Source: a virus. Taken from it: a stretch of 64,000 nt of DNA. Both the position numbers and the translations under genes were made by a program. The first letter of the stretch is position 1; every line of letters begins with the position of its first letter. The stretch is taken from positions 7,234 through 71,233 of IMG/VR virus record IMGVR_UViG_3300019458_000616. One strand, given 5' to 3'. The notes below the pieces were generated by a model. That model saw only the letters and a list, made by a program, of their open reading frames with translations. It had not been told where the DNA came from and did no database searches. Shown here piece by piece: positions 1 through 64,000 of this stretch.

Positions 1-2
1 AG

Positions 3-638
3 CCGACCGAGGGGACGATCGAGGGCGAGGAGGTCTCCGCCGCCGACCTCCAGGGCGTCACCGAGACCGCGCAGCCGGCGGCGCCCTCGGCGAACGGGGC
101 GAAGGCCCACGACAGGCCCGAGGTCGACCTCCGCAGGGCAAGCCTCGACGCGGCTCGGGTCCTTGTCGGCTTCGCCCGCGGCGAGCTTCCCGAGACCGCG
201 GCCAAGGTCGGCGACCTCGCGAACATCCTCGGGGAGCTCAGCGCGCGTCTCTGGTACCGGAGCTCGGAGCTCCTGACGACGGAGCAGTGCGCGAACCCGG
301 TCCAGCGTGCGATCGAGGCCGCCCCCCTCGAGCGCAAGGTCGAGGCCGCGGCCCGGATGGGTGGGCTCTCGACCGCCGGCCGCGTCGCGTCCCTCTCGGA
401 GCCGCGGGCCGAGCGTCAGCCGACGGGAGGGGACGACCTCTACACGCCGGACCCCGCGACCATCGCGCCCCCGCGCGCCGGCCACGCCCGAGACCTCGAT
501 GAGGCCAAGCAGTCCATGGACACCCGCCTCGCCCGCATCCGTGCCGCGCGGAAGGACGAAGCGGCGATCGCGGCGCCGAGAACGGGACTCCCCGGGATCG
601 TGGACGTCGGCGACGGCCGGCTCATCGAGCTCGACTGA
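3..638 (+). CDS. Hypothetical protein, 5-prime truncated by window edge
   Basis: Frame open from base 3 to TGA 638 with the same codon style as the other genes. Confidence 0.55.
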   Translation, partial: PTEGTIEGEEVSAADLQGVTETAQPAAPSANGAKAHDRPEVDLRRASLDAARVLVGFARGELPETAAKVGDLANILGELSARLWYRSSELLTTEQCANPVQRAIEAAPLERKVEAAARMGGLSTAGRVASLSEPRAERQPTGGDDLYTPDPATIAPPRAGHARDLDEAKQSMDTRLARIRAARKDEAAIAAPRTGLPGIVDVGDGRLIELD

Positions 639-649
639 GGCCGCTAGCG

Positions 650-1357
650 ATGAAGGCAACGTTCAACGAGACGTCTCTCGGCCGCGCGGCCGAGGAGCTC
701 CGGCGCGGAGCGGGGCGCGGGCAGGGCCCCCTCGGCGTCGAGGGCATGCTCCGGAAGATCGTCCGGCGGAGCGGGCGCGGCTACCGCGCCTGCGGCCTCT
801 CGATCCTCGAGGAGGAGGACGACCTCGTCCAGGGCGTCTACGTCCGTCTCCTCCGGCGGCCGGACGCCTACGACCCGGCGAAGTCCCGGCTCACGACGTT
901 CGCGGGCATCTGCGCCGAGCGTCACGTGATCTCGCGAGCGTCGAGGCGCGACGTCTTCCGCTCGGCGGTCGCGATCGAGCCGCGCGAGGAAGGTCCGTCC
1001 GTCGACCTCCCGGACCGCCGGCGGACGCTCGAGCGGGACGTCTTCGCGGTCGAGGTCCGGGACGCCTGGGCGGGGCTCGTCGAAGAGCTCCACGCGCTCG
1101 GTCGCGTTCGCGAGCTCGCTGCCGTCGAGGCCCTCGTTGCCTCGGACGGCGATGCGCGCAAGGCCGCGAGGATCTGCGGGCTCTCGCCCGCCGAGATCCG
1201 CGCGGGGGCGAGTCGAGCGCTCCGGCTCTCGTCGGCGAGGACGCTCTTCCGGCTCGCGAGGGAGGACGGTGTCGAACCCCCTCCCCCGCCACCCCCTCCC
1301 CATCATCATCCGGGATTCGATTCAAGAGAGGAGAGAGAGAGAGAGAGAGAGAAGTAA
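650..1357 (+). CDS. ECF-like sigma-70 family protein
   Basis: Region-2-like EDDLVQGVYVRLL..YDPAKSRLTTFAG; C-terminal HTH-like segment ARKAARICGLSPAEIR. Confidence 0.7.
   Translation: MKATFNETSLGRAAEELRRGAGRGQGPLGVEGMLRKIVRRSGRGYRACGLSILEEEDDLVQGVYVRLLRRPDAYDPAKSRLTTFAGICAERHVISRASRRDVFRSAVAIEPREEGPSVDLPDRRRTLERDVFAVEVRDAWAGLVEELHALGRVRELAAVEALVASDGDARKAARICGLSPAEIRAGASRALRLSSARTLFRLAREDGVEPPPPPPPPHHHPGFDSREEREREREK
1324..1354 (+). repeat. Purine-only tract containing (GA)11 microsatellite
   Basis: 31 consecutive purines; perfect GA repeat at 1331-1352. Confidence 0.9.
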
Positions 1358-1454
1358 GAGACTCAAGAAGTTGAACTAGTCCCCTAGTCGAACGATCCGC
1401 GACGAAAGCCTCCCGCATCCGGATCGAGCCGGAAGGCTCCCCGAGGAGGAAGCG

Positions 1455-3008
1455 ATGGCGACGAAGACGAAGAAGCCGGGGTCGAAGCCGGCGAAGAAGA
1501 ACCCGAAGACCGAGAAGAAGGCGTCCCCCTCTTCCGCGTGGGGGAAGAAGGAGACCGAGTCCAAGGATGCTCCGTCGCGCGCGCGGGCGGCCGCGCCGGC
1601 GAAGGACGAGAAGAAGTCCGAGGAGTCCGAGGGATCGAGTCTCAAGTCGCCGGTCCTTCGGCGTGTCGAGGCGAAGATCAACGCGGTTCTCGCGAGCGGA
1701 GCGGACGCACCCGCTCCGGCCGCCTCCCGGCCGTCCCATCTCCTCTGGAACGGGGCGGCGAAGTGCGGCGCCTCCGTCCCGCTCATGGACTGCGTCGTCT
1801 CGGCCTCGGTGGTGACCTGCGGGTCGTGCCTCAAGCTCGCGGGCCGCGCCGAGGGCGCGCTGCCGACGTCGTCCACCGCGAAGGCGTCGGTCGACGAGCC
1901 GGACGAGAAGACCGCGCCGCCCTCCCCGCAGGCGCGCGGGTTCAAGGTCGACGACCTCGCGCCCGTCGTCCCGCTCCGGGTCGCCGATCTCGTCTCGCTC
2001 AAGCACCGGCAGCGCCCGCAGTCCGCGTACGAGCGCTCGCAGGTCGAGAGCCTGGCGGAGTCCATCGCGGCTCACGGGCTCGTCCACCCGATCGGCGTCA
2101 TGGCGGACGGGAAGACGATCATCTTCGGCGAGCGGCGGACCGAGGCCTACCGGTTCCTCGGGCGCGACACGATCCCGGGACGGATCTTCGAGCACGTCGA
2201 CGACGCGATCGACGCGGCGATCAAGGGCGACGAGGAGAACCAGGAGCGCGAGCCCGTCGACGCCATGACGCGGGCCGAGTTCCTCTCGACGCTCCTCCGG
2301 GACGAGGGGCTCACCCAGTCCGAGCTCGCGAAGCGGCTCGGCGTCTCCGCCGCGCGGGTCTCGCAGCGCCTCATGGTCCTCGACCTCCCACCCGGCGACA
2401 AGGAGCGCCTCCGGCGCGGGGAGATGACCCTCTCCGAGGCCGAGGCGATCGTCGGCGAGATCCGGAAGGAGCGGGACCGGCGTGCGATCGAGGAGAAGCA
2501 GCGCGCGGCCGCTCCGGCGCCGGCCCGCGAGAAGCCGGCCGACGACCCGAAGCGCGAGACCCCCGAGAAGGACGACGCGGGTCCGCCGGCGGGTGCCGCG
2601 ATGCCCCCCGCCTCGAAGCCCTCGTCCTCGGGGACCTCGGCGCCCGCGAGCTCGCCGCCCACCGCGCCGTACGAGGGCTACAGCCCGCGCGGCGGCGCGC
2701 CGAAGAAGCGGCTCGACCTCAAGGAGCTCAGCAACCCGACGCTCGAGCTCTCCGACGAGGTCGAGGTCGTCCTCCAGCGCACGGATACCGGCGGGGTCGA
2801 CCTCGAGGTCACGCTCAAGGTCGCGATCGACCCGACCTACCGGCCGGAGACGTTCGATCTCATGCGGCTCCTCAAGGCGGTCGCCGACCAGGAGCTCGTC
2901 CCGCACGTCAAGGCCGTCAACGTCGCGATCGAGACGGGCCTCCGTTCCATGAACCGGACGCCGAGGCCGGCGACCCGGGCGGCGGTCGCGCGGGACGAGG
3001 AGGAGTAA
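1455..3008 (+). CDS. ParB/Spo0J-family protein with HTH
   Basis: LAESIAAHGLVHPIGV..IIFGERRTEAY..ENQEREPVDAMTRAEF..LTQSELAKRLGVSAARVSQRL. Confidence 0.88.
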   Translation: MATKTKKPGSKPAKKNPKTEKKASPSSAWGKKETESKDAPSRARAAAPAKDEKKSEESEGSSLKSPVLRRVEAKINAVLASGADAPAPAASRPSHLLWNGAAKCGASVPLMDCVVSASVVTCGSCLKLAGRAEGALPTSSTAKASVDEPDEKTAPPSPQARGFKVDDLAPVVPLRVADLVSLKHRQRPQSAYERSQVESLAESIAAHGLVHPIGVMADGKTIIFGERRTEAYRFLGRDTIPGRIFEHVDDAIDAAIKGDEENQEREPVDAMTRAEFLSTLLRDEGLTQSELAKRLGVSAARVSQRLMVLDLPPGDKERLRRGEMTLSEAEAIVGEIRKERDRRAIEEKQRAAAPAPAREKPADDPKRETPEKDDAGPPAGAAMPPASKPSSSGTSAPASSPPTAPYEGYSPRGGAPKKRLDLKELSNPTLELSDEVEVVLQRTDTGGVDLEVTLKVAIDPTYRPETFDLMRLLKAVADQELVPHVKAVNVAIETGLRSMNRTPRPATRAAVARDEEE

Positions 3009-3085
3009 TTGCCTCGAGAGGTCGGGAACTCCACGCGAGGCCCGGGTTTTCCCCTTTCCCCCGGGCCCTCCGATCGGAGGGGGAC

Positions 3086-3101
3086 GTTAAGCCCCCTTAA
3101 C
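3086..3101. promoter_or_regulatory. Dispersed palindrome copy 1 GTTAAG-CCCC-CTTAAC
   Basis: Intergenic, about 78 bp after the ParB stop. Confidence 0.85.
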
Positions 3102-3188
3102 GGACCTCCCTCCGCTCGGAGCCTCCCGACCTTCGATCCGATCGCGCTCGCGTCGAGCACGGGGAGCCGGATCGAGCCGGCGATCCTC

Positions 3189-3362
3189 GTGACGGAGAAG
3201 CTCGAGCCCGTCCTGCTCTCTGTCCGCGTCGTGATCGTGGGGCCGAAGGGCGGGCAACTCCGCGTCGACCTCCCGCTCGATCGCCGGGCCTGCCGTGAGC
3301 TCGCGGCCGTCCTCGGAGTCGCGATCCCGCTCCTTGACGCCTCGGCGCTCCTCCGTGGCTGA
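3189..3362 (+). CDS. Small hypothetical protein
   Basis: Short ORF with typical codon usage; start uncertain. Confidence 0.4.
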   Translation: MTEKLEPVLLSVRVVIVGPKGGQLRVDLPLDRRACRELAAVLGVAIPLLDASALLRG

Positions 3363-3894
3363 CCGAGGCCGATCCCCTCCGGCCGCCCTCCACCTCCTTC
3401 GCGTCCTCCGCCGGCTCGCCCGGCGTGTCCGGCTCCCCGATGACCCGCTCGCCCGAGGCCTCGAGGGCCTCTGGCGGACGCAGGCGCGCGTCGTCCGCGC
3501 CCGCGAGCTCGTCCTCCGGCTCCTTGGCCGGCTCGTTCTCGCCCAGGTCCGGACCGAGGGCCGCGTTTCGACGCTCAAGCGCGCCCGGAGGGCCCGGGCC
3601 GAGCTCCTCTTCTCGAGCGCCCCGGATGACCCGGAGCTCGGCACCCTCTCGCCCGCGCGTCAGAAGGCCCGGATCGCCGTCCGGCTCCGAGCGGACGACG
3701 AGCGCCTCGGCGAGGCCGAGGAGCTGGCCCGGGCCGCGAAGGCGCTCGCCCGTTACGCGGAGAGCGTCCTCGAGCACGCCACGGCGGCGAAGGAGGTTCT
3801 TCGCCAGCAGGTCGACCTGATCCGCGAGGAGCGCGCCCGGGGGACGATTCGCTTCTCGCGGCTCGACGGGAAGGCTCATCGCGGAGACGCATGA
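3355..3894 (+). CDS. Hypothetical helical protein
   Basis: GTG start overlapping the previous stop; helical composition. Confidence 0.5.
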   Translation: MADRGRSPPAALHLLRVLRRLARRVRLPDDPLARGLEGLWRTQARVVRARELVLRLLGRLVLAQVRTEGRVSTLKRARRARAELLFSSAPDDPELGTLSPARQKARIAVRLRADDERLGEAEELARAAKALARYAESVLEHATAAKEVLRQQVDLIREERARGTIRFSRLDGKAHRGDA

Positions 3895-3929
3895 GGCGCC
3901 TCCCGGCAGACGGAAGACGGAGACGCGAG

Positions 3930-5081
3930 ATGGCCGACAAGGTCAAGGCCGCCAAGGGCGGCAAGGACGGACGATCGGACGAGGATCGGACGAAGGCGCG
4001 GATCAAGGAGAAGACCGACGAGAACGCCCGGAAGAACGCGATCGACAAGGAGGCCGAGGCGCTCGAGGAACTCGCGGCCGCGGGGGCGGACGGCGGCGAC
4101 GAGCCGGAGGAGCGGGAGGATCGGATCGCGCGCGAGGCGTCGGGCCCGAGGGACGAGGAGCCGGAGGAGGACGGCGACGAGCCGGACGGCGAGGAGGAGC
4201 CGGACGACGTCGACGAGGAGGAGGACGGCGACGACCAGGACGCGGACGATGACGGCGAGGAGGTCGAGAAGCCGCGCGCCAAGCCGGTGGGGAAGAAGGA
4301 CGGGAACGGCAAGAAGGCGGCCGCCCAGGCCTGGGACGAGGTCGGCTGGGAAGACGAGTCGATCCAGTCCGGGGGGAAGTTCCTCCCGAAGTACCGCGGC
4401 AAGCGGGGCCGGCGGGATGTCATCCACGTCATGCCCGTTCCGGGGATCAAGCTCCCCGTCCGGGTCGGGACGCACTGGGACAACAAGCGCAAGGCCTACC
4501 ACAACTGCTCGCGTCTCCCGACCTGCCCCGCGTGCAAGAAGCTCGGCGAGGACACCGCGTCCGACCGCTACGCGGTCCCGATCGTCCACATCCGGAGCGC
4601 CATCAAGAAGGACGTCGAGCCGGTCGGGAAGGTCATGATCTGGATCTTCGGCAAGGACAAATACGAGCAGATGCGCGACGTCGTCCTTCCCGAGGCCCGC
4701 GAGCTCGGCAAGGACATCACGGGTGTCGACATCGTCGTCAACTGCCTCGACTCGCAGATGCAGCGCCTGACGCTCTCCGTCTCGCAGCGGTTCGAGCTCA
4801 AGAAGAGCCACGTCGCCGCGTGGAAGGAGGACGGGATCGAGCGGTTCAAGGCCTGGCTTTCCGAGGAGTTCACGGACGAGGCGATCGCGAAGAGCCTCGT
4901 CCGGGAGCGGAGGTCGACGGAGTTCGATCCCGACAAGTTCGACGAGGACGACGGGGACGACCGCGTCATGCTCGACCGGCCCGGGCGGCGGAACCGGCGC
5001 CGGCGCGACGACGATCGCGAGGACGAGGACGACGTCGGTGCCGAGCTCGAGGACCTTGTCGGCGACGGCGAGGACCTCTGA
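3930..5081 (+). CDS. Probable gp32-like single-stranded DNA-binding protein with acidic extensions
   Basis: H..C....CPAC zinc motif, KVMIWIFGKDKY, GVDIVV; acidic termini; lies upstream of recA. Confidence 0.6.
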   Translation: MADKVKAAKGGKDGRSDEDRTKARIKEKTDENARKNAIDKEAEALEELAAAGADGGDEPEEREDRIAREASGPRDEEPEEDGDEPDGEEEPDDVDEEEDGDDQDADDDGEEVEKPRAKPVGKKDGNGKKAAAQAWDEVGWEDESIQSGGKFLPKYRGKRGRRDVIHVMPVPGIKLPVRVGTHWDNKRKAYHNCSRLPTCPACKKLGEDTASDRYAVPIVHIRSAIKKDVEPVGKVMIWIFGKDKYEQMRDVVLPEARELGKDITGVDIVVNCLDSQMQRLTLSVSQRFELKKSHVAAWKEDGIERFKAWLSEEFTDEAIAKSLVRERRSTEFDPDKFDEDDGDDRVMLDRPGRRNRRRRDDDREDEDDVGAELEDLVGDGEDL

Positions 5082-5083
5082 TC

Positions 5084-5296
5084 GTGCGTGTGCCTCGATA
5101 TCTGCTTCGCAGGCGATGGGTCGAGGCTCACGAGACGCGGACGCGGAACGCTCGGCGACGATTTCGACGAAAGACGCCTTGGAAGACGGTCGACAAGTTC
5201 GAGTCGGCCGAGGTCGCCATCGCGGCGATCCCGCCGGTGGCCGGCCTCTACGAGTACGGCGTCTTCCACCGCGGGCGCCGCGTCGTGTGGCCGTGA
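5084..5296 (+). CDS. Small hypothetical protein
   Basis: Short ORF coupled to its neighbours. Confidence 0.4.
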   Translation: MRVPRYLLRRRWVEAHETRTRNARRRFRRKTPWKTVDKFESAEVAIAAIPPVAGLYEYGVFHRGRRVVWP

Positions 5297-5673
5297 GGGC
5301 TCGCGTCCGCGTCCGAGGTCCGAGGACCCCCTTCGAGAAGGGGCGGTGGGACCTCCTCTTCGAGAGGGAGGTCCTCGGGCCGCGGCGACGCCACGGCGAG
5401 ATCCTCCGCTACCGCTACGGCGGGATCCGTCTCCTGATCACGGTCTGCGACGTCGACGGGAAGCGGAGCCCGACTTTCTACACGCCGGACTGGTTCGTCC
5501 TCTTTCCCGACGGGGCTGTGGAGCTCTGGGAGGTCAAGGGGTTCTGGCATCGCGACGCTCGACTGAAGGTCAAGCTCGCGGCGGAGGCCTGGCCCGAGTT
5601 TCGGTTCGTCGCCTGGACGCGCCAGACGAAGAAGGAGGGCGGGGGATGGCGGTCGGAGGTCTTCGGGCCGTGA
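5293..5673 (+). CDS. PD-(D/E)XK phage endonuclease (DUF1064-like)
   Basis: FYTPDWFV....VELWEVKGFW..DARLKVKLAA. Confidence 0.72.
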   Translation: MRARVRVRGPRTPFEKGRWDLLFEREVLGPRRRHGEILRYRYGGIRLLITVCDVDGKRSPTFYTPDWFVLFPDGAVELWEVKGFWHRDARLKVKLAAEAWPEFRFVAWTRQTKKEGGGWRSEVFGP

Positions 5674-5936
5674 AAGCGCATGACGTTCGACGGCTGAGGC
5701 CGTGCGCCATCTGCGGGCATCTCGGCCTTCCCGAGGCGTCCGAAGAGGGTCTCGTCGATCTCCTCCGGGCCGGCGAATGTCTCGTCCATGCTCGATGCCT
5801 CTTCCGCGCGGAGGGTGCGTCGGCGCTCTTCGCCCTGCCGGCCGAGGAGCGAGGCAAGGTCCGGGTCAACGACGTGCCGCGAGGCGTGTTCGTCGAACTC
5901 GCCGCCAGGGCGGATCGAGAAGGATACCGTGGCTAA
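5670..5936 (+). CDS. Hypothetical Cys/His-containing protein
   Basis: GTGA overlap; CAICGH and CLVHARC. Confidence 0.5.
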   Translation: MKAHDVRRLRPCAICGHLGLPEASEEGLVDLLRAGECLVHARCLFRAEGASALFALPAEERGKVRVNDVPRGVFVELAARADREGYRG

Positions 5937-6957
5937 GGCCGCGACCGAGGCGGCGGTCCTCGCCGAGCTCGCGAAGGGCCTTCCCTCGCTCCTCGTCCGG
6001 ACCGAGGTCGAGCGCTGGCCGCTCGGCCTCCTCGCGCTCGACCGCGCGCTCGGCGGCGGACTCCCCGCCGGTCGGATCGTCGAGGGTCACGGACCGAACG
6101 ACTCCGGGAAGACGACGCTCGCGCTCGAGGTTGCCCGCGACGTCCTCGACTTCCACCGCGGGAAGCGGAAGATCCTCTACCAGGACCACGAGGTCGCCCT
6201 CGACATCGCCTACGGCGAGCGGATCCTCCGTCGGCCGATCGGCGTCGTTGACCGGCTCAAGGACCTCCCCGCCATGTGGCGCGCCCACGAGGTCCTCCTC
6301 TTTCGCCCGAGATCGTTCGAGGCCGACGACCTCGTGACGCGGAAGCTCGTCGGGACCGGGAAGGTCGCGATGGTGGTCCACGACTCGATCCCGTCCATGG
6401 TGCCCGAGCTCGAGGACGAGGACGACGGGCTCTCGCCGCCGCCGGCGCTCGTCGCCCGCGCTCTGGGGACATGGCTCCCGCGCTATCGCCGGCTCCTCTC
6501 CGCGCGGCGATGCGTCGCCTGGCTCGTGAACCACGCGAAGAAGCAGTCGATCGGCTACCGGGGGAAGGAGCAGTTCCGGCCGTGGGTCCCCTCCGGCGGC
6601 GAGAACCCGCGCTTCTGGTCGGACGTCCGCCTCTTGATCGTCGGGTCGCGGAGTCCGGTCTATCCCGAGCGCGGCCGCCTCGTCCGCGTCCGCGTGATCA
6701 AGAACAAGACCGCATCCGAGCGCCGCGCCGAGGTTCCCTATCACGTCGACGGCCGCGACGGGATCGACCGCGCCCAGGAGGCGATCGAGCTCCTCGCCGA
6801 GGCCCGCAAGGGGCGATGGGTCGAGCGGAAGGAGGGAAGGCTCTTCGAGGCGGAGGGCCTTAAAGCTCCGCTCTCGGCGGTCGACCTCCGGCGGCTCCTC
6901 GACGGCGAGGAGGGTCGGGGCTGGCTCCGCGGGGTCCTCGGGGTCAAGGAGGCCTGA
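5929..6957 (+). CDS. recA: RecA/UvsX-like recombinase
   Basis: LDRALGGGLPAGRIVEGHGPNDSGKTTLAL, VVHDSIPSM, SGGENPRFWSDVRL, VRVIKNKTA. Confidence 0.92.
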   Translation: MAKAATEAAVLAELAKGLPSLLVRTEVERWPLGLLALDRALGGGLPAGRIVEGHGPNDSGKTTLALEVARDVLDFHRGKRKILYQDHEVALDIAYGERILRRPIGVVDRLKDLPAMWRAHEVLLFRPRSFEADDLVTRKLVGTGKVAMVVHDSIPSMVPELEDEDDGLSPPPALVARALGTWLPRYRRLLSARRCVAWLVNHAKKQSIGYRGKEQFRPWVPSGGENPRFWSDVRLLIVGSRSPVYPERGRLVRVRVIKNKTASERRAEVPYHVDGRDGIDRAQEAIELLAEARKGRWVERKEGRLFEAEGLKAPLSAVDLRRLLDGEEGRGWLRGVLGVKEA

Positions 6958-6958
6958 C

Positions 6959-7231
6959 GTGGTCTCTTTCGCGGGCGGCGGCGAGGAGCGGCTCGAGCTC
7001 CTCGAGACCTCGATCCGGTGGGAGCCGCGGCGGACGCCGGCGGCCGACGTCGCGGGTTGGTTCGGGCGCGTCGTGGAGCAGTTCCGCGGGGCGAAGGGTG
7101 ACCTCGAGACGCTCCAGGTCGAGCAGGTTCCGGTCGAGAAGGAGCCGGGCGTCTACCGGCTCGTCTTCCGCTGCAAGGGACTCCCGGGCGCGGACACGAG
7201 CCGCGCGGTCGAGTTCGGGTGGGGCGGATGA
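6959..7231 (+). CDS. Hypothetical protein
   Basis: Fills the gap in the operon. Confidence 0.5.
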   Translation: MVSFAGGGEERLELLETSIRWEPRRTPAADVAGWFGRVVEQFRGAKGDLETLQVEQVPVEKEPGVYRLVFRCKGLPGADTSRAVEFGWGG

Positions 7232-7422
7232 TCCAGGGGGGAATGGTCGGGATCGAGGGCCGGGAGGCGGACGGGCTCATGCTCGCGAAGAACGACCGCG
7301 GCCTCCGAGCCGCGAATCGCGAGCTCGACCGACGCGGAGTTCCCCGAGAGCATCGTCTGGCGCTTCTCCACGGCGAGGGGTTCGCGCTCTGGTACCTCCG
7401 ACCGAAGGAGGCGCGAGTGTGA
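7228..7422 (+). CDS. Small hypothetical protein
   Basis: ATGA/GTGA coupling on both sides. Confidence 0.45.
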   Translation: MIQGGMVGIEGREADGLMLAKNDRGLRAANRELDRRGVPREHRLALLHGEGFALWYLRPKEARV

Positions 7423-8693
7423 TTCAGCGCATCCGAGCCCGTGCCTATCGCTCGCTCCACTTCGTGGATCTCGACCTCTCGCCTCGCGTGACCGCGATCG
7501 TGGGGCCGAGCGATCAAGGGAAGTCGAACGTCGTCCGCGCGCTCCGGGACCTCTTCTTCGGCGCCCGCGGCGCCGGTCTCGTCGAGCGCGGCGAGAAGGC
7601 GGCCGAGGTCGAGGTCGAGCTCGACGACGGGCGCGCCGTCAACCTCCGCAAGGGCGGCAAGGTCAACGAGCTCATGGTCCTTTTTCCGGACGGACCGGTG
7701 TCCGCGACCCGAACCTTCTCGGGCCACGGGTCCGTGACGCCGAAGGAGGTCCAGGACGTCCTCGGCGTTCGCGAGGTCGAGGTCGACCGAGGCGTCTCGG
7801 TTCGGCCGAACCTCGTCGAGCAGCTCGACCGCTCCGAGCCGTTCCTTCTTCGCGAGCCGGGTTCCGTCGTGGCGCGCGTGATCGGCCTCCTCTCCGGCCT
7901 CCATGTCGTTCATGCGGCCGTACGGGAGGCGCAAGCGGACGCGCAGGCGCGCGACCGAGACGCCGCAGCGGCGGAGGAGGCGGAGCGATCGGCGATCGAA
8001 CGCGAGGGCCCGCAGCGGGAGAAGGTCGAGCGGTATCGCGGCGCTCGCGAGGAAGCGGCGTCGCTCCTCAAGGGCGCGCGGAAGGCCGAGGACGCGGCGA
8101 CGGACCTCTCCGTCGCGCGAGAACGGCTCTCCCGCCTCCTCGACCAGCTCGAGGACGCCGCCGACTCGGCGAGGAGGCTCGAGCCGTCGCGGGCGGCGCG
8201 AGAGCAGCTCGAGGTCTCGGTGAGGGGACGCGAGAGGGCCGCCTGGATCGGCGAGGATCTCGGCGGTCTCGATCGACTTCGCCTCCGCGTCGACGGGCTG
8301 CGGTCCCGACGCGACCGCCTCTCGCGCGTCGTACCCATCCCGACCGTCGTTTCCGAGGTCGATCGGGTCGCGTCTCGGGCTCGCGGCCTCGGCCAGGCTC
8401 TCCGGGGCCTCGATCATCTCATCGCGCTCGACGCCGCGGCGGGGGAGAAGCACCAGGCGTTGTCGGTGGCCCCCGCGCTTTGCGCGAACGCGGCCGCTGC
8501 CCGCGCATCGGGGGAGAAGGCGGACGCCCTGCGCGAGGCCGCTCGGCGGGAGCGGCTTCACGTTCGCGAGGTCGACGACGCCGTTGCGAGGAGGGACGCC
8601 GCGGAGCGCGAGCTCGAGGCGGCGCGGAGAGCGCTCCGAGCGGTTCCGGCATGTCCGCTCTGCGGGAGCCGGCTCGGGGAGGGCGCGCGATGA
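7419..8693 (+). CDS. SbcC/Rad50-like ATPase, N-terminal half
   Basis: Walker A IVGPSDQGKSNVVRAL, Q-loop region EQLD, coiled coil, ends in zinc-hook CPLCG; no Walker B. Confidence 0.85.
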   Translation: MIQRIRARAYRSLHFVDLDLSPRVTAIVGPSDQGKSNVVRALRDLFFGARGAGLVERGEKAAEVEVELDDGRAVNLRKGGKVNELMVLFPDGPVSATRTFSGHGSVTPKEVQDVLGVREVEVDRGVSVRPNLVEQLDRSEPFLLREPGSVVARVIGLLSGLHVVHAAVREAQADAQARDRDAAAAEEAERSAIEREGPQREKVERYRGAREEAASLLKGARKAEDAATDLSVARERLSRLLDQLEDAADSARRLEPSRAAREQLEVSVRGRERAAWIGEDLGGLDRLRLRVDGLRSRRDRLSRVVPIPTVVSEVDRVASRARGLGQALRGLDHLIALDAAAGEKHQALSVAPALCANAAAARASGEKADALREAARRERLHVREVDDAVARRDAAERELEAARRALRAVPACPLCGSRLGEGAR

Positions 8694-9211
8694 GCGTCGT
8701 TCGCCTTCTCGTGATGGGTGTCGATGCTCGCCTCTGCCTCTTGATGATCGTAGCGATGCTCGTCCGGTTCTGGTCGAAGGTCCAAGCCGGTCCGAATTGC
8801 TGGATCTGGATGGCCTCGCTCGACGCTCGGGGTTACGGGCAGATCAGCAAGGGGAGTAGCGGGGCGGGGACGGCAAAGGCGCATCGAGTCTCGTTCGCGC
8901 TCGCGAACGGATGGCTGGAACCGGAGGCGCATGTTCTCCATCGCTGCGACAATCCGCGGTGCGTTCGTCCCGATCATCTCTTTCTTGGATCGCATGCGGC
9001 CAACATGTTGGACGCTCGCGTGAAGGGGCGCATGCGGCACGGCGTTCGTCACCCGTTCGCGAAGCTATCGCCCGAGAAGATCCGGATTGCCCGAGAAATG
9101 CGCGCATCGGGGAGGACATACCAAGAGATCGCGGACCACTTCGGGGTCAACAATTCGACGCTGTACGAGGCGGTGGAGGGTGTGTCGTGGCGATCGTGCG
9201 CCTCCTCGTAA
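8690..9211 (+). CDS. HNH homing endonuclease with C-terminal HTH
   Basis: RFWSKV..CWIW..GYG..AHRVSF..VLHRCDNPRCVRPDHLFLG..ANM. Confidence 0.88.
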   Translation: MSVVRLLVMGVDARLCLLMIVAMLVRFWSKVQAGPNCWIWMASLDARGYGQISKGSSGAGTAKAHRVSFALANGWLEPEAHVLHRCDNPRCVRPDHLFLGSHAANMLDARVKGRMRHGVRHPFAKLSPEKIRIAREMRASGRTYQEIADHFGVNNSTLYEAVEGVSWRSCASS

Positions 9212-10137
9212 CAGGAGATCTCCACTACACGCGCCAGCCGCCAAGGGCTCGCCGCCAGACCTACGCGGAGTGCCTCCGGGAGAAGCTCGCCTACCTGCGG
9301 CGCGCGGCCGAGAAGGTCGGCGCGGTAGCGGTCTGCACCGGCGACATCTTCCACCGGAAGCACCCCGAGGAGGCGGACATCTCGGACCTGATCCGCGAGC
9401 TCCGCGGGTTCCCTGGCGGCTTCGTCTACTCGGTCCTCGGGAACCACGACACGGACTCGCCGGGTCGCATGGAGGGGACCGCCTACGAGTGCCTCGTCGA
9501 AGCGGGCGTCGTTCGGGACCTCTCGGAGACGGTCGTCCGGCTCGATGGCATGAGCCTCTCGGGCGCGCCGTACATGCCCGAGGGCCGGGCGCGCGAGCTT
9601 TACGCTGGCGTCTGCGCGGACGTCGAGGTCGAGATCCGCGTCACCCACGGCATGCTCGTTCCGGAACAGCGGGAGTACCCGTTCGCGGCGACGCATCCGT
9701 CGGAGATCCCGGGTCGCCGGCCGCGGCTTCTCCTCAACGGCCACAACCACGACCCGTTCGAGATCGACGACGTCGTCAACGTGGGCTCGGTCTGTCGGAT
9801 CTCGCGGCTCGAGGCCGAGAAGCCGCGTCGCTTCCTCTTCGTCCGGGTCGAGGACGGAGAGGTCTCCTGGAAGTCGCTTCCGCTCCCCTGTCGACCTGTC
9901 GAGGAAGCCTTTCGGGACGAGGAGGACCCTCTCGAGGGGTTTGAGGAGGGAGTCGAGCGGGACGAGGCCCGGCGGGAGATCGAGGGGGTCGCGCGCGAGC
10001 TCGCCGGCGACGTCGACCTCCTCTCCATGGAGCCGGAGGAGCTCCTCCGAAGGATGCAGGTGGGGAAGGTGAGCACGCCCGCGGTCGAGGAGGCCTTCCG
10101 CTACCTCGCGCAGGCCCGGGCGGTGGTGGGAGGTTGA
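9187..10137 (+). CDS. SbcD/Mre11-like metallophosphoesterase
   Basis: TGDLH, TGDIFH, VLGNHD, VTHG, NGHNH, NVGS motifs. Confidence 0.88.
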   Translation: MAIVRLLVTGDLHYTRQPPRARRQTYAECLREKLAYLRRAAEKVGAVAVCTGDIFHRKHPEEADISDLIRELRGFPGGFVYSVLGNHDTDSPGRMEGTAYECLVEAGVVRDLSETVVRLDGMSLSGAPYMPEGRARELYAGVCADVEVEIRVTHGMLVPEQREYPFAATHPSEIPGRRPRLLLNGHNHDPFEIDDVVNVGSVCRISRLEAEKPRRFLFVRVEDGEVSWKSLPLPCRPVEEAFRDEEDPLEGFEEGVERDEARREIEGVARELAGDVDLLSMEPEELLRRMQVGKVSTPAVEEAFRYLAQARAVVGG

Positions 10138-10139
10138 CA

Positions 10140-10409
10140 ATGCCGGCGGACAAGAAGGCGGCGATCGTGACGGTCGACCAGTTCAGGGGTCTCCAGGACC
10201 GCGTCGAGCGTGCCGTCAAGGCGCACGCGGAGGCCGAGCGCGACGCGGAGGTGTCGGCACGCGAGCTCGCCCGGTACCGGGAGGAGCTCAAGAAGAACTG
10301 GGGAACGGACGATCCGGACGAGCTCCGGCGCATGGAGGCCGAGCTCCGGAAGGAGGCCGAGGAGAAGGCGGCCGAGGTCGACCGATTGCTGAAGGAGGCG
10401 GGATTCTGA
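10140..10409 (+). CDS. Small coiled-coil protein
   Basis: Glu/Arg/Ala heptad-rich; SD GGAGG upstream. Confidence 0.6.
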   Translation: MPADKKAAIVTVDQFRGLQDRVERAVKAHAEAERDAEVSARELARYREELKKNWGTDDPDELRRMEAELRKEAEEKAAEVDRLLKEAGF

Positions 10410-10777
10410 TGGGCGACCAGCCTTCCGAGGCGATGCGCCGCGAGCTCGAGGAGATGGACGAGATCGCCGCGCATTGCCGCCGTCACGCCTCTCTGCGCGG
10501 GGTGACCATCGTGCTCCGGAGCTACGAGACGGGGCGGCTCCTGCGGGTTCTCATCGCCCTCTTGCCCGAGACGGACCCGCGACCGCGTCCGATCTCCATC
10601 CAGCGCCGGGACGAGGAGTACCGATGGCGTCATTGGCTCGACGCGGAGTGGGATCGTGGTGTCCTCGGGCGCGTCCGAGACCATCACGGTCCCCCGATCC
10701 TGAGCGATGACGACCGAGAGGACCTGGACGCGGTCGTCGAGCGACTCCGGCAGGGCGTCGTCGACGAGGAGCCGTGA
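10409..10777 (+). CDS. Hypothetical protein
   Basis: Overlaps the flanking stop and start codons. Confidence 0.5.
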   Translation: MGDQPSEAMRRELEEMDEIAAHCRRHASLRGVTIVLRSYETGRLLRVLIALLPETDPRPRPISIQRRDEEYRWRHWLDAEWDRGVLGRVRDHHGPPILSDDDREDLDAVVERLRQGVVDEEP

Positions 10778-11043
10778 ACCCTTCCGTCCGTTGTCGGGAT
10801 TGCCGCAGGCGGCCGGCGTTGTGCCGATTCGGGATCGAGGTCCGGTCCCTCGTGAAGCGCCGGATCCGGCTCTGCGACCGCTGCGCCCGATCGATCGTCG
10901 AGACGCTCCAAGAGCTCGCGCTCGTGTACGCGGCGTTCCCGGTCCGCAGGGGACGGAAGATGCAACTCCGACGAGCGGACACGATGGCGAGACGGCCCCT
11001 TGCCGGCAACAGGAGGGTCTATGCCCGCCTCATCCACGCCTGA
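10774..11043 (+). CDS. Small zinc-finger-like protein
   Basis: CRDC..C..CDRC. Confidence 0.45.
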   Translation: MNPSVRCRDCRRRPALCRFGIEVRSLVKRRIRLCDRCARSIVETLQELALVYAAFPVRRGRKMQLRRADTMARRPLAGNRRVYARLIHA

Positions 11044-11878
11044 GCTTGTCGACCGGCTTCGGCGGCTCGAGCGTGCCGAAGTCGCCGAGGAGGCCGAGCT
11101 CCGGCGGATCGTCCGAGAGCGCGCCGAGGCCCGAGAGCGCGCGGAGGACGCTCGGATCGCCGCCCGCCTCGCCGCCGACGCGAAGGCCGTCCTCCTCGGC
11201 CTCGCGGCGGCGAAGCAGGCCGAGGTCGGCGCCCGCGTCGAGGGACTCGTCACGCGCGCCCTCCGCGCGGTGTTCCGGCGGCGTGACTACCGCTTCCGCT
11301 TCCTCTGGGAGGAGAAGCGCGGGGTCGCCGCGGCGACGCCCCTCCTCACGACGGTTCACGGCGGCGAGGAGGTGGAGACGGAGCTCGTTGACGGGCATGG
11401 CGGCGGGGTCGTCGACGTCGTCGCCTTCGTCCTCAGGTTCGTCGTCGCCCGCCATTCCCGTCCGCCCCTCGCGCGGCTCATCGTAGCCGACGAGCCGTTC
11501 CGGCATGTCGCGGCCGAGCACGCCGACGGGCTCGGCGAGCTCCTTGCCTCTCTCGCCGGCCAGGGCTGGCAGTTCCTCATCGTGACCCACCAGCGGGCCC
11601 TTGCCGAGCGCGCGGACCGTGCCTACCGCGTCCGGCTCGGGGAGGACGGGCGCTCGATCGTCGAGCGCGTCGGGACGGAGGAGTCGGCGCCGGGCGAGGC
11701 GTCGGGGGAGGGCGACATGGTCGTGAGGTGTCTCGAATGCGGGGCCGAGGGGGCGAAGTCTCCGGGCCCGTTCGGAGGACTCTCCCTCTGTGCGGAGTGC
11801 AAGGCGAAGCGGGAAGCCGGGAAGGCTCCGGAGAAGAAGGTCCCGAAGCGGAAGCGGGTTGTCGAGGATGGGCGTTAA
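11021..11878 (+). CDS. SbcC/Rad50-like ATPase, C-terminal half, with Zn-ribbon tail
   Basis: Signature-like GHGGG, Walker B LIVADEPF, H-loop IVTHQ; CLEC..CAEC tail; SD AGGAGG. Confidence 0.85.
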   Translation: MPASSTPELVDRLRRLERAEVAEEAELRRIVRERAEARERAEDARIAARLAADAKAVLLGLAAAKQAEVGARVEGLVTRALRAVFRRRDYRFRFLWEEKRGVAAATPLLTTVHGGEEVETELVDGHGGGVVDVVAFVLRFVVARHSRPPLARLIVADEPFRHVAAEHADGLGELLASLAGQGWQFLIVTHQRALAERADRAYRVRLGEDGRSIVERVGTEESAPGEASGEGDMVVRCLECGAEGAKSPGPFGGLSLCAECKAKREAGKAPEKKVPKRKRVVEDGR

Positions 11879-11889
11879 GGGCACTTAAC
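11874..11889. promoter_or_regulatory. Palindrome copy 2 GTTAAG-GGCA-CTTAAC
   Basis: Contains the SbcC-C stop; immediately upstream of the QueC-like gene. Confidence 0.85.
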
Positions 11890-11891
11890 CA

Positions 11892-12617
11892 ATGGAGGTC
11901 GAGGACGTGAACGGAGCGCGGCGGGTCGTGGTCCTCCTCTCGGGCGGCTACAAGAGTGCGACGCTCGCCTTCGAGCGCCGAAAGGCGGGGGATGACGTCC
12001 TCCTCCTCACGTTCGACTACGGGCAGCGATGCCGCGAGGCGGAGCTCGCGGCCGCGAAGGACGTCGCGGCACTCCTCGAGTCGGACCATGTCGTGGTCCC
12101 CTTCGATCTCCTCACGCGGATCGCCTCGCTCCGGACGAAGGACGACCGCTGGACGTTTCTCGACCCCGAGCTCGAGGCGAGCCGGGTCCGTCAGGACGTT
12201 CTCCCGGCCTTCCCGCTCCTCGCGATCGCCGCGGTCGCCTGGGCCGACTCCGCGCGTCGCGCGTCCGTCTACCTCGGATCGCGCGTCGGCGAGTCGCCCG
12301 TCAACCACTCGCCGCTCGGGGTCAACCTCATGCACTCGATCGCGAGGACCTCGCTCGCCTCGGGTGTCGACGTCATCGCTCCGTACATCCAGACGATCCC
12401 CGGCGAGATCGTCGAGAAGGCCCGACAGGTCGGGGCCTACCCCCACCTCCGCGTGACGCACTCGTGCTACGGGCCGCGTCGCGGCGGCTGCGGCGTCTGC
12501 GAGGGCTGCAAGTGGCGGGCGACGTCCTTCAAGCGGGCCACTCTTCCCGATCCGCTCTCGGCGGACGAGAAGGCGGTCGCGGCGGCGACGGAGCCGAAGC
12601 CGGCGAAGAAGCGGTGA
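11892..12617 (+). CDS. QueC-like PP-loop protein (degenerate)
   Basis: VVLLSGGYKS, TFDYGQR..ELAAAK, HSCY......CGVCEGC..R; true start may be GTG 11907. Confidence 0.75.
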   Translation: MEVEDVNGARRVVVLLSGGYKSATLAFERRKAGDDVLLLTFDYGQRCREAELAAAKDVAALLESDHVVVPFDLLTRIASLRTKDDRWTFLDPELEASRVRQDVLPAFPLLAIAAVAWADSARRASVYLGSRVGESPVNHSPLGVNLMHSIARTSLASGVDVIAPYIQTIPGEIVEKARQVGAYPHLRVTHSCYGPRRGGCGVCEGCKWRATSFKRATLPDPLSADEKAVAAATEPKPAKKR

Positions 12618-13321
12618 GCCCGACACCGTACTTCCTGGATCTCGCTCGAGAGCTCGAGCGTCTCGGTCCGGTCGAGCCGGGCGTCGAGACGATCCGGGCA
12701 GCCGGACGAGGGAATCGCGACGCGCTCGGCGATCTCGTCGTCCTTTCGTTCCCGTTGATCGTCTTCTACCTCCGCGAGCACCCGGAGTGGAGGAAGGGGG
12801 CGGACCCCGAGGATGTCCTCGCGACCGCCGTCGCGGACGTCCGGCACGCCGCGAGAACCTACGATCCCGACAAGGGGGCGTGGCCGACCCATCTCTTCGC
12901 CTACGTCCGGAGAGCCGCGCAGGGGGAGGGACGGAGGAGCGCGTCGATCCGCCTGCCGGACTGGCTCTGGGAGCGGCTCGAGCGGGGCGGGCGGCGAGCT
13001 CGGCGTGAGGTCCACCAGCTCCAGAAGACGGCGACGCGGGCGCTCTGCGTCGCGCGAATGGGTGATTGGAAGGCCCTTCAGATCGCCTCGACCCGGGAGA
13101 CCTGGCCGGACTCCGTTGTGGAGGCACACGATTGTCGAGAGGTCGTTCGCAACCGGATCGCGAAACTCCCCGAACCGCAAAGGCGGGTCCTCGAGCTTCG
13201 GTACGGGATCGGGAGCGGGACTCCCCTCTCCCTGCGGGAGACGGCGTCGCGGACGCGGCTGACGCCGATCGAGGTCCGGATGATCGAGAGCCAGGCGCTC
13301 CGGGCCCTCGGAGCGGCGTAG
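12614..13321 (+). CDS. Sigma-70 family factor (regions 2 and 4)
   Basis: YDPDKGAWPTH..IRLP; LPEPQRRVLELRYGI..LSLRETA..VRMIESQALRAL. Confidence 0.82.
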   Translation: MSPTPYFLDLARELERLGPVEPGVETIRAAGRGNRDALGDLVVLSFPLIVFYLREHPEWRKGADPEDVLATAVADVRHAARTYDPDKGAWPTHLFAYVRRAAQGEGRRSASIRLPDWLWERLERGGRRARREVHQLQKTATRALCVARMGDWKALQIASTRETWPDSVVEAHDCREVVRNRIAKLPEPQRRVLELRYGIGSGTPLSLRETASRTRLTPIEVRMIESQALRALGAA

Positions 13322-13377
13322 ACGAGAAGCCATTCTCCTATCCGCCCCGGAAGAGGCCCCACGCCGGCAAGGCCGAG

Positions 13378-13899
13378 ATGGAGGAACGCCTCCGCCTCGT
13401 CGAGCTTATGCTCTACCGCGGCACGACCTGGGCGGACATGTACCGGGTCGCCAAGGAGAAGTGGGGGGCGGGGCACGGGCACCTCGAGAAGCTCATCCGC
13501 CGGGTCGAGGCCCGCTGGCGGAAGAAGTGGGAGCGCGACCCCGAGCGACTCGAGGCGCGACGAGAGGGGTTCGAGAGCCTCCTCGCCGCCCGGCGGAGCT
13601 GTCATGAGGTCCTCGCCGACCGGTCGACGAAGCCGAGGGAGCGCGTCGCCGCCGCCTCCGCCCTCGCGCGGGTAGAGCTCTCCCTCGCGAAGATCGGCGG
13701 CTACTACGACCCGGACGTCCTCGCCGTTCCTCCGCCGCCGGCGGACGGGAACGAGGGGACGACGCAGCCCGTCGCCGGCGTCGCGGTCGTCGTCGCCTCC
13801 CAGGTCGCCCTCGTCGAGTACATGGGCGTCGTCGTCAGGGAGGCGGAGGGCCGTGTCCTCCAGGCCCCGAGTGCTCCCGTCGAGGCGTCCTCCTCGTGA
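13378..13899 (+). CDS. Probable terminase small subunit
   Basis: N-terminal HTH-like helices, helical core; coupled by GTGA to the TerL ATPase gene. Confidence 0.55.
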   Translation: MEERLRLVELMLYRGTTWADMYRVAKEKWGAGHGHLEKLIRRVEARWRKKWERDPERLEARREGFESLLAARRSCHEVLADRSTKPRERVAAASALARVELSLAKIGGYYDPDVLAVPPPPADGNEGTTQPVAGVAVVVASQVALVEYMGVVVREAEGRVLQAPSAPVEASSS

Positions 13900-14672
13900 T
13901 CGCCCGCCCCGAGCTCGTCGACTTCGTCGCGTTCGCGAGCGCGATCCTCAAGGACGAGTCCCGGCGCCCGCTTCGGCTCGCCGCGCCGCACCTCTCGTGG
14001 ATCCTCCACATCGGCTACTGCTGGGAGCGCGAGCTCGGGGCCCTCATCAATGCGCCGATGGGTCACGGCAAGACGACGCTCTTCTCCGTCGGGTTCCCGC
14101 TCTACCTCCTCGGCCAGGACACGAATCGTCGGATCAAGCTCATCTCGGCAACGGACCCGCTCGCCGCCGACCGCGTCGCTGGCGTCCGGGACTACATCGA
14201 CGGCGATGCGGACTTCCGGACCGCGTGCTCGCATGTTCGACCGTCGATGCTCGACCGCGTCCAGGCGCGGCGGGGCTGGGCTCGCCACAAGCTCCATCTC
14301 CACCGGACGGGCCGGTCGATCGAGGCCTCGCTCGAGGCGCGCGGGATCCTCTCGACCGGCGTAGGGGGGCGCTGCGAGTACGTGGGCTTCGACGACCCCG
14401 TCGACGAGCGCAACGCGGCGAGCGAGGTCATGCGGAAGCGGGTCATCGACGCCTTCGACAAGCTCTGGATGACGCGCCTCGAGCCGTGGGGCCGCTGGTG
14501 GATGATCTCGACGCCCTGGCACCAGGACGACCTGAACCACCATCTCCGGCGGAAGCCGACGGTCTGCACTCTGATCGAGCGGGTCTCCGACGACTACGCG
14601 CACCTCGACTTCGAGATCGTCAACGCGGTCGACGACCGGCATCCGCTCATGCGGTGGCGGGCCGCGGCATGA
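13896..14672 (+). CDS. Terminase large subunit, ATPase domain only
   Basis: Walker A APMGHGKTT, Walker B YVGFDDP, motif III ISTPWHQDDL; stops at 258 aa. Confidence 0.85.
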   Translation: MIARPELVDFVAFASAILKDESRRPLRLAAPHLSWILHIGYCWERELGALINAPMGHGKTTLFSVGFPLYLLGQDTNRRIKLISATDPLAADRVAGVRDYIDGDADFRTACSHVRPSMLDRVQARRGWARHKLHLHRTGRSIEASLEARGILSTGVGGRCEYVGFDDPVDERNAASEVMRKRVIDAFDKLWMTRLEPWGRWWMISTPWHQDDLNHHLRRKPTVCTLIERVSDDYAHLDFEIVNAVDDRHPLMRWRAAA

Positions 14673-16180
14673 CCGAGGAGGGACGGATGACTCGGGCGAC
14701 CCGGAAGAGGCGTGGGATGGTCCCGCCGATGCCGCGCGAGGGGGACCCGGCGGCCGAGTGGGTGTCGCTCGCGACCATCCACCCGTGGGAGCGGAACCCC
14801 CGCGTCATCCCCGATCGGTTGATCGAGAAGCTCGCGGAGACGATCCGGAAGCTCGGGTGGGGGCCTCCGATCGTCGCCCGCGCGTCCGATCGGAGGATCG
14901 TCGCCGGCCACGCGCGGCGGCTCGCGGCCATGAAGCTCGGGCTCGAGCTCGTCCCGGTCCGCTTCGTCGACCTCGACGACGATCGGGCGGCGGCGATGGC
15001 GCTCGCCGACAACCGTCTCGGCGAGGAGGCGGCGTGGAGCGAGGACGACCTCGCGGCTGTCTTGCGGGGGATCGAGGATGAGCCCCTTCGACTCCTTGCG
15101 GGCTTCGAGGCCGACGAGCTCGACGACCTCCTCAACGAGGGGGGAGGTCCCGACGGGGCGAATGCTCCGAGCCTCGCCGAGCGCTTCCTCGTGCCCCCCT
15201 TCTCGGTGCTGGACGCGCGGCAGGGTTACTGGCAAGAGCGGAAGCGCGCCTGGATCGGGCTGGGGATCAAGTCGGAGCTCGGTCGCGCGTATGCGGTCCC
15301 GCCCGGCGGTAGTCCCCGTCCCGCCGCGAAGCTCGGGCGGGACGGGAAGACGGTTCGAGGCGATGGCTCGGGGCGTCCCCTCAATCTCAAGACCTGGAAC
15401 GGCGTGGGGCAGGAGGACCCGGTCTCGCAGAAGATCGAAGCGGCGGGCGTCTGCAGCGTCTTCGATCCGGTTCTCTGCGAGATCGTCTATCGATGGTTCG
15501 CGCCGCCGGCCGGACGCGTCCTCGATCCGCTCGCCGGCGGGAGCGTCCGCGGCCTCGTCGCTTCGCGGCTTGGCCGAGCCTACGTCGGAGTCGAGCTCCG
15601 CCCCGAGCAGGTTGCCGCGAATCGCGAGCAGGGAGAGAGGATCGCGCGTTCGGCGGACCCCGCCCCCGTCTGGATCGAGGGCGATGCTCGTGACGTAACC
15701 GTTCTGGCGGCCGAGCGCGCCCCCTTCGACCTCCTGTTCTCCTGTCCGCCCTACGCCGACCTCGAGCAGTACAGCGATGATCCCCGCGACCTCTCGGTCC
15801 TCGAGTATCCGGCCTTCCTCGCCGCGTATGGCGCGATCATCCGCGAGTCCGTCGCGCTCCTTGCCCCCGATCGCTTCGCGGTGTTCGTCGTCGGAGAGGT
15901 CCGGGAGCCCAAGGCCGGCGGCGCCTATCGCGGCTTCGTCCTCGACACGATCCGCGCCTTCGAGCAAGCCGGCGCGCGCTTCTACAACGAGGCCGTCCTC
16001 GTGACCATGTGCGGGTCGGTCTCCATCCGCGCGGGCCGGCAGTTCGCGACGTCGCGCAAGCTCGGGAAGACGCACCAGAATGTCCTCGTCTTCTGTAAGG
16101 GAAGCCCGACGCGGGCGACGCGAGCCTGCGAGCCCGTGGTCGTCGGCGACCTCACCGAGGCCTTCCGAGACGCGGTCTGA
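14669..16180 (+). CDS. ParB-N domain / DNA methyltransferase fusion
   Basis: ERNPR..GWGPPIV..IVAGHARRLAA..LADNRLGE; VLDPLAGGSVRG, GVELR, FSCPPY. Confidence 0.86.
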   Translation: MTEEGRMTRATRKRRGMVPPMPREGDPAAEWVSLATIHPWERNPRVIPDRLIEKLAETIRKLGWGPPIVARASDRRIVAGHARRLAAMKLGLELVPVRFVDLDDDRAAAMALADNRLGEEAAWSEDDLAAVLRGIEDEPLRLLAGFEADELDDLLNEGGGPDGANAPSLAERFLVPPFSVLDARQGYWQERKRAWIGLGIKSELGRAYAVPPGGSPRPAAKLGRDGKTVRGDGSGRPLNLKTWNGVGQEDPVSQKIEAAGVCSVFDPVLCEIVYRWFAPPAGRVLDPLAGGSVRGLVASRLGRAYVGVELRPEQVAANREQGERIARSADPAPVWIEGDARDVTVLAAERAPFDLLFSCPPYADLEQYSDDPRDLSVLEYPAFLAAYGAIIRESVALLAPDRFAVFVVGEVREPKAGGAYRGFVLDTIRAFEQAGARFYNEAVLVTMCGSVSIRAGRQFATSRKLGKTHQNVLVFCKGSPTRATRACEPVVVGDLTEAFRDAV

Positions 16181-16231
16181 AGCCATCCGCGGGGAAGCCT
16201 CCCGAAGGGAGGCGTCGATGCCTCCCGGCGA

Positions 16232-16247
16232 GTTAAGGGGACTTAAC
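16232..16247. promoter_or_regulatory. Palindrome copy 3 GTTAAG-GGGA-CTTAAC
   Basis: 12 bp before ATG 16260; preceded by hairpin GCCTCCC-GAA-GGGAGGC. Confidence 0.85.
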
Positions 16248-16259
16248 GTGCCGGAGAGC

Positions 16260-16442
16260 ATGACGGACGCGGAGATCCGGGCCGAGATCGAGCGACTCGA
16301 CGCGGACTCGGACTTCGACGTCGACGACTACGAGGCCGACTTCATCGACGGCGTCCTGAGTCGCGGCCGGTCGAGTTTCACGCCGAAGCAGCGGGACTTC
16401 GCGATCAGGCTCATCGACAAGTGGCGGCGCCGGCGGACGTGA
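16260..16442 (+). CDS. Small acidic hypothetical protein
   Basis: GGAG upstream; GTGA-coupled to the primase gene. Confidence 0.6.
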   Translation: MTDAEIRAEIERLDADSDFDVDDYEADFIDGVLSRGRSSFTPKQRDFAIRLIDKWRRRRT

Positions 16443-17380
16443 ACGGCGAGCGCCGCCTCGGCGCGCTCGCATCCGCGGCGTCCCTCTTCCGCGAGCTCCT
16501 CGTCTCCCCCCCGGGACGGCAAGCCCGGACCTATCTCGACGGTCGCGGGATCGGCGCCGGCCCCGAGTGCGACGCCTACCTCCTTGGCTATGCGCCGGAG
16601 AGGCCCGTCCTCCTCGAGCGGCTCCGGTCCGAGGGATTCCTCCCCGACGACGTCGTCGATGCCGGCCTCGCGAAGCGGCGCGACGACGGGAAGCTTGTCG
16701 TCCGGTTCCGTAACCGGATCGCCTTCCCCGTCCGGGACCTCGACGGTGCGGTGGTCGGCTTCTCCTGCCGGGCGCTCGATGACGAGCGACGGCCGAAGTA
16801 CCTCAACGGCCCCGAGACGCCGCTCTTCCGGAAGCGGTCCCTCCTCTACGGGCTCTTCGAGCTCCTCGCCGCGACCGGCCGTCCCGACGTCGCCGTGATC
16901 GTCGAGGGCCAGATGGACGTCCTCGCCCTTCGCCGCGTCGGCTGCGGAGCGGTCTCGCCCCTTGGAACCGCGTTCTCGGGGCCGCACGCTCGAATCCTCG
17001 CACGCTACTTCCGCGACGTCGTCTTCCTCTTCGACGCCGACGAGGCCGGCGAGGCGGCCGCCCGGCGCGCCCTTCTCGAGGTTGCCTGGGCGGGTCGGCG
17101 GCTCTTCACGTCCCTCCGGGTCGCGACGCTCGACGAAGGCTCCGACGACCCCGCCGCCGTCGTCCTCGCGAAGGGCCCGAGGCCGATCGAGGTCGCTCTC
17201 CGGGAGGCTCGGGACTTCGCGGGGGTCTTCTCGTCGACGCGCGAGGGGTTCGGAGACGCCTGCGCCGTCGCCCTCGCCCTCGGCGACGCCGACGAAGCGG
17301 CGGAGCTCGTCGCGGACGCCCACGGCGTCTCGGTCGAAGTCGCGCGCCGCGGGATGCGGAAGATTGCCGCCTCGGCCTGA
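16439..17380 (+). CDS. DnaG primase catalytic core/TOPRIM lacking the zinc-binding domain
   Basis: RFRNRIAFPVRD..GAVVGFSCR..PKYLNGPETPLF; VIVEGQMDV, LGTA, FLFDADEAG. Confidence 0.88.
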   Translation: MNGERRLGALASAASLFRELLVSPPGRQARTYLDGRGIGAGPECDAYLLGYAPERPVLLERLRSEGFLPDDVVDAGLAKRRDDGKLVVRFRNRIAFPVRDLDGAVVGFSCRALDDERRPKYLNGPETPLFRKRSLLYGLFELLAATGRPDVAVIVEGQMDVLALRRVGCGAVSPLGTAFSGPHARILARYFRDVVFLFDADEAGEAAARRALLEVAWAGRRLFTSLRVATLDEGSDDPAAVVLAKGPRPIEVALREARDFAGVFSSTREGFGDACAVALALGDADEAAELVADAHGVSVEVARRGMRKIAASA

Positions 17381-17399
17381 TCCCCGGAAGGCTCCGGAC

Positions 17400-17699
17400 A
17401 TGAAGGCGAAGCGAGCCCGGCGAGCGGGGAGCGAGGACGATCTCCTCGCCGCGCTCGAGGCGGACGTCGGCGAGCAAGAGCGTGCGAGGCGTCCCTTCCC
17501 CGGCCCGAGGGGCGGCGAGGCGCTCGTCGCGGTCGCGCGCGAGAGGCTCGCGATCCCGTTCGCCGAGTACCCGGACACGGTCTTCGAGTGGCGTGACGGG
17601 GTCTGGACGATTCGCGAGCCCATGAGCGGGAGAACCTGGGAGGTCCTCATGGGGCCGGCCGGGGAGCCGGTCTTCGATCTCGTCGATGGGGAGGAGTGA
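17400..17699 (+). CDS. Hypothetical protein
   Basis: ATG start; coupled to the next gene. Confidence 0.5.
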   Translation: MKAKRARRAGSEDDLLAALEADVGEQERARRPFPGPRGGEALVAVARERLAIPFAEYPDTVFEWRDGVWTIREPMSGRTWEVLMGPAGEPVFDLVDGEE

Positions 17700-18127
17700 C
17701 GATGATCATGCACCCCGTCAAGAGCACGAACGTCCGATCGGTGGGCTACGACGGAGCTCGCCGGACGCTCCGGATCCTCTTCCAGAACGGGGCCCTCTAC
17801 GAGTACGCGGGCGTCGCGTTCGAGGTCTACGACGCGCTTCTCGATGCGCCGAGCAAGGGACGGTTCGTCCACGACCACGTCAAGGACCGTTACCCCCATC
17901 GGAAGGTAGATCCCGAGGCCGAGAAGGACGAGCCCGTCGCCTGCATGGACGCGATGTGCCCGAGGTGCAGGAAGCGCTTCGGGTGGCGCGGCCGCGTCGT
18001 CGATCGGCCTCCCTGCCCGGGCTGCGGGCACCAGATCGCGCGCGAGATCCTCGAGCGCGATCAGGCGGAGATCGACCGTTTCTTCGCTGAGCTGGACGCG
18101 GAGAACCGCAAGGCGGCGGACCGATGA
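17696..18127 (+). CDS. KTSC domain protein with C-terminal Zn ribbon
   Basis: VKSTNVRSVGYD..TLRILFQNGALYEY..V..EVYDALLDAPSKGRF; CPRC..CPGC. Confidence 0.8.
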   Translation: MTMIMHPVKSTNVRSVGYDGARRTLRILFQNGALYEYAGVAFEVYDALLDAPSKGRFVHDHVKDRYPHRKVDPEAEKDEPVACMDAMCPRCRKRFGWRGRVVDRPPCPGCGHQIAREILERDQAEIDRFFAELDAENRKAADR

Positions 18128-18471
18128 GGATCGGAGGGGACGGGCCGCCGCTGCATGTCTCCGCTCGGTGCGGGCGCTCGGACTGTCCGGGCCTCTTCGT
18201 CCCTCCGGAGTTCTTGCCGCGACCGACCCGGTACCGCGTCCGGATCGTCGTCCCCGTCGTCGGCCTCGCCGACCGCCGCGTCGAGATCGAGACGGGGCTC
18301 CCGCTCTGCGATCTCTGCGCGCCGAAGGCGCCGCATCAGGTCCAGGAAATCCTCGACGCCTTCCGGGTCGTGTACGACGTCGCGAAGCGATTCCAGGTCC
18401 CCGCCGGCTTCTCGCCCTCAGAGTCCCTGGCGCGGGTCGAGCTCGTCCCCGTCTTCGGGGGCGGGTCGTGA
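18124..18471 (+). CDS. Hypothetical zinc-binding protein
   Basis: CGRSDC..CDLC; ATGA overlap. Confidence 0.5.
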   Translation: MRIGGDGPPLHVSARCGRSDCPGLFVPPEFLPRPTRYRVRIVVPVVGLADRRVEIETGLPLCDLCAPKAPHQVQEILDAFRVVYDVAKRFQVPAGFSPSESLARVELVPVFGGGS

Positions 18472-18773
18472 GGATTAGCGCCCCGGGGCCCGGCCGGCGA
18501 TGGAAGCCGTCTCCGCACGGCCCCGAGCACGGCGTCGCCGTTCAGACCGTCGAGCGCCGGCACGACCTCCGGCTCGAGCTCGTCGTCTTTCTCACGCTGC
18601 AGGACTTCTCGTTCCGGGTCGTCGACCGCGCCGGCGCCGTCCTCCGCGCGGGGACGTACGAGCCCTGGCCCGGCCGATGGGATCTCGTCGTCGAGGCCGG
18701 CCGTCAGGTCTTCGCGCGGCTCCGCGCGGCCACGGACGCGGCGCACCTACGGTCTTCATCGAGGAGGACTTGA
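18468..18773 (+). CDS. Hypothetical protein
   Basis: GTGA overlap. Confidence 0.45.
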   Translation: MRISAPGPGRRWKPSPHGPEHGVAVQTVERRHDLRLELVVFLTLQDFSFRVVDRAGAVLRAGTYEPWPGRWDLVVEAGRQVFARLRAATDAAHLRSSSRRT

Positions 18774-18801
18774 TGCGAGTCTGCCTTGCCGACGTCCCGG
18801 G

Positions 18802-19539
18802 ATGGCTCCCGTTCGTCCTCGACGTCGGGACCCCGGCGCCGCGTCGCCTCCGGCGCCGGTCGATCATGACGAGGCCGTCCTCTGGCGGCGCTATCGCGAA
18901 ACCCGATCGACCGAGGACCGAAACGCGATCGTGTGTCGCTACGTCCGATGTGCCGAGACCGACGCGTTCGTCTACGCGTTCAGGCAAAGGACGATCGCGA
19001 GGTGGGGGCTCCGGGACGAGGACCTCCGGACCTTCGCCTACGAGGCGCTCCTCGACGGCGTCGAGCGGTTCGAGAACGAGCCCCATCGCTTCCGGGCCTT
19101 CCTCGCTCAGCGCATTCGCTGGCGGATCGCCGACGGCCTCCGGCTTGGCGAGTCCGCGTGCCTCGCGTGCTCCTACCGGCGTCACGGACGCCGCCTCCCC
19201 GTCTACGGGAGCCTCGACCAGGTCGCGTTCGTCGACAACGAATCCGGGGATGCCGTCACCTACCTCGAGCTCCTCCCGGCAACCGAAGTCCTCCCTCGCG
19301 ACGACGGTGACGAGGGGTTCGAGGCGCTTCTTGCGCTCGTCGACCGGCCCGTCGATCGAACCATCCTCGACCTCTACTTCCGCCATGGTCTGACGATGCG
19401 GGCCATCGGCTTCGCGGTGGGCATCTCCGAGAGCCGGGTGAGCCAGCGCGTCTCCGCCGCGCTCTTCCGGCTGCGGGCGATCCTCGAGGCCCGGGAAGGC
19501 TCCGGTAGGTGCCTCTCGAGGGCCGTCCTCTCGGGTTAA
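18802..19539 (+). CDS. FliA/WhiG-like sigma-70 factor
   Basis: LWRRYRETRSTEDRNAIV..Y; LDLYFRHGLTMRAIGFAVGISESRVSQ; start uncertain. Confidence 0.82.
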   Translation: MAPVRPRRRDPGAASPPAPVDHDEAVLWRRYRETRSTEDRNAIVCRYVRCAETDAFVYAFRQRTIARWGLRDEDLRTFAYEALLDGVERFENEPHRFRAFLAQRIRWRIADGLRLGESACLACSYRRHGRRLPVYGSLDQVAFVDNESGDAVTYLELLPATEVLPRDDGDEGFEALLALVDRPVDRTILDLYFRHGLTMRAIGFAVGISESRVSQRVSAALFRLRAILEAREGSGRCLSRAVLSG

Positions 19540-19550
19540 GGCGCCTTAAC
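19535..19550. promoter_or_regulatory. Palindrome copy 4 GTTAAG-GCGC-CTTAAC
   Basis: Contains the sigma stop; 21 bp before the TTG start of the second ParB. Confidence 0.85.
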
Positions 19551-19571
19551 CTCGCGTCGAGGAGGGTCGCC

Positions 19572-21170
19572 TTGAAGGTCGAGCCGATCGCCCCCGTTCT
19601 CCTCCATCCGTGCCCGAAGAACCCGCGCGGCGAGATCACCCCCGACTCGGTCGCCGAGCTCCGAGCATCGATCGAGTGCGACGGGCAGAAGCAGCCGTGC
19701 CTCGTCCGGCCCCGCGCCGGCCATCCCGGCGAGTACGAGATCGTCCTGGGCCACCGCCGGGCGAAGGTCGCCGAGCTCCTCGGCCTGGACGCCCTCTGCG
19801 TCGTCGAGGACCTTACGGACGCTCAGGTCGAGGCGCTCGTCATTGCCGAGCACGAGTCGTGGAAGGCCCAGGATCCGTTCCGTCAGGCCGAGGTCGTCGC
19901 CTCCCTCCTCGATCGCCCCGGCTGGAACGTCAAGGCCGTCGCCGACCATCTCTCGAAGCCGATCCGGTGGGTCGCCGCCCGCGCGAACCTCAAGAACCTC
20001 GACGAGTCCGTCCGGGCGCTCGTCGCGAAGAACAAGGCCGGCGCCGGTGACTGGCCCGTCTCCTGGCTCGAGGAGGTCGCGAAGCTCGATCCGGCCTCCC
20101 AGCACGAGCTCGCGAAGGAGCTCTCGAACTCCCACTGGCGGATCGACAGCAAGGACCGGCTCGACCGGCTCCTCGCCGAGAAGCTCCACGTCCTCGGCAA
20201 GGCGCCCTGGAAGCTCGACGACGCGACCCTCCTCCCTCGCGCGGGCCCCTGCGAGACCTGCCCGAAGACGTCGCTCCGGAGCCCCGGCCTCTTCGACGAC
20301 GAGCTCGAGGAGGCCGACGTCCGCAAGGCCGTCTGCCGCGACGGGACCTGCTGGAACGCGAAGCTCGGGGCCCATGTCCTCCTCCAGGTCGAGAAGGCGA
20401 AGGTCGAGAACCCGAAGACGGTCCTCCTCAAGCGTCACGTCCACTCGGCCCGCGAGATCCTCCCGGGTCTCGAGGAGCACGTCGAGAAGGCGGAGGTGGA
20501 GTGGCGCTTCGACAAGGCGAAGAAGGGCGAGAAGGGCGCCGTCCCGGCGATCGTCGTCGTCGGCGACGACGCCGGCCGGAAGGAGTGGGTCCTTCCGAGG
20601 AAGGAGAGCGACTACGGGCGCCCGAGGAAGGAGAAGAAGCCGGCCGCCGAGCGGTCCACGAAGGAGAAGCTCGAGGACTCGAGGGAGCGGATCTCGCGAC
20701 GGCGCATGGCGCATGTCGTTGACGCGGTCCGGACGGCGATCGACGAGGAGAAGGTCGCGGTTCCCGACGCCGAGAAGCTCCGCTCGCTCGTCGCCGTCTA
20801 CGGGGTCCCGCATCCCGAGAAAGCCTGGATCGGCTCCGGCTACGTGGCCGAACGGAAGAAGCTCTGGAAGGCGGTCGCCGACGACGAGTCCGCCTGGGCC
20901 TCCGAGCTCTGGCGGCGGCTCCTCGAGAACCTCGTCGGCTGCCTCCGGCGGTTCAACCCGACGATCCTCGAGAAGGAGCACGAGGAGGCGACCTGGCTCG
21001 CGGGCGTCCTCGGCCTCGACATCGCCGAGCTCGAGGCCGCCGCGCGGAAGGAGATCCCCGATCCGCGATGGTGGGCGGCCGCCGAGACGAAGACCTCCGA
21101 GACGACGGCGAAGAAGAAGAAGCGCGGGAAGAAGGTCGCATCGAAGAAGCGGACGAAGGCGAGGGCCTGA
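19572..21170 (+). CDS. ParB/Spo0J-family protein with HTH and long C-terminus
   Basis: KNPRG..ELRASIECDGQKQPCLVRP..YEIVLGHRRAKVA..DPFRQAE..VKAVADHLSKPIRWVAAR; SD GAGGAGG before TTG. Confidence 0.86.
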   Translation: MKVEPIAPVLLHPCPKNPRGEITPDSVAELRASIECDGQKQPCLVRPRAGHPGEYEIVLGHRRAKVAELLGLDALCVVEDLTDAQVEALVIAEHESWKAQDPFRQAEVVASLLDRPGWNVKAVADHLSKPIRWVAARANLKNLDESVRALVAKNKAGAGDWPVSWLEEVAKLDPASQHELAKELSNSHWRIDSKDRLDRLLAEKLHVLGKAPWKLDDATLLPRAGPCETCPKTSLRSPGLFDDELEEADVRKAVCRDGTCWNAKLGAHVLLQVEKAKVENPKTVLLKRHVHSAREILPGLEEHVEKAEVEWRFDKAKKGEKGAVPAIVVVGDDAGRKEWVLPRKESDYGRPRKEKKPAAERSTKEKLEDSRERISRRRMAHVVDAVRTAIDEEKVAVPDAEKLRSLVAVYGVPHPEKAWIGSGYVAERKKLWKAVADDESAWASELWRRLLENLVGCLRRFNPTILEKEHEEATWLAGVLGLDIAELEAAARKEIPDPRWWAAAETKTSETTAKKKKRGKKVASKKRTKARA

Positions 21171-21173
21171 GCC

Positions 21174-21353
21174 GTGCCCGTCCCTCCGCCTCGCATGTTC
21201 CGGCTCCCGCGCCGACCGCCGCGCGCCGCGAGCCTGCTCCATGCCCTCTTCTGCCTCGCCTGGATCGACTGGCGGTACGGCCTCCTCGAGTCCGCCGAGT
21301 TCGCGCGCCTTCATGCCGTGATCCTCGACCTCAAGCGGTCCCTCGTCTCGTGA
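21174..21353 (+). CDS. Small hypothetical protein
   Basis: 59-codon ORF below the track cutoff; GTGA-coupled. Confidence 0.4.
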   Translation: MPVPPPRMFRLPRRPPRAASLLHALFCLAWIDWRYGLLESAEFARLHAVILDLKRSLVS

Positions 21354-21616
21354 TCGTCGTCCGCTTCGAGCTCTGGCCCGCCGGCTCGCGCGAGCGCGCC
21401 GTCTCGCTCGGCGAGATGCGGATCGCGAACGACCTCTCCGGGTCGCCGACCGTCGGGAACTACGAGGTCCGGATCTCGAAGAGCGCCGTCTACTCGAGGC
21501 GTCCGGGCTCGAGCTGGAGGGATGGCCGGATCGAGGGCTTCCCCCGCCGGTGGCTTGGGCCCTGGGATCCCCTCCTCCGTGCCCTCAAGGCCTGCGGGCT
21601 CGAGTGCCGGCGATGA
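21350..21616 (+). CDS. Phage hypothetical protein
   Basis: IVVRFELWP..LGEMRIAND..GNYEV pattern; coupled both sides. Confidence 0.55.
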   Translation: MIVVRFELWPAGSRERAVSLGEMRIANDLSGSPTVGNYEVRISKSAVYSRRPGSSWRDGRIEGFPRRWLGPWDPLLRALKACGLECRR

Positions 21617-21861
21617 TCCCCGACCGCTTCAACGTCGGGCGGTTCCACGTTGGCCGGACCCTTCTTCGGGTCTCGGCGGTCGGCTGCGTCTCCTGCGGGA
21701 CCCGGCGGGCCGGGGGCTGGACCACGGCGCGGGACGTCGAGGTCACGGTTGCCGGGAAGACAAAGCGGATCGCCCTCCCCCTCTGTGCGGAGTGCCGGGC
21801 CCGGATCGTGATCGAGCCGATCCGGCCGCCGGCGTTCCTTGATCGAGGTCGTCGATCATGA
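21613..21861 (+). CDS. Small zinc-finger-like protein
   Basis: CVSC..CAEC. Confidence 0.5.
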   Translation: MIPDRFNVGRFHVGRTLLRVSAVGCVSCGTRRAGGWTTARDVEVTVAGKTKRIALPLCAECRARIVIEPIRPPAFLDRGRRS

Positions 21862-22196
21862 GCTTCGTGAATGGGTCCTGCCTCGTCGAGCGTCTCCGGC
21901 TCCTCTCCGACGCGGTAGCGGCCGGGAAGGTTCCGGACCCGGAAGATGTTGCCGAGCTCGTCCACGCGGCCCGAGAGGCCGCCGATCTTCTCCAGCGCTT
22001 GGAGGATGATGAGGTCGACCGTGCCGCGAACCTCGCGCCCGGATGCGACCCGGTCGCGGAGGTGGAGCGGTTGCGCGGCCTCGCCTCCGAGGCCCTGCGC
22101 GATCTTCAGGACCTTCCCGGCTCGCCACCCGACCTCGTGTCCGCGCGGGGGTGGCTGATCGGGATCGTCGGGAGCGGCGCGAGGAGGGGGTCGTGA
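21858..22196 (+). CDS. Hypothetical protein
   Basis: ATGA overlap. Confidence 0.5.
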   Translation: MSFVNGSCLVERLRLLSDAVAAGKVPDPEDVAELVHAAREAADLLQRLEDDEVDRAANLAPGCDPVAEVERLRGLASEALRDLQDLPGSPPDLVSARGWLIGIVGSGARRGS

Positions 22197-22705
22197 TGCG
22201 CGCCCTCTCGCTCTGGCAGCCGTGGGCGAGTTTCGTCGATGCCGGGTTGAAGACCGTCGAGACGCGGTCGTGGGGGACCGACTACCGCGGCGAGGTCGCG
22301 ATCCACGCGGCGCATCGCCGCCCGCGGCTCGAGGAGGGGGAGGCGATCCTCCGCGCCGCCGGGCCGAACCTTGGCCTCCGCGTCCTGGATGTGATGGATC
22401 GACCTCCCGCTCTCGGCGCCGTCGTCGCCGTGGCTCGGATTTCGGCCTGCTTCCGTGTCCTGAGCGCGGCCGACTGCGGGCACCGCCTATGGGTCGCGGC
22501 GGCTGCCACGCCCGGAGGGGCGTCGGTTTCGCCGGTCGAAGCCGTTCTGGGCGACCTCTCACCGGGGCGCTTCGCGTGGCTGCTCGCGGACATCCGCCCG
22601 CTACGCGAGCCCCACCCGCTCCGCGGGCGCCAAGGGCTCTGGACGCTCTCGGCCGAGGAGGATCGGGCGATCCGTGCCCTCGCGTCTCCGCGCGGGGGGA
22701 CGTAG
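22196..22705 (+). CDS. ASCH domain protein
   Basis: ALSLWQPWASF..GLKTVETRSW..YRGEVAIHAA; P.RGRQGLW. Confidence 0.82.
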   Translation: MRALSLWQPWASFVDAGLKTVETRSWGTDYRGEVAIHAAHRRPRLEEGEAILRAAGPNLGLRVLDVMDRPPALGAVVAVARISACFRVLSAADCGHRLWVAAAATPGGASVSPVEAVLGDLSPGRFAWLLADIRPLREPHPLRGRQGLWTLSAEEDRAIRALASPRGGT

Positions 22706-22711
22706 AAGGGG

Positions 22712-23524
22712 ATGGACTTCCGCGGACGCCTCCCCGGCTGGGTCGATCGCTGGGGCCCCGCCGCCCTTCGCAAGCGCGAGCTGGAGATCGGCCCCCGTGC
22801 CTTCGCCCAGGGCTACCGGATGCGGCCGTACGCGTCCGAGGAGCTCGCCTTCCCCCACTTCGAGCGGGCCCTCGAGCTCGGCCTCCGCGAGTCGATCCCC
22901 GAGCCGCTCCCGCGCGACTGGGTCCGGTTCGTCGGCGTCGACCTCTCGTCCGCCAAACGTCCGGGCAACGTCGCCTTCGCCGCGGCCGTCGACGCTCATG
23001 GCGTCCGCCGCCCGCTCGACGTCGTGCGGATCAAGGGGAGTTCGCCGGCGGTCGCCCGCGCGATCGGCGGCGTCGTCGAGCGATGGCGACCCCAGGCCGT
23101 CGTCGTCGAGAACAACGGCTACCAGGCGGCGCTCGAGGAGTGGGTCCGTGAGCTCGGCGGCCGGTTCCCCTGGTGGCCGCTCATCGTCCCGTTCCTGACG
23201 GGCTCGAACAAGGCGGACCCGGTGCTCGGGCTCCCCGGCCTCGACGTCGAGTTCGCGAACGGGGCGTGGGTCGTGCCGCGGGAGCTCAACCCGCGGGCGA
23301 ACGGCCACCCGCTCTACTGCGAGTGCGGTCCCTGCGTCTGGGTCGCCGAGACGCTCGCCTACCCTCACGGGCGGGCGACGGACACGGTCATGGCGATGTG
23401 GTTCTGCCGCGAGGGCATCCGGGGCTGGCTCGAGTCCGCCGCCTCGCGCGGCGAGGACGAGCTCGTTGCGCCCCGCCGGCGGGGCGAGTTCTTCGACGGG
23501 ATCCCCGAGGACGAGATCGCATGA
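22712..23524 (+). CDS. Terminase large subunit, RNase H-like nuclease domain only
   Basis: RW..ALRKRELEIGPRAFAQGYRMRP, FVGVDLS, VVVENNGYQ, YPHGRATDTVMA; own purine-rich SD and ATG. Confidence 0.8.
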   Translation: MDFRGRLPGWVDRWGPAALRKRELEIGPRAFAQGYRMRPYASEELAFPHFERALELGLRESIPEPLPRDWVRFVGVDLSSAKRPGNVAFAAAVDAHGVRRPLDVVRIKGSSPAVARAIGGVVERWRPQAVVVENNGYQAALEEWVRELGGRFPWWPLIVPFLTGSNKADPVLGLPGLDVEFANGAWVVPRELNPRANGHPLYCECGPCVWVAETLAYPHGRATDTVMAMWFCREGIRGWLESAASRGEDELVAPRRRGEFFDGIPEDEIA

Positions 23525-23709
23525 GCGAGCGACTCCCCGAGTGCTGGCGCTTCGTGCGGATCTCGTCCGCGGTCCTCTTTGTCGCGCCCGAGGACGGGAA
23601 GCTCCTCATGAACGTTGCTTGGCAGCTCCCGAGCTGCGTCGGTGGCGACGTCGGTGTCGAGATCTGGCCCATCCCGGACGAGGCGCCGAAGGAGCGTGTG
23701 CGTCCGTGA
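23521..23709 (+). CDS. Small hypothetical protein
   Basis: ATGA overlap. Confidence 0.5.
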   Translation: MSERLPECWRFVRISSAVLFVAPEDGKLLMNVAWQLPSCVGGDVGVEIWPIPDEAPKERVRP

Positions 23710-23894
23710 AGGCCTTCGCGGCGGTTGTCGTCCGCGCCGCCCGGGAGCGGGCGCTCCTCGAGGCGGAGGCCCGTCTCCGGACCGCCGCCGTCGACTTCGC
23801 CGAGCGGGGCGAGACCGCGCGTCTCGCGCTCGAGTGGGCCGCCCTCGAGTACGCGAAGGCCTCCAGCGCCCGCCGAGGGGCGGCCGATCCGTAG
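23706..23894 (+). CDS. Small hypothetical protein
   Basis: GTGA overlap. Confidence 0.5.
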   Translation: MKAFAAVVVRAARERALLEAEARLRTAAVDFAERGETARLALEWAALEYAKASSARRGAADP

Positions 23895-23905
23895 TCGGCG
23901 GGCCC

Positions 23906-24365
23906 CTACCTCACCTTGGAGTTCTTGCCGGCGTCTTTGAGCTTGGCGTCGAGCTGGGTCTTCTTCTTCGCGAGCTGGGCGGGCTGAACATAGTAGAAGT
24001 CGAACAACGCCTCAAGGACCGCAAGGTTGGACTCAGCCTCGCGAGGTTCGACGGGGACTATCTGTCCGGTACTCTGGCTCTTCTCGGGATGAGCCGCGAA
24101 GTTCCCGATCACACGGGACTTCCGGCGGACAGGGGCCCCGGCTTGAGGCTTTCGGATAGATCAAGCGAGATGGTCGTCGACTCTTGAAGTAGGGGTTGCC
24201 GTCCATGTCTTCGTCAACGACCCCCGAGAAGAGATAGAGAATCCAGTTCCCGCATTCTGGGCAAAGCGCGTACTCGATCGCGTAGCAGTAACCGTCGCCA
24301 GTTCCATCTAGGAAAGCCGTCTTAGACACGTAGTGAAACGCAACGGTGCAGTGGGGGCACTTCAT
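23906..24365 (-). pseudogene. DUF4145/HEPN-like gene with internal deletion and frameshift
   Basis: MKCPHC..IYPKASSRGPCPPEVP joins out of frame to RVIGNFAAH..EPREAE.NL.VLEALFDFYYVQP near 24115; lower GC; SD GAGGAGG; TATAAT upstream at 24411-24416. Confidence 0.7.
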
Positions 24366-24567
24366 TCTCACGCCTCCTCGCCGTCGTCAAACATCTCTGA
24401 CTCGGGGTCGATTATAGATGCATCCCCTGACATCTCCTGGGCCTACCCTCTCCATGCCCTAGCCCGGCGCGCTCCGGGAGGGCGGGCGGCCGTCCTTCCT
24501 GAGCGAGATTCCCTCCCTCGCGACCCGCGGCCCCTCGCCCTCCCGGGCTCGCCTCGCGGGGTGGCGG

Positions 24568-24583
24568 GTTAACCCTCCTTAAC
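24568..24583. promoter_or_regulatory. Palindrome copy 5 (variant) GTTAAC-CCTC-CTTAAC
   Basis: 27 bp upstream of the portal start. Confidence 0.8.
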
Positions 24584-24610
24584 CTGCCGGCGAGGGACGG
24601 AGAGCGCGAC

Positions 24611-26653
24611 TTGGGGCTCCTCGATCGGGTTCGCCGTGCCTGGGAGGCTTTCCGAGGGGCCTCCGAGGTGACGATCTTCGACCCGTACGCGCTCCCTGAG
24701 GACGACGAGCGCCAATGGGAGCTCCTCTCCTCCGGTTCCCGGCTCATTCCCGAGGGCCGGAAGACGGTCCCCGAGGAGGACCGTGTCGGCGTCCGGCTGA
24801 AGGTCCGGCGGCTCGTCCTCGCGAACGCCCACATGCGCGGCGTCCTCCGGCGCTATGTTTCCTACGTCCTCGGCCGAGGACCCCAGCCGAAGTTCCCCCA
24901 GGGGCCGAAGGAGCTCCGGGACGCCCTCGCCCTCGCCTGGAAGCGGTTCGTCCGGACGGCGAACTGGCGTCGGCGCAAGCGCGAGATCCTCGTCCGGCTC
25001 CTCCGCGACGGCGAGGTCTTCATCCGCCGGTTCTCCGTCGAGCGCGCCGTCGCTCCCGATGGCGGTCCCGAGACGGCGACCGAAGCCCGCGCCGCGCGGA
25101 CGATCCCCTGGAAGGTCCTCGCGCCCCGGTTCATCGATCCCGAGCTGATCAAGGACCCGCAGACCGGGAGCGAGGAGGGCGGGATCGTCACCGAGGAGGG
25201 CGACGTCGAGACGATCCAGAGCTTCAAGAAGGTCAAGGCGTCGAACCCGAAGGAGCTCGACGAGGAGATTCCGGCGACGGATGTCCTCTTCCACGCCTGC
25301 GAGTCCGACCTTTGCGAGAGGCGCGGCGTCTCCCCCTTCGCCTCGATCGTCCCCTACGTCGACCTCTACGGTTCCTGGCTCCGGGACCGGATCGTCCTCT
25401 CGAAGGTCCGCTCCGCGGTCGCGCTCGTCCGGACGTTCGACAAGAAGGAGCAGCAGGTCAAGGCGTTCCTCCAGAAGGAGCAGGACGAGGCGGACGACCA
25501 GCGCGCCAAGTGGGGCGAGACGAAGCCGCATCCGAACGTCGAGGTCCGGCAGAAGAAGTTCCGGCCGGGGACCGTGATCAATGCCGGCCGCGGGGTCGAC
25601 TACAAGTTCATCTCGCCGAACCTCCAGGCCGCGGACGTCCATCACGACGGGCGCGCCATCCTCCTCGCCGTCGCCGCCGGCGCCGGCCTCGCCGAGTTCA
25701 TGGTCTCGGGCGACGGCTCGAACGCGAACTACGCGTCGACCATGGTCACGGAGGGCGTCCCGGTCAAAGAAGTCGAGGACTGGCGCGAGGTCACGTCGGA
25801 CGTCCTCACGCCGCTCTGGGTCTGGGTCGTCGAGGTCGACCGCGAGAACCCGGGATCGAAGATCCCCGCAAGCTACGACCCCTGGGAGGTCGAGTGGGAG
25901 TACCCCCCGATCGTCTCACGGGACCGCGAGAAGGAGGTCCGCTCGAACGTCGCCATGGTCGCCGCCGGGGCGATGAGCCGGCGGACGGCCATGGAGCGCG
26001 ACGGCCTTGATCCCGACACGGAGCTCGAGCGGATCGAGGCGGAAGAGGTCGAAGACCTCGGGCGCGAGGACGAGGAGGACGGGGGCGAAGGAGGCGAAGG
26101 CGACCGTCGCCCTCGCCCGCGTGGTCCGACCCGAGGAGACGACGAGGGCGATGACGAAGAGGCGCGCGAGAGCTTCCTCGAGGACGAGGACCGACGTCCC
26201 ACGCGCATTCGAGAGGAGGACGACGAGCTCGCCGGTCGCGTTGCCGCTCTCGAGGCGGACGCCCGCGTCCGCGCGGCGGCGCCTCCGGCGCCCGCGCCCA
26301 AGATCGAAGCGCATGTCCACGTCCCGAAGCAGGATCCTCCGGTGGCGAACGTCAAGGTCGAGGCGCCCGTGAAGATCGAGAAGGGCGCGATCGAGGTCGA
26401 CGCCCGGACGACGATCGCGGAAGGCGCGGTCAAGGCAACGACGACCGTCGAGGCTCCGGCTCCGGTGCCCGCGCCGCCGCCTTTGCCGCCGTTGCCGGCC
26501 CCGTCGGTCCAGGTCGTCTTCGAGAAGGGCGCGATCCAGAACGATGTCAACGTCCCCGAGCCCCGACCGCGGAAGCTCGACCTCGATGTTCGGGTCGGAC
26601 CCGACGGCTCGGTGACGGGGATCTCCGGGTCGAGCCGACCCGAGGGAGTGTGA
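24611..26653 (+). CDS. Portal protein (lambda-like family) with long C-terminal extension
   Basis: RRLVLANAHMRG..YVLGRG, RRGVSPF, GDGSNANYAS, EWEYP..DREKE. Confidence 0.88.
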   Translation: MGLLDRVRRAWEAFRGASEVTIFDPYALPEDDERQWELLSSGSRLIPEGRKTVPEEDRVGVRLKVRRLVLANAHMRGVLRRYVSYVLGRGPQPKFPQGPKELRDALALAWKRFVRTANWRRRKREILVRLLRDGEVFIRRFSVERAVAPDGGPETATEARAARTIPWKVLAPRFIDPELIKDPQTGSEEGGIVTEEGDVETIQSFKKVKASNPKELDEEIPATDVLFHACESDLCERRGVSPFASIVPYVDLYGSWLRDRIVLSKVRSAVALVRTFDKKEQQVKAFLQKEQDEADDQRAKWGETKPHPNVEVRQKKFRPGTVINAGRGVDYKFISPNLQAADVHHDGRAILLAVAAGAGLAEFMVSGDGSNANYASTMVTEGVPVKEVEDWREVTSDVLTPLWVWVVEVDRENPGSKIPASYDPWEVEWEYPPIVSRDREKEVRSNVAMVAAGAMSRRTAMERDGLDPDTELERIEAEEVEDLGREDEEDGGEGGEGDRRPRPRGPTRGDDEGDDEEARESFLEDEDRRPTRIREEDDELAGRVAALEADARVRAAAPPAPAPKIEAHVHVPKQDPPVANVKVEAPVKIEKGAIEVDARTTIAEGAVKATTTVEAPAPVPAPPPLPPLPAPSVQVVFEKGAIQNDVNVPEPRPRKLDLDVRVGPDGSVTGISGSSRPEGV

Positions 26654-26656
26654 CGC

Positions 26657-27118
26657 GTGGCGAACGCCTGGTACAACCGGGGGAAGAAGCAGGACCTCTC
26701 GGGCGAGATCGACCTCACGAACGACACGATCAAGGTCATGCTCGTCGGGACCGGCTACACGTTCAACGCCGACCACGCGACCGTCGACGACGGCTCCGCG
26801 AACGACCCCCAGAGCCACGAGCTCTCCGGGACCGGCTACGCCGGCGGCTACTCGGGTTCCGGTCGAAAGACGCTCGCCTCGAAGGCGTTCGCCCAGGACG
26901 ACGCTAACGACCGAGGCGAGTTCGACGCCGCGGACCTGACATGGGCGGGGATCAACGCGGGCACGGCGAAGGCCGCGATCGTGTTCAAGAACGGGGCCGC
27001 GGACGACACGACCAGCCAGTTGATCGCCTACATCGACACCGGTGGATTCCCGATTGCGACGAACGGCGGCGACTTGACGATCCAGTGGAACGCGGAGGGG
27101 ATCCTCCACCTCTCGTGA
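26657..27118 (+). CDS. Phage virion structural protein
   Basis: DLTNDTIKVML..ELSGTGY.AGG..FDAADLTW..LIAYID..TNGGDLTIQWNA.GI pattern typical of phage structural proteins. Confidence 0.72.
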   Translation: MANAWYNRGKKQDLSGEIDLTNDTIKVMLVGTGYTFNADHATVDDGSANDPQSHELSGTGYAGGYSGSGRKTLASKAFAQDDANDRGEFDAADLTWAGINAGTAKAAIVFKNGAADDTTSQLIAYIDTGGFPIATNGGDLTIQWNAEGILHLS

Positions 27119-28242
27119 TCCCGCGTGCCTCCACGCATGCGTCGAGACTCGACCGCTGGCTCGGGCCCGGCCAGGCCGAGCGGATCTCGCAGGCGATGGC
27201 GAACTGGTACGGGCCGCCGATCCTCGTTGCGAACGTGCCCGGCCGCGTCTACGCCTGCAAGGGCGGCGATTTCTGCGGCCCGCTCAAGGGCGGCAGCTTC
27301 GCGAGCCTGCTCGACTACGCGATCCAGAGACTCAACCGGATCGCGCGCGGGTTCGCGCGCCGTCAAGGGCGCGTGGTCAACGCCGGGTTCGCCTCGCTGT
27401 CCGACCTGATCGCCGAAGCGACGACGGGCGGCAAGTCGCAGTGCTTGATGTTCACCAAGGCCGGCGCGGCGGGCGTCGCGGCGAGGAGCAACTCGCTCTG
27501 GAACGTGGGTGCCGTGCCCGCGGCGGGCGGCGTCGGCGGCACGACGGGGACCGGCCGGGCCTGCACGCGCACGACGACAGGCGCCTTGACGCAGCAGAAC
27601 GCCGCCGGCGGAGACCAGCTTCACCTGACGACGCTGACGGTGCAGGCAAGCGTCGCCGGGCAGATGCTTCTCCTCTACGACAGGCTCTGGGACATGACGC
27701 ACACCATGACGGTCGATCCCCGGTCGGTCGACTCGGTCAACCCGCCGACGCGCTACCAGACGGCCGCCCTCGCGCCGGGCTCGTTCATCAGCGGCGAGGT
27801 GACGACGGTGTTGCCGGCCGCGACTCCGACCTTGACGTGCGACTACATGGACCAGGACGGGAACGCCTCGACGAGCCAGACGCTCTCGACGATCGCCTCG
27901 GCCGCCGCCGTGAACACGGTCCCGTTCACGGCCCCGCACTGGTTCGTGCCGCTGGCGACCGCGGACACCGGCCTGCGCCGGATGGGCGATGCCGGTGCGG
28001 GGACCAACGCCTTCAACCTGTCGGCGGCGATGGCCTCGGGTGTCGTGAACTGGTTCATCGGGCACCCGCTCGCGTTCGTGCCCATGCCGCTCGCGAACTT
28101 CCCCGTGATCCTCGACGGGATCAACTCGGCGTTCAACCTCATGAGGGTGTTCGACGACGCCGCGTTGTGCTTCCTCGAGATCGCGAAGTCTGCGACCACC
28201 GCGACGAACTGGTGGGGCGCGATCCAGTTGGTGAGTGGGTGA
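27115..28242 (+). CDS. Probable virion protein
   Basis: Gly/Ala/Thr-rich, beta-rich; codon usage differs from its neighbours (more CTG/GTG/TTG). Confidence 0.6.
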   Translation: MIPRASTHASRLDRWLGPGQAERISQAMANWYGPPILVANVPGRVYACKGGDFCGPLKGGSFASLLDYAIQRLNRIARGFARRQGRVVNAGFASLSDLIAEATTGGKSQCLMFTKAGAAGVAARSNSLWNVGAVPAAGGVGGTTGTGRACTRTTTGALTQQNAAGGDQLHLTTLTVQASVAGQMLLLYDRLWDMTHTMTVDPRSVDSVNPPTRYQTAALAPGSFISGEVTTVLPAATPTLTCDYMDQDGNASTSQTLSTIASAAAVNTVPFTAPHWFVPLATADTGLRRMGDAGAGTNAFNLSAAMASGVVNWFIGHPLAFVPMPLANFPVILDGINSAFNLMRVFDDAALCFLEIAKSATTATNWWGAIQLVSG

Positions 28243-28406
28243 TCGCGGAAGCCGCGACGCTGGACGCCGCGCGTCCGGACCTGTCCCTCAAGTCCGACGA
28301 GGAGCTGGAGGATCTTCTCCGTCAGGCGCGCGAGCTCGTGGCCGAGTCCACCGCCGTTATGCTGGAGATCCGCGCCGAGCAGTACAGCCGAAGGCCGGAG
28401 TCGTGA
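28239..28406 (+). CDS. Small helical protein
   Basis: GTGA overlaps on both sides. Confidence 0.5.
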   Translation: MIAEAATLDAARPDLSLKSDEELEDLLRQARELVAESTAVMLEIRAEQYSRRPES

Positions 28407-29353
28407 GCTCCCTCACGAGCATGACCGGCCTGCGCTCCCGGCTCGACATGGCGCTGGGTGGGCGCTCGTCATGGCAGTGGCAGCCAACGCTCACCGTCCA
28501 CGATCCCTCTCCGCCCGTCTCACTCGAGAGTCCGACGGGCGGGGCGCCGCAGACCGTCACGCCAGACGCGGTCGCCGGGACGGTTTCGGGGCCGTCCGCG
28601 TCGATCGTCTCGGTCTTCATCGCGACGCCCGATCCCGCGTTGACGGTGACGGGCGCGCCGAGCGTAGCCCTCGTCGCGGGACCTCTCGCGGTCGCGCCCG
28701 ATCCCGTTGTCACGACGTCTTCGGCCCCGGCGGTCGAGGTCGTCCCCGGGGCCGTCGCGCTCGCGCCGTCGCCCGCGAATGCCGCGTCGTCGGCCCCGGG
28801 TGCCTCGGCGATCCCCGGCGCGATCTCCGTCGCTCCGGATCCGAGCTCGGCCGCCGGGGGCGCTCCCTCGGCGGCGACGATCGCGGGTCCCGTCACGATC
28901 ACACCCTCGCCCGCATCGGGATTGGGGACCATCCCGTCCGCGGCGACCCTCCCCGGACCCGTCGAGGCGCAGCCGGACGCCGTTGGGTCGACCTCCTCCG
29001 TCGCGGCCGTCGTCGTCATTCCGGGCGCCGTCGTCATCGCGCCGGATCCCGTCTCGGCAATCGGTCTCGTTCCCCCGGTGACGACCTCTCTCGGGCCTGT
29101 CGTCGTCCTCCCCGATCCCGTGATTCTCCTGTCGGCCGCGCCGGCGCCGGCGGCGACGACGACCTTCCCGGAGCTCTCGGGTGGTGGTGACGACGGTCCG
29201 GTCCTCGCGTCCCGACTCTCTCCTCGGCCGCGCGGCAAGGTTCCCGCGCCGGACCGAACTCCGACTTCTCCGACGCCGGTCCCGACTCCCGACCGCGCGC
29301 GCGTCCTCTCGCTTCTCGGGCCCGCGATTCTCGAGTTCCTCATCGACGAGTAG
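28403..29353 (+). CDS. Pro/Ala/Val-rich 23-aa repeat protein
   Basis: About 8 tandem units P(D/S)P..........(P/A)G(A/P)V.V. Confidence 0.7.
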   Translation: MSSLTSMTGLRSRLDMALGGRSSWQWQPTLTVHDPSPPVSLESPTGGAPQTVTPDAVAGTVSGPSASIVSVFIATPDPALTVTGAPSVALVAGPLAVAPDPVVTTSSAPAVEVVPGAVALAPSPANAASSAPGASAIPGAISVAPDPSSAAGGAPSAATIAGPVTITPSPASGLGTIPSAATLPGPVEAQPDAVGSTSSVAAVVVIPGAVVIAPDPVSAIGLVPPVTTSLGPVVVLPDPVILLSAAPAPAATTTFPELSGGGDDGPVLASRLSPRPRGKVPAPDRTPTSPTPVPTPDRARVLSLLGPAILEFLIDE

Positions 29354-29374
29354 TCGCCGCCATACAACCGAGTC

Positions 29375-29551
29375 GTGCGCGCGTTTCTCCGTCGGATCCT
29401 TTGCCGTCTCGGTTTACACGCCTGGCTCTCTCTCCGGCGACCCTTCGGGCGCGTCGAGGTCTGCGCGCGTTGCTTCGCCCGCCGGCGACCGACCGGGAGG
29501 GCGCGCCGACCCCCGATCGGCTGGCTCGCGCTTCGACGTCGCGAAGCCTGA
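29375..29551 (+). CDS. Small LCRLGLH-type phage protein (DUF1660-like)
   Basis: 58 aa, ILCRLGLHAW....VCARC; below the ORF-track cutoff. Confidence 0.5.
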   Translation: MRAFLRRILCRLGLHAWLSLRRPFGRVEVCARCFARRRPTGRARRPPIGWLALRRREA

Positions 29552-29554
29552 CCC

Positions 29555-31903
29555 GTGGCGGACGGGCCGGCGAGGCGGCGCCCGTACAACCGCCGCGTCC
29601 GGGACGACGTCCTCCAGCAACGCGTCGCTCTCTCCCGGATCGAGAAGACGACCTATCGTGACCTCCTCGACCTCTACCGCGAGGCGCTGCGGGAGGTCGT
29701 CAGGGAGGCCGAGCGCGGCCTCGAGGGCTACCGACGGGAGCGTGTCGACCGGCTCCTCGCCGAGCTCCGCTCGAGGACGCGCGCTCTCGCCCGTCTCGGA
29801 GAACGGCTCCTCGACGAGCGGGTCGGGAAGGTTCGGGACCTCGTCGCGAAGGACCTCTTCCGGAGCGCGAACGGTCGACTCCCGAAGGGGGCGAAGGAGC
29901 TCGTCCGGTTCGATCGCGTCGCCGACCTTGACATCGCCGCGGCGCTCGCCCAGCGCCGGCCGAGGAGGCCGTTCGCGAAGCTCCCCGCCGACCAGGTTCT
30001 TGCGGCGCAGCGCTCAATCGCGCTCTCGATCGCCCTCGGCGAGGGGGCGGCGAAGGCCGCTCGCCGGCTCCGCGCGAGGGTCGCCGGCCTGACGAAGGCG
30101 CGCGCCCTCCTGATCGCGAGGACGGAGCTCCAGGAGGCCGCGAACGTCGCGAACGACGCCTTCGTCGAGAAGAACGCGACCCGGTACAAGGGCGTCCAGC
30201 ACCTCGCGACGCTCGACCCTCGAACCTGCCCGATCTGCGGCGAGCTCGATGGCAAGTTCTACCGGCTCGGCGCCCGCCGCCCGAACCTCCCTATTCACCC
30301 GGGTTGCCGGTGCGTGCACGTCCCCGTCGCGAAGCGGCTCGAGGACATCTTCCCCGAGCTCCGGAAGCTCAAGCTCGGCGACGACGAGGACGATGCGCGC
30401 GCGGAGATGGATGGCGAGGTCCCTGGTCGGACGACCTGGAAGGACTGGCTTGCCGAGAAGGAGGCCGAGGAGCCGGGCTTCGCCCTTCCGATCCTCGGCC
30501 GCCGGCGCTACGAGCTCTGGAAGGCCGGCAAGCTCCAGCTCGGGGACTTCTCGACGGCGGCGAGGGGGATCAAGCCGCTTCGGGACCTCGAGCGAGACCT
30601 CAAGAAGAAGCGGAAGGCGAGGGCGAAGAAGCCGAGTCCGAATCGGCGGTCCCGGTCGAAGCGTCAGACGCTTGCCGACCTCTTCCCCGAACTCGGGAGG
30701 CTCTCGGGAGCGAAGAAGCGAGGGAAGCCGGGGAAGCGGAAGAGGCGCGCTTCGGCGGCGCCGAGACGGTCGACGGCCTCTCGAGGCGGTCCCAAGCGGG
30801 GCTCCGCGTCGCCGAGTCCTCCCGGCCCGCCAAGCCCGCCCCGATCTCCTCCCGCGCCGTCCGGTCCGCCGCCGGAGGACCCGTTCGGTCGCCCCGAGTC
30901 GACGAGGCGTCTCGTCCCCGCCATTCCGAAGGGCGAGCCGCCGATTGGATCCGCGCGGCCCGAGCTTCCGACGTCCCCGGAGGACGTGGTCTACTCCGCC
31001 CGGGACGCCTTCGCGGCGCAGGGAATCATGCGCCAGCGGGTCTCGGTCAAGCCGGACTTCGAGCGGGACCGCGCGCGCTGGGATGCCCGCTTCCCCGGCG
31101 CGAGCGCGTACGCGGACGATCGGGCGGGAGGGACGGCCTACGACCCCACGCGCTCGAGGTTCGTCGACTGGTTCGTCGGGCTCGCGGGGTCGGCCGAGGT
31201 CGTTCGGTCGCTCGGCCTCGATCTGCCGCCGCCCCGCCTGACCGTCGAAGACGCGAAGCGCATCTTCTACGGCGTCGGGGTCGTATACCAGGAGGTCGCC
31301 CACCAGTTCGGGGCCGCGCTTCCGGAGCGCATGACGAAGCGGGACGAGGTCATTGAGGAGGGGATCGCTCAAGCCCTCTCCCGCCGGGCCGTCGGTCGGC
31401 TCATGGAGCGCCGATTCCCGGAACGGTGGAGGGGATCCGACGCCGAGCGCTTCTGGCAAGGGACGGTTCTCGCGACCGTCGATCCGCCGTCGAGCGCCGA
31501 TCACGCGGCCCTCTCCTACTCGTACTACGCGAGTTTCGCGGACGGGATCGTCGAGGCGGCGTCTCGGGCGCGGGGGAGGCAACCGGCGACCGATCCCGAG
31601 CGTCTCCGGTTCCTCTCGCGGTGGAAGCAGGTCGACGGCGATGGATCTCGCCGTGTAGCTTGGGCGGTCGACCGCATCGTCGAGTTCGCCGGCGACGCTC
31701 TGGACGACGAGGCCCGGGCCGCGCTGCGGATCGACGTCGAGATGATCGCAAGGAACATGGAAGAGGGCGACCCGGGCGGGCGCTCGGGGTCCGAGAGAAC
31801 GCCGGGGCGAGAAATCCTCGACGCCTTCGAGCGTCGCCGGACGGAGGCCGAGCGCCGAAGGCCTCGGAGGGAAGCATCGACGAGGGAGGTTACGTCTTGC
31901 TGA
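29555..31903 (+). CDS. MuF/SPP1 gp7 head morphogenesis protein with C-terminal extension
   Basis: IARTELQEAAN, ATLDPRTCPICGELDG, PIHPGCRC; basic/Pro linker then a zincin-like domain. Confidence 0.85.
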   Translation: MADGPARRRPYNRRVRDDVLQQRVALSRIEKTTYRDLLDLYREALREVVREAERGLEGYRRERVDRLLAELRSRTRALARLGERLLDERVGKVRDLVAKDLFRSANGRLPKGAKELVRFDRVADLDIAAALAQRRPRRPFAKLPADQVLAAQRSIALSIALGEGAAKAARRLRARVAGLTKARALLIARTELQEAANVANDAFVEKNATRYKGVQHLATLDPRTCPICGELDGKFYRLGARRPNLPIHPGCRCVHVPVAKRLEDIFPELRKLKLGDDEDDARAEMDGEVPGRTTWKDWLAEKEAEEPGFALPILGRRRYELWKAGKLQLGDFSTAARGIKPLRDLERDLKKKRKARAKKPSPNRRSRSKRQTLADLFPELGRLSGAKKRGKPGKRKRRASAAPRRSTASRGGPKRGSASPSPPGPPSPPRSPPAPSGPPPEDPFGRPESTRRLVPAIPKGEPPIGSARPELPTSPEDVVYSARDAFAAQGIMRQRVSVKPDFERDRARWDARFPGASAYADDRAGGTAYDPTRSRFVDWFVGLAGSAEVVRSLGLDLPPPRLTVEDAKRIFYGVGVVYQEVAHQFGAALPERMTKRDEVIEEGIAQALSRRAVGRLMERRFPERWRGSDAERFWQGTVLATVDPPSSADHAALSYSYYASFADGIVEAASRARGRQPATDPERLRFLSRWKQVDGDGSRRVAWAVDRIVEFAGDALDDEARAALRIDVEMIARNMEEGDPGGRSGSERTPGREILDAFERRRTEAERRRPRREASTREVTSC

Positions 31904-32133
31904 CGGTCCCCGAGCTTCGCGCCCTCTCCACCTCGCAGATCATCGCGCGGCTCACGGGAGAGGAGTCGGTAGAAGTCCTTCGCGCCATCCAAGACGAGAT
32001 CCGGACCCGCCTCCGGCCGGATCCCGACGACACGTCCGCCGTCGACCGGTTCCCGGCGCCCGAGCGCGTCCGACTCGCCGAGCTCGGGGAGATGGTCGCC
32101 CGCTTCCTCGCGCGCCGCCGCTCCGATGTCTGA
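31897..32133 (+). CDS. Small protein downstream of MuF (immunity candidate)
   Basis: SD GGAGGT, TTG start overlapping the MuF stop. Confidence 0.55.
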   Translation: MLTVPELRALSTSQIIARLTGEESVEVLRAIQDEIRTRLRPDPDDTSAVDRFPAPERVRLAELGEMVARFLARRRSDV

Positions 32134-32173
32134 GCCGTGAGCCATACCTACCGACGAGGTGCAACCTCGTCGG

Positions 32174-32189
32174 GTTAAGGGGGCTTAAC
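32174..32189. promoter_or_regulatory. Palindrome copy 6 GTTAAG-GGGG-CTTAAC
   Basis: Abuts GTG 32190; preceded by 9-bp hairpin CCGACGAGG-TGCAA-CCTCGTCGG. Confidence 0.85.
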
Positions 32190-32438
32190 GTGCGAGAACC
32201 GAACCTCGCGGACCTCCGAGCGTTCATCCGGGAGCGCGTCCCGCGCGCGGCCCGGATCAAGGCCCAGGCGCTCGCGGAGCTCGTCGACGAGCTCTCGATC
32301 TACTTCGCGACGTCCGTCGACCGGGAGGTCGAGCACGCCCTCCGCGCGGCCGGCGTCCTCCCCGAGGAGGGGCATACCATCGCCGCGAACGGAATGCCGG
32401 AGGGCGCGATTGCCGACGGGGACGAGGACGGCGGGTAG
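32190..32438 (+). CDS. Small hypothetical protein
   Basis: Typical codon usage. Confidence 0.55.
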   Translation: MREPNLADLRAFIRERVPRAARIKAQALAELVDELSIYFATSVDREVEHALRAAGVLPEEGHTIAANGMPEGAIADGDEDGG

Positions 32439-33444
32439 CGAGCTTCGCGGGCGGGTCGTCGTCCGCGAGGAGTTCTCGGCGTCCATCGAGCTCGACCGCG
32501 ACTCGTCGATCGACGATGCGGCCGGCGTCGTCCGGAACGTCAAGGTCAACTCGAACAAGAGCCGGAACCGGCGCCGCTACCGGGACGAGGTCCTCGAGCC
32601 GGCGACGCCGCTCTATGAGGGCGTCAAGGTCTTCCGGAACCATTGGGATCCCGGCATCGCCGACGGCCGACCGCGTCAGGTCGAGGCGTTCATGGGCCGG
32701 CTCAAGAACGTCCGCTTCCATCCGGGCGGGCATCGGGCCGACCTCCACGTCGCCCCGTCGCGTCGGACCTGGCTCGCGGACGTCAAGGCGGATCCCGCGG
32801 CGTTCGGGCTCTCCCACAACGCGGTCGTCGAGGTCGTCGAGCTCGAGGAGGACGGCTGGGAGGGCTGGGAGGACGTCGTCCGGATCGTCGAGGTCCTCTC
32901 GGTCGACGTGGTCACGGACCCCGCGACGACGCGGGGCATGTTCGAGAGCAAGGAGCAGGAGGGCGAGGACGTGAGCACCGAGGCGGCGAAGGCGGACGGG
33001 CGGGAGAAAGTGGTCGCGCTCCTCGAGGCGCGGGAGAAGGAGCTTCGCGAGCAGCTCGACGGCACCCGCAAGGAGCGCGACGAGATCAAGGCGAAGGTCT
33101 CGGCGCTCGAGACGGCGATCGAGGGGCTCAAGAAGGAGAACGGGGAGCTCCGGGTGAAGGTCGAGGCCGCGGAAAGGGCCGAGCGAGCCGCCAAGATCGA
33201 GGCGGCGATCGCGAGCTCCGGTCTCGCCGAGGACGTCCGGAAGAGCCTCCAGGAGGCGGTCAAGGACCTCCCCGCCGACGCCGCGGTCCGGGTCGTCGAG
33301 ACGACGAAGAAGGCCGTCGGGACGGCGCCGGCCTCGTCAAGCGCTGCGGGGAAGCCGAGGAGCGAGGCGCGGCAGAGCCCGAGTGCCGGCTCGAGGGAGA
33401 AGGAGCCGTCGGACGAGGAGGCGCTCGCGGCCTTCGGCGGGTAG
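32410..33444 (+). CDS. Prohead protease / scaffold fusion
   Basis: SRNRRRY, YEGVKVFRNH, FGLSHNA, SVDVVTDPAT; coiled-coil C-terminus. Confidence 0.85.
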   Translation: MPTGTRTAGSELRGRVVVREEFSASIELDRDSSIDDAAGVVRNVKVNSNKSRNRRRYRDEVLEPATPLYEGVKVFRNHWDPGIADGRPRQVEAFMGRLKNVRFHPGGHRADLHVAPSRRTWLADVKADPAAFGLSHNAVVEVVELEEDGWEGWEDVVRIVEVLSVDVVTDPATTRGMFESKEQEGEDVSTEAAKADGREKVVALLEAREKELREQLDGTRKERDEIKAKVSALETAIEGLKKENGELRVKVEAAERAERAAKIEAAIASSGLAEDVRKSLQEAVKDLPADAAVRVVETTKKAVGTAPASSSAAGKPRSEARQSPSAGSREKEPSDEEALAAFGG

Positions 33445-33531
33445 CCGAGGAGCGTACGACATCGCGACCGATCGACCGAAGGGGCTCCGCGCCGCGGGGC
33501 CTTGCGTAGGCGAGGAAGGGGGGAAGGGGTC

Positions 33532-34653
33532 ATGGCGTCGACGAACAGGCGGAGCTACAAGGGCCCGGTCGAGTTCAAGAGCTATCCGACCGGCTCCTCG
33601 AAATCGACCGCGATCGAGTGCGGCGACCTCATCTGGTGGGACGAGGCGAACGACATCACCGTCTCCGCCGCGGACTTCCCCTGGCACGTCGACGAGGCGA
33701 CGACGCAGCGCGAGTTCGCGCGCGTGTTCCTCGGCGTCTCGATGGACGCGGCCGCCAAGGACAAGGCCGACGACATCCGGGTCGCGAAGTGGACCGGGGC
33801 GCGCTACCCGATGTCCTCCGGGACCGTCGTCAAGGACGACTTCCTCTGCCCGGAGAAGGCGTCGGGCAACGCGCTCGAGCCCCAGAAGGTCCAGGTCACG
33901 ACCGACCCGCTCGCCGCGATCGCGAAGGCACTCTCCTCGGGGACGGCCCAGACCTCCGTCCTCGGCGAGTACATGAGCACGTTCGACCTTCCGCGGCCGC
34001 AGGGGCAGCCGTCCATGGTGAAGGATCCCGGGGCCGCCGGTTCGATCGGGGTCGCCGGCTGGTTCAACGGCGTCTGCCCGATCGTCTCGGCCGCGGCGGA
34101 GGCCCGGACGCTCCCGGTCCCGACGGCGCTCGGGCAGCGGCTCCGGATCCTCGCGAAGGACGTCGCCGCCGGCATCGTCACGATCACGGCGACGAACGGC
34201 GCGGCCCCGAACGGCCGGACGGACTTCAACCTCCAGGCCGACGGGGAGTTCCTCGAGTTCGTCGCGGTCCAGAGCGGGGCGAACCTGCGCTGGCGGCTCT
34301 CCGCCGACGCGCGGAAGCCGATGAGCAAGGCCGCGAACTACACGGTCGTCGAGGGCGACCTCGGTCGGACGATCCTCGTCGACGGCGGGACGGGGGTCAC
34401 GATCACGCTCCCGGCGCCGTCGGCGGCGAGGGTCGGCGAGAAGCTCGTCGTGAAGAACCGCGTCGACCAGAACCTGATCGTGGCGGGGGCGGCGGCGGAC
34501 CAGATCGAGACGTTCAACGACCTGGACGCCGACGACGTCCGGTTCGCGACGACCAGCGAGAAGATCGGCGGCGTCTTCGAGGTCGAGTACGTCTCGGCCA
34601 CGAAGGTCTTCATCTCGTCGCCCTGCAAGAACGCGCTGACGGTGACGACGTAG
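33532..34653 (+). CDS. Capsid decoration/cement-like protein with extra domains
   Basis: Between scaffold and capsid genes; AIECGDLIW..FLGVSMD. Confidence 0.65.
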   Translation: MASTNRRSYKGPVEFKSYPTGSSKSTAIECGDLIWWDEANDITVSAADFPWHVDEATTQREFARVFLGVSMDAAAKDKADDIRVAKWTGARYPMSSGTVVKDDFLCPEKASGNALEPQKVQVTTDPLAAIAKALSSGTAQTSVLGEYMSTFDLPRPQGQPSMVKDPGAAGSIGVAGWFNGVCPIVSAAAEARTLPVPTALGQRLRILAKDVAAGIVTITATNGAAPNGRTDFNLQADGEFLEFVAVQSGANLRWRLSADARKPMSKAANYTVVEGDLGRTILVDGGTGVTITLPAPSAARVGEKLVVKNRVDQNLIVAGAAADQIETFNDLDADDVRFATTSEKIGGVFEVEYVSATKVFISSPCKNALTVTT

Positions 34654-34700
34654 GCCGACGAACGGCAAGGACTCGAGACGGGGAAGGGGGAGACGAAGCG

Positions 34701-35849
34701 ATGCGCGTGGCCGACCTCAAGAGCCTCAAGGAGGCGTACGGGGACAAGGTCCTCGTCCGGAAGCTCGTCGACCTCCTCGGCAAGAAGGACTCGAGCGGGA
34801 GGCCCGTCCTTCGCGCGGAGGACGTCTCGATCCGTGGCCTCTGGGAGGCCCTCGTCGGCCCCGTCGAGGAGACGCTCCCGGGGGCGCGCCAGCGCGGGAA
34901 CGCGATCCGGTACGTCTACCAGGAGGAGGTCACGTCGACCGCGTTCCCGAAGGCGGTCGGCGCGCTCCTCGCCCAGAAGGTCATCGCGGGCTACGACTAC
35001 CGCCAGGAGGACATGATCGGCGATCGACTCGTCGAGGTCATGCCGTCTCGGCGGCCGCTCGAGACGGTCGTCGGCTTCACGGCGACGGACGAGCCGCTCG
35101 AGGTCGACGAGGGGAAGGAGTACGAGGGGAGCTCGATCGAGGAGAAGTACGTCACGACGACGGCGCGCAAGCGCGGCCGGAAGATCGAGATCACCGAGGA
35201 AACGATTCTCTTCGACCAGACGAGCACCGTCCTCCGGCGGGCGCTCAACCTCGGGCGGAAGGCGCGGCTCGAGCGCGAGCGTCGGATCATCCGGGCGGTC
35301 GTCGATGCCGACGCGAAGGCCTACAAGCCGTCGGGCGCGGCCCAGGCGCTCTACTCGGCGGGGAACAAGAACCTCAAGACGTCGAACGCGCTCGTCGACT
35401 GGACGGACGTCGAGGCGGCCTGGCTGACCTTCTCCGACATGACGGACGAGAAGGGAAGCGAGATCGTCATCATGCCGAAGTGGATCCTCGTCCCGCACGC
35501 GCTCTGGATGACGCTCCTCCGGATCCTCTCGGCGACGGCGACGCGGGACCGGACGAACCCGTCGGCCGGGACGCGGGACTTCGAGACGGTCGCCCCGAAC
35601 CCGCTCGCGGCGATGTCGTTCACGCCGCTCACGTCGCTCCTCATGGACAAGATCTCGACGACGAACTGGTTCCTCGGGAACTTCGTCGACCAGTTCTGCT
35701 ACCACGAGATCTATCCGCTCCAGACGCTCGCGGCGCGGCAGGGGCACGAGGACGAGTTCGACCGGGACGTCGTCTTCAAGTACAAGGTCCGCGAGTTCGG
35801 CGACTGCCACGCGATCGACCACCGCCACGTCGTCAAGAACCAGGCGTAG
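34701..35849 (+). CDS. Major capsid protein (Mu gpT-like)
   Basis: VTSTAFP, EVDEGKEYE..IEEKYV..KRGRKIEITEETILFDQTS, YKVREFG. Confidence 0.9.
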   Translation: MRVADLKSLKEAYGDKVLVRKLVDLLGKKDSSGRPVLRAEDVSIRGLWEALVGPVEETLPGARQRGNAIRYVYQEEVTSTAFPKAVGALLAQKVIAGYDYRQEDMIGDRLVEVMPSRRPLETVVGFTATDEPLEVDEGKEYEGSSIEEKYVTTTARKRGRKIEITEETILFDQTSTVLRRALNLGRKARLERERRIIRAVVDADAKAYKPSGAAQALYSAGNKNLKTSNALVDWTDVEAAWLTFSDMTDEKGSEIVIMPKWILVPHALWMTLLRILSATATRDRTNPSAGTRDFETVAPNPLAAMSFTPLTSLLMDKISTTNWFLGNFVDQFCYHEIYPLQTLAARQGHEDEFDRDVVFKYKVREFGDCHAIDHRHVVKNQA

Positions 35850-35883
35850 TCCGACTACCACCCGCCCGAAGAGGCCTGATGGG

Positions 35884-36222
35884 TTGCCCGACCGGGGAGT
35901 CTCGAGCCGCGAGCTCGGGGCTCCCCGGCGCCTTTTCCGGGCCCCGGCCTACCTTCACTTCGTGGGCCTCTCCGACGCGGACATCGCGGACCTCAAGACG
36001 GCGCGGTCGAACGCGATCGCCCGGCTCAAGGAGGCGACGGCCTCGCCGAAGCCGACGTACGACGTCGACGGCCAGAGCTTCTCCTGGAACGAGTACCAGC
36101 GGATGCTCCTCGAGATCGTCGAGCGGTCGAACCGGCTCCTCGTTGACGAGGAGGAGGATCCTTTCGTCGTCGAGACCCAGATCTACACGGACCCGCCTTA
36201 CGGGGCGTTCCGGCAGCGGTAG
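35884..36222 (+). CDS. Head-tail joining protein (gpW-like)
   Basis: KPTYDVDGQSFSWNEY; true start may be GTG 35962. Confidence 0.7.
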   Translation: MPDRGVSSRELGAPRRLFRAPAYLHFVGLSDADIADLKTARSNAIARLKEATASPKPTYDVDGQSFSWNEYQRMLLEIVERSNRLLVDEEEDPFVVETQIYTDPPYGAFRQR

Positions 36223-36234
36223 GAGGAGACGGAC

Positions 36235-36663
36235 ATGGGGAACGGAGCTCTCGGGACCTTCATGATCGAGCTCTCCTGGGGTCAGATGGTCTTCATCCTC
36301 GTCATCGGCGCGTTCCTCGCCTACGTCATCGGCGCGAAGGCGCTCGCCTGGCGCGACGGGATCCAGACGGCGATCGACGCGGCCTCGCGCCGGGTCCAGG
36401 GCGCGGAGGGGGAGCGCAAGTCGATGTGGGAGGCGATCGGGAGCCTCCGGGGCTGCGCGGACAAGGCGGCGAAGGTCGCGCTCGAGGTCGGCCAGGAGGT
36501 CGAGCGCCGGCTCGGGCACGAGAAGCAGCGCGGGCGGCTCGAGGACCGGGTTTCGGCGATCGAGGCCCTTCTCGCAAGGAGATCCGGCGAGGACATCGGC
36601 GAGTGCCCGCACCGGGTCGAGCGGGGCGGCGTCGCCTTCGGGCCGAACCATCGCGGGGCCTGA
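36235..36663 (+). CDS. Membrane-anchored coiled-coil protein
   Basis: One TM helix (WGQMVFILVIGAFLAYVIGA) then coiled coil. Confidence 0.6.
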   Translation: MGNGALGTFMIELSWGQMVFILVIGAFLAYVIGAKALAWRDGIQTAIDAASRRVQGAEGERKSMWEAIGSLRGCADKAAKVALEVGQEVERRLGHEKQRGRLEDRVSAIEALLARRSGEDIGECPHRVERGGVAFGPNHRGA

Positions 36664-36722
36664 GGAACCGCGTCGGTCTACCATCGCGGGGAACGTCCCG
36701 ACCGGCATCCTTCGAGGCGGGC

Positions 36723-36738
36723 GTTAAGGGTCCTTAAC
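36723..36738. promoter_or_regulatory. Palindrome copy 7 GTTAAG-GGTC-CTTAAC
   Basis: 14 bp upstream of GTG 36753, next to the SD. Confidence 0.85.
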
Positions 36739-36752
36739 CTCGGGAGGAAGAC

Positions 36753-37100
36753 GTGGCGACGTTGACCGTCCAGGACATGAACACGCTCGCTGGTCTCAAC
36801 CCGACCTACGCGGCTTGTGCGGGCGGCGGCGACGACTTCGTCAACACCGGGCACGAGTACATCCATATCAAGAACGGGCACTCGTCACCGCAGTCGGTCA
36901 CGATCCACTCGCAGCGGCTCTGCGATCAGGGCGTCGAGCACGACGTCGTCGTCTCGGTCCCGAACGCGGAGGAGCGGATCATCGGGCCCTTCCATCCGGC
37001 CCGGTTCAACGACGCGAACAAGAAGGTCCAGCTCACCTACTCGGGCGTGACCGCCCTGACGATCGCGGTCCGCAAGGGCATCGTCGCGCCGGTGACGTAG
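36753..37100 (+). CDS. Phage structural protein
   Basis: GGGDDFVNTG..IHIKNG..IIGPF.PARFN pattern. Confidence 0.65.
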   Translation: MATLTVQDMNTLAGLNPTYAACAGGGDDFVNTGHEYIHIKNGHSSPQSVTIHSQRLCDQGVEHDVVVSVPNAEERIIGPFHPARFNDANKKVQLTYSGVTALTIAVRKGIVAPVT

Positions 37101-37110
37101 GAGGGGGATC

Positions 37111-37386
37111 GTGGCTGTCGAGTCCGGGAACCTCGCATCGGGCCAGGTCGCGCTCAACGCGTCGAGCGCGGTCGAGGTCGTCCCGAGGAGCAACCAGCGC
37201 CGGGCGGTCACCGTCCGGAACCTCGATGCCTCGATCACGATCTTCGTCGGCGGCGCCGGCGTCACGGCCATGACGGGGCTCCCGCTCAAGCCCGCCGACC
37301 CTCCGATCCGGATCGAGAGCGCGGCGCCCCTCCATGCGATCGCGGCGTCGGGGACGCCGTCGATCGGCTGGCTCGAGGAGACGTAG
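37111..37386 (+). CDS. Small beta-rich structural protein
   Basis: RRAVTVRNL..IFVGGAGVT..GLPL. Confidence 0.6.
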   Translation: MAVESGNLASGQVALNASSAVEVVPRSNQRRAVTVRNLDASITIFVGGAGVTAMTGLPLKPADPPIRIESAAPLHAIAASGTPSIGWLEET

Positions 37387-37407
37387 CCGGGAGGAGGTCC
37401 CTCCGCC

Positions 37408-37758
37408 GTGCCCGTCGACCTCTCGACCGACCATCAGGCCTGGGACGGGACGGAGGCGGTCACGCTCGAGCGCGTGACGAGTTCGAGCGTCGACGCCGGC
37501 GGGCAGAAGCAGGAGACGGTCGCGAGCTCTTCGGTTGCCGGCGCCCTCCGACGCGCGCTCACGCTCGAGGAGGTCTCGCGGTCGGGCGGCGTCTTCCGGA
37601 TCGGGGATCTCAAGTGGCATCTCCCGAAGACGCAGGTCCCGACGCTTCCGAAGGAGGGGGACCGGATCGTCGACGGCGCCGGCGCGGTCTTCCGGATCTT
37701 CATGGTCAAGGTCCAGACACTCGCGAGCCGCGTCGCTTGCTGGACCCGGAGGGTCTGA
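37408..37758 (+). CDS. Head closure / head-tail adaptor protein
   Basis: Position in the neck cluster; P.EGDRIVD..FRI. Confidence 0.65.
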   Translation: MPVDLSTDHQAWDGTEAVTLERVTSSSVDAGGQKQETVASSSVAGALRRALTLEEVSRSGGVFRIGDLKWHLPKTQVPTLPKEGDRIVDGAGAVFRIFMVKVQTLASRVACWTRRV

Positions 37759-37762
37759 CCTC

Positions 37763-38257
37763 GTGCCGCCCCGCCCCCGTACGGCCAAGAGCCTCTCCTT
37801 CTACCGCCGGAAGGCGGAGCGGCTCGGCTTCTCGCAGTCGTTCTTCCGGGCGCGGCGAGGGACGTTCAACGCCCGGATCGAGGGCTTCGGGAAGAGCCAG
37901 GGCTTCGTCCTCGACAAGTTCGTCGCCGGCGCGAACCGGCTCTTCGCGAGGCTCGAGGCGACGCTCGAGCAGCGGGAAGCCGGGATCGCCGCGCTCCAGG
38001 ACGAGCTCTTCGAGAAAATCGTCCGGAGGACGCCGGTCGACACGGGGCGGGCGCGGGCGGGATGGAAGCCTCCGGAGGAAAGGCGAGAAGGGAAGCGGCG
38101 GACCTGGGTGATCGAGAACGACGTCGAGTACGTGATCTACCTCGAGTACGGCTGGAGCCGGCAGGCGCCGCTCGGGATGGTCCGGATCTCGATGGCGGAG
38201 ATGGCGGCGAAGGTCCGGAAACTCCTCGCGGGGGTCGAGGCGGGAGGACGGGCATGA
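37763..38257 (+). CDS. HK97 gp10-family tail completion protein
   Basis: RTPVDTGRARAGW, NDVEYVIYLEYGWSRQAP.GMVR. Confidence 0.82.
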   Translation: MPPRPRTAKSLSFYRRKAERLGFSQSFFRARRGTFNARIEGFGKSQGFVLDKFVAGANRLFARLEATLEQREAGIAALQDELFEKIVRRTPVDTGRARAGWKPPEERREGKRRTWVIENDVEYVIYLEYGWSRQAPLGMVRISMAEMAAKVRKLLAGVEAGGRA

Positions 38258-38601
38258 GGGCGGAAGAGGTCATCTCCGCGACGCCGTTCGAGACGCAGGA
38301 CCTCGACCCCGAGCTCGATCTCGCGGCGTCGGCCGTCGCCTGCGTCTACTCCGACCCCCCGGAGCCGCTCGCCGACGAAGCCGCCTCCGAGCTCGCGAAG
38401 GCCGTCGGCGTCGGGGAGAAGCCGACGTCACGCGAGGCGATCCGGATCCTGATCGCGACGGCGTTCAAGCGCGGGTTCCTCGTCGGCCATGCTGCGGCCT
38501 CTGGGATCGTCCGCGAGCTCGGCTCGGTCGAGTCCCGGGGCTGGAGGCGGAACGCCCTCGAGATCGCGGCCCGGCTCCGGAAGGGAGGTTCTCGGAAGTG
38601 A
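38254..38601 (+). CDS. Hypothetical protein
   Basis: ATGA overlap with SD. Confidence 0.5.
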   Translation: MRAEEVISATPFETQDLDPELDLAASAVACVYSDPPEPLADEAASELAKAVGVGEKPTSREAIRILIATAFKRGFLVGHAAASGIVRELGSVESRGWRRNALEIAARLRKGGSRK

Positions 38602-39242
38602 AGAAGGACGAGAAGAAGTACCGGTGCCCGTGTGGCTTCGAGAGCCACTGGACGCCCGCGTTCGCCCGACATCAGAAGAGCTGCGCTGTCGCTCAGGCAT
38701 CGTCGATCCCGGGGAACGGAGCCGGCATCGCCTCGGGCGGGAAGGCCGCTCCCGAGCCCGTCGAGAAGTCGGAGCCCGAGTTGCCGGCTGCGGCGGGGCC
38801 CAAGCCTCCGAGGCGGCCGCCGACGATCCACCTCCGGGACGTCGCCGAGCTCCTCCAGGAGGCCTGCGGGACGGCCCTTGCCGAGGTCGCACTCCGGAAC
38901 GGGGCGGCCCGCGTCCGGCCGGCGCGGGAGCTCGCGGTCGTCGCCGGCGCCCTCGAGCGCGTCGAGGCGCTCCGGGAGCTCGAGCGGCGGGGCGCCTTCG
39001 TCGGCGCGGAGCAGCTCGCCGACCCCGCCCTCGCGCTCGCGAAGACGGGGATCGGGAAGAAGAAGGTCGGGAGCGCCCTGGGAGGCCGAGAACTCTCCTC
39101 TCCTCCGAACGGCCAGACCTCCGGAAACGGCCCGTTCGCTGGTCGGGCGCAGACGGAAAGGCGGCCCGGGCGCTCCTCGGCCCCCTCGCGCGGCAAGGCG
39201 GAGGCCGACGCGGCGGACGACGCCGCCGGCGAGGAGGAGTAG
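38598..39242 (+). CDS. Hypothetical protein with N-terminal Zn-finger-like motif
   Basis: YRCPCGF......FARHQKSC. Confidence 0.55.
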   Translation: MKKDEKKYRCPCGFESHWTPAFARHQKSCAVAQASSIPGNGAGIASGGKAAPEPVEKSEPELPAAAGPKPPRRPPTIHLRDVAELLQEACGTALAEVALRNGAARVRPARELAVVAGALERVEALRELERRGAFVGAEQLADPALALAKTGIGKKKVGSALGGRELSSPPNGQTSGNGPFAGRAQTERRPGRSSAPSRGKAEADAADDAAGEEE

Positions 39243-39246
39243 AGAC

Positions 39247-39744
39247 GTGGCGGTCCCGGACGAGGTCGAGGCCCATGTCGTCTCGTCCGTCCTCAAGGCA
39301 CTCCGGGACGGGGTCGCGGGGGTCCTCCCGAACATCAAGGTCCAGGAGGGCGGCTCGCTCGAGCCGGCGGACATCGGCGTCGAGGAGGCCCTCGCCTACT
39401 TCCCGCTCTCGATCGACCCGGGACCCACCCGGCGTGGGGCATGGAAGGGCGCGTTCACGTTCCAGGTCACCTGCCTCTCGAAGACCGCCGAGGCGCGCGC
39501 CGACAAGGACGCGCGCCGGCCCTGGCGCCTCGCGTCGATCGTCCGGAAGATCCTCGACAAGGACGTTGATGTCCGGGACTGGGCCCTCGGCGGCGGCTCG
39601 ACGACGAGCCTCGGGACGATCTCGATCGGGAAGCCGGAGGCGCGGTACGTCTCCGACCGGTTGACGAACGAACGGGGCGAGGGCGTGCGTTCGAACGTCC
39701 ACCAGGTCGTCCTGACCTTCCGGGCCTTCTCCGCCGTCTCGTAG
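39247..39744 (+). CDS. Tail terminator-like protein
   Basis: Size and position before the tail tube gene. Confidence 0.65.
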   Translation: MAVPDEVEAHVVSSVLKALRDGVAGVLPNIKVQEGGSLEPADIGVEEALAYFPLSIDPGPTRRGAWKGAFTFQVTCLSKTAEARADKDARRPWRLASIVRKILDKDVDVRDWALGGGSTTSLGTISIGKPEARYVSDRLTNERGEGVRSNVHQVVLTFRAFSAVS

Positions 39745-39750
39745 TCGCGT

Positions 39751-40605
39751 CTACTCGCCGGGCTCGTCCCTGTACCGCGAACCCGGCCTCGTCGGGTCGG
39801 GGACGGGTCCCCGACGGTAATGTCGTCCCTTCCGGACCATGTCCCCCATGTTGTCCTGGTGCGTCCCGAGGAAGAGATGGTCCGGTCGGACGCACGGAGG
39901 GTTGTCGCATCGGTGGCATACGAAGAAGTGCGGCGCCGGCTCCCCGTGCGTGAGGCGCCATGCTATCCGATGCGCCTTCTCCGGTCGCCGATCGACCGAG
40001 AGGACCCCGTAGCCTCCCGTCGTCTTTGTTCCCGTCCACTCCCAGCAACCCTCGCCGCCGACGTTCTTGACGTTCCGCCAGAAGCGGATCGGGACAGGCT
40101 CGCTGTTGTAGTTGGGCCGATCGCGAAGGCGGGCGATCCGGAGATGCTCGGGTCGAACGCAGAGGGGGTTTCCACAACGGAGGAAGATGCAGAGGCCGTC
40201 CGGGATGGGGCCGTGATGGAGCTCCCACGAGACGCGATGGGCCCGGAGCTTCGTTCGATCTCCGCCACCTCGGATGAGTTCCCCGTACCCTCCATGCTTC
40301 GTGACCGAACCCTTCCAGATCCAACACCCGGGCTTCTTCTCGACCTTGGCCCAGAAGCGCTCGGCGAGCGGGGGTCCGGGAGGACGCTTGCGGGGTGCGG
40401 CCTCGAGCGCGCGGATCTCCCCGTTCGTCCGAGCCTTGATCCCGTGCTTCTTGAGCCAGTGATGGACCGGGGAGGTCGTGACGCCGAGCTCGGCCGCGAT
40501 CACATGGAGCGGCTTCCCTTTCTCCGCGTACTCCCGCTCGAGCCATGCCCGGTCCCAGTACGCCTGTGGCGGGTACGGGCTGAATCCCTTGACGAAGCGT
40601 GCCAT
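39751..40605 (-). CDS. Tandem-domain HNH homing endonuclease (antisense)
   Basis: Two RFW.KV..CW.W..YG..AHR units; only the second keeps CHRCDNPPCVRPDHL..N. Confidence 0.88.
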   Translation of the reverse strand: MARFVKGFSPYPPQAYWDRAWLEREYAEKGKPLHVIAAELGVTTSPVHHWLKKHGIKARTNGEIRALEAAPRKRPPGPPLAERFWAKVEKKPGCWIWKGSVTKHGGYGELIRGGGDRTKLRAHRVSWELHHGPIPDGLCIFLRCGNPLCVRPEHLRIARLRDRPNYNSEPVPIRFWRNVKNVGGEGCWEWTGTKTTGGYGVLSVDRRPEKAHRIAWRLTHGEPAPHFFVCHRCDNPPCVRPDHLFLGTHQDNMGDMVRKGRHYRRGPVPDPTRPGSRYRDEPGE

Positions 40606-40687
40606 GCCCGAGCCTTCCCGTGCGGCGTACCCCATCGGGCGACGGCGGACGCAGCCGCTGGGGACCTCGGAAGGGGAGGGCGTAGGG

Positions 40688-41176
40688 GTGGCCGCGAGAT
40701 CAAGGATTCACGGCACGGTCAAGCTGATCGATGGCACGACGCCCACTCCGAACGAGATCACCATCCCGATACAGGATGGCGATTTGCGTTTTCAGGAGCG
40801 GAAGGAGGCCCGGACCGTCTGGAACCGGGGCAAGCTCAAAGAGTTCGTCGAGGGGTCCGAGGAGCCGGTCTCGGTCTCGTTCTCGATCACGTTCGAGGAG
40901 TGGAAGGGCAAGAACGGCGGCACGGCGTCTCCCGTCGACGCGCTCAAGAAGCGGGGGAACGCGTCCTCGTGGGTCTCGAGGTCGAGCTCGGGCCCCTACA
41001 CCGTCCTTCTGCGCTTCATCCTGGCGGACGTCGAGGCCTCGGGTGGCCAGAACGAGACGCTCGACTTCGACAAGTTCCACTGCGACGAGCCGGCCTTCGA
41101 GGAGGGCGAGGACCACAACACCATCACGGTGACCGGGAAGGCGCTCGTCGCGGCGCCGGCCTCGACCCGGGCGTAG
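40688..41176 (+). CDS. Major tail (tube) protein
   Basis: About 162 aa beta-rich; precedes the chaperone and tape measure genes. Confidence 0.7.
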   Translation: MAARSRIHGTVKLIDGTTPTPNEITIPIQDGDLRFQERKEARTVWNRGKLKEFVEGSEEPVSVSFSITFEEWKGKNGGTASPVDALKKRGNASSWVSRSSSGPYTVLLRFILADVEASGGQNETLDFDKFHCDEPAFEEGEDHNTITVTGKALVAAPASTRA

Positions 41177-41185
41177 GAGGAACGC

Positions 41186-41259
41186 GCTCCGTAGCTCAGA
41201 GCAGAGCACCCGGTCGATAACCGGGAGGACCCGGGGGTCGCGACTCCGGCGGAGCTCCA
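41186..41259 (+). tRNA. Non-canonical tRNA-like element, anticodon GAT (Ile), probably pseudo-tRNA
   Basis: Four stems: GCTCCG/CGGAGC, GCTC/GAGC, CCCGG/CCGGG, CCGGGG/CTCCGG; 3-prime CCA; lacks D-loop GG, U33 and T-loop TTC. Confidence 0.65.
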
Positions 41260-41288
41260 AGATCCGTTCTTGACCGCCGCGTTGGGCC

Positions 41289-41336
41289 GAGGGGCGGGCG
41301 TCGGGGCCGAGGGCCCGGCCCGCCCCTCACCTTTTC
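41289..41336 (+). terminator. GC hairpin followed by short T run
   Basis: 11-bp inverted repeat GAGGGGCGGGC/GCCCGCCCCTC then ACCTTTTC. Confidence 0.5.
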
Positions 41337-41348
41337 ATGGAGGAGAGC

Positions 41349-41873
41349 ATGAAGATCGCGGGCAAGATCCTGGACATCGTGACCGGCGAGGTCGTCCTCC
41401 CGCGCGGAGAAGGGACGCCCCTCAAGCTCAAGCTCCGGGCCCTGCCGATCGGGGCCGAGGAGAAGGTCCTCGAGCTCTTCCCGGCGCCTCGGCCGCCCCG
41501 CGAGTACGCGGAGAAGAAGGGGAACGTCCTGCGGGACAAGGAGGGGAAGCCGATCTACGAGGAGAAGCTCGACGACCCGAACTACCGGGCGGCCCAGCGT
41601 AGGTCGGCCCGCCTGACGTCCGTCTACTTCGCAAGGGAGGGGCTCCGGGCGGACGAGACCATCGTCTTCGAGACGCCCGAGGACCTCCTCGCGAAGAACC
41701 CCGTCGCCTACTACGAGGCGATCGACCAGGAACTCCGGGGGTCGGGGCTCCTCCCCGGGGATCTCGCCCTGATCGTCGAACAGGTGCTCGAGCTCTCGAA
41801 CTTCGACCGCCGGAAGGTCGAGGCGGCGCGGGAGCTTTTTTCGTCGGCGGGGGCGGGGGAGGCGGGGACGTAG
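41349..41873 (+). CDS. Tail assembly chaperone
   Basis: Between tail tube and tape measure genes; T run near the 3-prime end. Confidence 0.75.
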   Translation: MKIAGKILDIVTGEVVLPRGEGTPLKLKLRALPIGAEEKVLELFPAPRPPREYAEKKGNVLRDKEGKPIYEEKLDDPNYRAAQRRSARLTSVYFAREGLRADETIVFETPEDLLAKNPVAYYEAIDQELRGSGLLPGDLALIVEQVLELSNFDRRKVEAARELFSSAGAGEAGT

Positions 41874-42076
41874 AGAACCTCCTTCGGATGCCCCGGACCC
41901 TCCGCTATGCGACCATGAGGGCGTGCGAGCGGCTCGACCCGCGGGCCTTCTACGGGCGGGCGTTCCTCGATCTCGCGGCGGAGGAGCAGGTCGAGTTCCT
42001 CGCCTTCGTCGACCTCCGGGATCGGGAGAGTGCTCATGGGTCCAAAGACGTTCAGGATCTCGGGTTGGGCGTTTAG
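41835..42076 (+). other. Programmed -1 frameshift site and chaperone extension frame
   Basis: CTT TTT TCG; the -1 frame is open to 42076 (FVGGGGGGGDVENLLRMPRT..EEQVEFLAFVDLRDRE). Confidence 0.7.
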
Positions 42077-42089
42077 CCCGGACGTCGTG

Positions 42090-42145
42090 TTCGCAAGCCC
42101 TTGCGAAAACCCCCTCTTGATGCATTTCGCAAGTAGTCGCATAAT
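42090..42145 (+). promoter_or_regulatory. Sigma70-type moron promoter with operator-like TTCGCAA boxes
   Basis: TTGATG(42117)-17 bp-CATAAT(42140); TTCGCAAG-CC-CTTGCGAA and TTGCGAAA..TTTCGCAA inverted repeats. Confidence 0.65.
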
Positions 42146-42182
42146 CCTTGCCTGCCGGGTCTTTCGGCACGGGAGAGGATTC

Positions 42183-42542
42183 ATGACCGTTTCGACCGTG
42201 CTTCTCGTGGCGGTAGTAGTGCTCGCTATCGCGGTTATGTTGGATGCGGTGCGGGACTTCGTCTTTCGCAAGCTTCGGAACCGGCGCAAGATCCAAGAGC
42301 TCGAGGCGTTCACCGTTCGCCTGACGGACCCGGAAAGGGAGATGGTTCGCGCCACTCGGCGCGAAGAGGAGTACATCGGCCAGCTCGTCGATCTGAAGCG
42401 AGATCGCGATGCTGAGCACGACAAGCTCGTAGAGGAGAGGGCCGAGGACATGGCTCGGAGCTCCGAGGAGCTTGAATCTGAACTCAAGGCGGACGAGGTC
42501 CGCTCCGGCCGACTCTACGTCCTTCGCCGACTTCGTCGGTAA
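42183..42542 (+). CDS. Moron: N-terminal TM plus coiled coil
   Basis: VLLVAVVVLAIAVML then Glu/Arg heptads; atypical codon usage. Confidence 0.7.
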   Translation: MTVSTVLLVAVVVLAIAVMLDAVRDFVFRKLRNRRKIQELEAFTVRLTDPEREMVRATRREEEYIGQLVDLKRDRDAEHDKLVEERAEDMARSSEELESELKADEVRSGRLYVLRRLRR

Positions 42543-42568
42543 ACGTGGCTCCTGCATAGCCGATCAGA

Positions 42569-43336
42569 ATGGCGGACCCCGTCAAGAGCGCGGGTTCTCC
42601 TGGGGACAAGAAGCAGAACGCCCTCGAGTCGCTCGTTCTGGTCGCGATCGCCTTCCTGACGATCTTCAAGGAATACAAGTTCCGCTACGCCACCGAAGCG
42701 GTGCTCGGGCTCGCGCTCGTGGGGGCACTCGTCAAGGGAGGTCCCGTTCTCTACCGCGTTGTTCACCGGCGCGTGGCTCACGAGGAGGAGCCGCAGGAGT
42801 TCTCGTCAAAGCTCTCGGACTGGCGCGAGCAGGCCAAGCCCACGCTTAGTGAAACGCTCCGCGAGTTCCACGACGTCCTTTCCAAAGACGGTGTCGAGTC
42901 CGAGGAGAAGCTCCGCGTCACTGTCTTCGTGGCACGCGACTCGGACCTAACGCTCCACCAGATCGCTCGATACTCCTGGAACAAATCGCGGAACCCGAGC
43001 AGCACCGTGATCCGGATGGGGACTGGCGTCGTCGGCATCGCGTACACGCGTGAGGAAGTTCTCGCGCATGAGGTTGGAGAGGACTTCGTCGCTTCGGTGA
43101 AAAAGGTCGGGATCGAGGAGTTGGAAGCGTCCGCCCACTCGCAGGACCGCAAGAGCTTCTGGGCCATGCCGCTCTACCGTGCGACGGACCGGGCCAAGAG
43201 GATAGGCGTCATCGTGGTTGACTCAGCGCGACCGAAGGTACAGATGCGCCTACGCGAGAAGAGCATCGCGCTGAGGAAGTTCGAGGACAAGTTCAAGGCC
43301 GGAATCGTGGGGGTTCTCGAGAAGATGGGGGTTTGA
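42569..43336 (+). CDS. Moron: 2TM plus GAF-like domain protein
   Basis: Two hydrophobic helices; MGTGVVGIAY..RKSFWAMPLY..IGVIVVDS. Confidence 0.7.
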   Translation: MADPVKSAGSPGDKKQNALESLVLVAIAFLTIFKEYKFRYATEAVLGLALVGALVKGGPVLYRVVHRRVAHEEEPQEFSSKLSDWREQAKPTLSETLREFHDVLSKDGVESEEKLRVTVFVARDSDLTLHQIARYSWNKSRNPSSTVIRMGTGVVGIAYTREEVLAHEVGEDFVASVKKVGIEELEASAHSQDRKSFWAMPLYRATDRAKRIGVIVVDSARPKVQMRLREKSIALRKFEDKFKAGIVGVLEKMGV

Positions 43337-43887
43337 AACGACGCAGGGGGATCGAGCCGTGTTTCCGGTCGACCCAAGCAAAGACAAGTCTCAACCTCGA
43401 CCAGGCGGCCGGGACGCGGGGATTCGCCGAGACCCTCCAGCTTGTCGGGTCGGACGCGAGAATCCGAGCGAGCGAGATCCAGGGGGCGGGGCTGAGGAGT
43501 GACGCCACCGGCACCGCCGGGCGCTTCGGCCAGCTCCTCGCGAGGAAGACGACGGGCGCTCCCCCGCGCCGGACCGTCAGCAAAGGCGACGCGGCGGACG
43601 GTCCTCTCCTGGAGCTCGTCGGCGACGCAGTCGGGGCACTCGCCCTCCCGCGCGGTCGTCGTCCAGCATATCGCGGCGGGAACGCGGACCGGAATCGGTC
43701 CGCGGAGGATGGTCGCGACGAAGGCGACTTCCTCGAGCCTCGCTCGCTTCTCGACCGGAGGGGGTGCGGGAACCGGTGCCGGGTAGATCACGGGCCCAAG
43801 CTCGGGGCGTGGTTCGTCCGGCGAGGAGCAGCCGAAGATCGAGGCCGAGATCGCGAGAGACAGGAACGCGAGGACGGCGTGCTTCAT
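43174..43887 (-). CDS. Putative lipoprotein
   Basis: Signal peptide with lipobox IFGC, SD AGGAGG; 3-prime end overlaps the GAF gene, so uncertain. Confidence 0.55.
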   Translation of the reverse strand: MKHAVLAFLSLAISASIFGCSSPDEPRPELGPVIYPAPVPAPPPVEKRARLEEVAFVATILRGPIPVRVPAAICWTTTAREGECPDCVADELQERTVRRVAFADGPARGSARRLPREELAEAPGGAGGVTPQPRPLDLARSDSRVRPDKLEGLGESPRPGRLVEVETCLCLGRPETRLDPPASFQTPIFSRTPTIPALNLSSNFLSAMLFSRRRICTFGRAESTTMTPILLARSVAR

Positions 43888-43962
43888 GCCGGGGCCCTCC
43901 TGCGAGAGGCGAGGGAGGCATGCGCCATCTCACCCGGGGGAGGGGGACCTTGCAAGAGGGTA

Positions 43963-43978
43963 GTTAAGGCCCCTTAAC
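43963..43978. promoter_or_regulatory. Palindrome copy 8 GTTAAG-GCCC-CTTAAC
   Basis: Between the two minus-strand lipoprotein genes. Confidence 0.85.
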
Positions 43979-43984
43979 GGGAAT

Positions 43985-44470
43985 CTACTCGGCGAACTCG
44001 ACGTCCGTCACCGCCCACTCGACGCCGCCCGCCCAACCCGACGGAGCGCCTTCCTTCCCGGGCTTGCTGATGTATCGAGAGAAGTCTCGCCGGTACCCGG
44101 GTCGAACCGGCTCGGATGATGCACCCCAGTGCATCGGCAATGGATCAGGGTGGACAACGTACCCGGTTCGTTCGTCGATCCGCTTCCCCGAATCGTCCAG
44201 GTAGTAGACGGTGAGTTTGACGGCCCTCAGAGTCCGATCGCCTCGGTTCTCGATCTGGCCGACGATGTCTTTCGTTCCGTCCGGCTCGTCTCGCGGTCTT
44301 ACACGGGAAAGGCGCGAGTCCCGGACCTCTACTCCGTGGAGGACGACCCGCTCTCGCGCGTACCGAGCTCCTGCGTCTTCGGAGGGTCTCGTGGGCGGGG
44401 GGCTCTGCGAGTTCGCTCGCGAGCAGCCGACGGCGAGTAGGACGAGAACCGACCAGGCGAGCATCCGCAT
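43985..44470 (-). CDS. FxLYD-like domain lipoprotein
   Basis: Lipobox LAVGC; IVGQIENRGDRTL..VKLTVYYLDDSGKRI. Confidence 0.7.
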   Translation of the reverse strand: MRMLAWSVLVLLAVGCSRANSQSPPPTRPSEDAGARYARERVVLHGVEVRDSRLSRVRPRDEPDGTKDIVGQIENRGDRTLRAVKLTVYYLDDSGKRIDERTGYVVHPDPLPMHWGASSEPVRPGYRRDFSRYISKPGKEGAPSGWAGGVEWAVTDVEFAE

Positions 44471-44558
44471 CGCTCGGTCCCTCCTCTATCCCTTGGACGA
44501 GGCATCCTACCGAAGCCTTCGCGACGAACGCCAGAGCCTACCATCGGGCCAGAGGAGG

Positions 44559-46748
44559 ATGGCGGACGTGGCGTTCACGGAAACCCTTACGGCAATCCTC
44601 GCGCTCGACTCGAGCCAGTTCGTTTCCGGGATCCGACGCGCCGCCGACGTTGTCGGCGACTTCCTCAAGGACGCCTCGCGCCAGGCTGCGGACTTCGAGG
44701 AGACGCTCGGCAAGTTCAACGTCGTCTTCGGGCGGTTCTCGAAGGACGCCCGGAGCTGGGCCGAGGAGTTCTCCGAGAGCATCGGGCGCGGGCGTGCCGC
44801 GACGGTTCGCGCTATGGCGGACTTCCAGGGCTTCACGAGCGCCCTCGGCTTCTCCCGCGAGAAGTCCATGGAGGTCTCGAAGGCCCTGACGCAGCTCTCG
44901 GCCGACCTCGCGACGTTCACGAACCAGACCGACGCCGAGGCGGTCCGGGACCTCATGGCGACGCTCTCCGGGAGCCACGAGGTCGCCCGGAAGTACGGCG
45001 CCGCGATCAGCGAGGCGACGATCGAGCAGGAGGCGTTCAACCTCGGGATCGGTCGTGGCTTCAAGGACCTCGCCGAGAACGAGAAGGTCCTCGCGCGCCT
45101 CAACATCCTGATCCGCTCGACCGCCGACGCGCACGGCAACGCGGCTCGGGAGGCCGAGACCCTCAATGGGAAGATGCGGCGCTTCCAGGGGATCGTCTCG
45201 GACCTTCACGTCGAGATGGGAACGAAGCTCAACGAGGCGATCGTCTCGGCGATTGACCGAATGGGCGGGTTCCAGAAGGCCGAAGAGATCCTCCGCGCGG
45301 TGATGGACGCCGCGGTCGAGCTCGGGCGGGCGGCGATCGACGTCGGCGTGCGGGCGGCGCAGGCGGCGGTCGGCTGGATCGAGTCCATGGGGGGCGTCGA
45401 GGCGATGCACCTCCGCCTCCTCGCCGCCGTCGAGGGCGTCAAGGCCGGATGGCAGGTCCTCGAGGCCGTCGGGCTCATCTTCGCGAAGACGACGCAGGCC
45501 GCGTTCATGACGGTCCGAGACGCGGTCGTGTCGGTCGGGTCTGTCGCGATCAAGGTCGCGGGGACGATTCACGACCAGGTCGTGAAAGCCATCGAGATCC
45601 TTGCGGAGAAGGCGGCGACGGCGCTTCACTTCCTGAAGCTTGCAACGCCCGGCGATCTCGGCATCAAGTTTGGCGAATGGGCCGAAGGCCTCGATAACGT
45701 CGCGAAGGCCGCCGACCGGATCAAGTCCGAGGAGCTCCTGAGGACGTTCCGGGAGTTCGTCCAGCAGGAGTCCGGGTTCCGGAGCTTCGGGGACGCCCTC
45801 CGTCAGACCGGGAACGAGCTCGAGCTCTTCTTCAAGGACCGCTTCGGCATCACCATGGACGACGTCCGGACTCGCTTCGACGAGGCGGGGCGGTCCGTCG
45901 AGCGGATGCAGGCGCTCTGGGGCGACGCGGCGGCCGCCGCGGCGAGCTACGCGGACCGCGCCCGAGAAGCAGCGGATGCGACGCGCCAAGTCGGGACCGG
46001 GGCGATCGGGACGTTCTCGATCGAGGACTTCGAGCGGCAGCGCGAAGACGCGCGCTTCGGCATCGTCATGGGCGGCGAGTTCCTGACGCCCGAGGAGGCC
46101 TCTGCCCGCGCGAGGAGGGCCGTAGAAGAGGTCTCGGCCGCCCAGGAGCGCGCCTCGAGCACGGTCCGGAGCTCCGTCGACGCGGTCTCGTTCTCGACGT
46201 TCGACGCCGGCGAGGCGTTCGACGACGCGTTCTCGAGGGGCGTTCGAGGTGCTCGCGGACTCACGGACGCCGTCGTGGGCTCGACCTTCGCCGTCGACGA
46301 GCTCTCTCGCGCGATCTACGCCATCCCGAACTTCCCGGGCGTCCCGACCGAGGAGCTCGCCCGATTCCGCCAGAACCTCGCGTTCGCCTTCCCGACGGGG
46401 ATCCTGCCGACCGCCGGACAGCAGCAGGGCATCTTCGCGAGCTTCGAGGATCTCCTCCGTCAGTTCCAGGGCCCGGGATTCGCTCGGGGCGGCGAGGTCG
46501 ACGGCCCGTCCGGCTTCGACGCCGTCCCCGCGCGGCTGACGCGGGGCGAGTTCGTCGTCAACCGCGAGTCGGCCCGAGCGAACCGCGAGCTCCTCCAGTC
46601 GATCAACGCGGGCCGCGGCCGGCGCGCCGCCCCGACAACGATCAACGTCAACCTCTCCTTCCCGAACATGCGCGAACTCAACGAGGAGGAGGTCGAGCGG
46701 AGGCTCCTTCCGATCTTCCGCCGCCTCGCGCGCCGCGGGGCGATGTAG
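44559..46748 (+). CDS. Tape measure protein
   Basis: About 729 aa helical; LTQLSADLATF, IRSTADAHGNAARE, FARGGEV..VPARLTRGEFVVN. Confidence 0.9.
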   Translation: MADVAFTETLTAILALDSSQFVSGIRRAADVVGDFLKDASRQAADFEETLGKFNVVFGRFSKDARSWAEEFSESIGRGRAATVRAMADFQGFTSALGFSREKSMEVSKALTQLSADLATFTNQTDAEAVRDLMATLSGSHEVARKYGAAISEATIEQEAFNLGIGRGFKDLAENEKVLARLNILIRSTADAHGNAAREAETLNGKMRRFQGIVSDLHVEMGTKLNEAIVSAIDRMGGFQKAEEILRAVMDAAVELGRAAIDVGVRAAQAAVGWIESMGGVEAMHLRLLAAVEGVKAGWQVLEAVGLIFAKTTQAAFMTVRDAVVSVGSVAIKVAGTIHDQVVKAIEILAEKAATALHFLKLATPGDLGIKFGEWAEGLDNVAKAADRIKSEELLRTFREFVQQESGFRSFGDALRQTGNELELFFKDRFGITMDDVRTRFDEAGRSVERMQALWGDAAAAAASYADRAREAADATRQVGTGAIGTFSIEDFERQREDARFGIVMGGEFLTPEEASARARRAVEEVSAAQERASSTVRSSVDAVSFSTFDAGEAFDDAFSRGVRGARGLTDAVVGSTFAVDELSRAIYAIPNFPGVPTEELARFRQNLAFAFPTGILPTAGQQQGIFASFEDLLRQFQGPGFARGGEVDGPSGFDAVPARLTRGEFVVNRESARANRELLQSINAGRGRRAAPTTINVNLSFPNMRELNEEEVERRLLPIFRRLARRGAM

Positions 46749-46759
46749 GCCGCGGGGTC

Positions 46760-46775
46760 GTTAAGTTCCCTTAAC
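46760..46775. promoter_or_regulatory. Palindrome copy 9 GTTAAG-TTCC-CTTAAC
   Basis: 11 bp after the tape measure stop, intergenic. Confidence 0.85.
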
Positions 46776-46884
46776 TTCATCTCGCGCAGGAACGATCGGG
46801 ACCCCGAGACGGCCCTCGGCTCGGGCGAGGAGCAACCGACGCGACGGTGGCGCTCCCAGGCCCGTTCTTGACCCCTTCGCGCGG

Positions 46885-47442
46885 GTGTACCCCATCGGCG
46901 TCACGACGTCCGCGCCAGGAGGGCAACGCTCCGTGCCCGAGGTCGTTCTCCTCTTCGAGCCGCCGGCGGGTCCGTCGAAGACGATCACGGTCCGGTCTCC
47001 CCAGTGGGGGAACCGGGACGAGCTCGATCCGACGCAGGAGCTCTTCCGGACCCTCGGCGACCGGCTCTACGTCTATGACCGGGGTCCCGAGCGCCGGCGC
47101 CTCTCGTTCCGGTTCGAGATGCTCTCGGCCGAGGAGCGCGCGGACCTCGAGGACTTCTTCGGCACCGGCCAAGTCGGGTTCGCCCGGCGCTGGTGGAAGC
47201 TGACGATCACGCCCGGGAGCCGGGAGGTCCTCCGCTGCGGGGCGCTCGTCGGGGGCTCGGTCCCGGTCGCGAACGGGGCGAGCTCCTACCTCGCCGGTGC
47301 CCGCGTCCTCATGGACTCCGTGACCCATCGCGTCCGGCTCGCGACGCCGGTGCTCGACTTCGAGGAGGAGGAGGACGGCCACTTCAACCTCGACCTCGCG
47401 CTCGAGGTCCTCGCCGAAGGGGAGGCGCCGACCAACGCATGA
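46885..47442 (+). CDS. Distal tail-like protein
   Basis: Directly after the tape measure gene; start uncertain. Confidence 0.55.
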   Translation: MYPIGVTTSAPGGQRSVPEVVLLFEPPAGPSKTITVRSPQWGNRDELDPTQELFRTLGDRLYVYDRGPERRRLSFRFEMLSAEERADLEDFFGTGQVGFARRWWKLTITPGSREVLRCGALVGGSVPVANGASSYLAGARVLMDSVTHRVRLATPVLDFEEEEDGHFNLDLALEVLAEGEAPTNA

Positions 47443-47846
47443 ACGAGTTCCAGGTCATTCTGCAGCTCGGGACCGGGATCGGGACGATGGTCGTCTTCGG
47501 CCTCTGGATGACGAAGACGCTCGTTCCGAGGCTCCAGGACGATGCCGCGAAGGCGCGAGCGGAGTTCCTCGAGCAGCTCAAGGCCGACCGCGCCGAGAGC
47601 CGGGAGGAGCGACGGCAGGACCGCGAGGCCTTCCTCTCCGCGCTCGTCGAGGAGCGTAAGAGTCGATACGCGCTTGCCGGGAAGGTCATGCAGCTCGCTG
47701 ACGAGACCGGCGTCCTCCGGCAGGACATCCGGGATGCCGTCCAGGAGCTCCGGAGCGCGACGCTGATCCTCTCGCGCGAGGGTCGGGACGGAAGCACAGA
47801 TTCGCCGATTCCCGGCAGTCTCAAGTCACCGGCGTCGGGAGCGTAG
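47439..47846 (+). CDS. TM plus coiled-coil protein (holin-like)
   Basis: N-terminal TM GTGIGTMVVFGLWM then coiled coil. Confidence 0.55.
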   Translation: MNEFQVILQLGTGIGTMVVFGLWMTKTLVPRLQDDAAKARAEFLEQLKADRAESREERRQDREAFLSALVEERKSRYALAGKVMQLADETGVLRQDIRDAVQELRSATLILSREGRDGSTDSPIPGSLKSPASGA

Positions 47847-47848
47847 CC

Positions 47849-48376
47849 GTGGCCGCGACGGTCGAGATCCGGTCGATGCACGGCGTCGCGGCGGCGACCG
47901 AGACGACGATCAACGGCCAGACCGTCAAGTTCAAGCGAGCGGACAACGACGCGAACGACGCCGCGAACCCCATCCCGAAGCCGGGAGCCGGCGAGGTCTA
48001 CTCCTGGCGGAAGTCCTGGAAGATCAAGGCGACCGTCACGCCCGACGGCGACATCTTCAACCTCCGCTTCTTCTCGGACGGCGCGGCCTGGGCGACGGGC
48101 GTCGTCCTCTATGGCCACAAGATCGGGAGCTACACGCAGGGCGGCTCGAGCGACGAGACAAACAAGATCGTCCAGGGCGGGGGCTCCGCGGTCGTGGATG
48201 TCGCGACCCTCGTTGCCGGCGCGCCGCTCACCGTCAACGCCGGGACCGTGATCTCGAACCCGGACACGGGCTTCGGGAGCCAGGACTTCGCCGAGCTCCA
48301 GCTCGGCGTCGCGAACACGGCGTCGAGGGGGAAGAAGGGGCCCCGGACTCTCACTTACCGCTTCGAGGAGTCCTGA
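47849..48376 (+). CDS. Phage structural protein
   Basis: Beta-rich; ends LTYRFEES. Confidence 0.6.
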   Translation: MAATVEIRSMHGVAAATETTINGQTVKFKRADNDANDAANPIPKPGAGEVYSWRKSWKIKATVTPDGDIFNLRFFSDGAAWATGVVLYGHKIGSYTQGGSSDETNKIVQGGGSAVVDVATLVAGAPLTVNAGTVISNPDTGFGSQDFAELQLGVANTASRGKKGPRTLTYRFEES

Positions 48377-48400
48377 ACCCGTGCGTCCTACCCCATCCGC

Positions 48401-48802
48401 GTGAAGGCGCCTCCCGGCACCCCGTACGCTTGGCGCGGGACCCTCGACGACGGGACGGTCGTCGAGCGCGGCTCGTTCGTCGTCGATGAGGTCCCCGTCC
48501 TCTCCCCGATGAAGCTCCCGGCGGGGCGCCTACGTCGCCTCGAGCTCGTCGCCGTCGAACCCGGCTGGCCGCCCCGCGCGGAAGCGGTCGCCGGCGACGG
48601 CGAGGAGATCCGCTTCTTCATGACCCGGGAAGGATCGGTCGGGGAGCACCCGCGCCCCGTCCGGACGATCGCCGTCGCCCTCGGCGTTCGAGGACGCGAC
48701 GGGCAGGAGCGACTGACCTGGCTCCTGCCGGATGGGACGAAGGTCGAGGGCCCGAGGTCCTACGAGGAGCTCGAGGCTTCGGCCGCGCGGGGCTCCCCGT
48801 AG
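48401..48802 (+). CDS. Hypothetical protein
   Basis: Typical codon usage. Confidence 0.5.
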   Translation: MKAPPGTPYAWRGTLDDGTVVERGSFVVDEVPVLSPMKLPAGRLRRLELVAVEPGWPPRAEAVAGDGEEIRFFMTREGSVGEHPRPVRTIAVALGVRGRDGQERLTWLLPDGTKVEGPRSYEELEASAARGSP

Positions 48803-48815
48803 CAGGAGGTCGACC

Positions 48816-49424
48816 ATGCGTCGCGTCTCGTCCTCGTTCCTCGTCTTCGTGGCCGTCGTCGCGGGGTTCCTGATCGGGTGCGGGGGGTCGGGCGCCGGCG
48901 GGCTCGCGCTCGACGCGCTCTCGGGTCCGCCGGAGACGACGTCGTCGCCGACGGCGACCCACGCGGTCGTCGCGACGACCCCCGCCGGCTGGATCGTCGA
49001 GTACCCCCGCTCGTTCCTCGTCGAGAACCCCGACTGCCCGGGCATGCTCCCGTACTTCGTCCCGGAGGACTCATTCGCGGAGATCGACGCGACGATCCGG
49101 CTCGCGGCCGAGCTCGGGCATCCGGTCCGGCCGGAGCGGATCGTCCTCGTTCGGGAGCCCCCGACTTTCGAGGGTGTGAAGGTCTCCGGCGTCGCCGTCG
49201 AGGGGACGTTCGTCCTCTGGTGGACCTTCGGGGCCGCGCCGGCGTTCCCGTACGCGCTCCCGGACGCGATCGTCCACGCGTCGACGGGTATGCCGGCCTC
49301 GAGTCGCGATGCCTTTAGCCTCGAGGCGAACGCTCTCCACGACGCGCTCCGGACGATCATCCTCTACCCGCACGAGGATCTGGGTGGGGATGCCGAGGCC
49401 GGGCGAGAGACGCACTCCTACTGA
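48816..49424 (+). CDS. Putative lipoprotein
   Basis: SD AGGAGGT; signal peptide with lipobox LIGC. Confidence 0.65.
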   Translation: MRRVSSSFLVFVAVVAGFLIGCGGSGAGGLALDALSGPPETTSSPTATHAVVATTPAGWIVEYPRSFLVENPDCPGMLPYFVPEDSFAEIDATIRLAAELGHPVRPERIVLVREPPTFEGVKVSGVAVEGTFVLWWTFGAAPAFPYALPDAIVHASTGMPASSRDAFSLEANALHDALRTIILYPHEDLGGDAEAGRETHSY

Positions 49425-49481
49425 TCGGTTCGACGGGGCGGGGACGCGGATGGCGTCCCCGCCCCCGCCTCGGAGGTCACC

Positions 49482-50897
49482 GTGTCCTTCAAAATCCCCA
49501 ACGAGGTGGATGCCTTTCACGCCGACCAGGCAGAGCCGGACAAGGTCGACTTCGACATCGTCCTTGCCGGTATCCGCGGCTACGGCGTCTTCTCCGGCTG
49601 CGCCGTCTCCCAGCGCGCCGCCGGCGCGAACATGAGCATCGACGTCGCGGGGGGGGTCGTTCACGTCGGGGGCGTCGCGAAGGGTGTTGCGGCAGCCAAT
49701 CTCGTGATCGCGACCGCGGACGGGACGAACCCGCGCTTCGACCTCGTGACCGTCGATCTCGACGGCGTCGCGGCCGTCGTCACGGGGACGCCATCAGGTA
49801 ACCCGGTCTTTCCCGCGGTCCCGGTCGGGCGGATTGTTCTCGCGGCGGTCTACATCCCCGCGAACGACACGGCGATCCAGGACAACCAGATCACGGACAA
49901 GAGGGTGGAGGTCGCTCCGATGGGGACGATCACGAGGGCGGAGCTCTTCACGGCGAGCGGAAGCTTCACGCCCGGCACCGGGGTCAAGCTCGTCAAGATC
50001 TCGCTTTGGGGCGGCGGAGGAGGTGGGGGCGGAGGCGGAGGCTGCAACAATCCCAGCTCGGAGAGCGCGGGAGGGGGAGGGGGCGGGGCCGGAGAGTGTG
50101 TGATCGATCGACCCTATGCCGTCGTCCCAGGGAATCCGGTGACCGTGACTATTGGGGCCGGCGGAAGCGCGGGATCCGGCGGAGCGGCAGGCAACAATCC
50201 CGGCTCGGATGGCGGGAACGGAGGGACGACCTCCTTCGGCGTTCTCTCGGTCCGCGGGGGCAAGGGAGGCCGCGGAGGCCAAGCCGCGGACACGTCGACC
50301 TCAGTGTCCAACGGAGGCGTCGGGGGAGACGGAGGCGCGGGCGGGGGCGGGGGCGGGGGACAGGCGACCGTCACTAACTGCGCCGGCGGTGCCGGCGGGA
50401 GTGGGGTGGCGCCCGGGGGCGGGGGGTCAGGGCAGACTACCGGGGGAGCGGCCGGCGCCGTGTATGGGGGAATCGCCCAGGACGAGGCTGCTGCGGCCGG
50501 GACCGCAAACGGAGCGGCAGGCAAGGGAGCGACCGCTCTTCGGACGGTCATCTCGAACGGCGCGTCTACCGGCGGCCGAGGCGGAACGACCGACGGATCG
50601 GGCGGAGGCGGGGGCAGCCTCTTCGGGGGGGATGCCGGAGATGGCGGTTCAAGCACGAACGATGCAGGTGCGGGAGGCGGTGGGGGTTCCTCGTTTCCCG
50701 GATCGGTGGGCGGTTTCGGAGGGACGGCCCAGGGCACAGACATCCCCGGCGGCGCGGGTGAGGCCGGCGGGGTCGCGGCGGGGGGAGGGGGAGGGGCCGG
50801 CTCAGCGAGAAGCGGCGGTGGTTCGCCGCAGGCAGGAGGCAACGGAGGCGCCGGCGGCGCGGGCGCGGTCATCGTGACCTGGGAAGAAGCGATCTAG
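49482..50897 (+). CDS. Glycine-rich tail fibre protein
   Basis: ADGTNPRFDLV N-terminus; FTASGSFT..VKISLWGGGGGG then Gly-rich repeats. Confidence 0.82.
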   Translation: MSFKIPNEVDAFHADQAEPDKVDFDIVLAGIRGYGVFSGCAVSQRAAGANMSIDVAGGVVHVGGVAKGVAAANLVIATADGTNPRFDLVTVDLDGVAAVVTGTPSGNPVFPAVPVGRIVLAAVYIPANDTAIQDNQITDKRVEVAPMGTITRAELFTASGSFTPGTGVKLVKISLWGGGGGGGGGGGCNNPSSESAGGGGGGAGECVIDRPYAVVPGNPVTVTIGAGGSAGSGGAAGNNPGSDGGNGGTTSFGVLSVRGGKGGRGGQAADTSTSVSNGGVGGDGGAGGGGGGGQATVTNCAGGAGGSGVAPGGGGSGQTTGGAAGAVYGGIAQDEAAAAGTANGAAGKGATALRTVISNGASTGGRGGTTDGSGGGGGSLFGGDAGDGGSSTNDAGAGGGGGSSFPGSVGGFGGTAQGTDIPGGAGEAGGVAAGGGGGAGSARSGGGSPQAGGNGGAGGAGAVIVTWEEAI

Positions 50898-50914
50898 GAG
50901 GTCGAGGTTCCTAA

Positions 50915-53884
50915 GTGGCCTCCGCGTTCAAGGTCCGCGGGGCTTCCGGCGGCTCCGCGCTCCGCGGGGCCGCGAACGACACCTTCCGCGGTCGGACGAA
51001 GCAACTCTCCGTCCTCGCCGAGGCCCATGTTCTCGACACCGTCGACCTCTCCGTCCTCGCCGAGGCGCATGTCTCGGAAACGCTCGACCTCTCCGTCCTC
51101 GCCGAGGCGAACGTCTCGGACCAAGTCGACCTCTCCGTTCTCGCCGAGGCGAACGTCTCGCGCTTCGCGACAACGAAGCATCTCGCGGCGACCGGCTCTC
51201 CGCGCGTCCTCGTCGAGGTCGACTGGCCTGGAGGAAACCGGAGGTACGCGCCGTACCCGCTCGCGATCGAGGGCTCGAGCTTCGTCGGCTACGCGGGCGC
51301 GCTCCTCTCGATTGGCGAGGTCGTCCAGGGGACGGCGGAACGTCGGGGGAGCCTCTCTTTCCGGCTCCTCAACTCGACCACGCCCGGAGAGGCGCCTTCG
51401 TCGCTATGGAGTGACGCGAACCCGCCCGAGGGGGCGGAGGTTCGCGCGTACCTCTGGTTCGAGGACGACCCTCTCGACTTCCGGATCGAGGTATTCCGCG
51501 GGGTCGTGGACCAGGTTGTCTCGGTCTCCGAGACGGAGATCGAAGTCTCGGCGATCTCGGCCGAGGAGAAGCACGACAAGCTCATCGGGGCGGAGATCAA
51601 CGCAACCGACCTCTCCGACGCCCCGCGCGAGTCGATCGGGAAGTTCAAGCCCGTCGTCTTCGGAACCGTCGAGAAGCATCTCGGCATCCCCGTGACGACG
51701 ATCGGCGTCTCGAGGCTGCGGGCGTCGCACTTGAAGAACGCGACGACGATCCTGCTCGAGGACGCGACGGACTTCCCGAACTCGGGAACGGTCCGGATCG
51801 GGACAGAGGAGGTCTCGTACACGGGGAAGAGCGGGAACGACCTCACGACCGCGACTCGAGGGGCGAACGGGACGGCGGCCCTCGACCATGGAAGCGGGAC
51901 CGAGGTTGTCGAGAAGGGGAACCTCGACGTCCTCCTCTCGGGACCACAGCTCACGTCTGTTGACGCGGCCTACGCCGCTCGCGGTGATCGGCTCCGGAAG
52001 CTCGATGGGGCCGAGTACTCGTCGCTCTTCTTCTTCGTCATGGGTCAGCCGCTCAAGGACTACCACTACCTCCGGTTCACGGCCGGATGGCCGCGTCTCA
52101 AGGTCCCCGGTGGGGGACTCGCGTTCTCGCAAGTCCAGATGAACGTCCCCGGGTCGGGGAACACGGCCATGAGCCCCGAAGGGGCGGCGGCCGACAACGT
52201 ACTCTGGACGGAGCGCAACTCCGCGACGATCGACCAGACGGCCGCCACGCTCGAGCTCGAGCAGACAGACGTCGTCGAGCCGGCCGGTGAGATCGTGCGC
52301 GTCTACGCGGTCGTCGAGTTCGACAACCGGGCCTTCCCGCTCCCGTCGGGACAGATCGACGTCAAGGTCGCCGGCGGCGCGACGCTCGGGCAGGTCGTGG
52401 CTGGCGGGAACTTGCCGGGGGATCTCAAGGACCGCGCCGGGCTCGGGGCGACGAGGGCCTACGACGACGAGCACACGCACGCCATCACGGATGCCGCGCC
52501 AGCAAGCGCGACGATCACGCCAACGACGGCGACCGGTGTGGGCGGCGGGACTGGTTGGACAAACGCGGCGAACATCCACGACGGGAACCTGGGGACGAAG
52601 GGGACCGTCTCCGCGACGAGCATCCAGCAGCTCGACTTCACGGGCTTCTCGTTCACGACGACGAACCGGACGCTGACGAGGGTCCGGGCATGGTGCAGGG
52701 GTGGCAAGACCGGAGGCTCGTTCGGCCTCACGTTGATCCTCGTCGACAAGAACGGGAACCAGGTTGCCTCGGTCGAGATGGGGACCTCGCCCGAGGATCG
52801 CGCCACGGACTGGTTCGTTACGGACGACTGGGCGAACGTCACGAGCGCGAAGATCCGGTTCCCGTTCCGGACGGCGGGAACGACGATCAGCTACGAGGCC
52901 TTCGAGGTCCGCCTCGAGATCGAGTACGTCGACAACTCGACGACGACGACGGCGGGAACCAAGCTCGCGCTCGAGCACAGTCGGGCGATGCTCTTCGACG
53001 TCACGGCGACCGTCGCAGGAGACTGGGCCTGGTTCCTGAACCGAAAGTTGCAGGTCGTCCACAACGGCGCGGGGGCGGCGGTCCTCAGGATCGTCCGCCT
53101 CTACTTCCTCGTCGAGTACTCCCCATATCGCGACGAGCCGGCCGATCGGATCCTCGCCGACGTCAAGGGCCTCGCCCAGAACGGCGAGCCGACGGAGGTC
53201 CTCAAGGCGATCGTCACGAACGGGTACCTCATGGGGCTCGCGTCGACCGCCTACGACGCCGGCGACATCCTCGCGGTGGCGGCGCGACATGCCGCGCTCT
53301 CGTACCGGCTCGACTTCGCCGTCGAGAGCCGGCCCCGCGCGAACGACCTCATCGCCCGTGTCTGCGAACAGGGTCGGATGCTGGTGTGGTGGGAGGAGGG
53401 GAAGCTCTCGATCGCCTTCGAGGAGGACATCGCGTCGTTCCCCGCGCCGATCGCCGTCTACCGCGAGAACGACTTCTCGGCACCCGTCGGGCTCCGGAGG
53501 ACGCCCCTCCGGGACGTCGCGACGAAGGTCGTCGGCCGGTACTTCCTCGACGGGGAGGAGCGTCGGCTCTCGAAGACGACCTCGGCCGAGGACGGATCGC
53601 CGCCGGCGAATCTCGTGGCGCGAACGGAGGAGGTCGACCTCGAGCTCGTACGGCATGCGGGGACCGCGGCGAATCTCGTTACTCACCTCCTCGACCGGCT
53701 CAAGCGGCCGCGATACGACGTCGAACTCGCCCTCCTGCTTCCGGGGCTCGAGGTCCGGAGGGGGGATATCATCGGGCTCAAGACGGCACGCTGGACCTTC
53801 TCGAAGCTCCAGGTCCGCGAGGTCCAGGTCGACGCCGAGGCCCGCCTCGTCAGGCTCCTCTGCCGCGCGTTCGACGCCCTTTGA
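50915..53884 (+). CDS. Large tail tip / baseplate hub-like protein
   Basis: 989 aa; KPVVFG, TATRGANGTAALDH, C-terminal LEVRRGDII. Confidence 0.75.
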   Translation: MASAFKVRGASGGSALRGAANDTFRGRTKQLSVLAEAHVLDTVDLSVLAEAHVSETLDLSVLAEANVSDQVDLSVLAEANVSRFATTKHLAATGSPRVLVEVDWPGGNRRYAPYPLAIEGSSFVGYAGALLSIGEVVQGTAERRGSLSFRLLNSTTPGEAPSSLWSDANPPEGAEVRAYLWFEDDPLDFRIEVFRGVVDQVVSVSETEIEVSAISAEEKHDKLIGAEINATDLSDAPRESIGKFKPVVFGTVEKHLGIPVTTIGVSRLRASHLKNATTILLEDATDFPNSGTVRIGTEEVSYTGKSGNDLTTATRGANGTAALDHGSGTEVVEKGNLDVLLSGPQLTSVDAAYAARGDRLRKLDGAEYSSLFFFVMGQPLKDYHYLRFTAGWPRLKVPGGGLAFSQVQMNVPGSGNTAMSPEGAAADNVLWTERNSATIDQTAATLELEQTDVVEPAGEIVRVYAVVEFDNRAFPLPSGQIDVKVAGGATLGQVVAGGNLPGDLKDRAGLGATRAYDDEHTHAITDAAPASATITPTTATGVGGGTGWTNAANIHDGNLGTKGTVSATSIQQLDFTGFSFTTTNRTLTRVRAWCRGGKTGGSFGLTLILVDKNGNQVASVEMGTSPEDRATDWFVTDDWANVTSAKIRFPFRTAGTTISYEAFEVRLEIEYVDNSTTTTAGTKLALEHSRAMLFDVTATVAGDWAWFLNRKLQVVHNGAGAAVLRIVRLYFLVEYSPYRDEPADRILADVKGLAQNGEPTEVLKAIVTNGYLMGLASTAYDAGDILAVAARHAALSYRLDFAVESRPRANDLIARVCEQGRMLVWWEEGKLSIAFEEDIASFPAPIAVYRENDFSAPVGLRRTPLRDVATKVVGRYFLDGEERRLSKTTSAEDGSPPANLVARTEEVDLELVRHAGTAANLVTHLLDRLKRPRYDVELALLLPGLEVRRGDIIGLKTARWTFSKLQVREVQVDAEARLVRLLCRAFDAL
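51005..51160 (+). repeat. In-frame 42-bp tandem repeat, about 4 copies (LSVLAEAxV...D)
   Basis: Units start at 51005, 51047, 51089 and 51131. Confidence 0.85.
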
Positions 53885-54053
53885 TCGTCGTCTTCCGGAA
53901 AGGCTCAGACGCGCACGACTACGGATACCGCGAGGGGGGCGTCTTGAACCTCGGCTGAGTCCATCCGTTCGGGACGATCGATGACCGTCCTGGCGCATCC
54001 CTTCTGAGAGGCCCTTTGGGGCGTAGCATCTCCCGCGGCGGGAGGACGGCCGC

Positions 54054-54404
54054 GTGGCGACCCGGTTCATCGACGGCCAGACGAAGCTTGACGCGGCGAA
54101 CCTCAACGGCCTCGACCGCGGCGGGAACGTCTTCCAGTCCGCGATCGGCGGACTCAAGATCGACGTCACGGCCTGCCGGTTCGCGAAGCACGATCCCTGG
54201 GCGGTCGTAACCTACGCCGGCGCAACCCAGGTCGCGGTCACGGCGAACCAGACGAACTTCGTCTACCTCGACACGTCGGGCGTCCTCCAGATCAGCACCT
54301 CGGCCTTCCCCGGAGCCGCTCACGTCCCGCTGGCCGAGGTCGTCTGCGACGCGACGGGGATCACGTCCATCGTCGACCGGCGGTTCCTCGCCTTCCTGCC
54401 ATGA
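54054..54404 (+). CDS. Small tail/structural protein
   Basis: LDAANLNGL, TNFVYLD..G.LQISTSAFP..VPLAEV. Confidence 0.65.
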   Translation: MATRFIDGQTKLDAANLNGLDRGGNVFQSAIGGLKIDVTACRFAKHDPWAVVTYAGATQVAVTANQTNFVYLDTSGVLQISTSAFPGAAHVPLAEVVCDATGITSIVDRRFLAFLP

Positions 54405-54483
54405 GACCACGTCCGAAGCCCACGGCAATCCCGAGCGACGGGATCTCGGTAGGCGAGTTCGAGCGGATGATGCGTCGTTCGAG

Positions 54484-54499
54484 GTTAAGGGAGCTTAAC
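54484..54499. promoter_or_regulatory. Palindrome copy 10 GTTAAG-GGAG-CTTAAC
   Basis: 12 bp before ATG 54512, abutting SD GAGGAG. Confidence 0.85.
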
Positions 54500-54511
54500 G
54501 AGGAGACGCGC

Positions 54512-55546
54512 ATGGCGACTGTTCCCGATGTCAAGGTCGGCCTCGAGCTCGAGACGAGCGCGAAGCCCGGATGGAAGACGACGGAGCTCTACGCGACGAT
54601 CGCGGCCGCGGCCGCGCTCTACCGGGAGGCGACGGCAGGGCTCGAGGGCTGGCCGAAGGCGGTGGTCCTCATCGGGATCGCGATCGTCGCCGCGGCCTAC
54701 GTCCTCTCGCGCGGGCTCGCGAAGGGACCCGTGAAGGGGATCGCCGATGGAGCGGCGGACCGGGCGCTCGAGGAGATGCGCCGGAAGGAGGCCGGGCGGG
54801 AGGAGTCGGGACGGGCGGCCTGGCCGGCGCCTTTTCTCGCCCTCGCGCTCGCCGCGGCGGTCGCCGTCCTCGTCCTCGGCTCGGGCTGCGCGCTCCTCTC
54901 GCCGCCGGTGGCGTTCGACCAGCACACGGCGGACGAGATCGACGCGACGATCGACCACGAGACCGAGAACCACGCGCTGACGATCGCCTCGCTCGACCAA
55001 GTCATCGCGGCGACGACGCTCGAGGAGGTCCGGGTCCGGGTCGAGCGGGCGAAGGAGAGCGCGACGGTCCGTAGGGACGGTGAGCTCGTCCGCCTCCGGA
55101 CCTGGAAGCGGTCCGAGGAAGCGAAGAAGATCAAGGACGCGCCCGGCGAGGTCCGGGGCGCGGCGGGGGTGGAACGAATCGGCGGCTTGCTGGAGACGCC
55201 GGCGAGGGGGTCGGGCGGGCGCGACGAATGGGGAAACCGCGGGCGCCCGCCCGGCTTTTCGGAGACGCGCGAAGGGGTCCGCGACGACCAGGGCGTACGA
55301 CCCGGCGAGGGCGGCCCTCAGTCCTGGGAGGATCCCGATGCGTCAGGGGCCGGCGGGAGCGGGCTCGCAACCGCGCCGCCGGATCATGAGCCGACGGCCG
55401 CCGGCCCCGACCTCATCTCGACGGTCGCGATCGTCCCGTGCAGGCCCTGCGACGGCGACGGATGGGTCTGGGAGCTCCTCCCCTGGCCGCCGGGGTGGCG
55501 TCCGTGCCCTGCCTGCGGGGGTAGGGGCTGGAGGAGGCATCCGTGA
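54512..55546 (+). CDS. Holin-like TM protein fused to a lipoprotein-like coiled coil and C-terminal Zn finger
   Basis: KPGWKTTEL plus two TMs; hydrophobic stretch ending LGSGC; CRPCDGDG..CPACGGRG. Confidence 0.55.
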   Translation: MATVPDVKVGLELETSAKPGWKTTELYATIAAAAALYREATAGLEGWPKAVVLIGIAIVAAAYVLSRGLAKGPVKGIADGAADRALEEMRRKEAGREESGRAAWPAPFLALALAAAVAVLVLGSGCALLSPPVAFDQHTADEIDATIDHETENHALTIASLDQVIAATTLEEVRVRVERAKESATVRRDGELVRLRTWKRSEEAKKIKDAPGEVRGAAGVERIGGLLETPARGSGGRDEWGNRGRPPGFSETREGVRDDQGVRPGEGGPQSWEDPDASGAGGSGLATAPPDHEPTAAGPDLISTVAIVPCRPCDGDGWVWELLPWPPGWRPCPACGGRGWRRHP

Positions 55547-55956
55547 GCGCCAGGGCGCGCGAGCTCTTCGAGGGGGCGACGAAGGTCCTCGGGGAGGCGG
55601 TGAGGGCCCAGGCGGTCGAGTACCTCGAGCACCTGGGGAGGGTCTCGGAGACGACTCTCCGGGAGGGGGAGAAGGTCCTCGCCGAGCTCGTCGTCGTCGC
55701 GAACAAGCTCGCGGTCGGGGCGATCGACGAGGGGACGGCCGCGAACGCTGCGAAGAACCTCCTCCGAGCCCTCGGGAACATCGCCGAGGAGGCGGAGAAC
55801 GCGGAGAAGGCGGAGGAGGTCCGCCAGGCCCGGCTCGCCCTCGAGACGCTCTCCCGGTTTGCCCTCGCCCTCGTCTCCGCCGGGGTCGCGATCGCCGTTC
55901 CCGCGGCCGCCGCCTTCCTCGACGGGCTCTCGGCCCGGATCTCCAGGCCCTCCTAA
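55543..55956 (+). CDS. Helical protein with C-terminal hydrophobic segment
   Basis: GTGA overlap; FALALVSAGVAIAVPAAAAFL. Confidence 0.6.
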   Translation: MSARARELFEGATKVLGEAVRAQAVEYLEHLGRVSETTLREGEKVLAELVVVANKLAVGAIDEGTAANAAKNLLRALGNIAEEAENAEKAEEVRQARLALETLSRFALALVSAGVAIAVPAAAAFLDGLSARISRPS

Positions 55957-56119
55957 GTCCTTAGACCGCAAGCTCGACCGGCGTCGTTTGCGTTCGCCAG
56001 TCGAGCGTCGCAGAGGTCACGGTCCTACGACGTGCAGAATGTTGGTCGGGCCGATGGCGGCGGGGTCGTCTCGCCGCCTCGATCCCGGTCAGTTTTTCCT
56101 TAAGAGGAGAGAGGATATC

Positions 56120-56305
56120 ATGTTAAACACTTGCCGTATCGACCGCTGGCGGATAATCCCACGGCCCTTCAAGATCTGCGGGCACTGCTTCTGGCGAGTA
56201 GTCTGCTACCTTCGCGACCGCCCCGGATCCCATCTACACACGGCCCTCGCGGTCGTCATCGTAGAGGAGGCGGTCGCCTTGCGCGACGGTTTCGCAACGC
56301 AGTAG
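56120..56305 (+). CDS. Possible small ORF with atypical composition
   Basis: Strong purine SD AAGAGGAGAGAGG; low-GC codons. Confidence 0.3.
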   Translation: MLNTCRIDRWRIIPRPFKICGHCFWRVVCYLRDRPGSHLHTALAVVIVEEAVALRDGFATQ

Positions 56306-56495
56306 GCGGTTCCGACTCGACGCCAAAGGACCGGCGCTCGCACTCGTCGTGGGTCCAGCCGTTATCGCAGCGGATCGCGGAGGACCCCGCGCGTACGAGC
56401 CTCCGGCAGAAGAGGCAGGGACTCAGGATCTGGCCAGGAACCCACGCGTTGACGTCGCCAGAAGCCGTCCGAGATCGGCCGCGCCGCTTACCCAT
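56256..56495 (-). CDS. Possible small Zn-binding protein
   Basis: CLFC..C...H.EC; weak SD. Confidence 0.35.
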   Translation of the reverse strand: MGKRRGRSRTASGDVNAWVPGQILSPCLFCRRLVRAGSSAIRCDNGWTHDECERRSFGVESEPPTALRNRRARRPPPLR

Positions 56496-56517
56496 CCGTT
56501 CGGAGGGGTTTATCGGA

Positions 56518-57213
56518 TCAAGCGAGGCCCGTAGAGCATCCCCGGGCCCGGCGGAGGAATGCGTCCGCTGCGGCCCGTAGCTCGCCCCGGGTCCTCCCGA
56601 GGACGGCGCCGAGCTCAGCGAGCGCCTCCTCACGGTGGCGCGGCGAGAACCCGCTCCCGTCGACGCCGGCGAGCCGGACGACGACGAACCGTCCGAGCCG
56701 CTCGAGGTCGCCGTCGACCGGGACCGTGTAGGCGCGGAGGAAGAGCTCGCGACGCTCGAAGGCGTCCTCGTCGTGTCGGCGCCCGTCGCGTGACGAGTCC
56801 TCGGCCGCCTCGAGCGGAAGGACCTTTCCCGCGACCGCGATCCGGCGAGCATGAACCGCGGACGTCTTCGCCCGGACGCGGACGTGCTTCGGCACGCGGA
56901 TCGCCCGGAGGGTCGTCGAGACGTAGAGCTGGATCTTGTTCCGGATCCACTCGGTCGCGCAGGTCGAGAAGCTCCCGCGCCGGGGGTCCCAGCGGTCGAG
57001 GGCCTCGATCAGGCCGAAGACGCCGGTGTCGAAGAGGTCCTGGTACGTGAGGAGATCCTCGCCGACCTCCGCACCCGGCCGGCGGGCGACGTAGGGCCGG
57101 AACCAGCGCCGGATGACGTTCCCGACGAGCCCGTGATTGAGCTCGACGAAGCGGCGCTCCTCGTCGGAGAGCGGCCGCGCCCGGTGCATGCAGAGATAGA
57201 CGCCGGCACTCAT
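56518..57213 (-). CDS. Sigma-70 family factor (region 2 clear, region 4 divergent)
   Basis: FVELNHGLV..YQDLFDTGVFGLIEALDRWDPRRGSFSTCATEWIR..AIRVP. Confidence 0.8.
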   Translation of the reverse strand: MSAGVYLCMHRARPLSDEERRFVELNHGLVGNVIRRWFRPYVARRPGAEVGEDLLTYQDLFDTGVFGLIEALDRWDPRRGSFSTCATEWIRNKIQLYVSTTLRAIRVPKHVRVRAKTSAVHARRIAVAGKVLPLEAAEDSSRDGRRHDEDAFERRELFLRAYTVPVDGDLERLGRFVVVRLAGVDGSGFSPRHREEALAELGAVLGRTRGELRAAADAFLRRARGCSTGLA

Positions 57214-57215
57214 CG

Positions 57216-57231
57216 GTTAACCAACCTTAAC
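57216..57231. promoter_or_regulatory. Palindrome copy 11 (variant) GTTAAC-CAAC-CTTAAC
   Basis: 2 bp upstream of the minus-strand sigma ATG. Confidence 0.8.
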
Positions 57232-57287
57232 ATCATCTTGCATTGGAGGCGACGGTGGCCTTGGGAGGGCCCTTCTCGAGCGTCCTG

Positions 57288-57614
57288 TCATTCCCCCACC
57301 GTCTCCGCGCCGAAGAGCGTCGGGCCGAGTCGCTTCTTGCTCGCCGCGCCGCGGGCGCTTGCCTTCGCGTACTCGATCAACGCGTCGGCGATCGCCGAAC
57401 GTAGTAGCGCGATGAACGCGGGATCGGCGAGGACGCTGGCGACGGCTTCGCGCATGACGGCGGCGATCTTGTCGCCCTCGCCGGCGACGGCCTCTATCGC
57501 CGCCTTCTGGATGGGGCCGGGGTCATGGCGGTAACCCGCGCGCGTCAGCTCCGCCAGGAGCGCATCGCGAAGAAGCTTGACGGGAACGTCGACCCGGATG
57601 CCTTCGTCACTCAT
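57288..57614 (-). CDS. Hypothetical protein
   Basis: ATG with GGAGG upstream; typical codon usage. Confidence 0.55.
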   Translation of the reverse strand: MSDEGIRVDVPVKLLRDALLAELTRAGYRHDPGPIQKAAIEAVAGEGDKIAAVMREAVASVLADPAFIALLRSAIADALIEYAKASARGAASKKRLGPTLFGAETVGE

Positions 57615-58209
57615 GACCCGCCTCCTCGGACTCGCGGTCTCGCGCCCGCCGCCTCGAGCTCTCGGGGAGGAGGAGCGGGACCTCTTCGCGCTCGTTCCTC
57701 GGGACCGCTTCGAGCAGTCGCCCCGCCACGTCGAGGACCTCTCGGACGCCGGCGAGCTCGCCGAGCACGACACGGCGCCGGAGCGCAACCCAAGGACGAT
57801 CGTCGTCGACGGTCGCGCGCCGCCCGAGCCGGCAGGCCGCCGCGAGCCACCAGCGATCGACGAGAAGAAGGAGGTCCTCCTCGGCGGTCTCGGAGTCCTC
57901 GGCGCGCGCCGCGACGGCGTCGAGCCGGCGAAGGAGCGAAGCGGGGGAGAGCCCGTCGCCCTCGCCGAGGAGGTCCTCGAGCCGGGCCTCCGCCTCGGTG
58001 ATGGAGACACCCCACGCGCGGGCAGCGAGTCGAACGGGGCCCCCGCCCTCGGCGCAGCGGTGGCAGAACCAGCGGCGATCGTCCCGGACGGACATCGCCG
58101 GCGCTTTCCCGGGAGGGCACCTCGGACAGGGGAGGCGGCCGTCCGGCCCGGCCTCGCCGAGATCGAGGAGCCGGATGACGTCGCGGAGCCGGAAGGTGGT
58201 ACCCCTCAC
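57607..58209 (-). CDS. Stand-alone primase-type zinc-binding domain (CHC2-like) protein
   Basis: CPRCPPGKAPAMSV..RWFCHRCAEGGGPV..WGVSITEAEARL. Confidence 0.7.
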   Translation of the reverse strand: MRGTTFRLRDVIRLLDLGEAGPDGRLPCPRCPPGKAPAMSVRDDRRWFCHRCAEGGGPVRLAARAWGVSITEAEARLEDLLGEGDGLSPASLLRRLDAVAARAEDSETAEEDLLLLVDRWWLAAACRLGRRATVDDDRPWVALRRRVVLGELAGVREVLDVAGRLLEAVPRNEREEVPLLLPESSRRRARDRESEEAGHE

Positions 58210-59636
58210 GTCTCCTCCTTCGCCGGCAGCGAGTCGAAGAGCGGTAGCGGCTCAGGCGGCTTCTGTCGAACGGGGCGAAGGCCCTTCGCGTCCAGGGCAA
58301 GGCCCTGACGGGCCATGTCCAGGTACTCGGGCTTGAGGTCTATCCCGACCGCGTTCCGCCCGAGGCGAACGGCGACGATCGCCGTCGTCCCTCGGCCGAG
58401 GAACGGATCGAGGACCGTCGCGGGGACCGGGTCGACGAGCGGGCATCGGCAGCTCGGCGTCCATCCCGCCGTCGCGGCGATCCGATCGAGTCGAGGACGC
58501 CCGACGTCGCGCCGGGGCGAGCCGTCACGCAAGACCTTCGAGCCCGGCCCATGAAGCGCCGATGTCACGTACCGGGCGGAGACCTTGCGCGTCCAGGGTG
58601 CTCCGCAGGAGCCGCAGACGCCTCGCTCGCTCGTTCCGGCAAGGATGCACGGCTCGACTAGCGCCTCCGGGTAGCTCGCGTAGTGGGCAAGCGGAGACGG
58701 CTGAGGGTTGATGACCCACACGCTACGGAGGTTCCGGCGTTTCGGCTCGGCTCCGAATCGTCGCGTGCTCCCCTCGTGCGGCTCGCCGCCGCCATGCCCG
58801 TTCTGACCGTCGCCCCATCGCGCCTCGTCCGCGCAGGCGGACGCCTCGGACGCGGCATGGCGATCGTAGAAGTAGCGCCTCGAGCGCGTGAGCAGGAAGA
58901 GGTACTCGTGCGACTTCGTCGCCCGAGGGGCGCTATCCGGCATGACCGAACCCGAACGATCCGGACAGAACGAGAGGCCCTTCGCCCAGACATGGTCCAT
59001 GCGGAGGTACCAGCCGTCGTCTCGGAGCGCGAGAGCCGCCGACCAGGCCTGGCCGACCAGGTCCCCCCTCTTGATTGTCGGGTGCCGGCCAGGCGTCCTC
59101 AGGCCGCTCAGGATCCCGAGCCGGGAGCGTCGCCGATCGAAGACGCCGTCGGTGCTAGCGAGGTTCCCCTCGAAGCTCTTCTCGCCGTAGAACGAGTCTC
59201 CAAGGTTGAGCCAGAGGGTCCCGTCGCGCCTGAGGACCCGCCGCACATCCCGGAAGACCTCGACGACGTGCTCGACCCAGAGCTCGGGTGTCGGCTCAAG
59301 CCCCAGGGCACCGAACCACGCGCCGCAGCCCAAGCAGAAGGCTCCGTGCCGACGGAGGCCGGCCGCCGCGCGCGATCCCTTCTGGTTCCCGCGCGTGTCG
59401 AGGAAGTCGTTGCCGGAGTGGTCCGGCCGCGGCCGGATCTTCGTCGTTGGACGCTCCGCCCCCCATGCATGCGAGCAGGCAGGATCTCCGCCCCATGCGG
59501 ATGGCGGGATGCCGTAGTCGCGGAGGGACCAGTACGGAGGGCTGCAAACGCAGCAGTGGATGCTCTCCTCCGGCAGCTCTCGCAAGGCCTTGCGGGCGTC
59601 GCCGAGGATCAGCCGGCATGTCGGGGTAGTGCCCAT
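58206..59636 (-). CDS. DNA N6-adenine/N4-cytosine methyltransferase (beta class)
   Basis: GDARKAL..SIHCCVCSPPYW; HYASYPEALVEPCI; VLDPFLGRGTT. Confidence 0.9.
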   Translation of the reverse strand: MGTTPTCRLILGDARKALRELPEESIHCCVCSPPYWSLRDYGIPPSAWGGDPACSHAWGAERPTTKIRPRPDHSGNDFLDTRGNQKGSRAAAGLRRHGAFCLGCGAWFGALGLEPTPELWVEHVVEVFRDVRRVLRRDGTLWLNLGDSFYGEKSFEGNLASTDGVFDRRRSRLGILSGLRTPGRHPTIKRGDLVGQAWSAALALRDDGWYLRMDHVWAKGLSFCPDRSGSVMPDSAPRATKSHEYLFLLTRSRRYFYDRHAASEASACADEARWGDGQNGHGGGEPHEGSTRRFGAEPKRRNLRSVWVINPQPSPLAHYASYPEALVEPCILAGTSERGVCGSCGAPWTRKVSARYVTSALHGPGSKVLRDGSPRRDVGRPRLDRIAATAGWTPSCRCPLVDPVPATVLDPFLGRGTTAIVAVRLGRNAVGIDLKPEYLDMARQGLALDAKGLRPVRQKPPEPLPLFDSLPAKEET

Positions 59637-61012
59637 CAGTCCACCGGGTCGAAGTCGCGTTCGGCGTCCGGCTCGCTCTCCTCGTCGACGAGGTCCGCGA
59701 CGAACGCCGAGCGGTAGTCGGCCATTGCCTTGAAACCGAGCGGGATCGTCTCCTCGCCACGCGCCTTGCAGACGCCGATGACGACTTGGTTCGCTGTCTT
59801 GAGCTTTCGCGTCCGGAGGGTCCAGCAGACGACGTCCGAGTCGCGTTCCGCCCTCGAGCTCTCGGCGAGGTCCGAGAGGAGGTAGTGCGGGACCGGCTTC
59901 CGGCGCTCGCACTCCTTCCGCCCGTCGCGGCTGATCTGGTGCGGCGAGAGAAGCCAGAGTCCGCGCCCGCCCGCGTACGTCGCCGCGAGCTCCTTCGCCT
60001 CGCCGAGGGTGTCGTTGAGCTCCTCGCGCGCCGCGCGCCGGCGCTCGAACGGACGGAGCAGCTCGAGGTAGTCGATGACGAGGAGGTCGACGGACGTCGC
60101 CGACCGGAGCGCTTCCATGCGCCTTTCGACATCGCGGATCGTCGTCGACCGGGGCGGGCGCCAGGACCACCAGCAACGCCTCTCCGCCTCCCGTCGCTTG
60201 ACGTCCGCCACCGTCTCCCGGAGCTTCCGCTCGCCCTCCTCGTCGAGGCACCCGCGCGCGACCTCCCGCGTCAGCAACGGCGCGTCGGGGAAGAGGGTGC
60301 AAGAGTGCCGCGCGAGGAGGAGACGCCCCACCGGCAAGCTCTTCATCTCGAGGGCGATCCAGCAGACGACCCGGCCAGAGAGCCAAGCGTGGTAGGCGAC
60401 CGAGAGGGCCGACGTCGACTTCCCCTCGCTCGCGTACGCGGCCCAGAGCCAGAGGTCGCCGGGCTGGCCGCCGCCGACGACCTCGTCGAGTCGGCGAAAG
60501 CCGGTTGGGATGTACGCGGTCGCGCCCGCCTCCCGGACGGCCCCATGCTCGCGGAGGACCGCCTCAGCCATCGAGGAGAGGTCCTCGACGGCCTCGCCGC
60601 GGACGTCGAAGGTCGGGAGCTCGGCAGCGAGCCTCGAGACGACGTCTTCCGCCGCGCCGAGCTCGTTCCGGTCGAGCGCCTCGATCGCGGCCCTCATGCG
60701 ATCGAGGAAGGCGCGTCGCTTCGCGCGGTCCGCGATCTCGCGTGCGGCCTGGTCGACGTCGACGTCCTCGACTCGGCCGACGTCGGCGAGGGCCGGGAGG
60801 ACGGCGAGGAGCCGATCGCGGAGACGCCCGGGCTTCTTCGATCGGAGATGCTCGACGAGGCCGGCGAGCGTCGACGGGCGCCTGCGGAGGAGCCTGAGGA
60901 GCGCCGAGAGGACCTCGTCTTCGAGCCAGGAGGGGTCGACGCGCGCGAGCCGGCCCTCGTGGCGACCGGGGTTCGCAAGGAGGGCGGAGAGGAGGAGCCG
61001 CTCGGCGCTCAA
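59636..61012 (-). CDS. DnaB-like replicative helicase
   Basis: AYASEGKST, IALEM, LLVIDYLELL, PHQISR, DLAESSRAERDSD; TTG start overlapping the upstream stop. Confidence 0.9.
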   Translation of the reverse strand: MSAERLLLSALLANPGRHEGRLARVDPSWLEDEVLSALLRLLRRRPSTLAGLVEHLRSKKPGRLRDRLLAVLPALADVGRVEDVDVDQAAREIADRAKRRAFLDRMRAAIEALDRNELGAAEDVVSRLAAELPTFDVRGEAVEDLSSMAEAVLREHGAVREAGATAYIPTGFRRLDEVVGGGQPGDLWLWAAYASEGKSTSALSVAYHAWLSGRVVCWIALEMKSLPVGRLLLARHSCTLFPDAPLLTREVARGCLDEEGERKLRETVADVKRREAERRCWWSWRPPRSTTIRDVERRMEALRSATSVDLLVIDYLELLRPFERRRAAREELNDTLGEAKELAATYAGGRGLWLLSPHQISRDGRKECERRKPVPHYLLSDLAESSRAERDSDVVCWTLRTRKLKTANQVVIGVCKARGEETIPLGFKAMADYRSAFVADLVDEESEPDAERDFDPVD

Positions 61013-61605
61013 AGGGCCTCGAGGTCGAAGACCGCGACCTTCTTCGGGTTCCGGAGAAGGGCGGCGCCCCTGTCGCCGTAGAGGGCTCGGAGGTTGCCCG
61101 TCGCGGCGACGAGCGTCGAGCGTCCCTCGACGTCGCGGCGGTTGACGAGCTCGGAGAGTCGGGGCCCGTTGTAGGAGTGCCGGCCCTCCTCGCCGCAGAG
61201 GACGACGATGAAGGCGAGTCGCGAGAGCTGCGCCTCGAGCCGCGCCTTCTCCTCGCGGTTGAACGTGAGGTCGACGAGCTCCGAGAGCCGGACGAGGCGT
61301 CCATCCCGTCCGGTCCCGATCGCCGCTCGGAGGGCGGCGAGGGCTGCCTCGCCGACCGCCGGCATCTGGCCGTAGAGGACGGAATGGCCCGAGGCCTCGT
61401 ACGCGGTCCGGACGAAGCGGCCGAAACCGCGACCGAAGGCGGAGAGAGGGCGGACCTCGACATCGGCGACGCCTCCGCGCTCGAGAAGCGCGTCCCGGAC
61501 CGCTTCCGCGCGGCAGGCGCAGGGGCGCCAACGGCCGGTCGCGGCGTCCCGGACGTGCTTCCGGCCGCGGCAGACCGCACAGGGGGCTACGGCAGCTTGT
61601 CCCAT
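61009..61605 (-). CDS. DnaC/IstB-like helicase loader, degenerate ATPase
   Basis: CAVC..WRPCAC Zn motif; LSELVNRR..GRSTLV; Walker motifs not intact. Confidence 0.6.
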   Translation of the reverse strand: MGQAAVAPCAVCRGRKHVRDAATGRWRPCACRAEAVRDALLERGGVADVEVRPLSAFGRGFGRFVRTAYEASGHSVLYGQMPAVGEAALAALRAAIGTGRDGRLVRLSELVDLTFNREEKARLEAQLSRLAFIVVLCGEEGRHSYNGPRLSELVNRRDVEGRSTLVAATGNLRALYGDRGAALLRNPKKVAVFDLEAL

Positions 61606-63971
61606 GGGAATGGCCCTCCGATCGGGACGGGAACCTTCTCGCTCCAGGCGACCGACGCGATCGCGACCTCGACCTCGAGTGGGACCCGGAACGGGAAGTC
61701 GGTCATGGCCCGGACGAGGATCGGGATCGCCTCCTCAACGTCCTCGCGATGGACGTGGAGGAAGAGTTCGTCGTGGCTGCTCATCGCGAGGGTAGCTCTC
61801 AGGCCGGAGGCGGCGAGGTCGTCGTCCGCCCGGATCGTTGCGACCTTGAGGAGGTCCGCCCCCGTTCCCTGGACCATGTAGTTCAGGAGCGCGTAGGTCC
61901 GCTCTTCATGGTCGAGGTAGAGCTTCCGGCCGAAGGGGTTCCTGACGTAGCCGCGCGCGCGGAACTGGCGGGCGAGGTACTCCGCGTAGGCGCCGATCCC
62001 GGGGAAGCGTTCGTCGACGCGCTGGAGGATGAGGGCCGCCTCGACCGTCCCGCACGGCGGGCCGATCATGACCGAGGCTTGACGGGGCCCGGCGCCGTAC
62101 TCGACGGCGAGGAAGAGGTTCTTCGCCCGTTGGCGGAGGTCCGGATGAGCCTCCTTCCACGCCTTGTCGGGGAGCTCCAGGTCCACTGGCCAGGCCGTCT
62201 TCCCGATCTCGACGTAGAGGTCGCGATTCTCGGCGAAGATGGCCGCGAGGTTTCGGTCGCGCGTGAAGTGCGCCGTCAAGCGCGGCTCGACTTGGCGCCA
62301 GTCGACGAAGAGGAGGAGCCAGTTGGGCCCGGGCGGGACGATCGCGCGCCGGACGCTCCATGCCCGGGCGCGATCGACGAGCTCCTCGTCGACGGTGTCG
62401 TCGCGATCCGTCCCGTGGAGGTTCGGCTCCGACGTCGAGAAGCGCCCGGTCCGCGCCGACGTCTGGTTGAGGTGAGGGAAGAGGATGCCGCGCCTGCGCC
62501 GGAACCAATCGCGCGCGGCCGGGCTCGCGTCCTCTTCTTCCATGAGGAACACCCGACCGCTCTCGGGCGGGCCCTCCGACCGCCAGCGGCAGGGGATCGA
62601 GTACGCGACGAGCGCCTCGAAGACGTCCTTCCGGCGCTTGAGCCATCGGTGGTCGAAGATCGCCTCGACGAGGGCGTCCTTGTTCCGGAACGGCTCGAGG
62701 GCCTCGGCCGACGTCGAGTACGTCCCCCCCTCGCCGTCCTCGCTCGCGGCCTCGCTCTTCTCCGTGAGCGGGAGCGGCAGGCCGCGAAGGCGGAGGACCT
62801 CGGCGAGCTGCTTTGCCGAGTTCATGTTGAGATCGCGCTTGGCGATCTTCTCGGCCCGGACCTTGACGACCTCGAGCTCCTTCTCGGAGGCCGCGAGCCG
62901 CTCCTCGGCGTAGGCGAGATCGACGAACTTCGGCGTCGACTCCATGGCCATCGTTGTCCGCGCGAGGCGAAGCTCGCGCGCATATACGCGCCGGCATCCG
63001 GTGTCTTCGCGGAGCTTCCGGAGGAGTCGCTTGAGGAGCCCTCGGCAGAGACGAGCGTCGAAGACGCAGTAGCGCGCCGCGAGTCGGATCGGAGCCCAGG
63101 CGAGCGATTCTTTCTGGTCCTGGACGCGACGGACGCCCTGCTTCTCGAACCACGCCCGGAGCTCGGCCTCGTCCTTGTTCCGGCCGAGGACGCGCTCGGC
63201 GAGCCAGTCGAGACCGAGTCGCCCATGAGCTTCCCTGAGGTGGAGGGAGAGCGCGTAGGCCGCGAGCATGCTGTCGTTGAGGCCGGGGGCGAGGAACGGG
63301 GTATCAACGAGCCCGAGGCGTTTCCACGCCTCGAGGAGAGCGCGCCAGTCGAAGGCGATGTTGTGGGCGCCTTTCGTCGCCGGCGACGCTCGGAAGAGGT
63401 CGAGGAGCGCGGCGAGGAGCTCGCGCTCGGGGAGGTTGCCGACGTAGGGGGGCGTCGCCCGCTGCTCCCCGAGCGTCCGTCGGCGCGGCTTCGGCGCGGG
63501 CGGCTTCCGCTCGCGCTTGCGGGCGGCGCCGGAGAGGACGAACGGCTCGTCGGCGGGGGGCGGAGGGGGCGGCGGCTCTTCTTTCGGCGGGAGGAGCGGG
63601 TCGCGATGCCGGAGCGGGAAGTAGACGTCGAGAGTCCTCGAGCTGATCGAGAGGCCGACGATCGAGGCGACCTCGAGTCGCGTCGACGACGTCTCGACGT
63701 CGAAGGCGAACCCGGCGCCGGAGTCCCGAATGCGGGCGACCAGGTCGAGGAAGTCGTCGGGTTTGGCGATCCGGAAATCGTCGGCGGCGGCGTTAAGGGG
63801 ACTTAACGTCCCGGGGATTAGAACGGTGCCGTCGGCTCGTCCGGGTGAAGGACGAGGTCCTCCATGCTCGCGCTCGACGGCGGCTTCCGGCACCGGGAGA
63901 CGGCCTCCCTCAGGGACATTCGGCGTAGTTCCTCGAGCCGCGCGGAGGCGGCTCGGGCCCTCCTCATCCAT
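61587..63971 (-). CDS. polA: Family A DNA polymerase with 3-5 exonuclease
   Basis: FDVETS, HNIAFDW, DSMLAAY; motif A FVDWRQVEPR, B RAKNLFLAVEYG, C SSHDEL; start uncertain. Confidence 0.92.
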   Translation of the reverse strand: MDEEGPSRLRAARGTTPNVPEGGRLPVPEAAVEREHGGPRPSPGRADGTVLIPGTLSPLNAAADDFRIAKPDDFLDLVARIRDSGAGFAFDVETSSTRLEVASIVGLSISSRTLDVYFPLRHRDPLLPPKEEPPPPPPPADEPFVLSGAARKRERKPPAPKPRRRTLGEQRATPPYVGNLPERELLAALLDLFRASPATKGAHNIAFDWRALLEAWKRLGLVDTPFLAPGLNDSMLAAYALSLHLREAHGRLGLDWLAERVLGRNKDEAELRAWFEKQGVRRVQDQKESLAWAPIRLAARYCVFDARLCRGLLKRLLRKLREDTGCRRVYARELRLARTTMAMESTPKFVDLAYAEERLAASEKELEVVKVRAEKIAKRDLNMNSAKQLAEVLRLRGLPLPLTEKSEAASEDGEGGTYSTSAEALEPFRNKDALVEAIFDHRWLKRRKDVFEALVAYSIPCRWRSEGPPESGRVFLMEEEDASPAARDWFRRRRGILFPHLNQTSARTGRFSTSEPNLHGTDRDDTVDEELVDRARAWSVRRAIVPPGPNWLLLFVDWRQVEPRLTAHFTRDRNLAAIFAENRDLYVEIGKTAWPVDLELPDKAWKEAHPDLRQRAKNLFLAVEYGAGPRQASVMIGPPCGTVEAALILQRVDERFPGIGAYAEYLARQFRARGYVRNPFGRKLYLDHEERTYALLNYMVQGTGADLLKVATIRADDDLAASGLRATLAMSSHDELFLHVHREDVEEAIPILVRAMTDFPFRVPLEVEVAIASVAWSEKVPVPIGGPFPWDKLP
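63792..63807. promoter_or_regulatory. Palindrome copy 12 GTTAAG-GGGA-CTTAAC
   Basis: At the 5-prime end of polA, 10 bp after the TAA of an upstream ORF. Confidence 0.85.
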
Positions 63972-64000
63972 CCCTCCAAAGCTTCCCGCGAGGCGATCCG
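63818..64000 (-). CDS. Small or truncated ORF at window edge
   Basis: Minus frame open from the edge to TAA 63818; possible ATG 63967 with SD GGAGG. Confidence 0.35.
   Translation of the reverse strand, partial: RIASREALEGWMRRARAASARLEELRRMSLREAVSRCRKPPSSASMEDLVLHPDEPTAPF

Follow-up and report, generated by a model that had tools for sequence, protein, structure and literature searches.

An integrated prophage carries 13 near-identical copies of a short palindrome, GTTAAG-N4-CTTAAC, dispersed over its genome at gene and transcription-unit boundaries, and from their sequence and arrangement we put at roughly 55% the probability that they are operator-like sites of a phage-encoded dimeric regulator acting as a repressor or roadblock. 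The sites, their placement, their symmetry and their co-variation between related phages, with positions kept, are observed directly in the DNA. The window, by which we mean the whole 64,000-nt stretch that was analysed (G000:C1:7234-71233), comes from a 74,414-bp provirus record. The source of the prophage is a cave metagenome, the phage is temperate, and its integrase lies at genome 73572-74414.

An exact scan of the 64,000-nt window found 10 perfect copies and 2 copies with one mismatch, at the same positions as a sequence-only reading of this DNA had given (Table 1); the change is G6->C in both variants. Scanning the contig, a check which that reading had suggested, added a thirteenth, perfect copy at genome 73222 (window-equivalent 65989), just beyond the window within the same 74-kb prophage record. 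The total is thus 13 copies per 69 kb of phage DNA versus 0.01 expected, the latter being the mean number of matches in 100 dinucleotide shuffles; the earlier estimate of well below 0.001 differs from this measured value. A scan allowing up to three mismatches gave no extra copies above chance, so the palindrome is either near-perfect or absent. Of 27 TTAA words in the window, 24 lie within the palindrome, matching the earlier count of about three others, and the scarcity of TTAA elsewhere is unremarkable because every A/T-only 4-mer is rare in the phage DNA (2-15 per 69 kb). No second dispersed palindrome was found in the phage genome.

Table 1. Palindrome copies and selected genes in the window, and the palindromes of the five related phages
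Feature	Position	Strand	Description
copy 1	3086..3101	.	GTTAAGCCCCCTTAAC, perfect; 78 nt 3' of the stop of g010 (ParB/Noc-type)
copy 2	11874..11889	.	GTTAAGGGCACTTAAC, perfect; TAA stop of g024 in left arm; ATG of QueC-like gene (Pfam QueC, 2e-25) 2 nt downstream of motif
copy 3	16232..16247	.	GTTAAGGGGACTTAAC, perfect; GTG of g030 at 0 nt gap, then DnaG core gene g031
copy 4	19535..19550	.	GTTAAGGCGCCTTAAC, perfect; TAA stop of sigma-like g036 inside motif; GAGGAGG and TTG start (19572) of ParB-type g037, 21 nt downstream
copy 5	24568..24583	.	GTTAACCCTCCTTAAC, G6->C; TTG start of portal gene (Pfam Phage_portal_2) 27 nt downstream
copy 6	32174..32189	.	GTTAAGGGGGCTTAAC, perfect; GTG of g054 at 0 nt gap, then head gene g055
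copy 7	36723..36738	.	GTTAAGGGTCCTTAAC, perfect; GTG of g060 14 nt downstream, GGGAGGAAG in between; marks start of head-tail/tail block
copy 8	43963..43978	.	GTTAAGGCCCCTTAAC, perfect; TAA stop of g070 in right arm; stop of leftward lipoprotein-like gene (43985-44470) 6 nt further
copy 9	46760..46775	.	GTTAAGTTCCCTTAAC, perfect; 11 nt 3' of the stop of 785-aa tail gene g071
copy 10	54484..54499	.	GTTAAGGGAGCTTAAC, perfect; GAGGAG and ATG (54512) 12 nt downstream
copy 11	57216..57231	.	GTTAACCAACCTTAAC, G6->C; 2 nt before ATG of leftward sigma-like g083 (56518-57213)
copy 12	63792..63807	.	GTTAAGGGGACTTAAC, perfect; 5' region of leftward PolA gene, 49 nt before the PolA part aligning with rel5 PolA
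g010	1455..3008	+	ParB/Noc-type, 517 aa; Pfam ParB_N and HTH_ParB; candidate binder
g029	14654..16180	+	ParB_N domain fused to N6/N4 DNA methylase
g036	18802..19539	+	sigma-70-family; Pfam Sigma70_r4 (5.5e-9) and Sigma70_r2; stop inside copy 4
g037	19572..21170	+	ParB-type, 532 aa; Pfam ParB_N (2.5e-11); candidate binder
window palindrome			GTTAAG-N4-CTTAAC
L007 palindrome			CTTAAG-N4-CTTAAG
rel5 palindrome			TGTTTCCT-N-AGGAAACA; 28 sites
L006 palindrome			GATTAAAC-N-GTTTAATC
L230 palindrome			AATTGTTT-N-AAACAATT

The copies are tightly associated with gene starts. Motif centres fall in non-coding DNA at 8 of the 13 copies, non-coding DNA making up 8.9% of the phage (p = 3e-6), and 6 of the 13 lie 0-27 nt 5' of a start codon predicted blind to the motif, where 5.7% would be expected (p = 4e-5). 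Three further copies (19535, 54484 and 65989) precede or overlap an alternative start that is well placed and has a Shine-Dalgarno sequence; for the ORF at copy 10, the blind gene call had placed the start at 54401 instead of 54512. The usual layout is stop codon, motif, Shine-Dalgarno sequence and start; the distance from motif to start ranges from 0 to ~190 nt, the TAA stop of the upstream gene falls inside the motif at 11874, 19535 and 43963, and sites are found for both directions of transcription. At four window sites the motif abuts the start codon (0-2 nt), and its AAGG is the only Shine-Dalgarno-like sequence there. About 6 of the 13 window sites lie directly 3' of a strong GC hairpin: those upstream of copies 1, 3 and 9 rank at the 5th, 2nd and 1st percentile, respectively, and a perfect 10-bp GC hairpin abuts copy 6. 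As had been described, one copy follows the first ParB-type gene (g010) and one precedes the second (g037).

Within the motif the arms are invariant and the spacers free. The spacer starts with G in one orientation in 13 of 13 copies (p about 8e-4), and the pair flanking the arms is complementary in 4 of 13, which is the chance level; on both points, the G and the lack of a consistent arm extension, the sequence-only reading holds. Of the 26 half-sites, 16 have G7/C10 (p = 0.005); G at position 7 is found on both sides in only 3 sites, so this preference is not a stem extension. Spacer orientation is not linked to the direction of transcription. No conserved flanking sequence was found around the 13 window sites or the 28 sites of the relative rel5, which argues against a shared promoter, and no sigma-70-type promoter was found in positions 1-20000. 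Two sites, at 43963 in the window and at 38706 in rel5, sit where two genes end towards each other, a setting that suits only a symmetric role independent of starts. Taken together, invariant arms, a free spacer and the lack of an orientation rule, arm extension or flanking promoter are better explained by a dimeric DNA-binding protein than by an RNA hairpin or a promoter.

The phage belongs to a group of five (the window phage, L007, rel5, L006 and L230; portal identity 39-48%), each with its own, different 15-17-bp palindrome. That positions be conserved in relatives had been set beforehand as a test, and they are: the local palindrome lies before the homologue of head gene g055 in all five phages, and portal, PolA and SNF2 are preceded by palindromes in both the window phage and rel5, where one site is 76 nt 5' of the portal gene and another overlaps the PolA start. 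In rel5, 20 of the 28 sites lie within -15 to +100 nt of a called start, versus 13% expected. The asymmetric centre of the L006 palindrome occurs three times in each orientation. When every site of a genome changes in concert, a trans factor that evolves along with the sites is implied, so that site sequence and trans-acting factor appear to co-evolve.

We propose that each palindrome serves as a DNA site at which a sequence-specific protein of the phage would bind as a symmetric dimer, and that the sites mark the starts of prophage transcription units and some converging gene ends. The bound protein would repress or block the early, replication, structural and lysis blocks together, in an arrangement resembling the operator or 'stoperator' networks of KorB-OB in plasmid RK2 and of gp71 in mycobacteriophage L5. 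Both the binding and its effect, repression or roadblock, we infer from the features above. No integrase is seen in the 52-kb contig of rel5, so a purely lysogeny-silencing role does not fit all members. Against the DNA-level view, the four start-abutting sites supply AAGG, which is also explicable by an RNA-level role.

The most likely binder is g010 or g037, a ParB/Noc-type HTH protein, although this assignment is tentative. g010, which has a Lys-rich N-terminus, aligns to residues 27-220 of Spo0J, to Noc, and weakly to KorB 8qa8 (8qa8 and 8qa9 are KorB structures). g037 aligns to residues 4-185 of Spo0J 6sdk, and its Pfam KorB domain match, at 18.6 bits, falls below the 22.3 cut-off. In both proteins the alignment to Spo0J/Noc spans the N domain and takes in the HTH region wholly or for the most part. 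A search for canonical parS, NBS or OB sites gave none in the window genome or rel5, and the rel5 arms TGTTTC/GAAACA are identical to the outer arms of parS TGTTTCACGTGAAACA, with the outer 6 bp shared per arm. These points speak for a ParB-type binder; the sub-threshold KorB match speaks against it, as does the search of the 52-kb contig of rel5 and of the partial relatives, which found no ParB with a recognisable HTH. The N domain of g029 is the only ParB part with a rel5 homologue (33% identity), and the 220-aa ParB_N protein of rel5 matches ParB/Noc/KorB folds over ~135-143 residues only. That no HTH-ParB was found in rel5 is weak counter-evidence, because its open-ended contig runs out in low-complexity coding repeats and an ORF at the very end, starting MGAATKTKKK, resembles the g010 N-terminus MATKTKKP. 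No ParA-type match was found among ~60 proteins scanned, a set that covers about two thirds of the small ORFs, and no IncC/ParA or KorA homologue was identified.

The idea of a ParB- or KorB-type organiser is upheld in part: that a dimeric protein has a network of sites throughout the genome is supported by arm invariance, free spacers, boundary placement and, most of all, co-variation across five phages with conserved site positions, and a ParB/KorB identity of the putative binder is plausible. A more specific version is speculative: a ParA-less ParB/Noc-type CTP clamp might load at 13 parS-like sites heading every transcription unit and silence or insulate the prophage in the manner of KorB, with site and protein specificities diverging between sister phages to give immunity groups. 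If the binder is of ParB/Noc type, global control of transcription by the ParB family, known from plasmids (KorB), would also operate in integrated prophages, and this would explain the many phages with ParB genes but no ParA.

DNA-level sites could instead be bound by g090, a 64-aa HTH protein (genome 73227-73421) just outside the window beside the integrase. It would be an autoregulated, immunity-type repressor that silences the other blocks, as with L5 stoperators or the phiC31 conserved inverted repeats; we consider this unlikely. g090 matches HTH_23 at 7e-8 and HTH_7 at 5e-7, copy 13 contains its GTG start, which has GGAGG 6 nt upstream, and its location, immediately before the integrase and transcribed divergently from the SNF2 replication operon, is typical of a regulator. 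A two-copy model (run agreement at least 37%, partner pLDDT at least 63) gave an ipSAE of 0.32 versus 0.00 for the best control, exactly at the mark, which 21 of 30 known homodimers and none of 23 monomers reached, and the predicted interface would leave the putative recognition helix free. rel5 has a 63-aa homologue before a sigma gene, but 153 nt from the nearest site; no homologue is seen in L006/L229, L007 or L230, all partial, and no relatives were found in IMG/VR or among 5.8 billion proteins. With weak HTH_17 and AlpA matches, it could equally be an excisionase-like or AlpA-like factor. At the RNA level, the motif might be a short mRNA hairpin before or including the ribosome-binding site, serving as a processing site for a sequence-specific endoribonuclease or as the target of a translational regulator and punctuating polycistronic transcripts. 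The layout from stop to start and the AAGG at four sites would suit such an element, as would the upstream GC hairpins, able to stabilise an upstream 3' end, and the rel5 sense-strand centre, where A outnumbers T by ten to two and yields UAAGGA. Copy 5 also lacks the inner pair yet has a stem extended by 5 flanking base pairs. However, at about -4 to -5 kcal/mol the core stem is a weak one for a 70% GC transcriptome, and an unconstrained loop on a stem of invariant sequence is the opposite of most RNA-protein sites. The 7+1+7 form of rel5 is unable to fold fully, and variants are uncompensated (C.C at 6/11 in both window variants; C.A, A.G and C.U in rel5). Spacer and centre orientation are independent of transcription, and Rfam 15 gives 0 matches at gathering score in the whole window, so the RNA-level reading is rather doubtful. 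Intrinsic terminators, a GC-rich stem followed by a T tract, were rejected: the stem here is A/T-rich and equally weak, there is no T tract, and none of the four copies in positions 1-20000 matched in a terminator scan.

It is improbable that the motif serves one of the four sigma-family proteins of the phage (g009, 650-1357; g026, 12614-13321; g036; g083) as a promoter or core promoter element. Rel5 and L006 also have a sigma gene, the sites are found where units start, in many cases directly behind a terminator-like hairpin, and no other conserved promoter was seen; but a perfect palindrome would fire both ways, there is no second element at fixed spacing, start codons 0-2 nt after the motif and Shine-Dalgarno sequences immediately following it leave no room for a downstream start site, and two sites lie between converging gene ends. 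We give similarly little credence to a host element, either a host-factor site or a REP-like repeat, common to prophage and chromosome. There is a precedent in G001, a distant portal relative in a Planctomycetaceae MAG, where the dispersed prophage hairpin CACTGCTGG-N5-CCAGCAGTG recurs throughout the host, with 53 copies in 6.1 Mb, of which 8 fall in the ~30 kb surrounding the prophage, and the rel5 arms resemble chromosomal parS. Here, the available host flank, 5.4 kb only, holds 0 copies, the searched form occurs more than once in none of 2.9 million IMG/VR contigs other than the record of the window itself, and the motif is tightly linked to phage gene starts. REP elements are GTAG-flanked imperfect hairpins with hundreds of copies host-wide; a RAYT-associated REP element was rejected on the host flank and on the motif, which is far shorter and without a GTAG flank. 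Least probable is that the copies are recombination or inversion sites or module-exchange joints. They do bound functional modules, and relative to rel5 an insertion of ~8 kb between the two terminase halves contains two motif-bounded blocks. The inversion between 16232 and 57216 suggested by the sequence-only reading finds no support, however: rel5 keeps the homologue of the primase zinc-ribbon gene in the same leftward replication block, so the split primase arrangement is stable. The single integrase sits at the prophage end, and a 16-bp perfect palindrome has no orientation with which to direct inversion rather than deletion.

The preferred reading, operator-like sites of a dimeric regulator, can be set beside known systems: the window palindromes appear comparable to RK2 KorB operators, L5 stoperators and the 17-bp repeats of Corndog. 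KorB of the IncP plasmid RK2 is a ParB-family HTH protein with about a dozen perfectly conserved palindromes over ~60 kb, many at promoters, and controls several operons. The window phage likewise has about a dozen near-identical short palindromes dispersed over the replicon (13 in 69 kb) and encodes ParB-fold HTH proteins, g010 and g037. Unlike RK2, this is an integrated prophage, the site is 6-N4-6 where OB is the 13-bp TTTAGCSGCTAAA, the sites hug start codons, the ParA/IncC partner and the co-repressor KorA were not found among the ~60 proteins scanned, and binding of the palindrome by such a protein is putative. The parS and NBS sites, 14-16-bp near-perfect palindromes bound by ParB-fold HTH dimers, differ from the window motif in sequence and centre spacing and are not placed at gene starts, and a CTP clamp here is hypothetical; Noc acts without ParA at dozens of dispersed sites, and the identity of the rel5 arms to outer parS arms is a further likeness.

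Cluster A stoperators, bound by gp71 in L5, are tens of near-identical short sites in the stop-start gaps of a temperate phage, where they silence transcription, and site and repressor specificities diverge between related phages. Many window copies likewise occupy short intergenic gaps of a temperate phage. Stoperators, however, lack symmetry, being 13-mers that follow the direction of transcription and bind a monomer, whereas the window sites are symmetric and follow no orientation rule with respect to genes; we know of no gp71 homologue in the window phage. The start-associated sequence (SAS) of Cluster K mycobacteriophages is a repeated short motif a few bases before start codons, and, as with SAS, some window copies include the ribosome-binding site. 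Unlike SAS, which is asymmetric and always start-linked, the window motif is palindromic and lies at varying distances from starts, with some copies at converging ends.

Closest in form are the 17-bp dyad repeats TGTTCGGNNNCCGAACA of Cluster O mycobacteriophages such as Corndog, with more than 30 copies and a function that is unknown (PMC4351075). Both they and the window sites combine inverted arms that do not vary with an unconstrained spacer; neither set follows an orientation rule or is associated with promoters, and in both many copies are intergenic. Both phages encode a ParB-like domain protein, with no ParA in Corndog or among the ~60 proteins scanned here, and in both a dimeric binder is predicted. 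The window copies are fewer (13) and keep far more closely to gene starts and unit boundaries. While the Cluster O genomes are near-identical, the diverged relatives studied here show site turnover, and what is new, as read from the five genomes, is this apparent turnover with positions kept. Dispersed phage dyad repeats had already been described, and the present lineage amounts to a natural experiment in which the positions stay and the word changes; with five such phages, the search for the binder narrows to proteins in which the residues that read DNA vary along with the word.

Scanning the window for GTTAAG-N4-CTTAAC with at most one mismatch recovered 12 copies, the same 12 that a sequence-only reading had listed and no others. 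Dinucleotide shuffles of the window gave a chance level of 0.01 copies. That reading's expectation of well below 0.001 does not agree with this measured level. The window spans bases 7234-71233 of a 74,414-bp IMG/VR provirus record, at whose position 73222, outside the window, a 13th perfect copy lies. Allowing two or three mismatches gained nothing above chance, and the copies are therefore near-perfect or else absent; both variants share one change, G6 to C, at the innermost arm position. The remark that few other TTAA words occur is correct as a count, with 24 of the 27 in the window inside motif copies and three outside, but this concentration is unremarkable: A/T-only 4-mers are all equally scarce at the 70% GC of this genome (2-15 per 69 kb), and we dropped TTAA depletion as a signal. 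The genome yielded no second dispersed palindrome able to pair with the second ParB.

To place the copies we used a crude gene map drawn from GC3 periodicity and made blind to the motif. Eight of the 13 motif centres fall in non-coding DNA, which makes up 8.9% of the phage (p = 3e-6), and six of the 13 copies lie 0-27 nt upstream of a predicted start codon (p = 4e-5). Three further copies precede or overlap an alternative start that is well placed and has a Shine-Dalgarno sequence. In three copies the TAA stop of the upstream gene lies inside the motif, and the copy at 43963 sits between two converging gene ends. As had also been claimed, one copy follows the first ParB-type gene, g010, and one precedes the second, g037. 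The flanks of the copies hold no conserved sequence beside the motif, and around the four copies that fall within 1-20000 the scan gave neither a sigma-70-type promoter nor a canonical terminator.

An exact scan of IMG/VR with GTTAAGGGNNCTTAAC returned 53 contigs, each with a single chance match, and among 2.9 million IMG/VR contigs the window's own record is the only one in which the searched form of the word occurs more than once. Of 5.8 billion proteins, just four are portal relatives at 39-48% identity, and Logan contigs encode all of them; searching IMG/VR with the portal protein alone gave no relative, and a portal alignment search there brought up relatives of no more than 35% identity. 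The window's motif is absent from all four close relatives, and each has its own dispersed palindrome. In rel5, whose 51,968-bp contig was covered whole, this is (T)GTTTCCT-N-AGGAAAC(A), in 20 perfect and 8 variant copies. L006 has seven copies of (TC)GATTAAAC-N-GTTTAATC(GA), and L229, from the same sample, has two degenerate ones and a truncated one at its end; L007 has CTTAAG-N4-CTTAAG (3 copies in 5.3 kb), with TTAAG-N4-CTTAA in common with the window's word, and L230 has AATTGTTT-N-AAACAATT (3 copies in 7.9 kb). The contigs break exactly at their own palindrome copies (both L006 ends, which are inverted copies of each other, the L229 end and the L230 start); the breaks arise in assembly from the repeat itself and leave the relatives' genomes in pieces at the sites.

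Synteny between rel5 and the window phage extends over early, structural and replication genes, and 20 of the 28 rel5 sites lie -15 to +100 nt from a called gene start, where 13% would be expected. Loss of site positions in relatives had been named beforehand as evidence against an operator network; the gap upstream of the head gene (the g055 homologue) holds a local palindrome in all five phages, as do the regions upstream of portal, PolA and SNF2 in both the window phage and rel5. Because the window's word is not repeated in other IMG/VR contigs and the relatives have palindromes of their own, the word is, as far as sequence comparison goes, phage-specific and the system common to the lineage. 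That all sites of a genome changed in concert implies a putative trans-acting reader co-evolving with the site word.

Several features favour a symmetric DNA site for a predicted binder rather than an RNA hairpin. The arms are invariant and the spacers free, spacer orientation is unconnected with transcription direction, and the asymmetric centre of the L006 sites occurs three times each way round. G is preferred at half-site position 7 (16/26, p = 0.005) but is seldom present on both sides, so the preference is not a stem extension; flank pairing is at chance level (4/13), in agreement with the remark that the arms do not extend consistently. An RNA role is nevertheless suggested by the order of stop, motif, Shine-Dalgarno sequence and start, by four window copies that adjoin a start codon and hold its sole Shine-Dalgarno-like sequence, by a sense-strand bias in rel5 to UAAGGA, and by a strong GC hairpin directly upstream of about half of the copies. 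We consider an RNA role unlikely, given a core stem of only about -4 to -5 kcal/mol, uncompensated base changes in the variant copies and no match in Rfam; the 7+1+7 form in rel5 is also unable to fold completely. A promoter was rejected, since the motif is symmetric, has no second element at fixed spacing and leaves no room for a transcription start downstream, where start codons or Shine-Dalgarno sequences directly follow.

A link of the motif to a host element is improbable; the host DNA covered is the 5.4-kb flank, which holds no copy. It draws on the distant portal relatives in IMG/VR, whose repeated hairpins are mostly GTAG-flanked and REP-like, the prophage hairpins in one case being a variant of a host-wide element; these hairpins are a different thing from the window motif. 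In that case (genome G001, a 6.1-Mb Planctomycetaceae MAG), the 23-bp hairpin CACTGCTGG-N5-CCAGCAGTG has 53 copies, eight of them within about 30 kb around the prophage (e.g. C1:2641256-2670494), with loop GCGAG or GCTAG on the prophage side and GCAAG in the chromosome. Five other distant loci (L109, L029, L167, L138 and L108), several in Planctomycetota MAGs, carry repeated GTAG/CCTAC-flanked REP-type hairpins, often as inverted pairs.

For a DNA site, the ParB-type proteins g010 and g037 are candidate binders. The motif resembles parS in length and in its all-or-none conservation, and the 17-bp rel5 consensus is identical to parS TGTTTCACGTGAAACA in the outer six bases of each arm. No ParA was found among about 60 proteins scanned, and canonical parS, NBS and OB sites are absent from the genome. 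Neither rel5 nor the partial relatives yielded a ParB with a recognisable HTH; the match of a 220-aa ParB_N protein of rel5 to ParB/Noc/KorB folds is confined to about 135-143 residues (AF2 pLDDT 86; Foldseek E 4e-6). This counts little against a ParB binder, because low-complexity coding repeats make up the end of the rel5 contig, and a terminal ORF there, beginning MGAATKTKKK, resembles the g010 N-terminus. The phage gene product g007 was rejected as a binder, being DUF932-like without a DNA-binding signal; its alignment search found nothing in metagenome or viral contigs.

A second candidate binder is g090, a 64-aa HTH_23/HTH_7 protein encoded directly outside the window, upstream of the integrase and divergent from the replication operon. 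Motif copy 13 contains its GTG start, and rel5 encodes a 63-aa homologue; alignment searches gave nothing in viral contigs and only g090 itself among 5.8 billion proteins. Its two-copy model scored an ipSAE of 0.32, exactly at a mark that 21 of 30 known homodimers attained and none of 23 monomers did (best control 0.00; run agreement at least 37%, pLDDT at least 63), which supports, as a prediction, pairing of g090 with itself. About 20 nt before copy 13, in the SNF2/g090 divergent region outside the window (G000:C1:73170-73210; window-equivalent 65937-65977), a second, different inverted repeat, GGACATGGGATA … TATCATGTCC, with an A/T-rich patch may serve the switch region as operator or promoter.

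Among published systems the 17-bp dyad repeat of Cluster O mycobacteriophages comes closest, with invariant arms, free spacer and no orientation rule; these phages encode a ParB-like domain protein without a parAB partitioning system, and neither what binds the repeat nor what it does is known (PMC4351075). As functional analogues, the RK2 KorB-OB network and the L5 stoperators may be the best. The motif failed the asymmetry test for stoperators; as for KorB-OB, binding of the sites in the window phage is a prediction, and KorB's partner proteins are missing among the roughly 60 proteins scanned. The motif belongs among the dispersed operator-like dyad repeats of mobile-element genomes, a known kind, and in no single named family.

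Genes of the window phage discussed in the text
Gene	Position	Strand	Remarks
sigma-70 family	650-1357
g010	1455-3008		aligns to Spo0J, ParB, Noc: N-terminal domain and most or all of HTH region
QueC-like	11892-12617		Pfam QueC 2e-25
sigma-70 family	12614-13321
large terminase, ATPase part	13896-14672		phrog_38 positions 271-466
DnaG catalytic core	16421-17380		DNAG_N and Toprim, without zinc finger
sigma-70 family	18802-19539
g037	about 19572-21170		aligned as g010
large terminase, nuclease part	22712-23524		phrog_38 positions 488-628
161-aa ORF	43985-44470	-	lipoprotein-type signal (…LLAVGC…); embedded in rightward tail operon; adjoins motif copy 8
sigma-70 family	56518-57213	-
g084	57607-58209	-	rel5 homologue bears CHC2 zinc ribbon

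Gene products were scanned against Pfam and PHROGs. Bases 1-5358 of the record are host-like, with genes for a class II tRNA synthetase and an AdoMet decarboxylase; the remainder is a temperate siphovirus-like phage whose right end carries an integrase. The source run is a cave-metagenome DNA set, used as contigs; the AspRS-like host-flank gene showed no more than 41% identity across 301 Planctomycetota genomes, and three other MAGs gave 35-38%. When 20 kb was compared by megablast with the GenBank phage collection, nothing matched. The rightward arm, early and structural, holds a DUF932-like gene, recombination genes, the QueC-like gene, the DnaG core, portal, MuF, capsid and tail genes, and a leftward replication block carries sigma, zinc-ribbon gene, methylase, DnaB, PolA and SNF2. 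There are three ParB_N proteins and, in 69 kb, four sigma-70-family genes, with at least two of the latter in rel5 and at least one in L006. The leftward lipoprotein-type ORF is probably a moron, and the lone QueC-like gene is accompanied by no other 7-deazaguanine pathway gene among the proteins scanned. The primase appears split between the DnaG core and the distant g084, since the core's missing zinc finger has a counterpart in the ribbon of the rel5 g084 homologue; rel5 keeps its zinc-ribbon gene within the same leftward block. Between portal and MuF, rel5 (L005/L171) has two large genes at 10163-15271, whose products of 786 and 914 aa match no family and lack a counterpart in the window phage. 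The large terminase is also split, its ATPase and nuclease genes lying 8 kb apart; rel5 has the same split with the halves only about 0.9 kb apart, and in L006, L007 and L230 the nuclease half directly precedes the portal.

Follow-up and report, generated by a model that had tools for sequence, protein, structure and literature searches.

A probable two-chain large terminase encoded by two phage genes 8 kb apart

The large terminase subunit, TerL, is the textbook single-chain motor-nuclease of tailed phages and a standard marker gene for them, and terL usually lies just upstream of the portal gene. Separately expressed domains of T4 gp17 reportedly fail to restore packaging in vitro, and, if so, a working split of the protein is not a given. 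In herpesviruses, UL15 consists of two exons that mRNA splicing rejoins into one protein. Phi29 genomes are unit-length and protein-primed, so no cutting is needed during their packaging. The packaging ATPase of the phi29 type, gp16, carries a vestigial, inactive nuclease domain (PMC7672431), and group I introns or inteins interrupt terL in Jug phages (PMC12880540) and in cyanophage Mic1 (PMC7156551). A full-text search for papers on split, bipartite or two-gene terminases, covering few subscription journals, returned only terL genes interrupted by introns, inteins or bypass.

The window considered here, i.e., the whole 64,000-nucleotide stretch of viral DNA that was analysed, holds TerL-like sequence in two separate genes on the plus strand, and all positions given are window coordinates. 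The source phage is integrated and comes from a cave metagenome; its 74-kb record is placed in the provirus class by IMG/VR with a completeness rating of 88%, and is part of a longer host contig. The first of the two genes stops at 14670-14672 and the next TerL-like sequence begins at 22712, so that TerL is not encoded as one polypeptide. The features of the region, with the families within the gap assigned by Pfam and PHROG scans, are as follows.

11892-12617, plus strand: QueC-like gene, with tblastn matches in relatives L007, L005 and L006
12614-13321, plus strand: upstream sigma factor (phrog_351, E 3.8e-10)
13318-13899 (start approximate), plus strand: unknown gene X, whose stop overlaps the GTG of the next gene
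13896-14672, plus strand: TerL ATPase half, 258 aa, assigned by motifs, phrog_38 and likeness to 8dgc_E
14669 or 14687 to 16180, plus strand: ParB-N6/N4 methyltransferase
16421-17380, plus strand: DnaG primase core
17696-18127, plus strand: KTSC protein
18124-18471, plus strand: ORF without a family name
18802-19539, plus strand: second sigma factor, within the gap
19509-21170, plus strand: ParB/KorB-like gene
between the ParB/KorB-like and ASCH-like genes, plus strand: small ORFs
about 22043-22705, plus strand: ASCH-like/phrog_3193 gene
22712-23524, plus strand: TerL nuclease half, 270 aa, assigned by phrog_38, fold and acidic residues
24611-26653, plus strand: portal protein (Pfam Phage_portal_2, E 9.7e-21; phrog_21, E 2.8e-26)

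The gap between the halves measures 8039 bp (14673-22711) and is filled with ordinary phage genes. Roughly 10-12 plausible ORFs were counted in it from the family scans and codon-position GC, six of them with a family assignment, where the earlier note had counted fourteen genes; between 14 and 18 kb genes were called by homology and per-frame GC, and calling based on GC3 gave antisense shadow ORFs. The portal gene follows 1.1 kb after the nuclease half, which occupies the usual place of terL, and the ATPase half is located elsewhere. The latter is accompanied by a sigma factor and DNA-metabolism genes, the former belongs to the portal-proximal block. The QueC-(sigma)-X-ATPase half neighbourhood is common to the window and L007, which has a counterpart of gene X in the same position (tblastn 1696-2142, E 1e-18). 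Gene X was considered as a possible small terminase, but neither Pfam nor PHROG gives a match that would support this, and a protein-atlas search gave nothing informative.

The ATPase half starts with a GTG that overlaps the upstream stop as GTGA. The earlier note had read in it Walker A and B motifs and TPWHQDDL followed by a stop, and these are confirmed: Walker A is APMGHGKT at residues 53-60 (K59), Walker B is VGFDDP at residues 161-167 (D166/D167), motif III is STPWHQDDL at residues 205-213 (T206), and the stop is a TGA. All three motifs are invariant in 9 homologues. The protein matches positions 271-466 of the 760-position profile of phrog_38, "terminase large subunit" (E 8.7e-26), and profile searches also match it to the T7-type TerL 8dgc_E and to 4bij; Pfam Terminase_6N gives 14.4 bits, under the cut-off of 22. 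An AF2 model (pLDDT 89) has the ASCE P-loop fold of a TerL ATPase domain and resembles residues 15-250 of 8dgc_E with a VIA Z of 21.2, followed by HK97 TerL at 17.4 and the ATPase domains of T4 gp17 and P74-26 at 16.1. The ATGA overlap with the next gene claimed earlier is real as sequence (14669-14672), but the likelier start of that gene is the ATG at 14687, which is preceded by GAGGAGGG.

The nuclease half has an ATG start of its own after AAGGGG, as noted earlier, and its N-terminus reads MDFRGRLPGWVDRWGPAALRKRELEIGPRAFAQGYRMRP. Its match to phrog_38 covers positions 488-628 (E 7.2e-10), the next stretch after that of the ATPase half, and 17 homologues all retain D77, E133 and D224, which bears out the reading of this gene as the following TerL segment with the RNase H acidic residues. 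Residues 1-40 form a helical linker/lid, an RNase H/RuvC-like nuclease with these three acidic metal-binding residues begins at about residue 41, and the C-terminal tail is acidic. Pfam gives no match to this half. In its AF2 model (pLDDT 83.5), residues 40-247 have residues 295-536 of 8dgc_E as top match in both Foldseek and VIA (Z 15.4), followed by the nuclease domains of G20c (VIA Z 15.3), HSV-1 pUL15, D6E, Sf6 and T4; the rmsd to 8dgc_E and G20c is 2.8-2.9 over 164-183 residues.

Both halves are thus collinear on a single chain, 8dgc_E, with the ATPase on residues 15-250 and the nuclease on 295-536. In the junction alignment the chains part within a length-variable loop flanked by "HPL(M/Y)" and "LPLW". 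The break does not coincide exactly with the domain border: it falls in the linker/lid region, some 40 residues before the canonical nuclease domain begins, and the nuclease chain therefore includes about 40 residues from ahead of the part crystallised as the nuclease domain of one-chain enzymes.

In the predicted complex of the two halves the ipSAE is 0.86, against 0.02 for the best control, although this score may reflect what the model has learned from solved one-chain TerLs, or likeness to them. In calibration, 58 of 80 solved complexes and 2 of 110 mismatched pairs reached this level. The alignments were unpaired; at least 97% of contacts agree between runs, and the partners have a pLDDT of 82 or more. 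In the model, a strand near the C-terminus of the ATPase chain (about 236-244) pairs with one at the N-terminus of the nuclease chain (2-9), and the first helices of the nuclease chain pack on Walker A and motif III; the predicted docking segment of the ATPase half is its tail (about residues 227-256). Stand-alone forms conserve both docking segments, this tail and the first 40 residues of the nuclease half, and the segments align collinearly with the fused forms. We infer that the halves associate physically.

These contacts bear on whether the halves might instead be functionally independent proteins without a stable complex, the ATPase serving the replication or early genes around it, for example as a DNA translocase, and the portal-proximal nuclease acting by itself as a resolvase or terminase nuclease. 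The halves do lie in different neighbourhoods, with the QueC-X-ATPase order conserved in L007; the ATPase half of L010/L015 is fused to a KTSC domain and not to a nuclease; and RuvC resolvases have the same fold as the nuclease half. Independence is nevertheless improbable: a search of the record showed no other packaging ATPase, the docking segments are conserved, and it is at these very segments that the complex model is confident. Indeed, no other terminase was found in the 74-kb record, where the two halves are the only phrog_38-type matches, so the intact terL elsewhere that would have spoken against a split is absent from it. A second terminase may still lie outside, since the record is 88% complete and sits within a longer host contig.

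The split is not explained by assembly. A 69.5-kb Logan contig spans 12500-25000 with 0 differences, which speaks against a misassembly at either end; this is a check by a second assembler on the same data, as the sole sequencing run with this DNA is probably the source sample. No joined form of terL was seen in contigs, and contig-table joints hold no link between the halves; the joints considered as candidates for a joined terL were rejected, having sides of only 20-23 nt and stemming from other contigs of the GC-rich metagenome.

The halves might also be joined by an unseen mechanism, namely excision of the 8-kb DNA on induction, RNA trans-splicing or protein trans-splicing, but the searches make this highly improbable and uphold the earlier statement that no intein, intron or recombinase signature was seen. 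Pfam finds no intein or Hint domain, and there is no spare length for a split intein, which would call for an IntN, an IntC followed by a Cys/Ser/Thr and additional residues, as the 258 + 270 aa together equal a fused TerL of about 520-540 aa and align without extra segments. Across 12000-26000, cmscan (E up to 1) detects no Rfam intron, only one sub-threshold fluoride-riboswitch match, and no group I or II ribozyme stands at the would-be exon borders. An excisable skin-like element is likewise not indicated, as the junctions show neither direct nor inverted repeats and the scanned intervening genes gave no match to an integrase or recombinase family. Moreover, the intervening block varies in content and length among relatives and includes essential-looking genes (primase and sigma factor here, DNA polymerase in L007), and each half's own start and stop are conserved in relatives.

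Three arrangements are found among these relatives: fused, adjacent two-gene and dispersed. Among the best 150 cluster representatives (50% identity), 77 are fused and 61 are nuclease halves that stand alone and are complete, each beginning with a start residue (median length 265 aa); the premise that TerL is almost always one polypeptide fails in this TerL family. Stand-alone homologues of the ATPase half measure 253-273 aa (41-57% identity) and those of the nuclease half 237-307 aa (29-57% identity). Both halves share a contig at a distance of 0.9 kb in L003 and 5.3 kb in L010/L015, are more than 3.5 kb apart in L098, more than 9.3 kb in L007 and more than 10 kb in L005, L006 and L012, and are adjacent genes in L096 (ATGA overlap) and L097 (8-nt spacer). 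In the fused relatives (L013, L014, L016-L019, and the 77 fused representatives) the HMMs of the two halves match back to back in one chain, e.g., at residues 9-263 and 271-516 of L014. Such matches to both halves, each of which is nearest to 8dgc_E, place them in the same TerL clade and not, as could have been feared, in different ones. The tree sets the window inside an all-split clade of 9 rows (SH-aLRT 99) and requires at least 15 fission or fusion changes.

Megablast of 13000-25000 found no close relatives among isolated phages, the nuclease half has no tblastn match in them, and the ATPase half matches only their one-chain TerLs at 24-32% identity. Searches for related loci with the ATPase-half alignment in viral contigs gave none, the nuclease-half alignment yielded no usable pattern in genome contigs, and the nuclease-half protein alone found no relatives there.

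The recurrence of the split also bears on decay, i.e., on the reading in which terL of a dying prophage was broken and scrambled by rearrangement and the halves are remnants. The provirus class and 88% completeness would suit it, and prophages often decay, but it is the least probable explanation: both ORFs are intact, with GC3 of 0.82 and 0.94 and invariant catalytic residues, the same split recurs in relatives at about 35-57% identity, non-provirus viral contigs included, and the phage keeps portal, MuF, tape-measure, tail, DNA polymerase, helicase and primase genes. With stand-alone homologues of each, their own starts and stops and retained catalytic residues, both halves look like stable, separate genes, as had been proposed.

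Taken together, a two-chain TerL, real, kept by selection and produced from two genes 8 kb apart, is probable. As the split is conserved and common to many uncultured relatives, a packaging motor built from two proteins that dock on each other is the most likely explanation. The trans-assembled two-subunit motor of the earlier note is therefore supported, by a sound assembly, a single terminase and a common clade, by halves conserved at variable spacing, and, as far as a model can tell, by docking. An ancestral one-chain T7-like TerL (PHROG 38) would have been split by gene fission at a variable surface loop that separates the ATPase core from the helical linker/lid ahead of the nuclease domain. 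The two products would be translated separately, the ATPase half from the QueC-sigma-X block and the nuclease half from just upstream of the portal gene, and would reassemble non-covalently through the predicted strand pairing and helix packing. The heterodimer would then act at the portal, cutting concatemeric DNA and pumping it into the procapsid like a one-chain TerL. Separate timing of expression, control or stoichiometry of the halves may follow. It is tempting, if tentative, to hypothesize a composite ATP site in which the nuclease lid (about residues 1-45) completes the ATPase site in trans; the motor would be inert until the nuclease half appears, and the fission would serve as a packaging timing checkpoint.

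A natural lineage with separate ATPase and nuclease proteins provides a ready-made system for studying communication between the two activities, including the part of the lid in ATP hydrolysis, the on/off switching of the nuclease and the way in which the motor is tethered to the portal. Of the nearest sequence clusters in this TerL family, about 40% are split, and the repeated fission and fusion would, if the composite site is real, mark an evolvable regulatory solution. Annotation pipelines that expect a single terL of about 500 aa will overlook such phages or score them wrongly, because Pfam has no match to the nuclease half and its one match to the ATPase half is below threshold. A split TerL might also alter recognition by Avs-type TerL-sensing defence proteins.

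Among known systems, the one-chain T7-type TerLs (T7 gp19; PhiV-1 TerL, which is 8dgc chain E; PHROG 38) share with the window the ATPase fold and motifs, the RNase H-like nuclease with its acidic triad, the collinear order of the two parts and the nuclease gene upstream of the portal, but the window encodes the enzyme as two chains, from genes 8 kb apart that each have their own start and stop. Herpesvirus TerLs (HSV-1 UL15, HCMV UL89) are alike in that several kilobases with unrelated genes interrupt the terminase gene, and in nuclease fold (4iox, Z 15.3; 6ey7, Z 14.1); unlike UL15, the window carries no intron signature, and the start and stop of each half are conserved across relatives. 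The interrupted terL genes of Jug phages and Mic1 likewise appear in DNA as several ORFs, but there RNA or protein splicing restores one chain and the insert is a mobile element, whereas the insert of the window is 8 kb of ordinary phage genes without a ribozyme or Hint domain. Phi29 gp16 also exemplifies a packaging ATPase uncoupled from an active nuclease, yet the phage described here keeps an intact nuclease, with all catalytic residues, in a separate gene beside the portal.

The large terminase (TerL) of this phage is distributed over two plus-strand genes, a layout that the earlier note had read from the sequence.

13896-14672, plus strand: ATPase half, 258 aa; Walker A APMGHGKT, Walker B VGFDDP, motif III STPWHQDDL, then stop
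22712-23524, plus strand: nuclease half, 270 aa; begins MDFRGRLPGWVDRWGPAALRKRELEIGPRAFAQGYRMRP; contains GVDLS, VENN and TD..MA

The motifs and a profile comparison confirm that the segment interrupted after motif III continues at 22712: the halves match consecutive positions of the PHROGs profile "terminase large subunit" (phrog_38), 271-466 for the ATPase half (E 8.7e-26) and 488-628 for the nuclease half (E 7.2e-10). A six-frame search of the whole 74-kb record with this profile returned only these two matches, and hence no intact terL elsewhere in it. In Pfam, the ATPase half gives only a sub-threshold match to Terminase_6N and the nuclease half gives none. By codon position, the G+C of both halves is distributed as in real genes (GC3 0.82 in the ATPase half, 0.94 in the nuclease half). 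The ATPase half starts at a GTG that overlaps the stop of the upstream gene (GTGA). Its TGA stop does overlap an ATG (ATGA), as had been proposed, but the following gene more likely begins at 14687, behind GAGGAGGG; the nuclease half has its own ATG, preceded by AAGGGG and lying directly 3' of the TAG that ends an ASCH-like ORF. This ASCH-like/phrog_3193 ORF (22043-22714) is in frame with the nuclease half, one TAG and two codons separating them, and readthrough of the TAG would fuse the two; because their adjacency is not kept in the relatives examined, the shared frame is probably a coincidence.

Misassembly at either end of the split is not supported, as a single 69.5-kb Logan contig, built from the same reads by another assembler, spans 12500-25000 with no differences and no gaps; no Logan contig joins the ATPase half to the nuclease half. 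The reported lack of intein and intron signatures also held: Rfam detected no intron within 12000-26000, Pfam found no Hint or intein domain in either half, and the two junctions are without direct or inverted repeats.

The 8039 bp between the halves contain ordinary phage genes, about 10-12 ORFs by our count and not the fourteen first given: a ParB-methyltransferase fusion, a DnaG primase core, a KTSC-domain protein, a sigma factor, ParB/KorB-like and ASCH-like proteins and several small ORFs. In the DnaG-type primase ORF (16421-17380) catalytic core and Toprim domains were recognized, and no zinc-binding domain was detected. Two small minus-strand ORFs between the nuclease half and the portal gene (23906-24371), in a lower-GC patch of about 55-60%, look like an inserted moron. 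The record as a whole (74,414 bp in IMG/VR, the window being its bases 7234-71233; class provirus, completeness rating 88%, G+C about 70%), present in only one public run, a cave metagenome, has nearly all its genes on the plus strand and carries a full phage gene set. It includes genes for ParB-like proteins, a UvsX-like recombinase, an exonuclease, the DnaG primase core, a DnaB-like helicase, a family A DNA polymerase, several sigma factors, portal, MuF-like head protein, tape measure and tail proteins. At one of its ends the record has minus-strand tail/baseplate-like genes, at the other a helicase (end stretches L094, record bases 1-7300, and L095, 71000-74414). The "provirus" borders thus run through phage genes, and more of the element may lie beyond them in the roughly 200-kb host contig.

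Alignment with fused relatives shows the ATPase-half end and nuclease-half start to be fully collinear with one-chain proteins, the break falling in a variable-length loop between the conserved "HPL(M/Y)" and "LPLW". Structure models of the halves are confident (pLDDT 89 for the ATPase half, 83.5 for the nuclease half) and align collinearly to one chain, the T7-type TerL of PhiV-1 (8dgc_E), which speaks against an origin from different terminase clades: the ATPase half covers residues 15-250 (Z 21.2, rmsd 3.0, 223 aligned), and residues 40-247 of the nuclease half cover 295-536 (Z 15.4, rmsd 2.9, 183 aligned). In the nuclease half, the counterparts of crystallised nuclease domains (G20c 255-442, T4 gp17 360-561, P22 289-482) start around residue 41-45; full-length Sf6 gp2 (chain residues 170-465) aligns from residue 1. 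The nuclease gene therefore includes about 40 residues that one-chain TerLs have upstream of this domain, as part of the linker/lid region.

Word-indexed searches retrieved stand-alone homologues of the ATPase half (253-273 aa, 41-57% identity) and of the nuclease half (237-307 aa, 29-57% identity), in whose alignments K59, D166, D167 and T206 of the former and D77, E133 and D224 of the latter are invariant. Neighbourhoods checked with HMMs made from the two alignments form a graded series of fused, adjacent two-gene and dispersed arrangements.

Arrangements of the TerL halves in loci of relatives
Fused, one chain: L013, L014, L016-L019 and many more distant loci; both half profiles match back to back (in L014, residues 9-263 and 271-516)
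Adjacent, two genes: L096, ATGA overlap; L097, 8-nt spacer
Dispersed, both halves on contig: L003, one gene, 0.9 kb between; L010/L015, separated by 5.3 kb with about 16 small genes, the ATPase half carrying a fused KTSC domain
Dispersed, partner absent from the part read: L007, ATPase half followed by over 9.3 kb of replication genes
Dispersed, partner absent from the part read: nuclease half with no ATPase upstream within more than 10 kb (L005, L006 and L012 each), 3.5 kb (L098), 5.3 kb (L008) or 5.9 kb (L009)

The window shares with L007 the neighbourhood QueC, unknown gene, ATPase half. The KTSC domain of L010 is C-terminal, in a 360-aa protein (3631-4713, equal to L015 3619-4716). In the window, KTSC occurs as a separate protein whose gene lies between the halves (17696-18127); KTSC may thus have some functional connection with the split terminase. 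In two close relatives the stand-alone nuclease half has an HNH endonuclease gene less than 2 kb upstream (L098 1390-1950, L008 4131-4643), recalling the HNH proteins that assist HK97-type terminases. A further relative (L011 3656-4866) has its nuclease-half homologue interrupted: profile positions 6-34 match in one frame and 34-236 in a second that overlaps it, perhaps through a frameshift or an error in sequencing.

When 1.84 billion cluster representatives were searched with a profile of the nuclease-half alignment, 2959 matched at E up to 1e-3. The best 150 of these comprise 77 fused proteins, 61 stand-alone nuclease halves that are complete (each with a start residue; 241-307 aa, median 265), 8 fragment-like sequences and 4 of other forms. 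Ten fused members of 830-1226 aa (P0040, P0119, P0122, P0128, P0140, P0143, P0150, P0151, P0162, P0177) carry large inserts, probably inteins or additional domains, either inside the ATPase domain or before it, and P0054 (544 aa) has an N-terminal nuclease domain followed by about 300 unassigned residues. A tree of 152 nuclease domains (quick maximum-likelihood search, LG+G4) places the window in a clade of 9 rows, all of them split (SH-aLRT 99). Split and fused forms intermingle over the tree, requiring 33 changes by parsimony, of which starred branches force at least 15; as the tree is quick and unrooted, each change may be a fission or a re-fusion.

Complex prediction for the two halves, using alignments of both, scored 0.86 against 0.02 for the best control, a value that may reflect likeness to one-chain TerLs, whose structures are solved. 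In calibration of the method, 58 of 80 solved complexes and 2 of 110 mismatched pairs attained this mark. At least 97% of contacts agree between runs, with partner pLDDT of at least 82; the predicted interface pairs ATPase-half residues 227-256 with nuclease-half residues 1-20, and nuclease-half residues 33-42 are predicted to contact Walker A (54-57) and motif III (206-212). The model supports binding of the two halves, short of showing it, and with it the proposed two-subunit motor assembled in trans. We conclude that the split TerL is a two-chain enzyme derived by gene fission in a loop: an ancestral TerL would have been divided within this loop, and its halves would come back together through complementing strands and helices and work at the portal as a normal TerL does.

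Expression of the two halves at different times is suggested by their gene positions. The window contains 12 copies of a 16-bp palindrome, GTTAAG-N4-CTTAAC (0.01 expected), 10 of them perfect and 2 with one mismatch (3086, 11874, 16232, 19535, 24568, 32174, 36723, 43963, 46760, 54484, 57216, 63792). The copies, a candidate operator or promoter element, sit mostly between gene blocks, and those at 11874, 16232, 19535 and 24568 bracket separate blocks holding the ATPase half and the nuclease half, placing the two in different units.

A full-text literature search brought up no terminase described as the product of two genes that are translated separately. Interruptions of terL are known in the form of group I introns carried by Jug phages (PMC12880540), inteins in Mic1 (PMC7156551) and short bypassed inserts in Streptomyces phage Hau3 (PMC10732093). 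The nearest analogue in gene layout is herpesvirus UL15, which, unlike the arrangement described here, is spliced into one protein.
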